NCBI RefSeq assembly: GCF_000743755.1
Contig: NW_014569529.1
Location: forward strand, 1 to 64,000
Direction of reading: 5' to 3'
Length of the DNA stretch: 64,000 nucleotides
DNA from: Blastocystis sp. subtype 4
Lineage: Eukaryota
The first letter of the stretch is position 1. Each line of letters starts with the position of its first letter. A model generated the notes under the pieces. The model was given only the letters and a program-made list of their open reading frames with translations. It was not told the origin of the DNA and did not search any database. Both the position numbers and the translations under genes were made by a program. This document shows, piece after piece, positions 1 through 64,000 of this stretch.

Positions 1-1
1 C

Positions 2-169
<168 letters not shown>

Positions 170-193
170 GTCGTTTGACTGCAGAGTAGTGAT

Positions 194-201
194 TGTTTGT
201 T
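194..201 (+). terminator. TGTTTGTT 3'-end/polyadenylation motif of the cysteine protease gene
   Basis: Exact motif 24 nt after the stop; matches the known Blastocystis poly(A)-site downstream motif. Confidence 0.8.
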
Positions 202-221
202 TACAATAAAATAGATCAAAT

Positions 222-229
222 AACAAACA
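222..229 (-). terminator. TGTTTGTT 3'-end motif of the LRR-like gene
   Basis: AACAAACA on +, 10 nt beyond the minus-strand TAA at 242-240. Confidence 0.8.
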
Positions 230-239
230 TAATTATCTG

Positions 240-3200
240 TTATTGAAAGAGTGCTGATATATGTATTGTTGGGTCCGAGGTAAAGCTATATGTTAGGAAA
301 TTACCACAAGCAATACATTTTCTAAGATCATTAGAACAAGACAGAAGAGAAAAACAACCACTCTCAAATGATACAAGACGAATAATGGGTGGAATCACAA
401 GCTCTTTACATTGAATCAATGACCAATTACCAATCACAAGTTCATGAAGAGAAGACAGAGCTACAATCTCATCCTTCCTCAATTCTTACCTGACAAATTA
501 AGGCATCTACATCGATTAAAGCAACAAGATCCCTGCTCCCAGGATCCATCACCTGACGCAAACCCTATTCTGAGTGAGGACAATGCCGGTAAGCCTCGAA
601 GGATTAAGGAGGAGCCTCGAATACAAGAATGGTGCTTGAAGTTGATTTGCTTTAGATTAGGACAGTTCGTGATATGAATCTCCAAAGGATCGCCAGAACC
701 CATAAGAGTAGAACCAAACTCCTCAGCAGTACAGTCACAAAACGGCAAAAATACAATCGATTGAACTCTCTGAAATGATGATAAATCCAGTTTGCGTGTA
801 TGAAGCAAAGAACCAGGACAGAATATGATTTCTCGTACATAGTTGAAAGTAGTTGGAGAAGGCTCTTCCATCATGTCTAATATCACTAGACTTGATTCCA
901 TCACAGTAACATCTAAATCACTTAGATATGACTTTGGATAGAGTGATAAACCCCATCGTAATGAATAGACATAATCAGAGAGTTGACATGATCGGCCATC
1001 CCATTCTGTCACCATCGTTTCATTGGAGTTCACTTTCCCTCGAACAAAGTGAATACGATCATCTTCTCCTGAGAGAAGATTTCGTATCTGACGATCTGAA
1101 ATAGTTGTGAGGAATGAAAACCGATGTTTGAAAGCTGGATTCAGACATGATCGAAAGAAATCAGGATTGAGCTCAGGTGAATAACAAGGGAAGCGAGTGT
1201 ACGAATGATAGTTCACAATATTATTCTCTGTGAAGATACAACTTGTTTGATCAAAGAGAACTGGACTGAATTCTGTTGTCGTAGTCTCTGATTCATCTTC
1301 CAATAGTCGAACTGTCTCTGTAGATTTTGACAGATATAAAGGTAATGATGATGATGCGTCCAGTGATTCATCAAGAGTTTCATTGAAATCATAGACTACC
1401 ATACTGTTTTCAGATAATGGTGGTATTGTTGAAGATTGATCCCCATTAGTCTCATATCTCAAAGATCCTGCTATTACATAAACGTTCTTCAGAGTTTGAT
1501 TCGTTATTATCACATCTGAAGATGAACCACAACATCCCTTTTCAATTCTTAACAGACAAGGAGATTGGAGATCTATCAATGAGGAATCACATCATGATTC
1601 ACAATCAATAATCAACAACTGTGTACTATGAAAGGCATTCTGATAGAGAACAAGATGAGTCAGGTCCATACAAGACTTAATTGAGAATTCGAAACATGTA
1701 TGAAAACACCAACTGCCTATATCAATAGATTGTAAATGAGGTAGATCTGATAATGAGAAGATAAGTGGTAGCATACTCTGTAGAGACAATGAATTACATC
1801 GTTCAAAACAACTGACAGACAGTTCACTTGGTGCTCGTGATATGATTCCAATCGACAAGACATTCAAAACAGGGCAATCTAAATCTCATCATTTTTCCTT
1901 CTCACATACTTTGAAGAATCAAAGATGAAAAGGAACGACAAGAACGTGCACCAATCACTACAATTTGTAATTCCTTACAGGATTCAATATGAACAATTCC
2001 TTCATTAATTTCATCCATTCCAGAAAAAGTATCATTTTCAAACATGATATGAGCAAGAAGAGGACAATTCATGATCTTTATGACACGTACATCCACTAAC
2101 GAATTCTGTTTCACAAGGAACCTTTTCACATTGAGTAATTGGATAACTAAGTCTGTCTGTCGAAGTTGGAACTGTTCTGGTACTACCAAATACTCAACAC
2201 TTTTTGAAAGACAATGAGTTGATTCCATCAGAGTCCAGTTATCAAGTATCTCTTCAACTGTTGAATGCATCTTCAAGAAGTTACATAACTCTTTGAGACA
2301 TCCTATTCGTAATTCCTTGATATCAAATATACCATAACAGAATGAAGTTTTCAGATTACTGAATACATTTGCAGGCGTCTCTTTGATATGAATGTCAGCT
2401 GTAAACCCTTGTAATCGTTTTAAATCTAATTATGGGTTGATTTGAACATCAGTACTTCGTAGAGACAAGTGATCTGTATAATAGAAAGAGGTTGTATCCA
2501 TAAGGAACGATTGAACACATGGAAGATTATGAAGCGATAAGTCCTTACAGAATAACAATGATCCATAACCAAAATGAAGATTGAATAATGTAGGAAGATC
2601 TAAAATTCATGGAATATCTGGAATACCACTTTTCAAGATACATTTGGAGGTGTTGAAAAAAGCCATATTTCCGATTTCAATTTCTTGAATACTTGGTAAG
2701 TCTATATCTCATCCTTCTCCATTAACATACCTTGAATCACAAGCTTTGTAGCATAGTAGAAGTTACAACTATTCTGATACGCTTGAATTTTTGGAATTAC
2801 AGATCCAATCCCAATTTTCTTAAGTCGAGGGAGATCTGGATCTTAGATTCATTATTCATCCTCACTCTCTAGAATAAGTCCATCATTTAGTACAAAACAC
2901 CATGGTTCGATAATGAGAGAAATGAGATTAGGACAGTCCTGGATAATGACAGTAGGATCACTACGTAACGGTGTTTGAGGAAGAAGAGCAGGATATGCAT
3001 CATAGAAACAATTGTAACCAACATGTACTGATTCTAAGAATGGACAAGATATGAGTGAAAATGAATGGATTTGTTGACATGAATTCCGTTGAATGGTTAA
3101 TGAGTGAATGACTTGGAACAGATCCAACGGTACAGACTCGATATAGTTGAAGAACGATGGGATCTTCAGTGATTGTAAAGCTTTGGATCCTGAGAGTGGA

Positions 3201-5899
3201 CTTGACTGAGAAGACTTCAGATCCTCTTGTGGACAGTATGCCCCTGAAAGTGGCATTGCTGAAGAGAATGGCTGAAATACACCTCTCTCCTGGTCAGGTA
3301 ATAGGATTGATAGATCCTCCTCATTCGAATTCAGTATTGAAGATCTATCCTCAGACTGTTGAATAAGAAGCATGGTTGTTTCATTGATTGTAGGAAGATG
3401 AAGAGTCAAATAACATGAAGAACACAGATCTGCAATTCATCACGGTTATCCTCACTTACTCCAATAACCAATCATTTTCACTTTCTCTAATGCATGTTGA
3501 TGCACTATCCACTTAGTTAACTTCGGTAGATCTTGGAGTACCATAGCAATCAATCCTTGACCACAATACTGTCCAAGAGAGAGAAACTGGAGTGATGGGA
3601 GATTGTAAAATAGAAGTTCGATTGAAGCACCAAATACATACGATCCGAGACGAAGATCACGAAGGGAAGGAAGATCTAACAGGGAATCTATGATGACAAG
3701 AGTACTTTGAAACACGGGGAATTGACAATAATAGAAACACATTGCACTCACACTATCCGAACCAATAATACATTCTTCTAACACAGGTAGGTCTACAGAT
3801 CAGTCTTCTATTCTCCTCCTCCTACTCTTCAACTCAAAATGAACTACATCCTGCAAACTTCCATTTCCAATCGAAATAGACTTAAGAGAGGGACAATTAA
3901 CAACTTTAAATGACTTTTGTTGTGTGATAACTGAAGAACCATACTGAGAACTCCATACACATGTCTCTTCAGTACGTCTGCAACGAGTGAAACAGTCTTC
4001 ATCAATTCGTAAAGTGAGTAGAGATGGAAGATTGCTGAAGGATATAACTGATGCATCTGGTTTGACCATTTTTGTAATACGCAAGTGTTGAAGGAGTGGA
4101 AAGGAAGTAATAACAAATGGAGAAGGAGATGATATGACAGAAGAAGTGATGAAGGAGTCACAAATAGTAAGGTCACTAGCATAACATTTGTATGGAGTAG
4201 AATCAAATCGAGTATCATCTAGAGTCACTATGAATGAAGAATAAACCCAGATAGTACTAATGCCACCAATACCATATGTCTCTGAACCAACTGAGAATTT
4301 CGTTTCTATGGACAATTCGCATATTCATTCATACCTGGAGTCGAGTCTGTAATCAGGATACAATGAGATGAGAGGATCATTGAAGAGAAGGGTTTTTCAG
4401 GAGTAGCTGAGACACGAATCAAGTGACAATTTGATAGAGCCGTAGCATGTTGACTGATCCAATTCAGAAGAGGACAGTCTATATCAAAGGAAATAATTGG
4501 ATATACGATCAACAATGAATACTTCACAATTTCGAAGCGAAGAATCATGAAGAATGATTTGTTCAAGTACAGAAAGATTAGAGAGAGTAATCTGTGTACA
4601 ATTCTCCAGACACATATAGCCAATGGATAACTTCATTAAGAAAGGAAATCCACGTAATTCTAATTGTACTGGGGTGTCAAAAGAACATGACAATAATAAC
4701 CGTTGAATAAAATGAGGTAATTCATGAAGAGCATTATCAACAGAATGAAATAAACCCCAGATAAGATAAGATCGATCAAAACCTATTATGTCTGTAATAT
4801 CTTCGTTTCCATAAGAAATACGCACATTATCATATGCTTCACCTTCAGGATCATATCCTTTTCCACGAACCAATCGGCCTTGCTTCCAATAACCTTCAAT
4901 TTCCTTATTTCGTTCATAATCACTATGAGAATATACAGTACCATTTCCATTCCATGCAAATAACGAATCAAATGAATTCACATATTCACCACAATAAACA
5001 CGTCCATTATCACATATCTCTCGCATCAATAAATTATCAAACACTTTCAAAATACCTTGACTCATCAATTCGTCATTCTTCATTACAACCAGACGTGATG
5101 GATAACTTTGATAAGTACCTGATTCCTGTAAACGAGGATAAATTGCTACTAATCCATGCTTCATTAGATGGTTATGATGTAAACGATAATTGCAACAGTA
5201 TTTCTCATTAGACTCTTCAAGAATGATATAATCTGATGTGAAGATTGGTTGAACGAATGAATGAAGAGAATAGAAGAATGGTTCAAAAGAAGAAGAGAGT
5301 AACCAATGAATTGGATGACGCTTCGAGCCATAACAGAAACTTAACTCTTCTTCTCCTCTAGTGAATTCTGACACAAGTCCGTATTGATAACCATGAATTG
5401 TATGTTCATAACAATATGTATTCGAATCTAAATCTTTTCGTTGAATCAACTTCACATCGTGATCACGAATCAGGATCTGTTGTTCACCACTTATCATATC
5501 ATCCATATATTCCACATCAGTTCCTAGATCGTGAAACTCCATGGATACTATCCCAGGATGATCTCCTTCTCTTGATACTGTGGCATCTCCTATTATCTTT
5601 CCATTCTGTATATAGCATGTAATATAGCAGTTTTCGTTTATCTCTTGCCCTTCATTCCTTTCAGTTTGTGTCTTTTGTGTAGAGATCTTCGCTTTCATAA
5701 CTGTTTGTACTGGATAACGATCTAACAATTCTACTAATTACATCTGAATACAAATAATACGGCATATTGGATTCATCGGACAATGATCTTGTTTCTGCTT
5801 TAATTTAATGGGTACCGATTTCTCAATATCTGGTTGTACGATCCCAAATAATAAAGAAGCGTTATAGGCATCCTCATTAAAAGTGAGCATGTTCTGCAT
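240..5899 (-). CDS. Large leucine-rich-repeat (BspA-like) protein with N-terminal MORN-like segment, 13 predicted introns, about 1750 aa
   Basis: ORF fragments join in frame through 28-33 nt GT-AG introns (5731-5760, 4479-4506, 4306-4334, 3793-3825, 3676-3705, 3430-3459, 2836-2865, 2702-2730, 2600-2629, 2426-2455, 1879-1909, 1747-1776, 1573-1602, 461-489; two are in-frame without stops and less certain). Repeats of type N/D-L/C-P-x-L-x-x-L-x-I-G-x-x-C-F. MORN-like YCGEY..WNGNGTVY..EGYWKQG near the N-terminus. Confidence 0.75.
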
Positions 5900-5982
5900 A
5901 TTTCGTCGACCGTCTTCTTTCTTTCGACCTCCTATAGAGATTTCCTAGAATATACAAGAACCGAAATAAACAGCATGAAAAC

Positions 5983-5990
5983 AACAAACA
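5983..5990 (-). terminator. TGTTTGTT 3'-end motif of the STEEP1/UPF0235-like gene
   Basis: Exact motif 5 nt after the TGA at 5998-5996. Confidence 0.8.
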
Positions 5991-5995
5991 GAGAA

Positions 5996-6925
5996 TCATG
6001 GTACAAAATCCTTAATTCGAAGGTATACCTCTTCATAATCCATTCCTTCGACCCGTAATGCGAACCCATCATCTTCCAATCCCAAAGAAAGGTTCAGATA
6101 CGAAATATCCATCAAGGAACTGAAGAAGTGGATGAGCAACTTGTTGGCCTTTCCCTCATCCTCGTATGCACCTTATCCTCAACTTCCTTCCATACTCTTA
6201 CTTTTCATTGAAACGAAAAGCCGTTTGTCGTCAAACCCGGTGATACAGTTCGAATCTTGGTTGTACTTGACATCGAGATAGATTATAGTACTCTTCGATG
6301 GGTCATCAGGATCACGCTAGAATAAATCGAACTACAAAGAGCATACTCGAATAAATGACGGAATCCTCAATTTGTATTTTCTCATTTCATGAACCATAAT
6401 ATCAGGATCAATTGTTGTACTTCCTTTGACAATATAAAAGAATCTGAAATTAACAAATAGAGTTGATTTCTACGGACTAGGCTCTCCTGGAGGAGTTTGA
6501 CGATATGCAATCAATAATTTACAATGGTTACAATACAGCCGACACTGTCGCTCCAATCCATCGTCTCTATTCATCAACTCCAACAAGCGACATCACCTTC
6601 GAATATATGTATCACCACCATAATTCAATGAGTATTTAAAGTCTGTTTCATCCTCCTAAAGCTTCAACTTCCTTAAGCGTCACTACTTTCACGACTCTGG
6701 ACATATCTCGTTTGCGAATTGGAAAAGCCTCAATAGGTTTTGCTAAATAAGAGGAAATAAAGGATGCCTACGCAGAAGTAGCACATACTCTCCACAATAC
6801 TTGCAAAAACATACACACATATTTCGAATCAAAAGAGGATCCATATCTCCAGGATATTCCTTCAGGATGCATTCCATTCGTTTCCGTTCATTCTGCATGT
6901 AATAATCAACAGGAATCATTACCAT
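5996..6925 (-). CDS. STEEP1/CXorf56-like domain fused to a DUF167/UPF0235 (YggU-like) domain, multi-exon
   Basis: Spliced translation CKYCGEYVLLLPKPIEAFPIRKRDMSRVV...YIRRDDGLERQCRLYCNHCKLLIAYR resembles CXorf56. C-terminal ...AYEDEGKANKLLIHFFSSLMDI...RVEGMDYEEVYLRIKDFVP* resembles DUF167 (GxAN motif). About 30-nt GT-AG introns. Confidence 0.75.
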
Positions 6926-6963
6926 TGCTACTTATAACAAAAATGGAAGAGTAACGAAAAGGA

Positions 6964-8524
6964 TTATGACGATTTCTTCTTCAAATCTTTCAAGTATTGC
7001 TTCCAGTTCTTCTGGATACGTTCAATAAACGTATCGACATCCTCTTTACTAATACCAATAGCAGCTGCAGCAGTGAAATATGCATGAGGGTAATTATCAC
7101 AGTGTCCACCATAATTTTCAAATGTATATTCACCGATGGACTTCTTATTGTGATGACCCACACATCGCGCTCCAGAAACGCCTCGTGTGTAGAGCATAGC
7201 ACCAAAACGTGTAATATCAGCGTCCGTATATTGAAATTCATGTTTACGAGCTTCTTCATCTTTATGTTCAGCATTCTCATATTCCATCTCTATTGGTTTA
7301 TCCAACGTTACAGCTAACGAGATCGGATTGTTTGGTGTATCCAATATCCTCTGACCATATTGCTCTGCGACGGCTGCTAATCGATCACGAAGATAATCAT
7401 AACACTCTTCCCGACGCTTTAAATATTCCAAAAGCTTCCTCTTTCCCATACTTAACAGGGTAATGAACACATCCAGAATAGGAGACATGCTGGCTCGACC
7501 AGGATAATTCTTTCGCACAATATCAATACTATTGTGAGATGGACTATACACTAGAGCACCTCCAACAGGAACTAGCATATTCTTATCCGTCGAGCTTACA
7601 AGAAGATCCACTCGACCAACCCGAATTGCACGATTAATAGCTTTGCAAACAACACTACTCTGCAGACCATATGCATTGTTCACTAAAACGGGTATTTCAA
7701 ACTCTTTAGCAAGTTTGCTCACTCCAACAATGTCATCAGGAAGACGAGGAGCAAAAACCGAGGTTGTTGGAATGATGCACAGAATAGAAGAAGCAGAAGT
7801 CGTTTCGAGAACCGATCGCAACATTTGGATATCTGTAGCTAATTCATCTCCTTGAATACGCGGCTGGATAATAATTGGCTTCAGTCCACATGTTAAGATA
7901 CTCTTTAGACATGTCTTCTGATCAACACGGAACCACACAACATATTGGGCTTCCGGACGTTGTTGACGAAGCGAGAGAAGACATAAGCTAATCGACATGC
8001 CAGTAGCTAACGGGAGAACTAGTCCATCTTTCACTTCACTAATTCCACATGTATGGATGAAATCAATAGACATCTTTCGAGTCAACTCACAGATAATGGA
8101 AGAACCGGCTGCTTTTGGCTACAAATGACATTTTGGCGAATGAAGTACTTGAATTGCAGCAACATCACCAGCTCGTCCAATTCCATGAGCCAAATGATAA
8201 TGCCGTTGAGCGACCTACTCATCAATTGACCTTTTCAATAGAACAAGAGTGCTTTCAACTCGTCCTTCTCGTTCACCAACTCCACTATTATGTAAAAAGT
8301 TGTTACTGTCCATTAACGAGAGATCATTCAAGAAGAATCTATTCATGAGAATGATACCTTCAAATATACTCTATCGATTGATCATCCCAACCAATCTCAG
8401 GTATCTTCTTGTGAGAAAGTAGTTCGGTTACCTGCTTCTCCCTTCGTTTGATAGCATCTCTGCCTTGATCTACATATGTTGATGGTATCAATTCTTTTGC
8501 CAACTCAAAGTTCTTATCGTTCAT
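6964..8524 (-). CDS. SEPSECS: O-phosphoseryl-tRNA(Sec) selenium transferase (SepSecS), 3 introns in the 5' part
   Basis: Spliced N-terminus [21 protein letters not shown]...[35 protein letters not shown]...[26 protein letters not shown], followed by [22 protein letters not shown] and the PLP-lysine motif [13 protein letters not shown], then YPGRAS. Confidence 0.96.
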
Positions 8525-8553
8525 GAGTTTAATGACCTACAACCAATGACAAC

Positions 8554-8561
8554 AACAAACA
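8554..8561 (-). terminator. TGTTTGTT 3'-end motif of the URB2-like gene
   Basis: Exact motif 24 nt after the TAG at 8588-8586 and about 30 nt before the SEPSECS ATG. Confidence 0.8.
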
Positions 8562-8585
8562 TATCTCATAAATGATAGACCGTTC

Positions 8586-11500
8586 CTATACTTGTCCGTG
8601 ATATCGATGCTCCTTATTGTAGTTCTCATACAATCCTCGTAAGATATCTCGTTTTGCTGGAGTTAACTGAACATTTACCTGTTTTACAGCATCACGAGTA
8701 CAAATTAAGGAACTATACTCATTTCATTTCCTAAGGATATCCGCACAAATCAAATATATCATTAAAGATATCAATAAACACAACACTATTGATATTTGCA
8801 GTGTCTTTCAACTTCAACAGAATCACATTACTATTCTCTTCTCCAAGCATATTACAGAGCAAGTACAATGAAGGAATCATAATTAAATAGATAAAAGGAT
8901 ATATTCACACAATAGTACTTATACATCAAGGGTTTGGTTAACATTTTGGTAGTGATGGATTTCATCATATTCACATATACACTACAGACTTTTGAATCAA
9001 TCTCATGAATAATTTGTTTAAACATAGTTGAATAGAGTATAAAAATGGTTGTCATGATGTTAGCAATACTGTATGTTGTGATATTCTCTCCCAAATTCAT
9101 AACACTAAGAAGCAGAGAACAACACAATGAATAGATTGAAGGATTCGAAGAAGCAAACCACTTCTAGAAATAAGAATAGAGAGTCAATAGTACTGGATAT
9201 AAACTCGTCACTTCAAATAGTAGTGACAATTCCGTTCCTTTGATACGACCTGAATATCGACTCACCACTAGAAGTCAATCTGATCATTCATAACGACCTT
9301 CATGAAGAGTCTCCAAACAAGTTTGAATAAGTTCTATATTCTCCTTCTGATCCAAAATTAATCGCACTAGAAGTCAAAGAGAATTCTCACAAATACCGTT
9401 CTTACTGATCATGAGAGGAATATGAGTGTAGAAGGATTCATCCCGACATTGCAATCCACTCAGCAACAACTGATTCATAAGAGATACAGTACATGTCTCC
9501 TGGGTAGGAATAGTCAACACAGCTTCAAGGAAGGATTGACTGACTACAGGAGACTGAGATAGAAGTAATTGAGATTGAGTAATCAGAGGAATCATTAATT
9601 GAAGAGTTGAAGTGAAACATAAGTCGAAACGAGAGGAAGGAGAAGGATGATACTTCTCATGTTGATCATCCACCGTTAACTATCCATGGAATAAGAATGA
9701 GAATCTTACATATGCTAATACTTGAAGAATGGATGAACATGCAATCTCACAATAGACTCCCAGACAACTACAAATACTCCACTGCCAAGCTCGTAAATCT
9801 CTCTCGCGTACCTCCATAGGCTTCAATAGTGCATTCATCTCCTCTTCCAAATACTGACGGCAAGACTGAAGAGAGATTCCTCGTTCAGTAAGGACATGTT
9901 TGAGATCAAGAGAATCCGTAGCTGTGATCGAAGCATTCACAATCAGCAGCATCAGATAACACCCAAAAGAGATGGTATTCGTATGGATCAATGGTTTCAA
10001 AGCTTCTATCAGGGCTTCCAATAAGGATGATGGGATCATTTGATCCTCATCCTTCTTCGCTATAGGAATAACACTCTGAGGTCTCTTAAAGGCTAGTTGT
10101 TTGGTAAACGCATGAGCAATCCAGTGTATTTGATCCACTGAACCTCCTGTAAGTATTTGCTGTAAGAAGTCAAGAATGCAAGAGTCATTGTCTGTGTCAT
10201 CATTCAATCCTATTCTTACGATATGTCTCAGGGATACTTTCAGAGGCCTGTGCGGCAGCCAGATATGCACAGCAGTCTGTAGTTGTTACAGAAGACAACT
10301 TCTCCATGGGATACTTACGATCCAACAAATAACGACACAAGGCAAATGGACGATAACGTGCTTCTTTCACAAAGAACAAATTCCAAGGAGCTTGGCAGGC
10401 TCCTTCCTCAGATGACACTTCTGTGAAGAAAATGGAATGAAGGAACTCCTGATCAAAGCATACAAGGATATTAGTCGTAGAACTGTTGACGATCTGAATC
10501 ACGCCAATAAGAAGAAGGGAAAGCTACAAGAAGACTCACATAATGGGCAGATTGGAAATCATTGAATGGAAGTGCCTGAAGGAAACTACTCTCTAGTTGC
10601 CGAGCTGTGATGGCTCGGAGACGCGCCAGAAGAATTTCACAACCTAAATATCAGAACCAAGAGAATGAATATACAAATATCACGCAATGGACGGATCTCA
10701 TAGAAGAAGGAAGAACGGAGGAGTTGTTGTCGATAACAAGGTGTCCGTGCTGGATATAACAGACAGGGGCAGGGAACCAAGAGACATTGCATGATAGTAT
10801 GAGCAGCTTCTACAGGAAGGTATTGAAGGAGCAAAGCTAGATGTGTGAGTACCATACGATATGGATCTGTCACTAAGCACTATTCATAAAGCAATCCTCT
10901 TATGCTAACATCACTCTCTTCGTGTTTGAAACAACTCGTATAGAGATTGGTAGCAATACTTTCACATTCAGATTTCACACTCTCCTTTCCTGCTTTCACG
11001 TACTTGTCAAGTAGTACCAATCGCTCCACACTTAAAGGAATGACCAACTCTTGAAGTGAGTTCACTTCTTGCTGCAAAGTCCTTTCCAACTCATCATCCT
11101 TCCTTCCATCCTGAACGATTTGAGAAATTTGTTTATTGAAGAGAGAGGTAAAGAGAGAAGGGGCTTCATCACCGAAATAGTATTCCTTGAGAGAGATATT
11201 CATGTTGCTCTGGGACTGTTCTAGAGTACCTCCATAATGAATAGGAGTGAAGATAGAGATCTGACGCTCAACAGCGAATAAATCAATGAGAAGGAGCATA
11301 TAAACACGGAACAGACTAGAAATAAGACGGATTAGTGGAACTGACGAGGGATTTGGTTGAAGGAGTAACTGATTGATGATAATGTCACCAACTGTTTCTC
11401 GTACATCTGCTACAAACACCTTCAGGGAGGCATAGTTCACTTCATTGATGAGGCAAGTACGAAGAAGACTGCGAAGATAGCTCACAGCCACCAAGACCAC

Positions 11501-13485
11501 CTGAGGATGACTAGGGATGAAAGAGAGACTGAAAGGAGTACGAGGTATCAACAACAAAGTGAAAGAGACATGTCAGAATGCTGGAAATTTGGAGAGGAAG
11601 GATCTGTCGAGCCAATTGTTCCAAGCATTGCGTCACTGTATCACTCACATAGATCGATTGAAGATTCTTCACTTCACTATGACTAAGAATCTCGGTAAAG
11701 GCCTTGTTGATGTCACGCATCTCAATAAATACACGGAAGATGGAACACTGCAGAGAAGCAGCTGGATCACTTGATTCTTCTGGATGGTTGTTCATGAAGG
11801 ATATGAGGAGAGGAAGAGAATCAATGACTAGAAGAGAGGAAAGACTGCAGCAGTATTGAAGACAGAGGAGAGCAGAACGATAAAGAGAGGAAGGAAGCGA
11901 TAATTGATTGAGAAGAGTCATAAAGGCTACAATATACTTAAAGAAGAGACTCTCTCCTGTGAGAGAGAATTCACCAACTGTAGAACAAGATGAAAGAACA
12001 GTCTCAAGCGAGAAGAGGGCAAAATGATAAGACGAACTATTAGAAGGAACTAAGGATTAGAAGAGACTTCAAATATGACGGAGAATACTACTGAGACTCT
12101 GAACCAGATCTATTAGAAGGATCTGGAAGTGAGAAATACTAGTAATATCATGATCACGCTTCCGATCCAGAGTGAAGGTGACTGGCTGGAGATGATGAAG
12201 TTGGCACTGCTCCCAAGAGATCATCACCACACTCTCCAACAGCCGTTTCACGCTTTCTAAATTACATGTCTCATCAAGATGTGTTATGAAGTCGTGAAGT
12301 ATCATCAAAACCATATTAATCATACAACGTGGTCGTTGCATGGGTTTGGCTCCTACTGACAGAATACAGTTCTCTACTACAGTAGTCTCGACGGAAGCCT
12401 CTGTCTTGACACGCTTGGATTCCGTTTCATCTTTTTCTAAGGATAACAAAGGATAGAGGTAACTACGGAAGAAGGAGAAGACACTGTGGAAGAATAAAGA
12501 GTTCTGGGAAATCTCCTTAAGGGCGTTTCGATTCATAGCCACGTGCTGCAGGAAGAAACGGAAACTAAGCGTACAGAGCTCCTGAAGAGGAGACTAGGAA
12601 TAAGAAGGAAGGAAAGAGATGACTGCAGAAGAGAGATGACTCCAAACAAAGAGGAATTGCTTGAGAGACTGGCAGATATCACCAATAACACGCTCATTCA
12701 ACTTGGAAGAAACACTTTGTCCGTAACTGCTTAGGAGAATGGAACCGAGTATAACAAAGAGATCTGAATTTGATGATAAAGCAAACACAGATGCAAGCTG
12801 TTCAGAAGGAAACGACAATGATCGAGTAACCGGATACTGGAGAATAAGACTGTGATAACGCTCTGCTTTCCGAACTAGATAAAAGACAGAAAGAAACGAT
12901 ACAGGAAAGAGAGCAATAGGTAGCGATCTCCTGAACAATAGACGATGCCGTACCACAAATGGTTGTCATGGTTAATGCAGTGAAAAGAAAAGTACGAGAT
13001 ATCTTTTGGATTTGTTGTTCATTTGGATTCTCTGACATCACCTGAATGCATTTCTGAACCAAATTGGATGCAGCACTCACCAATTCCTTCATCACGGATT
13101 CCTCCAATTCATTTTTGTATAACACTACTAATAGCAGATATTTCCACAGAAATCCGCGATCCATAAGATTTATATCCTCTTTCTGAGATAATCGCACCAT
13201 GTTCAAACACCTATTCCATAAAGAAAATAAAGCTCTCAAAATACCAGTGCTGAATTGTATCATGGACTTCATTCTCTGTAACCCCAGGATAGGAGACAAT
13301 TACGATTCTTTCTCTTTCATTCTCTCCCTTCTGGATGAAAATGAGCGATCGGATATTCGTCTTCAAAGACTACGCATATTAACCTAGAAATCGATACCTA
13401 CTTGCAGAGTCTCTTGATTTGGAAATCTCTTATAGTTGAACGTCTTTCGGACATTCACATAACAATCAAAAGAACCCTTGTCCAT
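8586..13485 (-). CDS. URB2: URB2/Npa2-like nucleolar ribosome-biogenesis protein (large alpha-helical, multi-exon)
   Basis: Leu-rich helical ORF fragments on one strand linked by short introns. C-terminus ...NDIFDFSLICTRDAVKQVNVQLTPAKRDILRGLYENYNKEHRYHGQV* resembles the Urb2 C-terminal domain. Internal YLPVE...SSFFYEIRPLR. Not every internal junction was verified. Confidence 0.6.
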
Positions 13486-13579
13486 GGCTATTTCGTGTTT
13501 CTGAATTGGGTCAACAAAATAGAGCCAATTTTCGGAATTTGATTACAAACAATCCAAAGGATAAAAGAAACACCAAGTA

Positions 13580-16500
13580 TTAGATCTTCGCCCGCTTATC
13601 ATCACTCTCCACGTCATCAAACACGCCTCGTCTCTCTGCTAGAGATCGTTTCAGCAAAGTCAAAGCAGCTTGATTTACACCCAGACGATCCTACCCTTCA
13701 CAGTCTCTATCTGTTCTTACCCGATTTACATACAGTTTAGCCTTCATCAACGAACGCAACTGAATCAAAGTATCCTGTAATTGAGCTGTGGCCTCTAGTT
13801 GTTGCTATGAATGAGATTAAGCAAGAGATTCCACCTCATAAAGACGAATGATGAATAGAATAGCCTTCACACACATCTCCACTTGCTGGTTACTGTTCAA
13901 CATCTCTGTTAGATAGACCAACAACTGACAGATATTCTCAAAGGGAAGAACAAGTAATGTACTCTCCAATTCGATTCGAGGCATATTACTACATATAAAT
14001 CCAATTCTCCATCCTTACCTGACTGTTGTTGCCACATACTCGAACGGAGTCATTCCCATCATAAACACATCCTTCTCAGGAGGAGGCAATACTGGCTTTG
14101 TTCCATTGGCTGTACGCTCTTGTAATTCTTCTTCTGTAAGAAGTGACTTCACATACTCGCATTCTTCCTCCCATTCCTTAATCTTCTTTCGTTGGGCTTC
14201 AGCACGTTCTAAGGTTGCAATCAAACTATCAGCGGCTCGCATGCTTCCACTATTGACCGAAGTAGCACGATCACTACCGTCCTTCTCCAGAACAACTTCA
14301 TTCGTCTTTCCAGTTCCTGTTGCTTGTTCTGCTCCACTCGGCTGTACGGCTTCATCCTCCAACCCAAGAGCTCTCTCTCCTTCAACATCCATCGCCTCAT
14401 CCAATTGTTCCTCCAACTCACGCTCACGTTCTTCCTCCAGGATCACAGGTTCATTGCTACGCAGGTAAATTCGAATAGCCCGATCGTGTCCTGCAGTTAC
14501 AACAAAGTCTCCTAAATGAGACACAGTCAAAGCCCACGCCTCACCAAAGTGTGCATGAGTCTGAGTGATGAGTTCAAATCGATCCGCATCCCAAAACTTG
14601 AGGAAACCATCCTTGCCACATGTGAACACGTAATGTGTATTAGGGACAAAGGCAACACTCATCACACTATCAGCATGAGCAAAGAAGGACTTATGACAGT
14701 CACCAAAATCAAGACCCCAAATCTTGATATTCTTATCAGCAGAACCAGTAACAATAAGCTTATTATCACTACTGATAGAGAGAGACATAACCGGAAGCTT
14801 ATGACCATATAAGGATAAGAAGAATCGTAATGTATCCTCAAAGAATATCTAAATATGAAGTAATAAGACAATGAACACTTTCACTGTATTGTCTAGTAAT
14901 GATACTGCTACTAAGAGTTTATCTGTCTCTTTCGTATTACTGTACTTAACACAAAGAATATCGTGACTCATCTTCAATGTACGTGTAGGAACGATCTGTA
15001 ACTGGCGACGTTTAGTCTCAGGATTTTGTTGGATCTCAAACTCCCAAAAGCAAAGATTGTGGTCTGCTCCTCCAGACATCATTCCCTTTCCATCCATTCG
15101 AACATCCACACTCCAAATACTGCCCTTGTGAGCTTGAAGTGTCTGGATCACATCACCAGTATTCAGATCCACGAGAACCAACTTTCCTTCCTTTGTTCCA
15201 ATCACAGAGAATTTATCACCAGGCAGCAAACAGCAACACAAACCTCCTTCCACACCAATACTCCGAACACACTCTAATGATCGAATACTCCACATTCGAG
15301 CATCCTTTTGACCCACAGAGAGGAGGATATCATCCGTTGAGAATAAAGACACAGCACGTACATCACTACGATGACCAGCAAGACTGATGGACATAAGCTT
15401 CTCAAACGAACCAGTATTTTCAACTCCTGCTCCGTCCTCTTTCTTCTCTTTATCCTTCTTAGTTGAAGCATTATGTCGACCAAATCGATACATCTGCATA
15501 CTGTTGTTATTCAGACCAAATAACACTTCAATCTCATCACTACTTGATAACTCTCGACCAAAATCAAAAGAAGTCAGTTTATGAGTAGTATTTACTGTTG
15601 ATACCAATTCCAGAACATCTGAACATTGAACAAGACTATCTCCAATATCACCCTTTTCCTTACGTCGTTTCACACGACGTTTCATTTTCTTAGTACTATC
15701 ATTGACTGTACGAATACGATATAACATAAATACCTTCCCAACATTCTATTCATAACACATTCAATCTATCTCTCACGTAATAACCTACTAACTCTCCAGA
15801 AGGATCTACTGATAATTGACCAGTTCGACCACTCTTAGGAACAGTTATACAACCCCGATACTCCAAAATATGCTGACTTGCTACTGTTTCCTCTTCACTC
15901 TTCAGTACTCGAGGCTCTTTGAAGATATTGAAGAGTCGAAGACTCTGATCGCTGCTGCCAGTCAACACACAGTACTTAGTTAAGTTACTTTCACCCTCCT
16001 CATCCTTATATCCATTCTGGCTAATGCGAGTCATAGACCATATCTCAGTACGATGACCAATGTATGTATCTAAGCAATACTGACCATCAATTGACCATGC
16101 TTTGAGTAGGGTATCTTTGGAAGCAGAAAGGAGCATGTTGTATTCTTCAATGAACAAAAGACTAGTGACTACATCCCGATGACCTTTCAATCGACAAACA
16201 CCTGTTTCTCCGATAAGATCCCATATAACAATAGTGCAATCGCTGGATCCAGAAGCGAGTAAATTACCTTCAGCATTGAAAGAAAACGAACTGATTGCCT
16301 TCTTATGTCCCTTTAACTTCACTACTGTTTACAATACGATCATTTCATACGTGTCATTTCTTTCTTTTCAATATTCCAAATACGAATGAACCCATCAGTA
16401 TAACCAACTGCATAAATGTCCTTCTTTGGACTTCTACAAATTCTAGAAATCTCTGCATCTCCATCCTTCAATCCACAGACCTAGAAATTATAAGACTCTG

Positions 16501-16663
16501 AAATCTCGACCTTCGTTCCCAGTTTGATATTCCAAACTGCCAACTCTTCCAGTGCACCTGAAATAGCCATCGTTCCATCATGACTAAGAACAACATTGGC
16601 ATTAGGAGACGTAATCAGGCCCAATGTACTATCTAAAGTATACCTTTGGTAGCTATGCTGCAT
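13580..16663 (-). CDS. UTP12: U3 snoRNA-associated protein 12 / WDR3 (Dip2/Utp12), WD40 repeats plus C-terminal Utp12 domain
   Basis: MQHSYQRYTLDSTLGLITS N-terminus, LKGHKKAISSFSFN...GSSDCTIVIWD, AGHRSDVRAVS, TGSADKNIKIWGLDFGDCHKSFFAHADSVM, ILEEERERELEE. C-terminal LESTLLVLPFENI...VEMCVKAILFIIRL. Stop TAA 13582-13580. Confidence 0.95.
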
Positions 16664-16887
16664 TGGATAATATCAAGATAAAAACTAGATAGGACGAACC
16701 AGTCTGAGCCACAATTTGGCGACTTATAGAAGTCGAAGAAATTGATTATATTTATGGAAATCCTTGGTAAAGGATGAATTCTGGAAATCGATGGATTCTC
16801 GGCTGGAATTAACGAAAACAAAGTACATATAACGAATAGTCTTCTGTTCCACCCAAACCGGAAAGAAAGAGTTGAGCACAATTTCAA

Positions 16888-17692
16888 ATGGAAATTGAAG
16901 AAACAACAGCCCAGCAAGAGATATCAATCGAAGAAGTTAAAACCTATGGTTCAAACTTGTGAATAGTTGAGTAATGAATAGTTCGGCAAAAACTAAAAGC
17001 TTTTATTGCAGATAAATTGGTAACATTTGAAAAACGACTAACAGTATCATTTAGTCGAGTTAGTTCATGGATAGCAACGATACATTCAATCAGGAAGACC
17101 TGTATCTTCGTTTGTATCTGAAGTATAAGACAATTGATGAGGAGTAAAATGATAGGGTACATATCGTGTGTTTCAGGAATTCGATCGTGTTTGTGACAAG
17201 TATATCAATATGTTTGAGTTATATTGTGAAAAGAATATTTTGGTTCCTCGTATTCCGGATAATCATGTATGAGTATGTACTTCGTGTGATGAGTAGGTCA
17301 CTCCATTAGATCAGTGTTCAGATGAAGAAAAGGAACTCGACAGAAAACTTGAAAAGAGAAAACACGAACTTTTAGAGTGTTATCGGAAGAAGAATATTCT
17401 TGAGTTACAACGACAATTGATTCTCTCCGATTTTGGGCAAGCCCTCGCTCGATTAGGTGCTCTAGCCGAGGAATTTCCTGTCGAAAAGCTTCAAGAAGAT
17501 ATAAAGTCTTTACAGGAGTATCGTGAGGTGTGTCAGAATAGCAAAGGTATGTAAATATGATGTGGATAATAGGTAGAACTAACCGAGTTGTTACAAGGAA
17601 TGGAGAATGTACCCTGGACAGATGAACAGCAAGTAAATCCTGAGATGATAGAAGGATTGATGCGATGTTTTGATGAGGCTGGCTTGGTGTGA
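16888..17692 (+). CDS. MIS12: Mis12-like kinetochore protein (6 exons; absent from the ORF track)
   Basis: Splicing five GT-AG introns of about 30-33 nt gives MEIEETTAQQEISIEEVKTYVRQKLKAFIADKLVTFEKRLT...EGTYRVFQEFDRVCDKYINMFELYCEKNILVPRIP...EEKELDRKLEKRKHELL...AGLV*. DK-x3-FELY-x3-NI-x2-P followed by a coiled coil is the Mis12 signature. Confidence 0.7.
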
Positions 17693-17728
17693 AGTTCTTT
17701 GTTTCTTGAGAACTACTTAATGATTATG

Positions 17729-18757
17729 TTAACAAACACACGACCTGTTTCTCTTTGGTAATCTGGAAATATCTTCCTTAGTGGCTACTACTTTCTCTTC
17801 CTTCAGCTCCTTACTGAGTTTACCTCTTCTCGGTTGTGGATTACGAATCTGTCGTCCAGTTGGTTGAGGAGTTGATAAAACAGGAGCCTGTGGAGCTGGT
17901 CTCAGAACATTGATTTGTCGAGAACCTTGTTTAGCCTTCGGTTCTTCCTCTCCACTAGTACGCTTCTTGATACTCATCGATTCACTTGCCTGTTGTTTTT
18001 TCACCTTGTTATCCCACTTTTCTTTAACAACATTCACTCTCTCTGTAATAGCATTGTAGATAGTCATGTAATTCTCATATAAATTTAGGAAATCTTTGAG
18101 CTTTGATCGTTCACTTTCGCCATTCGGTTGTTGCTGTAACTGGCGAACGCGTGAAAGCGATTCCAACCATACACTTCTAGCGATCGATGTATTGTAACTT
18201 TCCCTAGTAAATGCAGAAGATATGGTTATTGGTTGAATATTAAAGGACTCTAACTCCTTCTTAGGATGAATCGAGTCCATACACTTCATTTTAGGGAACT
18301 TATAAGTACTATCTGATCCGTTAAGACACTTCAACTCTTTTATCACATCACTACATTCATAAATACATTGCCACTGAGCTCCCGTACTCATCACTGTATA
18401 CTGAACCTTTCCTGTTGGATATCCCTCCTCATACTCAATCGAATATATTTTATCCGATCCTCGAATTATACACATTCCATGCAATACTCCACCTTTAAAA
18501 CAACAACTCATGAGATCTTCTCCATATTCATCTCGCAAAAAAGCACGTCCATTACGCTGACCATTATTCCATTCTGAGTACAACTCCTTGTTGCCATCAA
18601 TGCTCCGTGAAGTTTGTTTTGTGGAACCAGAGTACAATCGTTCCCTATAGGGCTTGTCTGTAGGATTGAGATTAAGGACAGACAACAAATCTTGACCGTG
18701 TATACAGTAATAGTTAAAATACTCTTCGGCCTTCATAGAAAGAATGATAATATGCAT
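17729..18757 (-). CDS. Hypothetical protein, MORN/antitoxin-YwqK-like beta repeats at the N-terminus and a basic low-complexity C-terminus; real stop probably made at 17743 by polyadenylation
   Basis: 342-aa intronless ORF with SEWNNGQRNGRAF, CCFKGGVLHGMC and IEYEEGYPTG repeats. Start could be 18736 (MKAEEY). Confidence 0.65.
   Translation of the reverse strand: MHIIILSMKAEEYFNYYCIHGQDLLSVLNLNPTDKPYRERLYSGSTKQTSRSIDGNKELYSEWNNGQRNGRAFLRDEYGEDLMSCCFKGGVLHGMCIIRGSDKIYSIEYEEGYPTGKVQYTVMSTGAQWQCIYECSDVIKELKCLNGSDSTYKFPKMKCMDSIHPKKELESFNIQPITISSAFTRESYNTSIARSVWLESLSRVRQLQQQPNGESERSKLKDFLNLYENYMTIYNAITERVNVVKEKWDNKVKKQQASESMSIKKRTSGEEEPKAKQGSRQINVLRPAPQAPVLSTPQPTGRQIRNPQPRRGKLSKELKEEKVVATKEDISRLPKRNRSCVC
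17731..17738 (-). terminator. TGTTTGTT motif lying inside the last codons of the genomic ORF
   Basis: Minus strand reads AAC AGG T|CGTG TGTTTGTT AA. Confidence 0.8.
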
Positions 18758-19370
18758 TAACTGAAATCTGTACCAAAAAACACCCTTCTTTTGGAATTTG
18801 TGATTGATAATTACTAGTGGACAGTCACTTCATGAATCATTAAGAATAAAAGGATATAAAACGTCAAAGAGAGAATACAGATACATCAATATGTATCCCA
18901 CTCTATAATTCTAAATTCGTTGTCTGTAACAGTCAATTGTTCACTACATCTAGACTATAATTCTATTGTCACAATATCCTAACTAGTCTTCATTCTATCC
19001 TATAGGAACATCTATTCATAGTTTACCCCTTGTTATGACCAACTAGAATATTTTAACTCAGAAATGTATTCTCACAAAAGAGAAATGAACGTTTTTAGAT
19101 AGGTATAAAATTCTCTTGCCATCTATGCAATATATGACATTTAAGATTTGGTCCTTATTTAACCAATCATTCTGTGGTTACTACCATTCTATTGGTCCTT
19201 TATGGGTCTTTATTTTGCAATATATTTGTGGTTTGGTAATTTTTCTGGAAGGACGTTTTTTCTACCTCCCTTTCGATTTCAAGTCTTCACAATACTTTTT
19301 GGAGACATCGCGAGTATTCTCCTTGTATCTTTTCTTGTTATATTTGGCTTCTTTATTGATCAAGTATTTA

Positions 19371-22300
19371 ATGAGAATGGATATGTGTTATAAAAGGTGA
19401 GTTTTGCGTGTGTAGTTGTAACATTGGTAGATTTGTTGCTTTACTGCTGGTACTAGCTGCCGTAGCAGTGAGTGTTGAAACAAACATGAATTATGAGTCT
19501 ACGGTTCTCGTGAACAAGGACGTGGTAGTTACCGATTCCAAGTTCATGTGGCTTCCAGATGACGAGCTTCGTGCATCTTGGGGTAGCCGTGACGTTGAGA
19601 ATGGCAAGTGGGGTTTCGTTTCTGAGAAGGTCCCGTACTCACCTGTTTCTCAAGTTTCAGGCTCTGTTTTTAACATCTTTGATGGTGACTTGACCAGTGG
19701 CTTTGTCTGGAAGGCCGTTTCTCTTTCTGAGAAGTGCCCCGTAGACAGTAGTAACTGTGTTGAAGATGGTGACATGGCACGGTAGGGAATTGAGTTTTGG
19801 GAGTTAGTTGTAGGTTCAATCAGGCTGAGGGTGGATTGAAGTGCTATGATGCTGAGGGGAACGAGTGTTCTTCGGAATGCAGTTTCTGTGATAACCTCCG
19901 TGCTTCCGTGGTCTTCGATACCGAGAAGTTGATGATGGTTCAGAACATTGCTGTTTTCGTGCAGAATGCTCCCTCTGCTCCTCGTGCTTGGACTGTGTCT
20001 TACTCCTTCGATGGTCCGATGGGCCCTTGGATGAAGTTCGCTGATCACCAGATGTCTGAGCTTGTGGAGGGTGAAGTGTCCATGACGGAGATGCATGGAG
20101 GTGTGATTGCTGCTCGCTATTGGAAGATTGAGATTACCTCCAATTGGGGAGCTGCTGAAGTCGAGCTTAAGGAAGTGCGTCTGTTTGGTGTTGTGAATGC
20201 GGAATTGAGCCGTCGTCTGGAGGATGTGAAGGAGATCACTGTGGACGGTGAGAATATGGAGGCTACTGACTACGTTCTGAAGTATACCTTCAAGGGTGAG
20301 GCCCCTTTGTATGTCCAGGGTTATACGCTGTCTGTGGTGCGTATCAACTCGGTGAATCTGGACAATGGTTCGACAGGAGACAAGAACGTTCTGATTGTAG
20401 GCCAGCCAAAGACTTTCTATGTGAGCATCAGCAACCATGAGGATCTGAGTCGGGATACTGTGAAGTATGTGAAGGGAACTGATTGCTCAGCCCCCGCTTA
20501 TGGTGAGGAGAAGCATTTGGTGAACAATACGTTTACGGTTGTATTCAACGAATCAACTGACGCGAACTTGACTCTGTGTTATCGCTTACAGTTCGATGAG
20601 ACGTATAAGCCTGAGGAGTATTTCCCGATTGGCGACTTCTCTGTGCAAATGCGTGATGTGTACAGTCTGACAGCTCTTGTTGGAGCTTCTGATTTTGCTG
20701 TAAAGGGTGTTCCTAAGACATGGCGTGCGGATGTCCTTGGTTCGTCTGTGGATGATCAAATTGGTTTTAAGATTAATGGCGAGTGCGTGATGGTTCCTTA
20801 CGTATTGGATGGTTTCACGTACACGTTCAACTATGAATCTGTGGAGGGAGAGGAGGTGTTCCCTCTATGCTACAAGTTTGTTGGCGAGGAGGTTGTTGTG
20901 TTCCCTGAGTTGACTGTTCGTGTGGGACATCTTGATTCCTTGATTCAGAAGAGTGGATCCGCCAACGTTATGATGACTGATTCTTCTAAGAGCTTTTTTG
21001 TGCAGGGTGTTGGTGTTGCTAATGGTGATGAGCTGTTCGTGAGTTCGGATGACCACTGTTCCTCGGACTCGGTGACTCCTGCTATTGTTTCTAATGGTGC
21101 TGTAACTGTCACTGCTTCGACTGCTGGAGCTCTTCATGTATGCTACAAGTTCGCTAACGAGCCGTTCTACTGGTCGGCTGTCGTGATGAATGTGTATGAT
21201 GTATCCTTTGTTCCTGGATCAGGAGATGTGAAGATCTTGATTGTAAATCAGACTAAGACCTACGATGTGGTCATTGATGGTCCTAGTGCTCATTTGTTTA
21301 CTGGTTTCATGTCGTTGGTCCCTGGCCTTTCTTGCTTAGGTGATGCGGTGATGACTTCTCCAATGACCTCGACGATCTCGGTCACTCTGGATCGGGTCTA
21401 CGAGGAGTTGAGCATGTGTTTCACTTTGGTGCATGACGGAGTGCATGAGTCTCCGAAGAATTATGGATTGATGACTCAGAAGGATTTATGGAACCTGCGG
21501 ATTGAAAACAGTGAGGTTTTGTATATCTTGAGTGAAAGTACAACTCCTGTGAATGTTACTGGTCGTGGTATTTCTAACGAGGATACTTTGTTCTTTGTTG
21601 AGAACAGTGCTTCTTGTGAGACGACTCCAGAGATCATTTTCCATGTCGATGATAGTATAGCTTTAGTCTTCTTGCCTCATGGATACAATATGCTGATGAA
21701 GATGTGTTATCGTTTTGTGAACGAGACAGCTATTCCTCTGGAACGTCCAATTTCTGTGTATGGTATTGAGACGGATCTGAATGCCTATGCATTCATGAGT
21801 GTTACTGCGTTCTTCCATTTGCAGGCTATGCCTCTTATGTCAACATCTGATAAGTACACATTCGTGCAGGAAGGATTGAGTTGTCCTACAGATGATAGCG
21901 TGTATAAATCAGTGGTATTGAATGAGTACAACCGTTATGTGTTCGAGACTTCCACTATTGCTACGTATGTCCTCTGTTATAAGTTCTCTGGTATCAATCG
22001 TTATGGTCAGTTTGCTTCTGCTAGTACCACGGTGATTGATCACATTGTTGTGTATCCTCGTGATAACATCTATGGTACTGCTTTCACTTATGTTACAAAG
22101 GACCTGGTTTTCTCTGGTAACTCTGTGCAGGCTGGAGATCGTGTGAAGTATGTGAAGAACAGTTGTGATGAGAGTGACTTCAATATGGAGACGACCAATA
22201 TGGAGTATTATACTCTGGATGCTTCCCTTTCCTTGAACCTGTTTTACACGGCCACTGTTGACACACTTATCATGTGCTACAGTTTCTCTAAGTTTGATGA

Positions 22301-25300
22301 TACTCCTAAGTTCTATCCATTTGTGAATAATGAATATGCTATGCATGTGGTGGGTATGCAAAATGTGACTGTCAATCGTGGAGATTCTCAGGTATTGGTA
22401 TCAGGTGTACACAAGACGTTCGAGTTGAATGCAGTTGATATTACTTTGGAGTCTTTCTTCTTTGTGGAGAACACGAAGAATTGTTCTGTTGCCAATGCTC
22501 TGGAAGATCGTGTTTTCAATATGCAGAACAATGCTGCTTTGGTGCTATTCGCTGGATGCTTCGAGCAGCAGATCTTCAAGATGTGTGTCAACTTCAACTA
22601 TAACAACCGTCAGTTCGTTGCTGATATGATTCCTCAGACTCTGGAGATTGTGACATTTACTGGTGTGTCTGCTCTGTTGGGTGATGATAGTGTTGTGGTT
22701 GCTCATTTCGATAAGGGCTTCCATGTTGAGGGTTGCAATCTGAGTGACGAGGATACGTTCACGGTGTTGGATTCGGACTATGTGGCTCTGAGTGACCAAA
22801 CAACATCGATGCAGAATGGTACATTGTACATTCGTGCTCCTGTCTCTCGTGTGGGTCAGGAAATTCGTCTGGCTATGAGAATTCGTAATGAGCCTGAAAT
22901 CAATCTCGATTCGTCGATCTTCCGTGCTCGTGTGTATGGAGTGGCTGCTTTGACCAAGGATCAGTTCGTGATGCGTAATACCGACTCGATCGGATTCACA
23001 ACTGCTTACAATGTTCCTTACTCTGTGTTCTTCACGTCTGCTGCTGATGAGACGTGTGAGAATGAGAACAGTATTCTGAGCACTGTTCTGAACTTCACTG
23101 AGTTGGTTAGAGATGAACTGGCCTATGATCGTGTGTTGTACACATCTTCTCAGATGGTGACATTCACTGCTGCTACTCATAATGACTACTACTATGCTTG
23201 TGTAAAGTTTGGTAATGAGCAGTATTATCGTTATGGCCCTAATCTCGATGAGAATTATCGTATTCGAGTGTTTGTGAAGGGTATTTATGAGTTCACTCCT
23301 TTGGCTGAGGGTGTGAGTGGAAACAAGGTTGTTGCTGATAAGCCAAAGGGTTATCACTTCAAGGTGAGTTCTGGCGATAGCGAGGAAGAGAAAATTGCTT
23401 GGATTCCGATGAATGCTGATTGTGCTGATTACAGTGCTACTGCTACTACACCTGTTGCTTGGGAGAATATGGAAGACACTTTGACTGTGTTGATTGGCCA
23501 TGAGTATGGTGGCATGACCTTGAAGATGTGCTACTGGTTCGATGGTGTGGTGGTGTCCTATCCCGAATTCTTCCTGAACGTGCTGTATCTGAAGAGCTTC
23601 CTGTTCGTCGAAGGAAATGATCAACCTGATTCCACTTCGAGTATTGCTGTGATTAACCACAACAAGTATGCTTATCCTATCACAATCCCTGATATTGCTA
23701 CTAGCTCTAATAGAATGGAGGAAGTGAAGTTTGTGGCTGAGGATGAGATGTGTGATGCAAATCGTCCTGTGTTTGTGATGCAGATGGATGGAAGATTCCA
23801 CATTAAGGACAATGGCGATATGCCTGCTGTTGGTAAGCTGTGTTTCAAGTTCGAGAACGAGGACTTCTACAAGTTCGATGAGTATACTCTGACAGTGGTA
23901 CAGTTGAGTGGATTGATTGCTTCTGTGGGTGCTGATAATCGTGTGATTTCTAATCATCCTAAGGACTTCTCTCTGGAGTGTACCAACTGTGTAAGCAGTG
24001 ACTCTCTCTACTTCACTGCCTCGCGTGATGAGTGTGAGAACGCGTTTGCTCCTACATTCAGCTTCCATATGTCAATGGTAAATGGTAAACTGTCTTTCAC
24101 TTTCAATCCTCTCTCTCCTAATCAGAAGGCCCCTGGTAAGTACAATATTTGTTACCAATTCTCTCGTTACTATGATGTGGATGCTAGCTCAAACAAGCTG
24201 TTCTTCGACATTGATGTGACTGTGGCTCATATAAGTGCCCCTGTAGCTGATAGAGGCAGTTCATATTATCTGGTTGCTGAACAGCAAAAGGTGTTTAACT
24301 TTACACAGTCTGTGGGTGTATCAGACGGAGATATGTTTACCTACATTCCGATGAGTGAATCTTGCCCTACAAACTGTACTGTGAATTGTTTCACTATTGA
24401 GAATGAGTATAGTACTGTGATGTTTATGGAACATTCCAATAATCAGGAGTTGCAGATGTGTTACTACTTCATTGATGAGGATATGGGTATTATGTATAAC
24501 GATTATCGTGTGAAGGTCCAGGGCATTATTGAGTTGATATCTCATCCTACAGCAAATATCGCCTTCAAGGATACATTGAAGAATGTTACTGTGATTGGTT
24601 CTGGTGTGAACCGTCATGACAAGGTGAAATATATGAAGAGCCGAAGTAGTTGTGCTAGTGATGCTGCTGCTGATATTGTGGCGAACGCTGAGGTAGACTA
24701 CATTGAAGGTCAGTATGTCTATTCTGTGACATTCTCTGAGCAGACTTCAGATTTGAATCCTGCTTATGTGATGTGCTATCAGTTTGGTAATGAGCCTTGG
24801 AAGCAGTATGATGAGTATTCTCTGATAGTGCTGGCTGTGAGTATTGATGACTATCCTGAGTATTACTCCAGTGATAAGGCTATTGTGAACATGCGTAAGC
24901 GTTTCAACATTTCTCCAATGAGCAATTGGGAGACGTCTTACATCAAGTTTATTCGTGAGGATAGCACTTGCTTATCAGAAGGAGTGATGCTCGAGTTGTA
25001 TGATGATGATTCTGATATGACGACTGGCAGATATGCTCCAATTCATTTTGATGCTGAGAATAGCACTTACTATCTGGATGTAGCTTTCACACAGAACTCT
25101 TATCCCACTTTCTTCAAAGCTTGTCTTGTTTTTGGTAACGATGAAAAGTCTCAGAGAGAGGTAGAAGATTTTTCTGTGTTGGTTGCAGATATTCCTGTTT
25201 TGAATACGGGTCATGTTGTGGATAATGTGGAGAAGCTGGTACCTGTAGCTGGATATGGTCGTCATAGTTCGGATCTGGTGTATGTGTCAGAAGGTGATTG

Positions 25301-28300
25301 TATGGATCCTTTTGTGGAACCTTTCAATGCTACGAATAACGGTTTCTACATTACTCTTCCTTATCGTGAGGAAGAAGGTGCTGTGAACACTTACAATGTG
25401 TGTTATCAATTGAATCGTGAGCGTCGTATAGAGTTGGGAACTCTATCTGTGGTGAAAATGATGGATATTTACGTTGTCGGTAATAATGGTGAAAAGGGCA
25501 ACCTGATTCGTGGTATGTATCCTGAGCTTATTCGCTTTGAAATTAAAGGATATTCTAAGGACCTCGGCAATGGTCGTGTGATGTTCGTGGATGCTTCTTC
25601 TGAGGAATGTGATGAGTCAGCTGCTTTCACCATTTACTCGCGTGAGGGTAATGGTCCTTCAAAGGTTGTAGAAGCTAATGAACCATTGACAGTGGAAGTG
25701 AAGGCAGTGGATAATGTTGTTTCTGACGAGTACAAGGTGTGTTACAAGCATGGAGAGGAAGATCCTTATTTGATGTATCCTTTTGTCTTCAAGATGCTGT
25801 ATGCCAACACCATCACTGTTAGTCACGGTTCTTCTTCGTTGTTCGTGGAGAATCAACCTAAGAGTCTGTTGGTAAGTGGTCAGGGTCTGAACGAAGAGGA
25901 CATGGTCTATTTGACTGAGAACAATGAATGTACATCTGCTGAAGGTGCGGTAAAAAGTTTTACGATTGGAGAATTGCCTATGGATGTGGTGTTCTCGGAT
26001 GGAAAGGAGTATAACATGCTGCACGCTTGTCTGTTTTCGACAACCTACGACATCCATGTGATTCTGTTTATTGATATGGAAACTTGGAGACCGAGTGTGG
26101 CCATGAACCCTGTGTTGACTCCTGTGCAAGACTTGGGTGATCGTATTATATCCAACTCGACTACGGAGTTTATTGCAGAGGGAACCTTTGTCAAGGATGG
26201 AGATGTGGCAAAGTTGATTCCTGAGTGGGCTACTTGTGAGATCAATGCTGTGGGTCCTCTGGGCATTGTGACCAACAATCGCTTCACTGTGAAGTTCGAG
26301 GATCCTAATGATATGTTGCGTTCAGGTGTGCGTCTCTGTTACCGTTACGGATCGGAATTGTGGATCTCGTATCCTCGTGTATTCACACCTATCCGTCTGT
26401 TTTTGGAGATGGATAGTGATTCCAATAAAGCTGTTGTTGGTGTTAGTCAGACTTTCATATTCCGAAGTGAGTACTTGAGTGTTACGGACACGTACAAGTG
26501 GGTGAAGAGCAATGCTACTTCATGTGCTGATGACCTGTCGGATGCTGAAGGTTTCATTGAGCCTACTTCTCGTATCCTGACAAAGATTGGTGAAGGTGAG
26601 TTCCAGGATGTGGTGACCTTTACCAAGTCCTCCAAGGGTGTTGAGCTGTCTCTGTGCTGGAAGTTTACATCTGGTTCATTCTTCAAGTTGGATGACATCC
26701 ACTTGAACCTGTTGTCGATCGATAGTTTTACTGCTCAGTATGGTAGTGATCATGCTGTGTTTATGGATCTTCCTAAGACTTTCATTCTTGAGGGTTATGG
26801 TCAGTCTGAGAATGATACTCTTTTATTGGCTGCTGCTTCAGATGTGGAGTGCAATACAGTCCTTACTTACTTCCGTCTGAGTTCGCCCACTTCTGTGGAA
26901 GTGTTGCTGACTTCCTTCAGTGCTAGTGGCTTCGCCGTTTGTTACAATTTTGATGGAGAGGGTACTCAACCTCTGTCTCATTTGATTGACACTGTGTATG
27001 TCACGTTGTCCTATCCTGAGGGTCTGTTCCTCGATGAGACCTACAACTTCATGGTGACTGGAGGATCGGGCATTTCGAGTCAGGACACACTCAGCCTTGC
27101 TACTCAGATGAGTGATTGCTATGCAACGAATGTTGTTTCTTACCCTGTGAATGGAACTGTATTTGAGGTGATGTTAGATTCTGTGCCTGTGGCTAACGAG
27201 GGTAATTATCATCTCTGCTATTGCTTCAAGGATGATTGCTACTTCACTAACTACCAAACCTCCGTGTATCATATTTCAGACATTGCTTCGGATGAGGGTA
27301 AGGCTCATGGACTGGTGGTGGGTCTGGCGAAGACCTTTGTCGTGTCTGGAGTGAATGTGAAGGACGATGACCTTGTCATCTTCAAGTGTGATAATAGTAT
27401 CATGTCGTTCCCTGTGAAGGAGTCTCGGGTTGTTCCTGAGCTGACTCGTAACTTCGTTGCTACTTGTGAGGAAGTGACTGTGGAGTATTCGTTTGGTTCT
27501 CAGACACGTGCCTTCCCTCTGACCTATGATGTGAATGTGATTACCGATGTGGAGGAAGTGGTTGTTCTTGAGAATAAGAACACGACAATTCATCTCAGTG
27601 GTCATCCTGTTGCTGTGGGCGATTATGTGAAGTTGGTTGAGACTTCGTGTGACGAAGATGCGCCTGTGTTCATTGTTGAGGCTTCCGAAACATCGTTCTT
27701 CGTGAACGTGTTGTTGGAGACTGTGATGAGTAGCAGTATGAAGGTGTGTTATCAGTTCGATGGAGAAATCCGTTATGCTGATACTGGTTTCTCAGTCCTG
27801 TCGAAGGCTGTGTTTGTCTCACCGTTTGAGAAGAATGCTGTAGTTGTGGGTTCAATGCAGACTGTGGCTATCAGTGGCCAGGGTCTATCATTGGATGATA
27901 AGCTGATTGTTACTCCTAATGAGGATTGTTCTGAGGGTATGGAATTTGATGTAAACGAGGTTGATGGTATCTTCTCTTCTAATGTGACCATTCTTGAAGC
28001 TGCTCCTGTCTTGTACATGTGCTACAAGTTCCCTGGTCTGCCTGTGGTATCTCTTGATTACAAGTTCCGTGCTTCGACTATTAGTAGTATCTCATTGGAG
28101 CAGATTGTCAATCGTGCTCCTATGGAAATTGTGGTGGAGGGACCTGAAGCTGGTGATCGTATTGCTTTTGTTGCTGCTGGCGAGGATTGTGCTTCCTCTT
28201 CAGCGATTAAGGAACTGCCTGAGTCAATGACGGTGAACATTACGGTTATCTTCCCTGGAATGATTCCTAACATTGCTAGTGTGTGTTATGCTGTGAATAG

Positions 28301-31300
28301 CCAATGGGTGGTTCTGTTCCAGATGCCGGTGATTGGTCTGAGCAATATTATTCCTGAGACTATCGTTGCTGACAAGGAGTATACCTTCTTCGTGAACGCA
28401 ACGCATATTCGTGGTGACTGTGACGTGGACAAGCTGACATTCAATGAGAATTGGATTAATTATGGCTGTAACTACACAAACAACCTTTACACGGGCAGTT
28501 TGAATACAATCTTCTCAGATAACATGTCTGGTCCTGTACTCCTTGGTGGTATTGGTAGCAACAGTTGTAGTAATCGTCTGGGTCCGAATGGTAACTACAT
28601 TGTACTGGACTTCGGTCAATGCATGGATGTAACTAAGCTTGAGATCACTGCTGAAGATACAACGTCAGATGTGAAGACTCTGCGTGTGTACACAGCTGCG
28701 GACACCGAGTTGTTGTTCAATGAGGTATTGTTTGATGATAACGATAATCATGTATCTGTGGGTGTAAACACAAAGGAGTTGGACTTCTCAGGCCGTATGA
28801 TGAAGCTGGTATTTGTGGAGAATAATGGCCACCCAGTTTATACCACAGTGCGTAAGATTGCTCTCTTTGGTCGTCCTTGTACTTCTAATCCTGATTATGC
28901 TGTGAAGTATGTTGCTCCTGAAGATGCTTGTGAGACAGAAGCTGAGGAGTTCACCGTGTCTATGTGCTCGAAGCGTTTCACTCACACATTTAATAGCACT
29001 TATGATGAGAAGGTGGTGTGTTTCAAGCATCCTCTCTATCCTTACTATGTGAAGTATCCAGATATTGTGATGACAACGAAGTATATCACAGGCTTTAATG
29101 GAAGCAATCAGCTGGGTAGTGGCACTAGTCGTTACTTACAATTAAACGGTAAGGGTATTACTGCTGGAGACGAAGTGAAGTTCGTTCCTGAGGATCGTCC
29201 TTGTACCGATGATGCGACAGTGTTCTCTGTGATTGGTGATCATTCTGTGAAGGTATATGGCTTCAACGAGACTGGTAATTACACGTTGTGTTATCGTTTT
29301 GTGAACAGTATTGACTCGTTCATGCGCTATGATAACGTGACGTTAGAGGTGGTGAATGTTGCAGTCATCTCTGTCACTCCAAATGTAGCGATTGTGAATC
29401 AGGAAACTGTGATTCATTTCTCTGGCTCTGGTATTACGGAGTCGGATACATTCCGGTTTGTGACTTCAAGTCACTCATGTAATGATGAATCAATCTGTGA
29501 TGACGTCTATCAGGTGGATGCAGATGGTTCATTAATCTGTACTAAGCCCTATCTAGTAGATGCTGATGGTTATGCTACCGTGATGTTTACAAAGCCTCTC
29601 TCTTCTGGTAAGGTATGCTACAAGTTCGGTTTGTCGGATACCTATACAGATCTGGGCCTGTTGTTCGAGGTATATAAGGTGAATGCTATTAAGCCTTCTG
29701 CCTTTGTTTCTGAGATTCCTGAGGATGTGACGTTCTCTGGAGTGGGTATCACGATTCGGGATAAGTTTGCCTTTGTGGCGCATGGTGCTGATTGCAGTAC
29801 TGCCTCTCCCTCTAATACTTATGATCTGCGATCCTCAACTGTGGATGTTGTGGGTAAGGAAGTGACTCTGCATCGTCGTAATGTGACCTTGATTGCCTCT
29901 AGAGAGACTGTGATGGATGTGTGCTATACACTGTATGGTGTCGATGACCCCATTGTGCTTGGTTCCGTGACTGTGACTCCCAACGTTATTAGCATGTACA
30001 ACGAGGACAATCCTGATGATCTGTTCTACATCAGCAACAAGCCTACTTCGTTTATCGTCGAGGGACAGGGTGTAGGACGTGAGACAACAGAGAAGCTTCG
30101 TCTGTTGGCTCCTAGTTCTCTGAGCTGCGACGACTACCTCGTAGAAGTAGATGCTGCTCGTCAGATAGATGGACGCTCACGTGTTTCTGTCACTCTGAAT
30201 GTGGCTAATCAGGATTCTCTTGCCGTTTGTTACAGTTTTGTGAGCATTGGTTTCCGTCGCATGAGTGTGTTGATTCCTGTGCTGAAGGTGAATGTTGTAT
30301 ACAATGGTGATTCGGTCCTGTCTTCCGTGTACGTGGATTCGTACAATACTTTCTCTGTCGATGGTTACAATCTGCAGACTGGTGATTTGATGAAGTTTGT
30401 AGATCGTCTGGGTCAGTCTCAGTATTCTTGCTCGAGTTCTGGCAATGCTCTTCATGGACAGCCTCCTGTGAACATGACATTGATGGCTTCGGGCCGTACT
30501 CAAGGAATCTTCAGATACACCGAGCCTGGTCTGAATCTGGCTCTCTGTTATTACTTCGCTTCTCATAACATGTATGTCCTGTTCAGTGATATCCAGTTGG
30601 ATGTGATCGATGTGGCGTATGAGAGTGAGGATGTAGCCATTGTGGGTGAGACATACACCATGGAGTTTAGTGGTGTGGGTCAACAGGTGGGAGATCAGGT
30701 GATGTGGATCACTGATGATGCCCAAGGCTGCCATCCTTCTTCTCCTTATGTTGTGACTGATGTGAAGTATCTGGATGAGTACAAGCGTGTGGACTTTGTG
30801 TTTACTTCGACCTACAGAAACTTGCACTTATGTGTGAAGACATCTGATCAGCCATGGGCTCTCTTGACGGAGTATCGTCTCGATGTTTTGGGAGTGACTT
30901 CTGCGAGTATACCTGATTATGCCAGCTGGCAGAACCAGACTGTGACCAGAATTATGGCTCATGCTCCTACTACCATGGAATTCAATGATAGTGATGAGGG
31001 AGATAAGGCGAAGTTCATTCCTGCTGACAGTAATTGTAATGGTGACATGGGCAAGTGCGGAGTGATGAACGTGTCTGTAAACAATACAATAACTGTTAAG
31101 TGTCCTGCTGTGGAGAAGGTGGTTCTCTGCTACTATTTCGGTCGTGCTCATATGTGGAAGAAGTATCCAGAATGGGCTTTGACGGTTCAAGGACCTACTT
31201 CAATGTCTACAAATCTGAATGTGGTAGATGATGATATGGTAGCTTCGATTACTTTGTCTGGAGTGAATGTGACTGGTGACTGCCGTCGTAGTCCTGCTTC

Positions 31301-34300
31301 TGAAGATGCTCAATTTATGGAGAGTTTAACAGTGGAAACCAACGATCCTGCTATTTCAGAGAGCATGATCAAGGCTGCTATGGTTAATACTCAGTATGGA
31401 ATCTCTTCAGAGATTGGTCATCCTTTCAATATTACCTTCTCTGCCCCTTCGGATTTCTCTATACAGTCATTCCATATCCTTGCTCCAGTAAGTGATATTT
31501 CTCCTCGGAACATTGAAGTCTATCGTATGCAGAACAATGCCTGGGTCCTTGCCTTCCAATGGGTGAATTCTTACGATGATGCAGGTACTACGATCCCTGG
31601 AGGTGATGATTCGTTCCATGGAACTTCCAATAAGTGGATGCTTACGATTGTGGATACATATCTGACTACAGCATCAGAGTATAATGATGATCTGGAGAAT
31701 TTCACCTACTTCACTGGAATCAAGATGTATTTGTCTTCAGCAGGGGCTCGTGAGTATGTTGCTGTTAAGTTTGTGGAAGCTTCTGCAGACTGCTCTGATC
31801 TGAATGAATCTGCGATGCTTGATCCTGTGTCACATGAAACATTGCGTAGTGTTCCTATGAACTCGTGTTCGGGTCTGTTGAATGCTTTCACAGTGGAAGA
31901 CTACTCGAAGCAGTACAAGTTGTGCTATCAGCAGGCTAATGCTCCTGAGGGTTACAAGGGTTTCTTCTCCTATGATGATATGGTTCTATCCATTCGTCAT
32001 ACGTTGGTATCTTCGACTGGTAATGCTACCTACGCCATTGCCAATTATCCTAAGACCTTAGTGTTAACTCCTTCTGACAATGCTGTCGTATCTGAAGTCT
32101 TGTTTGTTCCTGATGCTGGAGCTTGTGAGGTTCCTGATGCTTGTGAGGAGTCATCTGGGTCTAGATGTCCTTTCCCGGTGAGCAATAATCGTGTGACAGT
32201 TACCTTCACAAACGAGGATGATAACATGCGTCTGTGTGTGAAGTACAGTGGCGAGAACTTCTTTGAGCCTCAAAGATTCAATATGATAGTTGATGTGTTG
32301 TCAGTCTCATCCTTTGCTCCTGCTTGGACTGTGTATGAGCCTTATACTCTGACTGTGACGGCTCGACACTTGAATCCTGACAACTATATTGTGTCGGATG
32401 ATCCTTCGGTGATGGAACATACGCATCTGGTGAATAATGTGGCTACCTTCAACTTCACAGGTGCTCGTCGCAATGTGGCGTTGTTCATGTACGTGGTGGA
32501 GTTGGAGGAAGAGGTTCCTTTGTATGAAGATTCCACTGCTGTGAAGGTGGATGTGTTTAGCTTCGGTTCTCTCTCTCGTAGTAACTTCCTGGTGAGCAAG
32601 ACTTATTCTAGCGTGGAGATTTTGGATTCTGTTGGAGTAGTTGGTAATACAAAGGCTCTTCTGTGTGCGGAGGATTGTAAGCAATATGATATTATCAGGG
32701 AGAATGACAAGTTGTATTTGAACTTCGGTAAGTTCGAGACAGCGAATACGTACGATCTCTACTACATCTTCCCTGAGGTGCGTTCTACCGAAATCGATGT
32801 GGGTATTCAGGTAGTTGTGAATGATATGGGTGAGTTTGTGCTCACTCCTTCTACTTTCTTCGTTGCGGGTGAGATAATCTCGGTGTCTGGACCTGGTGTG
32901 GATGCTGGTGATAGGGTCTATATGAGTTTCACGAACTCTACGGAGGGAGTTGAACCTCTTTCTGTGGAGCGTGTGGATGATAATGTGCAATTTGATACAT
33001 CTAAGATGAACTTCACAGAGGATACTGTTTATGTGTTCTATGAGTTCTACAGTGATGATTCGTTACACAAGAAGGTGTTTGTGACTGAGATGACCGTGTT
33101 GTCGGCTAGTCTCAACTATGCTGCTACTGCTATGGTCACTGAGTATCCTTACTATGTAACTGTATCCGGTCTCTCTCTCCAGCAGAATGATACGATTGTT
33201 CTGGCTCAATCATGTTCGGCTTTGAAGGAGGAAGAGGTGGATACATTGGATGAATTCCAGTTGAAAGATGGAATGTATCGTATGGTGTTCACCTCTTCAT
33301 ATGGAGGTGCGGAGCGTCAGTTGTGCTACTACTTCACTAATTTCGATACCTACGTGCCTTTGAAGACTATCACCATCTCCGATGTGAATGTGTACACGGC
33401 TTCTAGCTATTACTACGCAACCACGAACGAGGTATTGGAGATTGAGTTGTTGGGTGATTTCCCTGGTAGTTCTCAGAACCGTATTGCTCTGCTGTTGTCG
33501 AACTCTCCTTCGTGCGATGAGCATGTGATCAATTATGTAACAACAAACGAGAACATCTTTGTGTTCTATGTGCAAGATTTTACATATTGGGAGTATTATG
33601 TGTGCATCCGCTGGGACGAGGGTTCAACTCCGCGTGTGATTAGTGATACGAGAGTATTGGTTAAGGAGATTGAGAATGTGGGTATGTCTGTTGGAATTGT
33701 GGGTCAAAACGATGTGGTGACTGTGAGTGGTATTGGTCTGAACAGTGGAGATCAGGTACTGTTCGCTATGGACTTCTGTACAAGCCCCATTCATAATGGT
33801 CCTTTCACAGTGAAGAAGTTCCAGGACTTCTACTTCGAGCCCACTTGGAATATGAGTTCTAATCGGCCGTTCTCTCTCTGCTACCAATTCAAGGGAAGCA
33901 ACAAGTTTGTGTTGATTAGTAACATCACTAGATACATCATTGCCGTTGAGGAGATGCAGCCTACAGTAACACGTCGTGGTATTGAGGAGACTGTTTCTAT
34001 GATTGCAAATGTGGTGCCTGAGAATTCGGCTTTGTATGTAGCTACCAGTTGTCAGGAGGATATCAAGGAGTTGTTGGATATGAGCAATACGAATACGATG
34101 TTCAGTTTCACTCATATTTTCAATGAGACTGGTAGTTATGAGATTTGCTTGTCTCTGGATGATAATTACTTCACGAGATTGAGTCAGTTTGTCGTTGTTG
34201 ACATCGAGTCCTTGTCTATAGACCGTTGGGTAGCTGGATTGCCTCTCCCTTCGGCATTGGTGTCTTCGATGAATGTGACTGGATATATTGTAAACGGTTC

Positions 34301-37300
34301 GAACGTGACGTTTGTTACCTCCTCATGTGATGAGGAGACGGAGCAATTCCCGATTCGTGAGGATTTGAGCATTGATGCTTTGATTCCGTTCCCGACAGCA
34401 GGTATATACAAGTTATGTTTGGTGTCTCCTGGTACCACTCGCATGTTCTTGTATGATGAGTTGACTGTAAATGTATTGTCCATGACAGTGACCTCTACAA
34501 ATTCAACCATTTATCAGTTCATTAACAATAAGAAATCGGTGTCTCTGCATGTGGATGTGTCTGCTGAGGACTTGGTTCCTATTGATGTGTTTGTGGCTAC
34601 TTCGAGCAGCTGTACGGAAAAAGTGGATATTGTGAACTCCACGGTAACCATAGAGAAGTCAGGTAATGTCGAGTTCAAGTTTGAACATGGTTATGATGAT
34701 GAGTTGACAGTGTGTTATACTTATGCCAATGAGGTGGCTATGCCTGTTGGAACAGTGCTGCATCTGTATTCAGTACACTTCGATCCCGCCACATGGAGAC
34801 CATTCTACGGTCTTGCTTATCATGTGACAGGCGTGGATATTTACACTCCTTATGAAGAGAGTGTGAGAGTTATATGGATTTCTCGTAATGATACATGTGA
34901 TAGTATACAGGGAAGAGATGGAGATAACCTGAGTTCGATGGAGGAGGTTACGTTCACACAAGAGGGCGAATTGGTGGCTTGTGTTTCCTTCCGTAAGAAT
35001 AATGGTGTAGCAAGCTATGAAAGTGTTTCTTACACTGATCATCATGTAGTCATGTACAACAAGGTGAGTGTATCAATTGAGGCGGATAGGCGTCTGGTGG
35101 CCAATAAGCAGTTCGTGATGACATTGGTGTCGTCACAGTACAACCTTATTGACAAGGTGTGGTGGCGCAATAGTGCTGGTGAAACGACAGAGAAGCGGTC
35201 TCTGTTTGATGGAAAGGCTCCATTTGTGATTCCATCTGCTGGTGAGTGGTGGGTAGTCGTGCAGTATGTGGGTGAGATTCCTGCTGACTACGAGAACGAT
35301 GAAACCATGACACGCAAGGTGTCGACAGTGACCATGCTGGATGTATTGTACTGGATTAAGGGTTTGAACATCACTACATCGGAAGCTATCAAGACAACCA
35401 ATCTGGAGGTGCGTGGTGAGTATCTGGAGAATGGCGATTTGCTTGCGTTGAGTCCTTGTGACCAGCCATGTGAGTCTTCTGATCTGGCTCCCTTCACTTA
35501 CTCTGTCAGTGGCACTGCAACGAATGTTATGACCACAGAATCTGTGAGGACCGATAATCTGCAAGAAGAGAACTGTGTGTGTTTCCGTTTCGGTGAGAAC
35601 AACTGGATGAAGTATGAGAATCTGAAGTTGTACATTCCTAAAGAGGATACGGTGATTAGCAAGGCAACCAAGGCTTACATGCTTCCTAGTTCCTCTCTGT
35701 ATCGTCGTCTGGATGATAATAGCGTGCTTACACGTGTGGATGTGGAGTTGATGGGTCATGTGCAATTACTGCACAACAGTAATGCCTTTATCGTCCGTAC
35801 TTCTGAGGAGTGTTCTGCAGAGACTGCTGTTGATAAGGAAATAAGCGTAGAGACCATGATGGATCAGTACGGTTCTGCTCATGTGTCTATGAACTATGAG
35901 ATTGTGGGCGAGCCTGAGACTACATACAAGCTGTGTTATAAGGTCGGTGATCGTTCGGTGGTAACTGTACCTGTGGAGGTAGCGTACAAGAAGATCTCGG
36001 CTTCGAATGTGACCGTCCTTCGTGGTGCTCCTTTCACTTTCACCATAGATTCTGATTCGATTGGTTTTTCAGATGGTGATGAGGCGTTCTGGTCATTGGG
36101 TACCGACTGCAATAGTCCTATTACAGAGACGGCTTCTCTGAGCGGTGGTGTCTTCAGCTGGAGTGGTGTGTCTGATTTCGTAATGGAGAATGGACATCTG
36201 TGTCTGAAGTTTGTGGACACCTCAATCTTCGCTCCTATAAGCAATGTACTTCTGGAAGTCGTGGGTACAGAGGATAAGTCGATGGATTTGGTGGTTGATG
36301 TTACGCAGCCTCGTGTCGAGTCGTTAGCAATTCATGGAACTGTGGAGTGGATGCAGACGGTGAACTACGATGGTGATCACTCGGAGCCTCTAGATACGAT
36401 TCTGTGTGCTGATGGCCAATGTACCTTCCCTGTGAAGGAGGCTTATCGTAGTGATTCAATCTCACGCTTGGGTCTGATGATTAAGTTCCATGAGCTTCCG
36501 GAGCCTTCGTTCATCCCTCAAGTGGAGATTACACTTCGTCACCACCCTGTTGTTCTGACTACCAAGATGTATCACGGTAAGGAGCATATTCTGGAGTTGG
36601 AGTCGAGTGTGTTCCGTGAGTCAGAGACTATAACCATTATGCACGATGGTCAGAAGGTGTATTCAGATCTTGTTTTGGACCATCTGTATGAGAATAAGGC
36701 TCGTGCCACTGTGGTTCTGTCGGCAGGTCCTGGAGAATACTATGTGATTTACAACTACGAGTCTGTATACTGTGATGATTTGATCGACGTGCAGATTGAT
36801 ACAATTGATGTGATCCTGGTGAATAGTGTCGAGTCTACAATTGTGTCGGAGTATCAGGAGACGACCTTCCGTCTGGACACTTCGGCACTTATTCCTTCCT
36901 ATGAATCAGATCGTGTGTTATTGTGTAATATGGGTTGTGCTTGCGAGACAATTTATGCTACAGGTGAGATCTACAGTGAGAATCAGATTGGTGTTGTGAT
37001 CCCTGCCTACTTCACGAAACTACAGTTGACTACAACTCCTGTGTACAGCCAATTGGCTGTATGCTACAGGATGGGTCAGTCATTGCCTGTGGACACGGGC
37101 TTGGTGATGACAGTTCTGAAGATCAATTCATTCGAATTGTCTGAGGTGCCTGAGGGCGTAAGGATTGAGAATGTGCCTATTATTGGTTCGGGTGTGGGCT
37201 ATGGAGACAAGTTACTTATGGTGCCGGATTCGAGCTGTGCTGGTATCGAGTCTATCGAGGCTACGGTGGTGTACACGAATAAGTATGTTGCTCGTCTGTT

Positions 37301-40300
37301 CGAGGCTCCTATGCTTCCTGCAACTTGTCAGTCGGCCACACTCAACGTGTTCTACGTGCCAACGAGCACAGGTGAGCCTATTGATCTTCACCAGACTATT
37401 ACGGTTATGCGTGTGATGATGACTGCTTCAGTGGAGTCTGGATACAACTTGTTCGGCAAGGTAGAAATGACCTTCAACGTGCAGGGTACAACAAATCTCC
37501 AGGAAATGATATTCTTCTTCAAGTATGCTGATGAATCGGATACAACGGCTTATCGATGCTTGACACGTCCTGAGAAGACCAACAGTACTGTGCCCATTAC
37601 TTGCACTTTCGTGTCGGTGCCAACTTCAGGTGTGATGCGTATGATGTTCCGATTCGTAAGTGTGAGCAACTCGGAGTCAGTGTGGATGGATATTGATCGA
37701 CCTGTAACAGGTGGAGATGTGTACATTGCTGATTTCCCTGCTGAGTCTCGTACAGGTGTGCAATTTGAGAAGGTGAATCCTTTCTATTCCAAGGACCTTG
37801 CTGCTGTGGATATCAACTTTGTGAATGAAAAAGATGTGACGGTTGCTACCTACACCAGTTCAATCAACGAGCTTGAATTTATTCGTCCTGTTGAAGAGAC
37901 GGAGGTGAAGGCTCTGGCTACGTATGGTGTCTTCCATGGACCTTTGACCGGTGTTACTGTGCATGTCTGTGGTCTGAAGGCGATGAATACAACAGTTCCT
38001 TCCATTCTAACCACTGTGGAGACAGTATTCTCGCTGACTATGGTGTATGATGATGATGATACCCTTGCTAATATTACACGAGTTGGTTTCTCGACCTCTA
38101 CGGACTGTACAACAGTGTTGTATGCGAATAAAGCCGACTCGACAGTGGCCGTGACCTTCGAAGAGAGTTACAGTCGTCTGTACGTGTGTGTGGATTACGG
38201 AACTGGTTTCGGTTATTCATTGCTGCCTTATATCACGGTTCTTGAGTTCCGCAATGCAATCACTGTGGTGGCAAAGGAGGAGACCCGTGTGAATTATCAG
38301 TACTTGACTGTTTCTCCTAGTGAGAGCTGTGAGTTGACTCAGTTAACGGATATAACAGTGAACAATGGATGTGATTGGGTGTCATCAATTTTCGTGGGTG
38401 ATGCTGCTCTGGTGATTGATGGTAAGCAGTCTACTTCGTTGGTGTTTGGTGCGAATATTGATTACAACCCTGAGTGTAACCGTCCTATTGATGGTAAGAA
38501 TCAGTGGATGGTGTTCGACTTCGGTACCTGTTACCATGTGAAGGGTGTGGAGATGTATTTGTTGGGTATTGAGACGGATCCTCGCTTTGTGGTCCTGGAG
38601 AGTAGTGATGTGTTAAGTGCAGAGGATGAAGCTTGGAGTCTGGCTGCAACCGTGGAAATTGTGAACACACGTGCTGGTTGGTACTCTCTGGGTAACTTTG
38701 CTGTATCTGGTCGTTACCTGCGTATGCGTTTCGTTGATAGCACATCTCCTTTCATTATTATAAGTGAGGTACGTTTCACAGGTGTTGCTTGTAATGACGC
38801 TTCGGCTGATATTCATGTAAAGTGGGTGAAGTATGGTACGGGAGCTCTGGACTGCAGTGATCCTGGATATGACTACATAATTAAGGATTGCACTCGTACT
38901 GGTATTGTGAATATTAGTGAGGTGGGAGAGTATGGTCTGTGCCGGTATGATGAGGACTGGTCTCCTGTATACAACTTCAATATGACTGTGGTAGGTATTG
39001 ATGCTGTGAGCAATGCTCATAATCTGCCTGTGGGTGCAGTACGTACTGTGACATTGAGTGGTTTTGGTATTCAGGATGGTGATAAGATCACTTTCGTGTC
39101 TGAGTCTGCTGACTGCTCGAGTGTAGCAAGCTCAAGTGAAAACGTATTCACGGTTACGAATCAGACTGCTGAGATGACCTTCAATGCGGTTCCTGGTATG
39201 TACAAGTTCTGTTATCAGTTCCTTGGAATGCCGTTCAAGAGCACTCTGGTGGAGTCCTTCTCTCTGGTCGCTCCAGGTTCTATCGAGCTGAGTACAAGTG
39301 AGTTGATCAATCGCAACCTGAACACGATCGTGGTAACTGGAAATGGTGTGTCTGAGAATGATATGATTGCTTTTACAGCTGGTTTGTGCTCAGAGGCTAC
39401 TCCTATACCAATCACACGTATTCATAATGAGTATGGTATTCAGATGATGGTATTCCCTGAGACGGGTATGGGTATCCATGTGTGTTACAAGTATGGCGGT
39501 CTGGAGTGGATGATGCTGACTACGACTGTGAATATTCGTGAGGTATACAGTCTGGACGTGGACAAGTTGCCTTTGGATCTGGTGGCGAAACTGACGTTGT
39601 CTGGAGTGGGTCTGACAACTGAGGATAAGCTGTGTTTGATGAACAGTGAGTCAGTGTGTTCATACTGCGAACAAGAGATCTTTGCTGGTCGTGTGTTCTC
39701 TGTACAGGGTGAGACGACCTTGTTCTCTATGGTGCATATGACTTCCCAGGTTACTGTGCGCATGTGTTACAAGTACGCTTCTTATCAGAACTTCGTAGCT
39801 ATTGGTGATGTAGTGATGACAGTGGTGCCACCTGCATTGAACTCTATTTTACCTACTCGTATTGTGGGTAATGTGGCGAATACCATTTCGTTCACAGGTG
39901 ATTTCATGGGTGGTGAGATTCTGAGTGGCAATGTGGAGGCTGTGTTGACCACGTCGGATGTAAACTGTTACATTGATCGTGTGACTCTGGCTAATGGTGA
40001 TGTTGTGTTCCCTCTAGTGGCCTTGGAGGATGGTTACGGAGCAACCCTGTCATTCGTGATGGAGGAGCTTCCTCCTCTCCATATATGTCTGCGTTATCCT
40101 AGTCGTGAGAATTTTGAGATGCAGTCAGCGACTCTGGATGTAGTGATGGTGCATGATATGGAACCTAGCTACGTGCCTCTGAATACCTATGCAATTATGT
40201 TTGTGTCGACTTATTGTTCTCGTCCTACGGATAATGTTAAGTTCGTGCCTGTGGATGCTTCTTGCGATGCTGCTTATCCTGAGTACTTGGTGGGTAACCA

Positions 40301-43300
40301 GCATATTGCCAACGTGTTATTCACGGATGCTAGTATTGAGAGATACGTGTTGTGCTACCGTCCTGAGGGAGAGATCTACACGAAGTTGGAGGCATTTGCG
40401 ATTACAGTGCGTGATCAGCGTAACATTATCGATTTCGCATCGATCCTGGAGCACTTCTCTGTAGTGGGCGAGACTGAGACATATGAGATTGAAGAGGATA
40501 ACATTGTGGATGGTGATCGTATGATGTGGTCGTTAGATGGATGTGTGACTGCGGCTCCTGGTACTACGGAGAAGATGATTGAGAATAGAACATTCACAAT
40601 GGCTTATTCTACGGTGTTTATGGGTGCCTCTCTCTGTATGAAATTCGTGGGTACTCGCAATTGGGCTGAATACACCAATCAGAAGATGTCCGTGTTGTCT
40701 GTGTTCAATGTCCAGCCTCGTGTGTTCAGTCGAGGTGTGGCTACCTCTGCTCAGATTGATGGTTTCGGAGTGAATGAAGAAGCTTATGGTTATCTGGGTG
40801 TTACTTGTGATGGTACTGCTGATGATATGTTTACGGAAGAGTTCAACGGAACTTCTACGACGGTGACTGTGACTCGTGCACAAGCGAACCTGATTCTGTG
40901 TATGAGATTCCGTTCATATGCTCATTTCTACTCCTTCAGTAATATCACGTTCCTGGCTCGCGGTGTGGAGCAGGTGACGCTGCTAGAGACGAATCCTCGT
41001 GCTGGTTCTGCGAAGTTGAGTCTTGCAGGTCCTGGTTTGGGCTATGATACTTGCGGATTCTCTGAGGATCTGACTGCTTCTTCGAGCTTCCTGACCTCGG
41101 GTATTGAATCGATTGCCTTGTCGAAGACTTATCCTGAGAATGCAGAGGCTTATGTGTTGTTCGACGGTAATTCTCGTACGGCTCTGTCATTCAATACGAA
41201 TGAGAATGGAACAATAGACATCTACTTGTCTGGACCTTATGTGTTCACTCGTGTGGATGTGTACGCTGGTTCGGGACCTGCTGCTCCAAAGGATATTCAG
41301 GTGTATGCTGTGCATAATGAGGCCTTGGAGTTGTTGGCTTCATGGACGAAGCCGAACGAGATTGGTTGGAGTGAATCTCCTTCATTCAGCATGCAGGCCA
41401 CTCATTTCCGTATCGTGTTCGCTAACAGCTATGATGATTCATTCAATTATATCCGTATAAGTCAGATTCGTCTGCATGGATTTGCTCCTGTGGTTAACGG
41501 TGCTGTGACGATTGTGACTGATGATGATTGCAGCAATGTGAAGGCTACGACACTGGTATCATTGTGTGAACCCATTGCTGTTGTGGTTCCTGGTCATGGT
41601 GTTGGTTACAGTGTCTGCTTCGACTTTGGTGAAGGCGTTTCTCGTCTGGTGCCGAATAGTCACTTCGATTTGTACCAGGCTACTGGTATTGCGTTCACTT
41701 CAGGTGATGCTTCCTCGATCGTGGCTGGTACGACGAAGGACTTGCAGATTCTCGGAGCGATTCCTGCATTTACTCAGGTTCGTTTCGTAGTTGCAGAGGC
41801 TGACGATACGTTGGAGACTCTTGAGAGTAAGTGTAACGATGCATCCGTCACTTTGATGACTGTGGATGTGGTGGATTCTGTGGCTATGAATGTAACTTTC
41901 ACAGAGGGTGTGGAGAAGATGTATGTGTGCTACAATTTCCCTGAATCGACCCTGTATCGTCGTCTGGAGGAGAGAGATGAGGGTTGGTCTGTACTGGATG
42001 CATCCTTCATGGTCAAGTCGTTGAATGAGGTGACTCCTTCCTTCTTGGTTGCTGGTGTGCAGAGCACAGTGACTTTCACAGGTATTGGCCTGGAAGGTAC
42101 TTCAGTGGGTCTTGCTAAGGGTGAGTGTTCGGAAGTATCGTACACTCCGATTGTTAATGGAAAGGCAGATCTGGCCCCGGCTCTGGGTATGACAGGCGAG
42201 TTGAATGTGTGTATGCTGTTCCCTAACGAGCAGCCTATGGCTCAGAAGACAGTGGCGATTGCCTCAGTGAATTCTCAGGCTCTGACCAACATTGTTAACG
42301 TGCCTCATCGTGTGACCATCTCGGGTCAATATGTGGCTGCTGGTGATCGTGTTGGAGTGATGGTAGATGGTGTGTGTGATATGAGTCAGGGTGGATTGTT
42401 GGATGAGAACCTCTCGTTCTTGCTACAGTTGAACTACCTGGGTCGCTGGACACTTTGCTACAAGTTCATGGGTTACCGCACGCCTATTCCTGTGAACATC
42501 ACGGTGAATGTGGTTGTGGAGACTCTAAACTTCTATCCTGCCTTTGTAGTGAGTGGAGCGAGCAACTACTTGGAAGTATTGATTCCTGCATTCAATGAGG
42601 AGGATACAGTGACACTGAATGGTGAAGAAGGTGTGTCGTCAGTCGTGAATGGTACAAAGTTTGTGTCGTTCAGTACTATGGAGTTCACGAACTCGACAGT
42701 GACGATGGTCTACAATCATACTTATGCTGGTGAGATTTCAATGACTCTTCCTGTGTACACAGTTGCTTTGAACAAGAAGGGATCGTACTTCAATCAGGCT
42801 GAGGTGGTTTCTGTGTCTGGTACTGGTTCTGAGTCCATTAATGCTATTGGTTTCGCTACGGATGAGTGTACTCGTTCAATGGAATTGTACCCTGTGACTT
42901 CCAAGGAGTCGATCGTGAATGTGACATCCATGGGTGAGTACCACGTGTGTGTGTCTTACGTCAATGCTCCTGCTCTCATCTTCGTATCTACTGTTACTTT
43001 CAAGGTAGTGGGTATCGATACCTATAGTATTCCTGTATGGGTTGCTGAACTACCTCTGCCTACAACGATCCATCATCTTGGTGTGGAGAAGGTGATGGTG
43101 TCGGGTGTGGGTCTGTCGAGCAAGGATGTGTTGTATCTGACGACATCGGATTGTTCGAATCCTGAATATAACCTTGTGGATACTGTTTATGAGTCTGCTG
43201 GTACAGAGCGTGTGAGCTTCTCGGATGAGTTGGTGTTTAACGCGACACAGAATACTATGTATACTGTGTGTTACTACTTCGATGAGCTGAATACTGTGTA

Positions 43301-46300
43301 TCTCACATCTCTTACAATGACGGTGTATCCTATGGTGTTCCCTGTGACGTTGGTACCTACGAATCCTGTGATTCTGGGTGCTGCTGAGACGACCTCTTTG
43401 AATGTCACTCTGAATCGCTATGTGGAGGTGACTGCAGGCGATAAGGTCTATGTGGGCGATGCGGAATGTACTTATGAGAACCAATTGATGGAGGAGGTGA
43501 GCAATGAGATGGTATTCACTGTGCATGCTTTGACTGGACTTCAGTCCATCTGCTATGCTTATGGTGGTAATGTGAATCTGGTGGCTCAGTTGGATACGTT
43601 CACTGTAAGTAAGTATTCGGGTCTGTCGACAACAAAGTTCGCTGTTGGTGTGACAACACGTGTTGTGGTTGGTGTGATTAATGCTGCTGAGGGCGATCTG
43701 GTGGCGATTGCAAATGCAGATGGTAACTATGTGGCTGAGTTTGCCATGAAGGTGGATGAGGAGACTTGGTTCGAGTTCAGTTACAGTGAGTCTGGTGAGT
43801 ACATGGTATATTACAAGTACGCTCATAGTACGGAGTGGTTCCCGACTTCGGAAGTTGTGACAGTGGCGGAGGTGAAAACTGTGTATCCTGTGGATCTAGT
43901 GATGGGAGAGACTCATCTTTTCGAGTTCGTTGGTTATGCATTGAGTGAAGAGGATCGCTACATGATCTCTTCGAATGATCAGTGTGATGGTGCTTCAGAG
44001 GAGGGTCTGTTAAGATCGGAGCCAATGACATTCTCGAATGCTGGTAACTTCTCTCTGTGTTACTACTACGCTGATGTGGGTGCTACAGTCGTGGAGATGA
44101 TTACTGTTCATGCTATCACGTACAGCGGTACTTCGGAGTTTGTGAATGGAGTGACTGAGTTTGTGATCATTGATGGTCTGACAGATGAAGATACAGTGCG
44201 TTATGTCCGTGGCATGGATTGTGAGGAGAGTATAATTGTGGAGCAGGAGTATGTGGAAGGAGGAATGAATGTGACTCTGTTTGCATCATTTGCTCCAATT
44301 TCTGTGTGCTACCTCTTGGCCTCTCGTAAGGATTACTACAGAGATGTGACTGTACGTTCTTCAGGTGTGGAGTATGTGTCTTCTTCTGTGTGGTTGAGTG
44401 ATGTGATTACCCTTCCTGATACTTTCGTATTCCATTCTACCTTCTTGGCTGTGGGTGATGAAGTGTCCTTTGTTATGGACGACGAAGAGGTGAAGGCTCA
44501 TGTGACGAATGTGTCTGTGAATGGTGCTACCATTTCGTCGGTGATGTTCACCAAGACTGGTGAGTATTCTGTGGAGTTCCTCTTCAAGGCTATTAACAAA
44601 CGATACACGAGTTCGTTCACTGTGACAGTATTGAATTCTGCTGTGGATATGGTTGGATTCAAGAGTGTGCGTCGTATCAATCCGATGACTGGTATCCCTG
44701 TTCCCTTCCCTGTTGCCTTCTTGGGTGTGTTCGATCTGGTACCTGTGACTGTGAAGTATGTGTCAGAGAGTTGTGAGGAATCTGCCATACCTAGTACAGA
44801 GTTGTCTCTCTATGAACAGGGTCAGGAAGCATCCTTCTCGTTCCCTTCGGCTTCTGAATATCATTTCTGTGTGAAGTATGGTGAGGATGCTTGGAAGGAA
44901 ATGGAGAGTTACAAGCTCACCTTCATGACACTGGAGCCAAATAGCATTGTGGCGAATGTGGACGTTGCAACAACCTTCCAGTTGACTGGACAGGGTATTC
45001 AGGATGGTGATCTGATCCGCTGGACAGAGGACTCATGTAAGAATGCTGCTGTAATATCTGTGGTGCAGGACAGTGCTACTACTGTGACAGTGCCTTCGAA
45101 TATTGAGGGAAGCCGTCTGTATCTGTGCTATAAGATCCAAGGCGATAGTGAGTATATGTTGTTCACGGACAACGTGGTGAATATTCGTGGAGGTTTTGTC
45201 GTATCTCCTTCGATTACTTTTGAGGGTGTGGAGACCATAGTAACAGTGGAGGCTCGTAGCTGGAACTACACAGATATTATCAAGTTTGTACCTGAGGAAG
45301 AGAGCTGTGAGGCTGAGGGCTTCGAGTACAGTTTCGTTGAGGAGACCACAACTGTGACAGTGAACTTCTCTACACCGGGTGTGTACAAGATGTGTTATCA
45401 GTACGCTGATGTTATCATGGAGGTGCCTCAGTACACGATGACTGTCCATAGTCTGTCTATTGAGAGCACGGTGGTTCTGGTTGAGGAAGTGAAGCAGGCT
45501 GTGAAATTGGAGTTTTTGAACACGGGAGTGGAGGTGACTGAGGAGAAGGAACTGCCTTCAGATCAGTTGGTCATTGATCGTGAGCAGTCTTCAGAGGCTA
45601 CTCGTGGTGATGTGAGTTCGATAACAGATGGCAAGGACTACACGTATGCTGGATTCTCTGTTGCTAAGGATGTGACACTGGTGTATACGCTAGCAAAGCC
45701 TGTGGCTCTGAGTGCTGTGGATCTGTTGTCGGTGAGTGGAACTCGTTCGGTGAAGAAGGTTAGCTTCTACACGTCTGTGCACACAGTGACTGGACCTTGG
45801 AAGCTGTGGAATCAGTTGGAGCTTGAGGAAGAGCCTAAAGAGAAGGTATCACTGAATGGCTCGTACACGGTGGCTCGGTACGTGAAGGTGGTGGTGAACG
45901 CGAACTTTGGAGCCAAGTCTACGATCATTCATGATCTCCGCTTCCACTATGTGTCCGAGTCAGGTGAGTCTAAGGTACGATTCGTGGATCCTTCGATCAT
46001 GAGTGCCATGGAGTGCGAGAGTAAGGGTGGATCTCAGATTGCCGAAGTGTTCGATTATGCTAACGAGGCTATCATTGAAACTGATAATGTGGAGAATGAT
46101 TTTGTGTTGTGTGCTCATATGAACGGAATGTGGGTTGTGTTCCGTCAAGTCCGTGCTCAGATGAAGTCAGTGACAGATGTGTCCCCGGTTGCCTTTATCA
46201 CTGGAAGCGAGTATGAGTTGACTCTTACTGGTTCCAACTTGAGTGCTGATGATTCTGTGTTCTTCACTGCTGATTCTTGTGAGTCTACGGATGTATTTGA

Positions 46301-49300
46301 TGGCGAGCGTATTTCGGATACGAAGGTAATGGTGACGATGTCGTCGAGCATCGGTAATCCTCTTTATCTGTGCTACAGACTTGTGAGTAATATGACTGTG
46401 AAGGTGGATATTCCTTTGACTATCTTCGAGACGAGCTTCTCAGTGAACTCCTCTCTGGAGGTGTTCCCTGGATCAACTGTGACGGTTTCGGGTGGTGCCA
46501 TCTCAACTAGAGATAGTGTGAAGATTGTGGCTGCAGATGCAGAGTGTTCTGGAGAGGCTGTGGCTACATATCCTGTCCAACAGACGGAGAAGATGTTCAT
46601 TCAGTTGGACAAGACTTTGCCTGCGGTTGAGGCACAGTACAAGATGTGCTACTTGTTTAATGGCGAGGTGATTAGTCAGAATGAGTATTTGATGAATGTG
46701 TACAGGTTGACAATGGAGAATAGTCTGTTCCGTGGTATCAATACTAAGCTGAGTGTACAGACGGGTATGGATCTGAAGAATGCTTCTCTGGTACTTCGTG
46801 ATGCAGATACAGAATTGACAGTGCCTGTGCAGCATGTTTCGAGCAATGAATACTTTGTCCAGGTGACTCTGCCTATGACAATGGGTAATTCGCTGACGGT
46901 GTCTGTCCAGAAGGGTGAGGAGATCATCTTGACGGATGTAGTGCTGACAGTACAGACTCCTGTTGTGACTTCGGTGACTCCTAGCGTTGCTTATCTGGGC
47001 GATGAGACTACCTTCAACTTTGTTGGATCAGGTCTGGGTGTTGGTGAGGCTGCAGATCGTGTAATCTTCACAACGGATTCGTGCGAGAGTGGAGTGGTTG
47101 CAAACCATACTCTTGTCGAGAATAGTGCGACTGTCCTGTTCACAGAAGCTATGTTGGAGGTCCACATATGTGTGTCTTTTAGCGATGGAGCTTTCATCCT
47201 GCTGGAGGAACCTTCGGTGACGGTCCGTGGAGTGTCTGCGTTGAATCCTACGTCGGCGGTAATCGGTCAAGAAGTGGCGATTGCCTTCACGGGTGTGGGC
47301 ATTGCTGATGGTGATAACGTGGCGTTTGTTGCTCCTGGTGACAGTTGCAATGAGGCTATTGTGGAGAGTGTTGTGGAGAATGGAGAGGTTGTGGTAACCT
47401 TCACCGGAGTGTCGAACACGATGGAGATGTGCTACTCTTTCCAGGAGTCTTCTGCAGGTCTGATTAAGCAGCCAGTGGAGTTAATGTTGACTGAAAACTC
47501 TTCGATTCCTGAGGTAGATACTGAAGAACCGATATCCTTGTTGGCATTTGTGAACGTGGAGCAGAATCTATACTTCCCTAACTTGGAAGTGGGCAGTCGT
47601 GTCTCCTGGACGGAGGGATTGGATTGTGAGAAGATGGTTATAGAACCTCAACGTGTGAATAACGACAACAAGGTTACGGTGGAGTTCACCAAGGGTGCTA
47701 GCGATATGAAACTGTGTGTGTCCACGAATGGTGTGGACTTTGACTTGAAGCCTAATGTGACTATGACTGTGGTGGAGGTGGAGTCGGTGGTAAGTGAGTT
47801 AGTGATGGGTCTGCAGGAGGAGGTGACGATTCCGGGAACTGGCCTGGATCTGGCTACGGAGGCTTTCTTCATTGCTGTGGCGGGTCGTCGTCTGGATGCT
47901 GCTGTGTCTTGCGTTGGTGGCGAGCGTGTGTCAACAATTGCTAAGGTGCAGGATGGTTTGATTAGCGTAACTATCACGAAGCCTGTGGATCGTGCTCAGT
48001 TGTGTCTGGTGTTCCCTGATCACATGGCTATGGCGTTCCTTCCTACGATGTCTGTGGTGTACATGGATGAGATGCCTCACATTTCGGTTCCTAATATGCA
48101 ACCTTCAACCCAGATCCTACCTCTTCATAACATTCCTGTGTTTGGTGACTTCGAGGAGCTGAGCAAGAATGAGGAGTTGTGTAGTAAGTTGATCGTTGAG
48201 ACAATGTGTGAGTCGGACTCGGATTTGAAGGATCTCTTCTTGAATAATACTTTCAATAACGTGACGTTAGTACGTAATGGAGCTGATTCTCTGTCTCTGA
48301 CACTACGCTTCCCTGAGGTTATGGAGGTGGATCGTGTGGAGATGACGGCAATGAGCAATGAGACTTCTCCTAAATCATTTACGGTAAGTGCTATCAATGC
48401 TGCTGGTGAAAAGGAGTTTATTGATTCGAAGGAGTTGGATAATCTCGAGTTCTTGGATCCTTACTATGACGTGTCTTTGACAACGCCATTCGTTACGGAC
48501 GTAATTGAGTTCACGTTCGAGTCTTTCGATGAGGAGAATCTGCAGGTGACCTTGAGTTCTATTGATGTCTTCTTGCGTCCTATACAGAAGCAGGTGGTGT
48601 CATTTGTGAGTGTCTCAGAGTCGCGTCGTTTGGAGGATATAGAAAGTGTATGTGAGGATGGTACCAAGGTGATTCCTCCTACCTATCTGTTTGGTGCGGA
48701 TACTGCGATGGGTAATAATCGTCTGGAGTTTGTGGCTAAGATCCCTGTGGACTTGGCAGTGATGTGTTACAAGTTCGGTTCGAAGCCATGGAAGGTGTAT
48801 AATGATGTGACTCTGTCTGTGGGTAACATCGAGTACTTCAACACGACATCTGAGTTGATTGTGGTCGGTAAGCCAGTTGATGTGGCATTGACTGGAACGG
48901 GTATTCGCAATGGTGATGAGATGTTCTTCGTGAGTGCTTCAGCGACTGAGTGTAGTGAAGATAAGGCCATTAGTTCTGTAGCTGTTGTGGAGAACCGAAT
49001 TGCTTCTGTTGTGTTCAATGCTAGTGGACGTAGTAAGATGTGTTATAGCTTCGGTAGTTATGGATTCTTTATGCCCAATCTTCTTCCCATTACTGCTGTA
49101 TCCTTCAACTCTTTGCAGACTCAGTCGTTCATTGTGGCTGGACATGCTTTCACTGCTGTTGTGTCTGGCGAAGGTTTATCTAATTTGGATCGTGTGCGAT
49201 TCCTTCCTGAGGGTTCTGATTGCTCGGATATGCGTTATGAGTTTGTTGTGGCTAATAATATGCTCAGTGCTTCTCTATCTGAGGGTGGTGTGTATTCTGT

Positions 49301-52300
49301 ATGCTATGGATTTGCTGGAACTACATGGTTCGAGACTGGTGAGAAATTGGAGGTGGCTTCAGTCACGGGAGTTCGTCCGAACATATTGTATGTGTCTGAG
49401 ATAAATACATACACTTTCGTGGGTCATCTGTTGTCAGTAGGAAGCAGTAACGATGAGGTGCGTCTGATCTCAGGCAATGATTGTGAGGATTATGTGAATA
49501 TGACTCCACTGTATGTGGTTGATTCACAAGTGACGATAAAGTTGGATTCCATTGAAGCTTCCTCATTGACGGTATGCTACAAGTTCGGTCAGTCAGATGA
49601 GTGGATTGATACAGGTGTGACTCTGACTGTAGTGAATTCTCTGGCTCTGACGGCGGTGACACCATCTGTTGTATTTGCTAATGAGGATGTGATGTTCACC
49701 TTTGATGTAACGGGAGCTTCGGAGAACGATTTGATGTCAGTGGGCCCGGATTGCCGTTCTGCAGAGAAGAAGAACTTAACTGAATCAGTGATTCTGCCTG
49801 CTGGAAAGAGTAGTGTGTGCTACTGGTTCGGTGGTATGATCGTGAAGTCTAAAGAAGTGGATGTTGTGAGTGTGAACAGCCATCCAGATCTTTTGTACAT
49901 TGTCAAGGCTGTACCTGAGGAGATTTCCGTGACGGGTGTTCTGATTTCTTCTGGCGCTACGGTGAGAATGATCTATAATGAGGGTGATGAAAGAGACTTC
50001 ACTGTACAATCTGGTAAGGTGACAATCGTGCCTCCTTTTGGTGGCAGTTTCACTCTGGTGTATTGTCTGGACAGTGGTTGCAATACATCGAAGGAGTTTG
50101 CTTCGGGTGTTGTGTTGGAGATTGAGTCGATTGATAAGGATCATCTGTTGGCTGGTGCTGAGACGGAATTCATCATTTCGGGCTACGGTATGAAGGCTAA
50201 TGATAGAGTCATGTTCGAGGCTCTGGAGACTGAGGGTCAGACTAGTACTTGCAGTGAAGAAGATGTGGATGCTACATTGAGTCTGGAAGATAGCAACACG
50301 GTGCGTATCACTGTGGCTTCCATGAAGGGAAACTGTGTGGGTAAACAGTTCGCTGTGTTCTACCAATTCCAAGATGTGGAGAGGCCAGTTAATACAGGTC
50401 GTGTGATGACTGTGGAGCGTGCTAAGATTGAGATTGAGTCGAATTTGGTATTCGCTGTTCCTCCTGGAGGAATGAAGCCTGTGACTATTCCTATTGGTGG
50501 TTACTTCCCTGAGGGCTCAACTCCATATGTGAAGTTCCAGTTGAAGAGTAAGAGTGGTTCGACCGCTGGAGGCATAACCTACGAGGTGATCGAGAATAAG
50601 ATCACAGTGCAAGAATTAGAGGGTAAGGATGACGTGTATCAGATCTGTTATACAATCGACAATGTGCAATGGGATTGTATCCCTGGCTCGGATGTGTACT
50701 TCAAGTCCATTAAGAGTGGTACTGTGGCTGTGGCTCAGCCTTATGTCCCTACAAGCTACACATTGTCTGCTTATGAGGATTCGTTGAGTGCTGACGATCA
50801 GTTTAAGTGGGTGTTACATGGCTGCTCAGATGTGGTATCCTATCCTGGAGAGATCGATGGTGATAAGCATAAGGTGGTGGTAGATGATGTAAATGACAAG
50901 GAGTTGACTCTTTGCTACAAGTTCAGTGGAACTGAGGAGTATGTCTACTACCCAGATGTGAAGCTACGTGTTGTATCTGTGACTACGCGTTATCCTAACA
51001 AGGTGGTTGTGTCAAAGTCAAAGCCAACGGATATTCATTACACTGGTAGCAATTTGGATGATCTGCAGGTGGTGTATGTGAAGCCTGAGGCTGAAGACTG
51101 TACAGAAGATATGAGGGTGTCTAATATAGCTACGATTTCGAATGAAATGGCGAAGGTAACATTCAACAGTTCTGCTATTGGAGCTAAGATGTGTATTGGT
51201 GTGGATGATAAGTTCACGATGATCTCAGATCCTCTGTTGACGATGACTGCTGTGAATCTGACTGCTGTCCACTCGTTCTATGCTAATTCGGAATTACCTT
51301 ATGTGACCTTCGATTCTATTCCTCTGGTGTTCACCACATCAGTGCCTGTACTTCGTCGGTATCATAGTGAGGTATCAACGAACTGGTTCGCTGAGGATTG
51401 TGGTCGTGTCAGTCATGTAATCAATGCTACAGAGATGGTTGGAGGCGTGTTGGAGTTCCCTGTGGACGGTGTTTGCGCTGGTACAGAGGGTCACTGGGTG
51501 ATGCTAGATCTAGGCGAGTCGAAGAATGTGCGTGAGGTGCGCTTCGCTCAGCTGAGCAATGTGAAGTCGGTGACTGTGAGTTATCTGCATGCACCTGACC
51601 GATACACCTTCAAGGTGGCCATCGAGAAGACGCCAGAGGAGACGGTGACGGGAGCCCTTGTAGTGCCTGTGAACTTCGTGGGTCGTTACTTGAAGTTGCA
51701 ATTCATGCCTAAGGATGAAAAGAAATCGATGTTGGTATCTCTGTTCAGTCTGGAACTGTCGAGTTCAGAACCTGCATTTGGTGACCAGCCTGTAGAACAA
51801 GTGTTTATCGAGCCTCAAGGCAGTATGACGGAGCAGCCCCCAACAGAACAGATGTTGACTCGTTTGGATCGTTCTGTGGAGTATCAGTTCGAGAAGGGAG
51901 GCAAGTATCAGGTGTGGTACAAGTTCTTCGGCACGGTATGGCATAAGTACAGTTATTACCAGATGAGAGGTATACGTGTTGATAACTTGACTTCAATCGA
52001 GTCTAACACGGCAATTGTGAATGTCCCCAAGATTATCACCTATAATAGCACGTATGGTATCGTATCTGAACAGGATCGTGTGTATTACATCCCGAAGGCG
52101 GAGGGAGCTCGTTGTACTCCGGAGTTGGCTGTAAATTCAGTACGTGTGAATACGGAGCCGTTCAACTTCACGACAGTGGGTGAGTTCTATACTTGTTACA
52201 AGTACAGCAAATATAACTTCGTGGATGAGTATGTCCTATACACTGCTCCAGAATTGACTGTTACTGTCTACGATACACCTGATCTGTCTGTTGGACCACT

Positions 52301-55300
52301 CTACTTGATTACCCATCAGGAGTCGCGTATCACCATAACTGGTAAGGGTGTATCTCCTCGAGACACTGCTACGTTGTCTGTAGTATGTCCACCTGTGGAG
52401 AACAGACCATTCATTGACCTACCCCTGCAATCTGCTGGTGATCTGAAGGATAAGGTGTATGCAGATGTGACTGTGAATTATGAGGAGAAGGAGTTCAAAG
52501 TGTGTTACAAGTATGAGTACACTGATACCTATCTGGAGATCAGTGGTACCATTCATATGGTGTTGCTCACTGGTATCTTGCCTGAGGAAGCTGTTGCAGG
52601 ACGCAATAATTCGATGATTCTAGAGGGCATGGAGTTACTTACAGGTGATGAAGTGAAGCTGATTAAGAAGGGTGAAGACTGTAAGAATGACGAGGGCATT
52701 TATTCGGTGGTGAAGGATAAACGTGCTGTAATGTTCTTCCCTGAGGAAGGTGAGACATATCATGCTTGTTATCGCTACAACACTGTGAGTAATGAGTGGT
52801 ATTCATATGAGTGGATTAAGGTGAATACTGTGGCTCTGACTGTGACTAGTGTGACACCGAATTTCGCATTTGTGGAGCATGAGGTGACTGTGACGATAGG
52901 AGGCCAAGGAGTGGCTACAAGCTGTGTGAAGTTCGTGCCTTACGGCAGTGGTTGCTCTAGAGAGATGGGTGATGAATACTACAAGACGATTTCGGCTGAT
53001 GGAAACTTCACAGTATTGTTAGATCCGAATCGGTATAGCCTGTGCTTCAGTTTCCAGTGTACCGATGCTTACGAGATGATAAGGGATCTGGAGTTTAGTG
53101 TGGTTGGTCTAACAAGTGTGGAACCTACTTTGTTGAATGCCTATGAGATCACGACCCTGAAGTTGAATGGTACGGGTATCACATACGGTGATGCTGTGAA
53201 GATGATTGGAATGGAGGAAGACTGTACGGAAGGAGCTCTTTATTCTCCTCTGGTAGTATCGCGTGATATGACGGTGGCGGTGTATCCGATTGTGGGAGGT
53301 GAGAAGAAGCTGTGTATTGAGATGCTGGTGTACGGCAACAAGGTGTGGCACGAAGCAGATCATCTTCCTATCCTTGTACGTGATATCCTTCCTGGCGAGC
53401 ATGTGGCTATCAAGGGAGTGGAGCACGTCTTCAATGTGACGGGTACGATTGGTGCTGTGTTGAATCGTGGCGATCAGATATTGTTCACGACGAGTGAAGC
53501 TGTGGTGGATTCAGATTGTATGAGCTATGCTGTCAACGAGCGTATCTGTGAAGTGGAGGAGGATGGAACCTTCAAGATGACATTCCTGGAGGCTGGCTTC
53601 GGCTTCAAGATGTGTGTGAAGTTCTCTGGATCGAATTCGTTCGTGCTTGCTCGCAATGTGACGGTGGATGTGCTTCATCTGGAGTCTGTTAGCAGACCAA
53701 TGATTGTGGCTGGTACGATGAATACTCTGACAGTGGAAGGTGTGGGTCTGGCTGCTGGAGACCGCTTGGCTGTGGTGCCCGTGGGTAATTCATGCCCTAC
53801 AGATCTGAATTCCTATTTCGAGGTGACTGGAGAGGAGACACTTACTGCGGACGTGATTGTGCCTACTGCGTTGAATGTGACCTACAAGGTGTGTTACAAG
53901 TTCGACCGATACACTACTCCGATTGCCTATGATTACTTCCTGTCAGTCTTGGATGTGGTAGCGATGACTTCAGAGACGATTGTGCGTCGTGTGCCTGTTA
54001 TGGTGACCTACAGTGGACCTGGTATTGGAAACGTGAACTACGAGGTAAGTGCTCTGGATCAGAGTGCTTGGACTGCTGGAGAGTTCACCTCTCTAGTGTC
54101 GGAGGGTCAAGCTCGTTTGGTAACGATGCCTGTGAGCTTCACTGTGACAATGTCGGAAACGAAGTTTGTGGAGGAAATTGCTCTTCGTGTGATTCCTGGA
54201 GCTGCTGGTCAGGTGTTGCCTCGTCCTTCGATTGCTGTGAGTTACATGTTCCATGGCTATGAGATTGAAGCAGAGTGTATGGTGACTGATGAGGAGAATG
54301 TGTTGACGGCATCATGCTTACCATTCGCTACAGACAACATGAAGGTTACCTTGACATCTGAGTCTACTGAGAACTATGCTGTGTCGCAATTCCTTGTGAA
54401 GGGAAGCAATCTGGAGGATAATGCATTCGTGTACTATCTGCCCGATAGCGAAGACGTGGATTGCACACAGGATCCTCCTGAATTCTATCCTGTGAGTCTG
54501 GCGACTGGAGAGGCTCTGTTAGTCTTCAGTGAGTTCGGTGCTATGAAGGCTTGCTTCCGCTTTGGTGGCTCGTTGTATGTGGAGCGTAGAAGTGTCCGTG
54601 CCGATGTGAACTTTGCCTATGTTGCAGATGTGTTGGTGTCGACTGTGGTAGTAGGTGACACTGAGAGCAAGGAGGTGACATTCTCGGGTCTGGGCATGTC
54701 AGAATATGATGAGTTCAAGGTGGTGTATGAGTCGTGTTCAGAGCCTGCTGTTGCGAATATGGAGGCGAATGTGGATAAGCATGGAGATAAGTTCGTTGCT
54801 CGTGTGAGACTCGATTCTTCGGATTATGATACGGTCCATCTGTGTTACCGCTTCAGTTCGAGTAAGTACTATCTGGTTCCTCAGATTCTGCCGGAGGCTG
54901 AAGAGATTCCTTTCACGATGAGTGTGAAGGATGTGAAGACATTCGAGGGTATGCCTGGTTTCGGTACTGCGATGTTGGTATCAGTAACGAAGCAATATGT
55001 TGTGGGTGGTTTCGGTATTTCGGATCAGGACAATGTGGTGTTCCGCAAGAACAGCTGTGATAACCTTGAGAGTTCTTTCAATGTGTTTAGTGGTAAAGTT
55101 GAGGTGCAGATAGATGAGCCGGGCGTGTACTACATGTGCTACCGCTTTAATGGAGAGCATTTCGTGATGTTCCCTAGTCATTCCATTCGTGTTGCTCAAG
55201 TAATCAGTGTTGAACCTCGTTATGTTGTGATTAATGAGGAGAACGAGGTGGAGATGCGTGGTGCTACCTTGATTGCTGATGATAAGTTCGGATTCACTCA

Positions 55301-58300
55301 GTCAGCCTCGTCTACTTGTGTGATGGTTTCTTCGGAGTTGAATGAAGATCTGGTGACCTTAGTCCATACTTTCAACGGACTTGGCGAGTTCAAGATGTGT
55401 GTGAAGCTGGATGGTGATAATACTCCTTACGTAGTGAGCAATGTGGTGATAACTGTCTTGGCTAGTCATGAGGTGGAGCTAGTGGAGCATACAACGTTCC
55501 CTGTGACGACGATTGAGGAGCGTGATAAACACACTGTGACTATCCACTCCAAGACTGTGCACAAGGATGATAAGGTGAAGTTTGTTAAGGAGAGTTGTGA
55601 TGAGGATGCAGTGGTGTACAGTGTGACTTGTGGAGATTTGAAGGCAAACGTGGAAGCTGTGTTCAGTGAGAAGGTGCCTCAACTTCACGTGTGCTATAAG
55701 TTCCGTAAGCTGTCTGATTATATCATGACAAACTTCACAATTACTCTGTTGTATGTGGAGAGTGTGGAACCTGAGTATGTGATCCGTGAGGTGGATTCTC
55801 TGTTGTGGTTCACAGGTGAGGGTCTGAGCAACGGAAGAGTGCGTTTGGCTAAGAACGATTTGTGCACGGAGAAGGTGAGCGATGAAGCCATTCACGAGAA
55901 TCTGGAGGGTCTGTATGCAGAGATGAATGTGGCTGACATGGATTCTACAGTATACTTGTGTGTGAAGTACAGTGCTTACAATGAGAATTATCACTACACT
56001 GGTCATATTCTGGAGGTGTATGGTCTGGAGGAGGTGTCTGTGAGCAAGTGGTTAGTGAATCTGAGCTTACCTTCTTCCGAGTCCATCAATACTGAAGGAC
56101 TGATTCTCACGGGACGTGGTCTGGATCAGGCAGATGTGAAGCTGGTGCGTTCCAACCGCGACTGCATGGCTCTGGGTACCCTGTTGACTGTGGCCCTGAT
56201 GAATGGTACGGAGTTGAATAAGTTCGTGGCAGAGCCATTCGTGATTGAGCAGCCTGGAGACTACAGATTCTGTGTGCGCTTCGGTGAGAGTCGTTTCGTG
56301 TCGTACGATCACATTCCGTTCACGGTGGAGGCTTATAATGTTGGTATTGAGGACTCGACAGGTTTGGTGTCGTTGGTGAAGGGTGACGAGGATACCAGCA
56401 AGAATGTGACTTTCACTGGTGCTGTGGAGTACTACCGCGAGATGGAAGTGAAGCTGGTGGATGGAGAGAACTGTAACGCTGAGCCTGTGACTAGCATTGA
56501 GGTGAATGTGATGGGACATGTGGCGGAGCTGACGGCAACGTCGGGTCTGGAGTCTCCTCTGCGTTTCTGTGTGAAGACAGAGGATAGCTGGCACTACATG
56601 TCTAGCTTCCAGTTGTATGTGAAGGAGTTAACGGAAGTGGCTCTGGGAGACGAGAAGGATGTGTTGAAGGTGACTGACGGTCGTTATGTTGTGACACTGA
56701 GTGGATTCCATGTGGGAGCTGGTGATATGTTGAAGTATGTCCCTGTGGGAGACGATTGTTCGGTGGCCTCAGTGCTGACCTATGCTATTGGTTCAAGTCA
56801 CAGCGCAGAATTGCTGATTCAGTCAACACTGTCCGAGTCAGCGTATGAGTTGTGCTACAGGTTCAGTGGTGAGAGTGTGTACATGAAGTATCCTAGCAAG
56901 ACACTGAATGTGTATCTCATTGCCTCGATCCAGCCTGACTACATGGTAGCCTATCAGCCAACTGATCTGGTGATCACTGGACTTGGTCGTGCTTTGGGTG
57001 ATAAGCTGTGGTTCGTGTCTGAGGAGTGTGGAGCTGTTCCTGAGGATGCTGTGGAGGTGACTTCTCTGAATAGTGTGACAGTGACGATAACGAATCCTTC
57101 AGTCCAGTACATGTGTTACAACTTCGTTGGCTATGGTACAGTGAAGGTATCTGCTATACCTGTGGTGGTGTACTCGGTGTCTGCCATGTCTCACTCTTCA
57201 TGGCTTAGTAATGTGGCTCTGCCTACAGCAGGCTTCACTACGCCTGAGGGTGTGAATACGGCTCTGGTGTTGACTGGTACTCACTTCAGCTTGGACAACC
57301 GTGTGAAGTTCGTGAAGAGTTCTACAAGTTGCAGTGAGGGAGTATCGACGAACCCGATTCAGATGAACACTGTATCTGTGGATGGTACAAGTGCTACGTT
57401 GATGACGGTGGAGTTCCCAGAGGCTGGTGAGTACTATTTGTGTATTGTCCATCACGTTGCTTCCAATCAGTATGTCCACTATGATCATAAGATCACAGTT
57501 GTGGAGACAGCAATTGATGTGGTGCGTAATGATCCTGTGTTGTTCGTATTGAGCGAGGATCCGATCAGCGACTCTATTACTGTGGAACAGGACTTCCTAT
57601 CGTATGTGGCTACCTCTCAGACAGTATATGCGGTGTGGACGGAGTCTACTTGCGATAACTACGTGATGGAGTTCGAGTCTTCACGCTCAGGATCTTCAGT
57701 AACCGTGAACTCGGTGTTTACACGTGCTTATGGAAGTCTGAATCTGTGTCTGCGTTTGCCTGGTTCTGTCTATGTGCCTTCTCGTATTCGCAAGGTGTTC
57801 AAGGTGTTCACAGTTTTGGAGAGTCCAGTGCCTTTCGTGTCAGAAGCGGTGTCGGATGTGACCTTCACAGTCCAGGGTCAGAACCTGAAGGTGGATGATC
57901 AGGTGGCCTTCGTTGCCTCTTCATCTTGCAGTGGTGTGACAGGAGTGACTCTGAACAGTGGTTCTGTAACAGTTCCTCTGGGTACTGCTGCTTCTTCATA
58001 TCATGTGTGTTACCGTCTGAGTGAGTTTGGTGAGACTTCATCGTTCCATCTGCTACCTGACTTCACGATCGCCATCTATCAGGTTTTGAGTGTGTATCCA
58101 AAGACTTTGGTCCAAGGACAGACCCAGACCTTCTCATTGACCTTGAAGCAAGGTACTTTGCCAGAGGGTGTGATGGTACGTGTGTTATCTGCTTCAGGTT
58201 CATGTACTTCGTTGGCTGCTGGCGTGGATGCGATTATGACATCATCAACGAACTCAGTGGAGATCACTCCTTCGGATACGACTGTGTTTGATGCGGAGAA

Positions 58301-59978
58301 TCAGCTGTGTGTGCGCTTGAGTGAGAACTCGCCGTTCTTCTCGTACTCGGGAATGGGTGTACGCTTCGCTCGTGTGATTCCTGTGGATGAGCCTTTGTTC
58401 TTGCTGACTAGTGTGGAGAGTGAAGTAGTATTCTCTGAGCAGGCTCTGGAGACCGATCGCTTCGTATTTGTCCCTGAGACTGGTGCTTGTCCTTCATCAG
58501 ATATGAATGCTGTGGCTTTCACGTTGAACGATAAGACAGCCTTGTTCACAGTGGCTACTGGCTTTATGAACTACAAGCTTTGCTATAAGTTCACAGACTC
58601 TGTTGGCTACTTCCCTTATGACAACTATGGTGTACATGTCCTGCCTGTAACCGGTGAGACGATGACAGTAGACGAAGTGAAGCATGTGTTCACAACACTG
58701 ACAAATTCTCAGAATATCGTGTCCTATTTGTTGAAGGCTACGACGGTGGATCCTGCAAAGAGTGACAAGGACACTATTACTAACGCTGCTACTGAGATCG
58801 TGTCGCATGATGTGAAGCATTCGAGTAAGATCTTCCAGGTGATGTATGGAATGAACTATGATATCAACTCGTTCGCTTTGAGTGTCATAGCAACAATGGA
58901 TGCTAGCAATGTTACTGATTTCGTGGGATCCTATGCTCAACAGGTGAAGACTGCTTATGATGCTGGTAATGGAGAGCAGCCTCAGACTTTGCTGGTGAGA
59001 TTGTTGACGAGCAATGCAGGTAATACGGAGAAGGTGGAAGCTATTCTGGATGGTTGGCGTCAGATGGCTGAGAGCAGTGATGTGGATCTGTCTACGGGTA
59101 ACACATTCGAATTCAGTGATGGCAGTGAGGTGACACTGGAGACAGGTAACCGTCGGTTGTTGACGGACAGTGGTAGTGATCTGGTGCGTATCAACCGCTT
59201 CGAGTGTGTGATGATCGATACAGATATCACAGAGGGATACTGTTACGAAGTGTTGATCAACGGTAAGGTAGATGGACAACTGTCAAGAGACTACTCATTG
59301 AAGTACCCGAAGCGTGATGCTGATGATGCTGCTTGTGCTTCTAAGAGAGAGATCCAGTCTACTGGTTGGACGATACGCGATGCAGAAGAGGAGAACGACT
59401 GTTCGTTCTCGAATGGAAAGGCAATCCTGACTGGACGAACCTTCGGTGTGGTGACGACATCTCCTAGCAGTCCTGAACCACCTTCTCAGTTGGATACAAC
59501 GGTGTTAACAGTGTTGCTGGTTGTTTCAATGATCATCTTCATCGTTCTCTTCATTGGTCTGGGCTACGCTCTGTGGGTGTACGTGCATCCAGCTGAGCCT
59601 GTGAATATGGAGGAGATGTGGGGAGGCTTCGACGAGGATCGTAAGAAGAATCTGGAGCAGAAGCGTCAGGAGCGTCTGGAGCGCAAACAGAAGTTATTAG
59701 AGATGGAGGCGAACTTCTATTCAAGCGATTCGGATTCGAGCGATGATCAGGGTGGAGAGAATCGGGAGACAATTTATGATGACTTGATGCCACCAGTGGA
59801 TGAGGGATCTGAAGATGAGGAAGACCTTCATGCCAGCTACAATGAGGCTATTCATACTGCGAACGATTCGAGTTTGTATGCCCAGCAAGCTGCCGAGAGT
59901 ACTGACATTGTCCAGGAAGAAGAAATGAGGAAGGAGGAAGACTTGGGCGAAGTTCGTAGCTCTGGTTCTCAGCATTAA
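19371..59978 (+). CDS. Giant (about 13,513 aa) type I transmembrane surface protein: signal peptide, tandem Cys-containing IPT/Ig-like repeats, discoidin/F5-8C-like domains, single TM, acidic tail
   Basis: Exons 19371-19396, 19431-19781 and 19814-59978 total 40,542 nt, in frame. N-terminus MRMDMCYKRFVALLLVLAAVAVSVE is a signal peptide. Uninterrupted 13,393-codon ORF. Hydrophobic helix near the C-terminus. TGTTTGTT motif after the stop. Confidence 0.93.
19397..19430 (+). other. Intron 1 (34 nt) of the giant gene
   Basis: GTGAGT...TGGTAG; joins AG|A (Arg) in frame with the signal peptide. Confidence 0.8.
19782..19813 (+). other. Intron 2 (32 nt) of the giant gene
   Basis: GTAGGG...TTGTAG; joins ORF 19408-19785 to the 13,393-aa ORF (DMAR|FNQAEG). 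Confidence 0.88.
20330..58650 (+). repeat. Degenerate protein-level tandem array of about 90-110 aa beta-sandwich repeats (order of 100 units)
   Basis: Recurring pattern (V/I)-x-P or GxS...K-x-F-x-(V/L)-x-G-x-G-(L/I)-x3-D-x-(V/I)-x-(F/W)-V-x4-6-C...(Y/L)-x-(V/L/M)-C-Y-x-F. Example VTSVTPSVAYLGDETTFNFVGSGLG resembles the IPT/TIG start. No obvious nucleotide-level identity between units. Confidence 0.85.
59502..59585 (+). other. Predicted single transmembrane helix of the giant protein
   Basis: VLTVLLVVSMIIFIVLFIGLGYALWVYV, preceded by a Pro/Ser stalk (SPSSPEPPS). Confidence 0.9.
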
Positions 59979-59997
59979 GGATGATTGAGAGTTGTAT

Positions 59998-60005
59998 TGT
60001 TTGTT
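59998..60005 (+). terminator. TGTTTGTT 3'-end motif of the giant gene
   Basis: Exact motif 19 nt after TAA 59976-59978. Confidence 0.85.
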
Positions 60006-60030
60006 TTGAATCATAGTTATGAGAGTTTAT

Positions 60031-60038
60031 TACAAACA
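60031..60038 (-). terminator. TGTTTGTA variant 3'-end motif of the WS/DGAT gene, inside the genomic ORF end
   Basis: Minus strand ATC TCA T|TCTG TGTTTGTA. Confidence 0.6.
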
Positions 60039-60042
60039 CAGA

Positions 60043-61645
60043 ATGAGATAGATTGTACTAGAGTCTTGAGATCTTCATTGAATGTTTCTAGAATACTATC
60101 TGCCTGTTCCTTTGAGTACAATGCAGCATCTACAGTAATTGTAACCGTAACATGGTCATTGTAACTCATCAAGGTACTGAAAGCATGAAGATCAATAGTA
60201 GGAGGTACGGAGAACACAATCTCCGACACCCGATTCTCCATAATGAATAGAGATGAAGTCGGTCCAGGTACTGTGGACAAGGAGAGAGAAGCCGTTCTCC
60301 TATCGTTCATTCTCTTTCATTCCCTTACGTGAAGTCAATGTAGATAAAGTCTGCCAGACAGCGTGGTTCCACAGATCCTAAGAAGTTCATGAGATTGTTG
60401 ATCACCATCAACTCGGCAGTCGCAAAGCGCTCGTGAATGGTGTTGCGTACTACATCTGCTCGCTCTACAGGATCCACGATGTTCATTGGCATTGGAAGAA
60501 TACATAGTGTGAGGTCTATCATTGAAGACAAGACACATTCCAACCCTTGTTTCCAATCAGTGTCTCTCCCACAGCCACAGGTTCAAATATCTTTGAAATA
60601 GGTTGCATTGTGCCCCATACAAATGCCTATGTAACAAATGAGTGTTCACAAATACATGGACTGGTGTCGTAATGGGTTCAGTGAAATTGCTTGTTCCAAA
60701 CTTGGCAAATGCTCCTGTCAAACATGAGATAAGCACATCATTAACAGTATAACCGGCCTTCTTCAATCGCTTCACTTCGTGAATTGGAGTATCCATTGTT
60801 CGATACACGATGTGCCTCGGGGATTGACTGTTCATCTGGGGAGCGGCTTTCAGCGGATTCTTTTTATCGCGAGATGCAAACAGTGTTTTGAAAAACCACT
60901 TCACCCAACTTCCCGCCAATTGACATTTGGAGATCTTCAGAGCCTTTGATTGAGATTTGGTCTTAATGTTGATATCCGTTTTCATGTCTTGTTTTCCTGT
61001 GTATTTTAGAAGAAGACGCATAATATTCACTCCATCGACGAGTGCATGATGATAACGTAGCAAAAAGCAAGATTTACAACTATCAGACTCAATAACATGA
61101 GGAAATACATGTATTACCCAGGGAACATGACCCATGTCGATTCGATTCTACTGCTAAGGGATGGAATATAATCCCACATTGATTTGTTGCTCAGAAAAGA
61201 CTCGAGCATCTTCGACTGTTACTGGCTGGTTGTGAACAATGAAATGAGCATCCATATCGATGTCTTCTTCCTTTTCCCTACACATGATCTGTAGCTATAA
61301 TAACGACAAGTAACTCCACAGAAGCTTCCGAATAACAAAACGGTGGTTGAATGCCATCTCACTCATGAACCTAAAACTAAGTTACCTATTCATTCTTTAC
61401 GTGTTATTCCACCATTCTCGAAAACTATCGGGGTCCAACTCCTTTTCTAGAAAGAGAATACAATGAACTACAGCTGTTGGACAGAACTTCTCACTTGTTA
61501 AGTAATTCAAGCTGCTTCCATCCACCCATTTGACTCCCTATTGGTGATTCCTGAAACTCGTTCCAACTCTACTACGAATTGCCATAACAGCAATAAGCAA
61601 AATAAGTAAAGCAGCTACCACGATAAGAACAATAGCTGCTGTCAT
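60043..61645 (-). CDS. Wax ester synthase/diacylglycerol O-acyltransferase (WS/DGAT, WSD1-like) with N-terminal membrane anchor, multi-exon
   Basis: Catalytic HHxxxDG (RYHHALVDG), GYTVNDVLISCLTGA, IGNKD...LPMP and SLSTVPGP motifs. MTAAIVLIVVAALLILLIAVMAI anchor. Exons join via about 30-nt introns. The genomic stop is at 60019-60017 if read through. Confidence 0.88.
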
Positions 61646-62022
61646 TAAGAATAATTAATGACTACGAACTCTTAAGAATTCCATGGAAATCGCAATAGCA
61701 TGTAATGATAAACCACTCGGTAGTAGAATACACAACGGCATTCGATGTTGAATTGGTCTGAATGCAATACTATCATTGCTTTCAATGCTTCTTCATTTCC
61801 TACATTCATATTTTGATACCGAGTCTGTAACACCATATGATACTGAAACTAGGTTCGTGGCGTTTATCATTAATTTACTATCATTTTCGCTACGTAGATC
61901 ATTGGAACATATCAAAAATGATTCAGATAGGTTATTGATATAACTCATGTAAACTCATTCTCTCTTTCGTTGTTGATAGATAGCAATATCTATCTTACCA
62001 GCGTGATTAAGGAATCTGCGTC

Positions 62023-63470
62023 ATGGGATCAATGCGTGTTCTAGTTGTTCGGTTATTGTGTGTCTTTGCCTTGTGCCTTTTGCTACTTGGATACTAGTAT
62101 GACTTTTTCTAGACAGCTTTTTTATCTATGTAGTGAATTCTCTGTTCTATTTAAGCCACCACAACGGCCATTAGTAATCCAGGAGCAAAACCTTCGTTTT
62201 GATGTAAGAACTAGATGTATATCTCACGTAAAAGAATAATGTTCAACAGCATCTTGTTTCTACTTCCTCTTTAACTATTGTATCTGTTGGAGAGTACATT
62301 TTCGTAAATTGTGTCTGATCTTTGTAGTATAACTCATTTCAACTATATTTATCAACAAGTTGTGTTTTGGATGGGGTAGAACTGGACTGTTCGATAATAT
62401 TTTAGATCCCTCTCTGTGGTTATTAGCATTAGTAAGAAAGATGAAGAATTATTGAGTTCAATGGTCCAATCGTCTCTTTTCCCAGCTCGAGTGATTGTGA
62501 CCCCATTTGAAAATGAAATGGATTCATTTCCTATTAATACTCTCCGTAATATTGGATACAATACAGTTACTTCAACACATGTTCTTGTGCTCGACCTTGA
62601 CGTGCTCCCTTCTCGTAGGAATCTCCTTATAATTCTAATGAATTAGCGTCACTTTACTCTTCATTTCTTTCCCTTCCCTTATCTGCGTTATCTGATGACA
62701 ATTTGGCTATTGTTTTACCACTATTTGAAATGAACTCCTATTCGATTCCCTGCACCAATTGGTACTCATGCCAAGAGCAGTAAGAATTGATCTGAATTGT
62801 GATTTCCAGATATAGTCATCTTTATGATCTTACGAAATATGACTTGAAGATGGGAATTACGACGGGAGCATGTAAAGAGTTGGGTCATAATGGAGTGAAT
62901 GTAGGACTCTGCACATTCTTTGATGAGTAGCAATATATGAATAGTAAGTGGTATTCTCAACCCATAACGAATCCTCTTGTGCCATATCAATGTTGGGCGA
63001 ACTTACAGCAACAGCCGTAATCTCGGATGCATAACCTCATTTTTAGTTTTGTGATTGTACGACATTCAGCTCAAGTTCCCCTATTTTATGACAAGCTTGT
63101 AGACCATGGAAGGAATCGATTAGAATGGATTAATCATCTTCGTTACCGTGGTTTTCATTTTTCGCTTTTGACCCAATCCTGGCTATATCATTTACGGCAC
63201 AGTTCACAGGAGGTAACAGGATCCAGAGCTTATCAGAATAGCATGATCTTTGAGAATCGTGAATCAGAACTATCTGAAAAGTACCAGGGACACTGGATGC
63301 TTCCTCTGTGCAATATAAAAACTGAAAGTCACTCAAGTCCAAGTAGCATGAGTGTAACTAAAGTTATTGAGAAACCAGGACGTGAGAAAGTGAAGAAGCT
63401 ATCTCGGGACGAAGAGATAGTTCGAAAGTTTGCGAAACGTCGTGAACAGCTCAAAAACAAAAAACACTAA
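62023..63470 (+). CDS. Glycosyltransferase family 49 (LARGE/B4GAT1-like), type II membrane protein, multi-exon
   Basis: MGSMRVLVVRLLCVFALCLLLLGY anchor, WMGSLSVVI, FPINTLRNIG, THVLVLDLDVLPS (DxD), AIVLPLFE, PLFYDKLVDHGRNRLEWINHLRYRGFHFSLL...HLRH. Confidence 0.85.
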
Positions 63471-63474
63471 TGAT

Positions 63475-63492
63475 TGTTTGTTTGAACAAACA
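63475..63492. terminator. Back-to-back TGTTTGTT motifs for the convergent GT49 (+, 63475-63482) and Rab5 (-, 63492-63485) genes
   Basis: TGTTTGTT-TG-AACAAACA. Confidence 0.85.
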
Positions 63493-63533
63493 GGAGATGG
63501 ATAATATCTACAATAATCTCGCAAACAGCCGGT

Positions 63534-64000
63534 TTAACAATCGCATTTCTTTTCCTTCTGCTGAGGAGCAGCAATTACAAACGCGTCCGCTTTCTCTTGT
63601 ACGGGAGCACCCTTTGGAAGCTTGTGGCCGATGGATTCAAAGATCTCACGAACATTCAGAGCCATCTTTGCCGAAGTCTCCATAAACAGAAGATTGTTCT
63701 CCAAAGCATATTCCTCAGCCTCTTCGCGTGAGATCTGACGGTTATCCTCGAGATCGCACTTGTTTCCTGCGAGGGCAATGACAACGTTAGGATCGCCTCT
63801 TCTCTGCAGTTCCTTCACCCAAGACTTGGCTCCATTAAAGGACTCCTATTCTTCACTCCATCTACAAAATCCGTACACGGCTGGTAATATCATATACTAC
63901 AATAGCAGCTCCAGCACCTCTGTAGTACATAGGAGCCAAACTGCGATAACGCTCTATTTGTGAGAGGAGAAATGGAATCATACCCTGACCTGCAGTATCC
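63534..64000 (-). CDS. RAB5: Rab5-family small GTPase, 3' part (5' end outside window)
   Basis: Spliced [63 protein letters not shown]...FMETSAK...[15 protein letters not shown] is Rab5-type, with a CxC prenylation end. Confidence 0.93.

What the first reader, a model, noticed from the sequence alone, without database searches (positions are those of the whole stretch)
19371..59978. A 13,500-aa (about 1.5 MDa) single-pass surface protein: candidate fibril of the Blastocystis surface coat
Seen: one spliced frame of 13,513 codons with signal peptide, about 100 two-Cys beta repeats, many N-x-S/T sites, one C-terminal TM and a tail of about 130 aa. Known: tandem Ig/IPT-like arrays form extended rods, and Blastocystis has a fibrillar surface coat that binds bacteria. 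Inference: at a few nm per domain the ectodomain could extend several hundred nm as an adhesin or lectin scaffold. I do not recognise it as a characterised protein family.
Basis: partly seen in the sequence, partly recalled or inferred. Interest (0 to 1): 0.93.

Follow-up and report, generated by a model that had tools for sequence, protein, structure and literature searches.

The report
Giant segmented surface tether of Blastocystis
A gut protist, most likely Blastocystis, carries and transcribes a conserved gene for a 13,513-residue protein, predicted to be membrane-anchored, built of over 100 immunoglobulin-like repeats with side-mounted lectin-like modules and conserved motifs that are likely cut sites, which makes it a likely but untested adhesive scaffold of the cell's poorly understood surface coat.

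Summary
One gene (ATG 19371, introns of 34 and 32 nt, stop 59978) encodes 13,513 residues, 1.49 MDa. Both introns are spliced in RNA runs of two studies; RNA contigs run without further introns to at least 49,619 (the last 10 kb was not checked on RNA). Collinear relatives at 36-75% identity cover 79% of the protein. It has a predicted signal peptide, 100-120 two-cysteine repeats with an IPT/TIG-like fold, one predicted membrane helix and a 128-residue tail. N-glycan sequons are not enriched. New here: (1) nine discoidin/CBM32-like modules, eight budding from the same loop of a repeat, like the 'split domains' of bacterial RTX adhesins; (2) seven RRL motifs (0.84 expected), kept in 9 of 10 orthologue comparisons, matching the Toxoplasma ASP5 cut site; (3) a conserved YxxΦ sorting-type motif in the tail; (4) the repeat is an unnamed family in 946 proteins, also of diplonemids, trypanosomes and haptophytes. 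Best reading: a protease-segmented surface tether that captures glycans or bacteria. Localisation, sugar binding and cleavage are untested; the closest solved module reportedly binds no sugar. No description found in the searched literature.

The parts
19371..59978 (+). Whole gene: 3 exons, 13,513 codons plus TAA
   Evidence: RNA contigs
19397..19430 (+). Intron 1, 34 nt, GT..AG
   Evidence: joint in RNA runs X3, X6; absent in DNA run X7
19782..19813 (+). Intron 2, 32 nt, GT..AG
   Evidence: joint in RNA runs X3, X6, X8; absent in X7
19371..19473 (+). Predicted signal peptide (res 1-~23, spans intron 1)
   Evidence: basic n-region plus hydrophobic core, hydropathy 2.08; no SignalP run
19549..20204 (+). 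N-terminal discoidin/Sad1_UNC-like module (res ~49-256), the predicted distal tip
   Evidence: Pfam Sad1_UNC E 1.3e-4, 22.4 bits vs cutoff 22; 60% identical in orthologue P0186 vs 45% overall
20355..58670 (+). Array of 100-120 two-Cys IPT/TIG-like repeats of ~95 aa (res 307-13078), mean pairwise identity 18%
   Evidence: AF2 pLDDT 93 beta-sandwich; plexin IPT best by sequence and fold
28404..28886 (+). Inserted discoidin/CBM32-like module 2
   Evidence: F5_F8_type_C E 0.0027; flanks form one repeat
31269..31742 (+). Inserted module 3 (no Pfam hit on its own)
   Evidence: aligns with the others; flanks form one repeat
38319..38801 (+). Inserted discoidin/CBM32-like module 4
   Evidence: ESM Atlas 0.97 to F5/8 type C clusters; Pfam E 0.02
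41034..41492 (+). Inserted discoidin/CBM32-like module 5
   Evidence: F5_F8_type_C E 0.011
45519..45962 (+). Inserted discoidin/CBM32-like module 6
   Evidence: F5_F8_type_C E 2.1e-4
48129..48584 (+). Inserted module 7 (no Pfam hit on its own)
   Evidence: alignment
51324..51776 (+). Inserted discoidin/CBM32-like module 8
   Evidence: F5_F8_type_C E 0.003; host repeat poorly resolved
54018..54416 (+). Inserted module 9 (most diverged; no relevant Pfam hit)
   Evidence: flanks form one repeat, 39.5 bits joined vs 25.4 best half
20211..20219 (+). RRL motif 1 (res 259), linker after the tip module
   Evidence: kept in P0054 and P0121
35088..35096 (+). RRL motif 2 (res 5218)
   Evidence: kept in P0079
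35703..35711 (+). RRL motif 3 (res 5423)
   Evidence: kept in P0079
41958..41966 (+). RRL motif 4 (res 7508), in a loop near the end of a repeat
   Evidence: kept in P0140, P0155
47886..47894 (+). RRL motif 5 (res 9484), inside a repeat
   Evidence: sequence; no orthologue fragment covers it
48624..48632 (+). RRL motif 6 (res 9730), inside a repeat
   Evidence: kept in P0116 at 36% overall identity
59151..59159 (+). RRL motif 7 (res 13239), indel-rich loop of the membrane-proximal domain
   Evidence: RRL in P0064 and P0190, RRM in P0189
58668..59471 (+). Membrane-proximal region: eight-helix bundle then a Cys-linked beta part; no family assigned
   Evidence: AF2 pLDDT 70-91 for helices, <50 for the beta part; no usable family
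59502..59585 (+). Predicted single transmembrane helix (res 13356-13383)
   Evidence: hydropathy 3.15; 63-96% identical in orthologues
59586..59978 (+). Predicted cytoplasmic tail, 128 aa: basic helix, acidic Ser cluster, YDDL (59775-59786), conserved C-terminal DLGEVR-type motif
   Evidence: one YxxΦ at the aligned place in 4 of 4 tails
59998..60005 (+). TGTTTGTT Blastocystis polyadenylation motif 20 nt after the stop
   Evidence: motif as described in PMC5608401

Best explanation
This is one transcribed, conserved gene for a 1.5-MDa protein that is predicted to be a single-pass surface tether: it likely extends up to roughly 0.4-0.6 micrometres from the membrane, likely projects its nine discoidin/CBM32-like modules sideways to grip glycans or bacteria, and is likely cut at its RRL motifs during secretion. 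Steps: (shown) one spliced frame, repeat array, inserted modules, conserved RRL and tail motifs; (predicted) signal peptide takes it into the ER, the C-terminal helix anchors it, each repeat folds as a disulfide-closed IPT/TIG-like sandwich; (inferred) a secretory-pathway protease cuts after RRL, giving eight pieces of 23-553 kDa; sites that lie inside a domain (7508, 9484, 9730, 13239) would leave pieces held non-covalently, acting as tear-off joints, while linker sites (259, 5218, 5423) would release pieces; (inferred) the array forms part of the loose fibrillar coat and binds bacteria, mucus or neighbouring cells; (inferred) the tail YxxΦ lets it be retrieved or recycled.
For: Splicing in two studies' RNA runs and a 13,203-nt plus an 18,040-nt RNA contig with no further intron to >=49,619. 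Strain differences: 19 synonymous, 19 missense, 0 stop in 38 codons (40 of 67 differences shown), pN/pS ~0.28, indels in frame. Orthologue fragments cover 10,659 of 13,513 residues, Cys almost always kept, e.g. 94/102 and 50/54. Repeat model pLDDT 93; best matches plexin C1 IPT (HMM E 0.0017 with both Cys aligned; VIA Z 7.9, rmsd 3.0, 85 aligned). Module profile matches CBM32 4A42 E 1.5e-4; Atlas 0.97. In 7 of 8 inserts the repeat resumes at profile column 28-35 after the insert, the 'split domain' layout that projects ligand-binding domains in RTX adhesins (PMC12077191, passages). RRL 7 observed vs 0.84, 0 of 300 shuffles reach 7; kept in 9 of 10 site-by-cluster comparisons, the tenth RRM. 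Internal RRL sites are cut by Golgi ASP5 in Toxoplasma (PMC6212819, passages). MpIBP, same mass and ~120 Ig-like domains, is 0.6 micrometres long (PMC5550230, passages). The coat consists of loose fibrils and is associated with bacteria (PMC6115916, passages).
Against: No localisation, proteomic, binding or cleavage data. The nearest solved module, CBM32-6 (4A42), is reported not to bind sugar (PMC3313936, passages); 3 of 9 modules have no relevant Pfam hit and only 1 of 9 passes a curated cutoff. Fold Z-scores under 8 are in the tool's 'common arrangement' range and no Foldseek hit reached E 0.001. RRL is absent at the matching place in paralogue P0002 and only mildly over-represented in the wider family (51 vs 35 expected in 150 proteins); no Blastocystis protease for it was identified. 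Plexin IPT arrays curve into rings (recalled), so a straight rod is not assured. The published coat chemistry is carbohydrate, and collagen-like proteins were proposed for trapping bacteria (PMC5608401, section 11). RNA cover of 49,620-59,978 was not obtained. The join test took the best of 81 cut points per insert and had no random control.
Confidence: 0.5

Rival explanations
1. A giant capture-and-uptake receptor (working like megalin or the mannose receptor, recalled): the ectodomain binds glycans or bacterial material and the tail YxxΦ plus acidic cluster drive clathrin-adaptor uptake for feeding; it is a minor membrane protein rather than the bulk coat fibril.
For: Exactly one YxxΦ at the aligned position in 4 of 4 tails inside an otherwise variable stretch; tail 46-82% identical in orthologues; feeding on coat-bound bacteria is an open idea in PMC6115916.
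Against: No NPxY or dileucine motif; a ~0.5-micrometre ectodomain is large for a coated vesicle (inference); YxxΦ is short and common.
Confidence: 0.2
2. A purely structural scaffold or spacer (coat, cyst wall or vacuole lining) whose discoidin-like modules mediate protein-protein or self contacts, not sugar binding.
For: Closest solved module lacks sugar binding; modules are not more conserved than repeats (28-56% vs 36-52% overall); net charge strongly acidic (1794 D+E vs 892 K+R).
Against: Split-domain insertion is the layout used for ligand-binding domains elsewhere; a conserved cytoplasmic tail suggests traffic or signalling.
Confidence: 0.15
3. A mechanosensory or signalling receptor in the manner of polycystin-1, fibrocystin or plexins, where cleavage near the membrane and pulling on the ectodomain control the tail.
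For: Relatives use the same repeat in front of REJ+GPS, RasGAP, SAM or EF-hand domains; helical-then-beta membrane-proximal region with an RRL loop resembles a GAIN layout.
Against: No GPS/REJ hit, hhalign against six GAIN-bearing relatives gave probability 0.1% (shallow profiles), no GAIN among fold hits (beta part poorly modelled); tail has no enzymatic domain.
Confidence: 0.1
4. An artefact or a run of several genes: the frame is split by hidden in-frame introns or internal polyadenylation into smaller proteins.
Against: RNA contig reads through 32101, and a cut there gives no stop; no second signal peptide or TM inside; relatives P0186 (4,581 aa) and P0176 (2,740 aa) are uninterrupted and collinear; no DNA self-repeats that could misassemble.
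Confidence: 0.04

Closest known systems
Bacterial RTX adhesins MpIBP (Marinomonas, PMC5550230) and AhLap (Aeromonas, PMC12077191)
   Same: Mass (1.5 MDa), ~120 tandem Ig-like extenders, carbohydrate-binding-type modules budding from split Ig-like domains.
   Different: Eukaryotic type I membrane protein with signal peptide and C-terminal TM; repeats diverged (18% mean identity) and disulfide-type; modules spread along the whole length; no RTX repeats or T1SS signal. A likeness of design, no homology shown.
IPT/TIG-array receptors: plexins, MET/RON (PDB 6VXK, 5L7N, 5LSP); fibrocystin/PKHD1L1 (recalled)
   Same: Repeat fold and two-Cys pattern; single-pass type I topology.
   Different: 100-120 repeats instead of 4-14; no Sema, PSI, GAP, G8 or PbH1 domain detected; only 3 of 88 repeats hit Pfam TIG at E<=0.1.
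CBM32 / F5/8 type C (discoidin) and Sad1_UNC galactose-binding-like domains (PDB 4A42)
   Same: Profile and language-model similarity of the nine modules.
   Different: Mostly below Pfam cutoffs; binding residues not verified; inserted inside repeats.
Toxoplasma TEXEL (RRL) / Plasmodium PEXEL substrates (PMC6212819)
   Same: RRL tripeptide, often followed by acidic residues, at internal sites of a secretory protein.
   Different: Stramenopile host with no known ASP5 counterpart tested; seven sites in one chain; no host-cell export.
Blastocystis He_PIG/cadherin-like Ig proteins (26 genes, IPR008009; PMC3129679) and collagen-like proteins (PMC5608401)
   Same: Proposed adhesion or bacteria-trapping proteins of the same organism.
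   Different: He_PIG is not among the 19 families hit by the 88 repeats; no GXY collagen repeat; far larger.
Uncharacterised giant protist proteins with the same repeat: Trypanosoma congolense G0URW6 (6,290 aa), Diplonema papillatum KAJ9453652 (5,563 aa, 'hemagluttinin family protein'), Diacronema lutheri KAG8459354 (REJ+GPS)
   Same: Many copies of the same unnamed repeat, mostly with a C-terminal TM.
   Different: Shorter, other accessory domains; none found described.

Membership tests
IPT/TIG domain (PF01833) | Pfam profile match above gathering score | tested here: inconclusive
   3 of 88 repeats hit at E<=0.1, best 4.2e-5; whole-segment 14.2 bits < 20.9; orthologue P0176 25.5 bits > 20.9
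IPT/TIG domain (PF01833) | Seven-stranded E-set Ig-like sandwich | tested here: met
   AF2 pLDDT 93, seven strands; the best VIA rows are mostly IPT/TIG domains, Z 7.0-7.9
Plexin/MET receptors | N-terminal Sema domain and PSI domains; cytoplasmic GAP or kinase | tested here: not met
   No such Pfam hit at E<=1 over residues 127-13513; tail only 128 aa
Fibrocystin/PKHD1L1 | G8 domains and PbH1 beta-helix after the TIG array (recalled) | tested here: not met
   No G8 or beta-helix hit; repeat array plus inserts accounts for nearly all the ectodomain
RTX adhesins | [quoted passage not shown] | tested here: not met
   No HemolysinCabind-type hit; C-terminus is TM plus tail in a spliced eukaryotic gene
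RTX adhesins (design only) | Ligand-type domains projecting from split Ig-like domains | tested here: met
   Flanks of inserts score as one repeat; consistent insertion column in 7 of 8; no 3D model of an insert-bearing repeat was made
CBM32 / F5/8 type C | Profile similarity | tested here: inconclusive
   5 of 9 hit F5_F8_type_C at E 2e-4 to 0.02, all below cutoff 28.2; 1 of 9 passes Sad1_UNC cutoff; joint profile hits 4A42 E 1.5e-4; Atlas 0.97 for module 4
CBM32 / F5/8 type C | Carbohydrate binding | not testable with these tools
   Closest solved relative is a reported non-binder
Polycystin-1 / GAIN-domain receptors | GAIN domain with GPS motif before the TM; REJ module | tested here: inconclusive
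   No Pfam GPS/REJ; hhalign 0.1% with shallow profiles; beta part pLDDT <50; HL/T motif replaced
TEXEL/ASP5 substrates | RRL motif in a secretory protein | tested here: met
   7 motifs, enriched and conserved
TEXEL/ASP5 substrates | Cleavage by an ASP5/plasmepsin V-like protease | not testable with these tools
   No genome held to look for the protease; no proteomics
Blastocystis He_PIG (IPR008009) proteins | He_PIG domain | tested here: not met
   Not among families matched by 88 repeats at E<=0.1 nor by the whole protein

The most novel reading that the evidence does not exclude
The protein is the long-sought protein fibril of the Blastocystis surface coat: a eukaryotic adhesin that converged on the bacterial RTX-adhesin design (extender repeats with lectin modules budding from split domains) and is pre-cut at RRL sites by an ASP5-like protease into non-covalently held segments, so the coat can be shed in pieces with bound bacteria. 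It would define a new repeat family shared by giant surface proteins of stramenopiles, diplonemids, trypanosomes and haptophytes, and extend TEXEL-type processing to stramenopile gut protists.
Probability: 0.25. Interest if true: 0.9.

Novelty: new variant of a known kind. Interest (0 to 1): 0.7.

Why it matters
Blastocystis is the commonest eukaryote of the human gut, and its surface coat is called 'intriguing but poorly studied' with no structural protein named in the review passages read (PMC6115916). A conserved, transcribed 1.5-MDa membrane protein with defined modules gives direct handles (antibodies to single repeats, recombinant modules, predicted cleavage products of 23-553 kDa) to test what the coat fibrils are and how bacteria are held. 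It would be among the largest single-pass membrane proteins (human MUC16 is about 14,500 aa, recalled). The unnamed repeat (946 representatives) marks a wider set of uncharacterised giant protist surface proteins, and conserved internal RRL sites point to an unrecognised processing route outside apicomplexans.

Tried and rejected
No whole genome is held, so paralogue counts and the protease could not be searched. RNA cover of 40,301-60,300 was not obtained directly; collinearity to 49,619 comes from contig coordinates already returned; 32 short in-frame GT..AG candidates exist in the unchecked part against 55 in the checked part, where none is used. N-glycan enrichment rejected. Internal polyadenylation at 32101 rejected as a gene end. 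DNA-level tandem duplication or misassembly rejected: no self-match at E<1e-3. GAIN domain: not supported by Pfam, hhalign, Atlas or fold search, but the model of that part is poor. Foldseek on the repeat gave only generic Ig-like hits, none at E<=0.001; on the C-terminal model the top row was Chlamydomonas mastigoneme protein at TM 0.14, not taken as a match. Search for full-length relatives of 5,445-17,325 aa gave 1 hit among 1,738 candidates, a 7,348-aa paralogue; the 'shorter' search returned only near-identical pieces, none named. Earlier-findings look-ups gave nothing relevant. Literature searches that found no description; subscription journals are mostly outside the library, and only 3 of 33 supplementary files of PMC5608401 were actually searched, so a mention there cannot be excluded. 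PMC12129017's supplement lists 217 Ig-like-fold and 3 IPT hits for ST4-BT1, so automated annotation may well hold this gene without discussing it.


Full report
Observation. The + strand holds one stop-free frame of 13,394 codons at 19794-59978. Two short GT..AG introns (19397-19430, 34 nt; 19782-19813, 32 nt) join it to an ATG at 19371, giving 13,513 residues, 1,494 kDa, pI 4.46, 282 cysteines. Hydropathy shows one strong helix at 13356-13383 and a weaker N-terminal one. N-x-S/T sequons are 118 against 112.5 expected: many, not enriched. The gene has no DNA self-repeats, so misassembly of a tandem array is unlikely.

Organism. No call names it. Introns of 32-34 nt, TGTTTGTT motifs (10 against 4.1 expected, 2 of 100 shuffles reach 10), one of them 20 nt after the stop, flanking GC of 35-42% and holders in mouse gut metagenomes fit Blastocystis, ST4-like (39.6% GC, modal 30-nt introns, same motif: PMC5608401, passages). 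This is inference.

Expression. Of 24 runs listed, 20 hold the stretch. Four were laid on 19200-39199: RNA runs X6 and X3 (two studies; X3's RNA label is a guess, but it is spliced) skip both introns, X8 skips intron 2, DNA run X7 skips neither. X3 gives a 13,203-nt contig over 19307-32575 and an 18,040-nt contig from 32546; a 19-nt repeat match and its loose end place that contig exactly collinear at 49571-49619. So about 30 kb is shown free of further introns, including read-through of an internal TGTTTGTT at 32101, where a cut would give no stop. The two contigs overlap by 30 nt only, so a single mRNA is likely, not shown; 49,620-59,978 was not checked on RNA. Strain differences in X6/X8 (40 of 67 shown) give 19 silent, 19 missense, 0 stop codons, pN/pS about 0.28, and in-frame indels.

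Repeats. An iterated HMM finds 100 units at 10 bits or more and 120 in all; five shuffles reach 4.4 bits and the reversed chain 5.2. The 88 best units (mean identity 18%, max 35%) keep one cysteine invariant and a second in at least 90%. Their profile hits plexin C1 with both cysteines aligned (E 0.0017, 1 of 4 hits to E 10). AlphaFold gives a seven-strand sandwich at pLDDT 93; VIA-align ranks IPT/TIG domains first (plexin C1 Z 7.9, rmsd 3.0, 85 aligned; plexin A1 Z 7.8; none at Z 8 or more); Foldseek gives generic Ig-like rows, none at E 0.001. Only 3 of 88 units hit Pfam TIG at E 0.1. The repeat is thus an IPT/TIG-like family that Pfam does not model.

Inserted modules. Eight gaps of about 150 residues interrupt the array, and a ninth module caps the N-terminus. 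Five of nine hit F5/8 type C below cutoff, one passes Sad1_UNC, three have no relevant hit. Their joint profile finds one PDB chain, CBM32 4A42 (E 1.5e-4); the Atlas puts module 4 at 0.97 with F5/8 clusters. Removing each insert lets the flanks score as one repeat; the repeat resumes at profile column 28-35 in 7 of 8 (best of 81 cut points each, no random control; clear gain in five, weak in three). This is the split-domain layout that projects ligand-binding domains from RTX adhesins (PMC12077191, passages). Against a lectin role: 4A42 is CBM32-6, reported not to bind sugar (PMC3313936, passages), and the modules are no better conserved than the repeats.

RRL motifs. RRL occurs 7 times against 0.84 in shuffles (0 of 300 reach 7); RRL[ED] 5 against 0.13; plain dibasic pairs are not enriched. 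Orthologue fragments cover six of the seven sites; counting one sequence per cluster, RRL is kept in 9 of 10 comparisons at 36-75% overall identity, the tenth reading RRM, often beside indels. These lineages are related, so the comparisons are not independent. The paralogue P0002 lacks the first site but has one RRL elsewhere; across the 150 best family members RRL is 51 against 35 expected. In Toxoplasma, Golgi protease ASP5 cuts after internal RRL motifs (PMC6212819, passages). Cutting here would give pieces of 23-553 kDa; several sites lie inside domains, where pieces would stay paired (inference, by analogy to SEA and Notch junctions, recalled).

Membrane-proximal region and tail. A shallow-alignment model (7 rows, mean pLDDT 62) shows two repeats, an eight-helix bundle and an unresolved beta part. 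A GAIN reading was tested and not supported, though the test is weak. The TM is 63-96% and the tail 46-82% identical in relatives. Each of four tails has exactly one YxxΦ at the aligned place plus an acidic cluster, and no NPxY or dileucine motif; that such motifs bind clathrin adaptors is recalled.

Relatives. The repeat profile finds 946 representatives at E 0.001, 150 listed. Unnamed fragments collinear with this protein cover 10,659 of 13,513 residues, among them P0186 (4,581 aa, 45%) and P0176 (2,740 aa, 48%, to the C-terminus); they are taken to be other Blastocystis lineages (inference). A 7,348-aa paralogue exists in 11 records. Of 20 clusters looked up, four gave an organism: two Diplonema species, Trypanosoma congolense and Diacronema lutheri. 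Other members add REJ+GPS, Calx-beta+LamG, SAM or RasGAP domains. No relative of full length was found; gene calls in the collection break at introns.

Mechanism. Shown: gene, splicing, repeats, inserts, conserved motifs. Predicted: secretion, anchoring, folds. Inferred: a tether of up to 0.4-0.6 micrometres (scaled from MpIBP, about 120 domains, 0.6 micrometres; PMC5550230, passages; plexin arrays can curve, recalled), lateral binding modules, RRL processing, a role in the fibrillar coat that is associated with bacteria (PMC6115916, passages). I give this 0.5, an uptake receptor 0.2, a non-binding scaffold 0.15, a signalling receptor 0.1, several genes 0.04.

Known or new. It works like a giant Ig-repeat adhesin but fails membership in RTX adhesins, plexins, fibrocystin and the Blastocystis He_PIG set (PMC3129679, passages). 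PMC5608401 (passages, section 11, 3 of 33 supplements) and PMC12129017 (abstract, passages, sections 7 and 9, supplement rows) do not describe it in what I read. Nine searches found no description. Verdict: real, well supported as a gene, new variant of a known kind, function untested; interest 0.7.

Noticed in passing
window 6964-8118 (-): SepSecS (selenocysteine synthase) exon, Pfam E 1.5e-103.
   Followed up: no
window ~14015-16328 (-): WDR3/Utp12-type WD40 gene in several exons.
   Followed up: no
window 60557-61147 (-): Wax ester synthase/DGAT-like exon, E 1.5e-4, convergent with the giant gene.
   Followed up: no
window 63534-63845 (-) and 63021-63470 (+): Rab-type GTPase exon and a convergent frame ending at back-to-back TGTTTGTT motifs at 63475/63485.
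   Followed up: no
window 479-5737 (-): Several long Ile/Leu/Ser-rich frames that look by eye like BspA-type leucine-rich repeats; no Pfam hit at E 0.01 for the two tested.
   Followed up: partly
window 17729-18829 (-): 366-codon frame divergent from the giant gene, ending at a TGTTTGTT motif; no Pfam hit.
   Followed up: partly
P0002 (cluster of 11): A second giant paralogue of at least 7,348 aa with 61 repeats at >=10 bits, an N-terminal module like ours and one RRL; its last 2,200 residues align with our residues 251-2473.
   Followed up: partly
P0048, P0034, P0023 and similar hits: Uncharacterised 4,000-7,000-aa proteins of Trypanosoma congolense and Diplonema with 20-30 copies of the same repeat, mostly with a C-terminal hydrophobic helix; no paper names their accessions.
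   Followed up: partly
P0019, P0029, P0188; P0013, P0018, P0027: The same repeat precedes REJ+GPS (polycystin-like) or Calx-beta+LamG domains in other protists.
   Followed up: partly
window 19371-59978: Only two introns, both in the first 450 nt, in a 40.6-kb gene of an organism averaging about five exons per 1.4-kb gene (PMC5608401 Table 1); gene GC 41-50% against 35-42% in the flanks.
   Followed up: no
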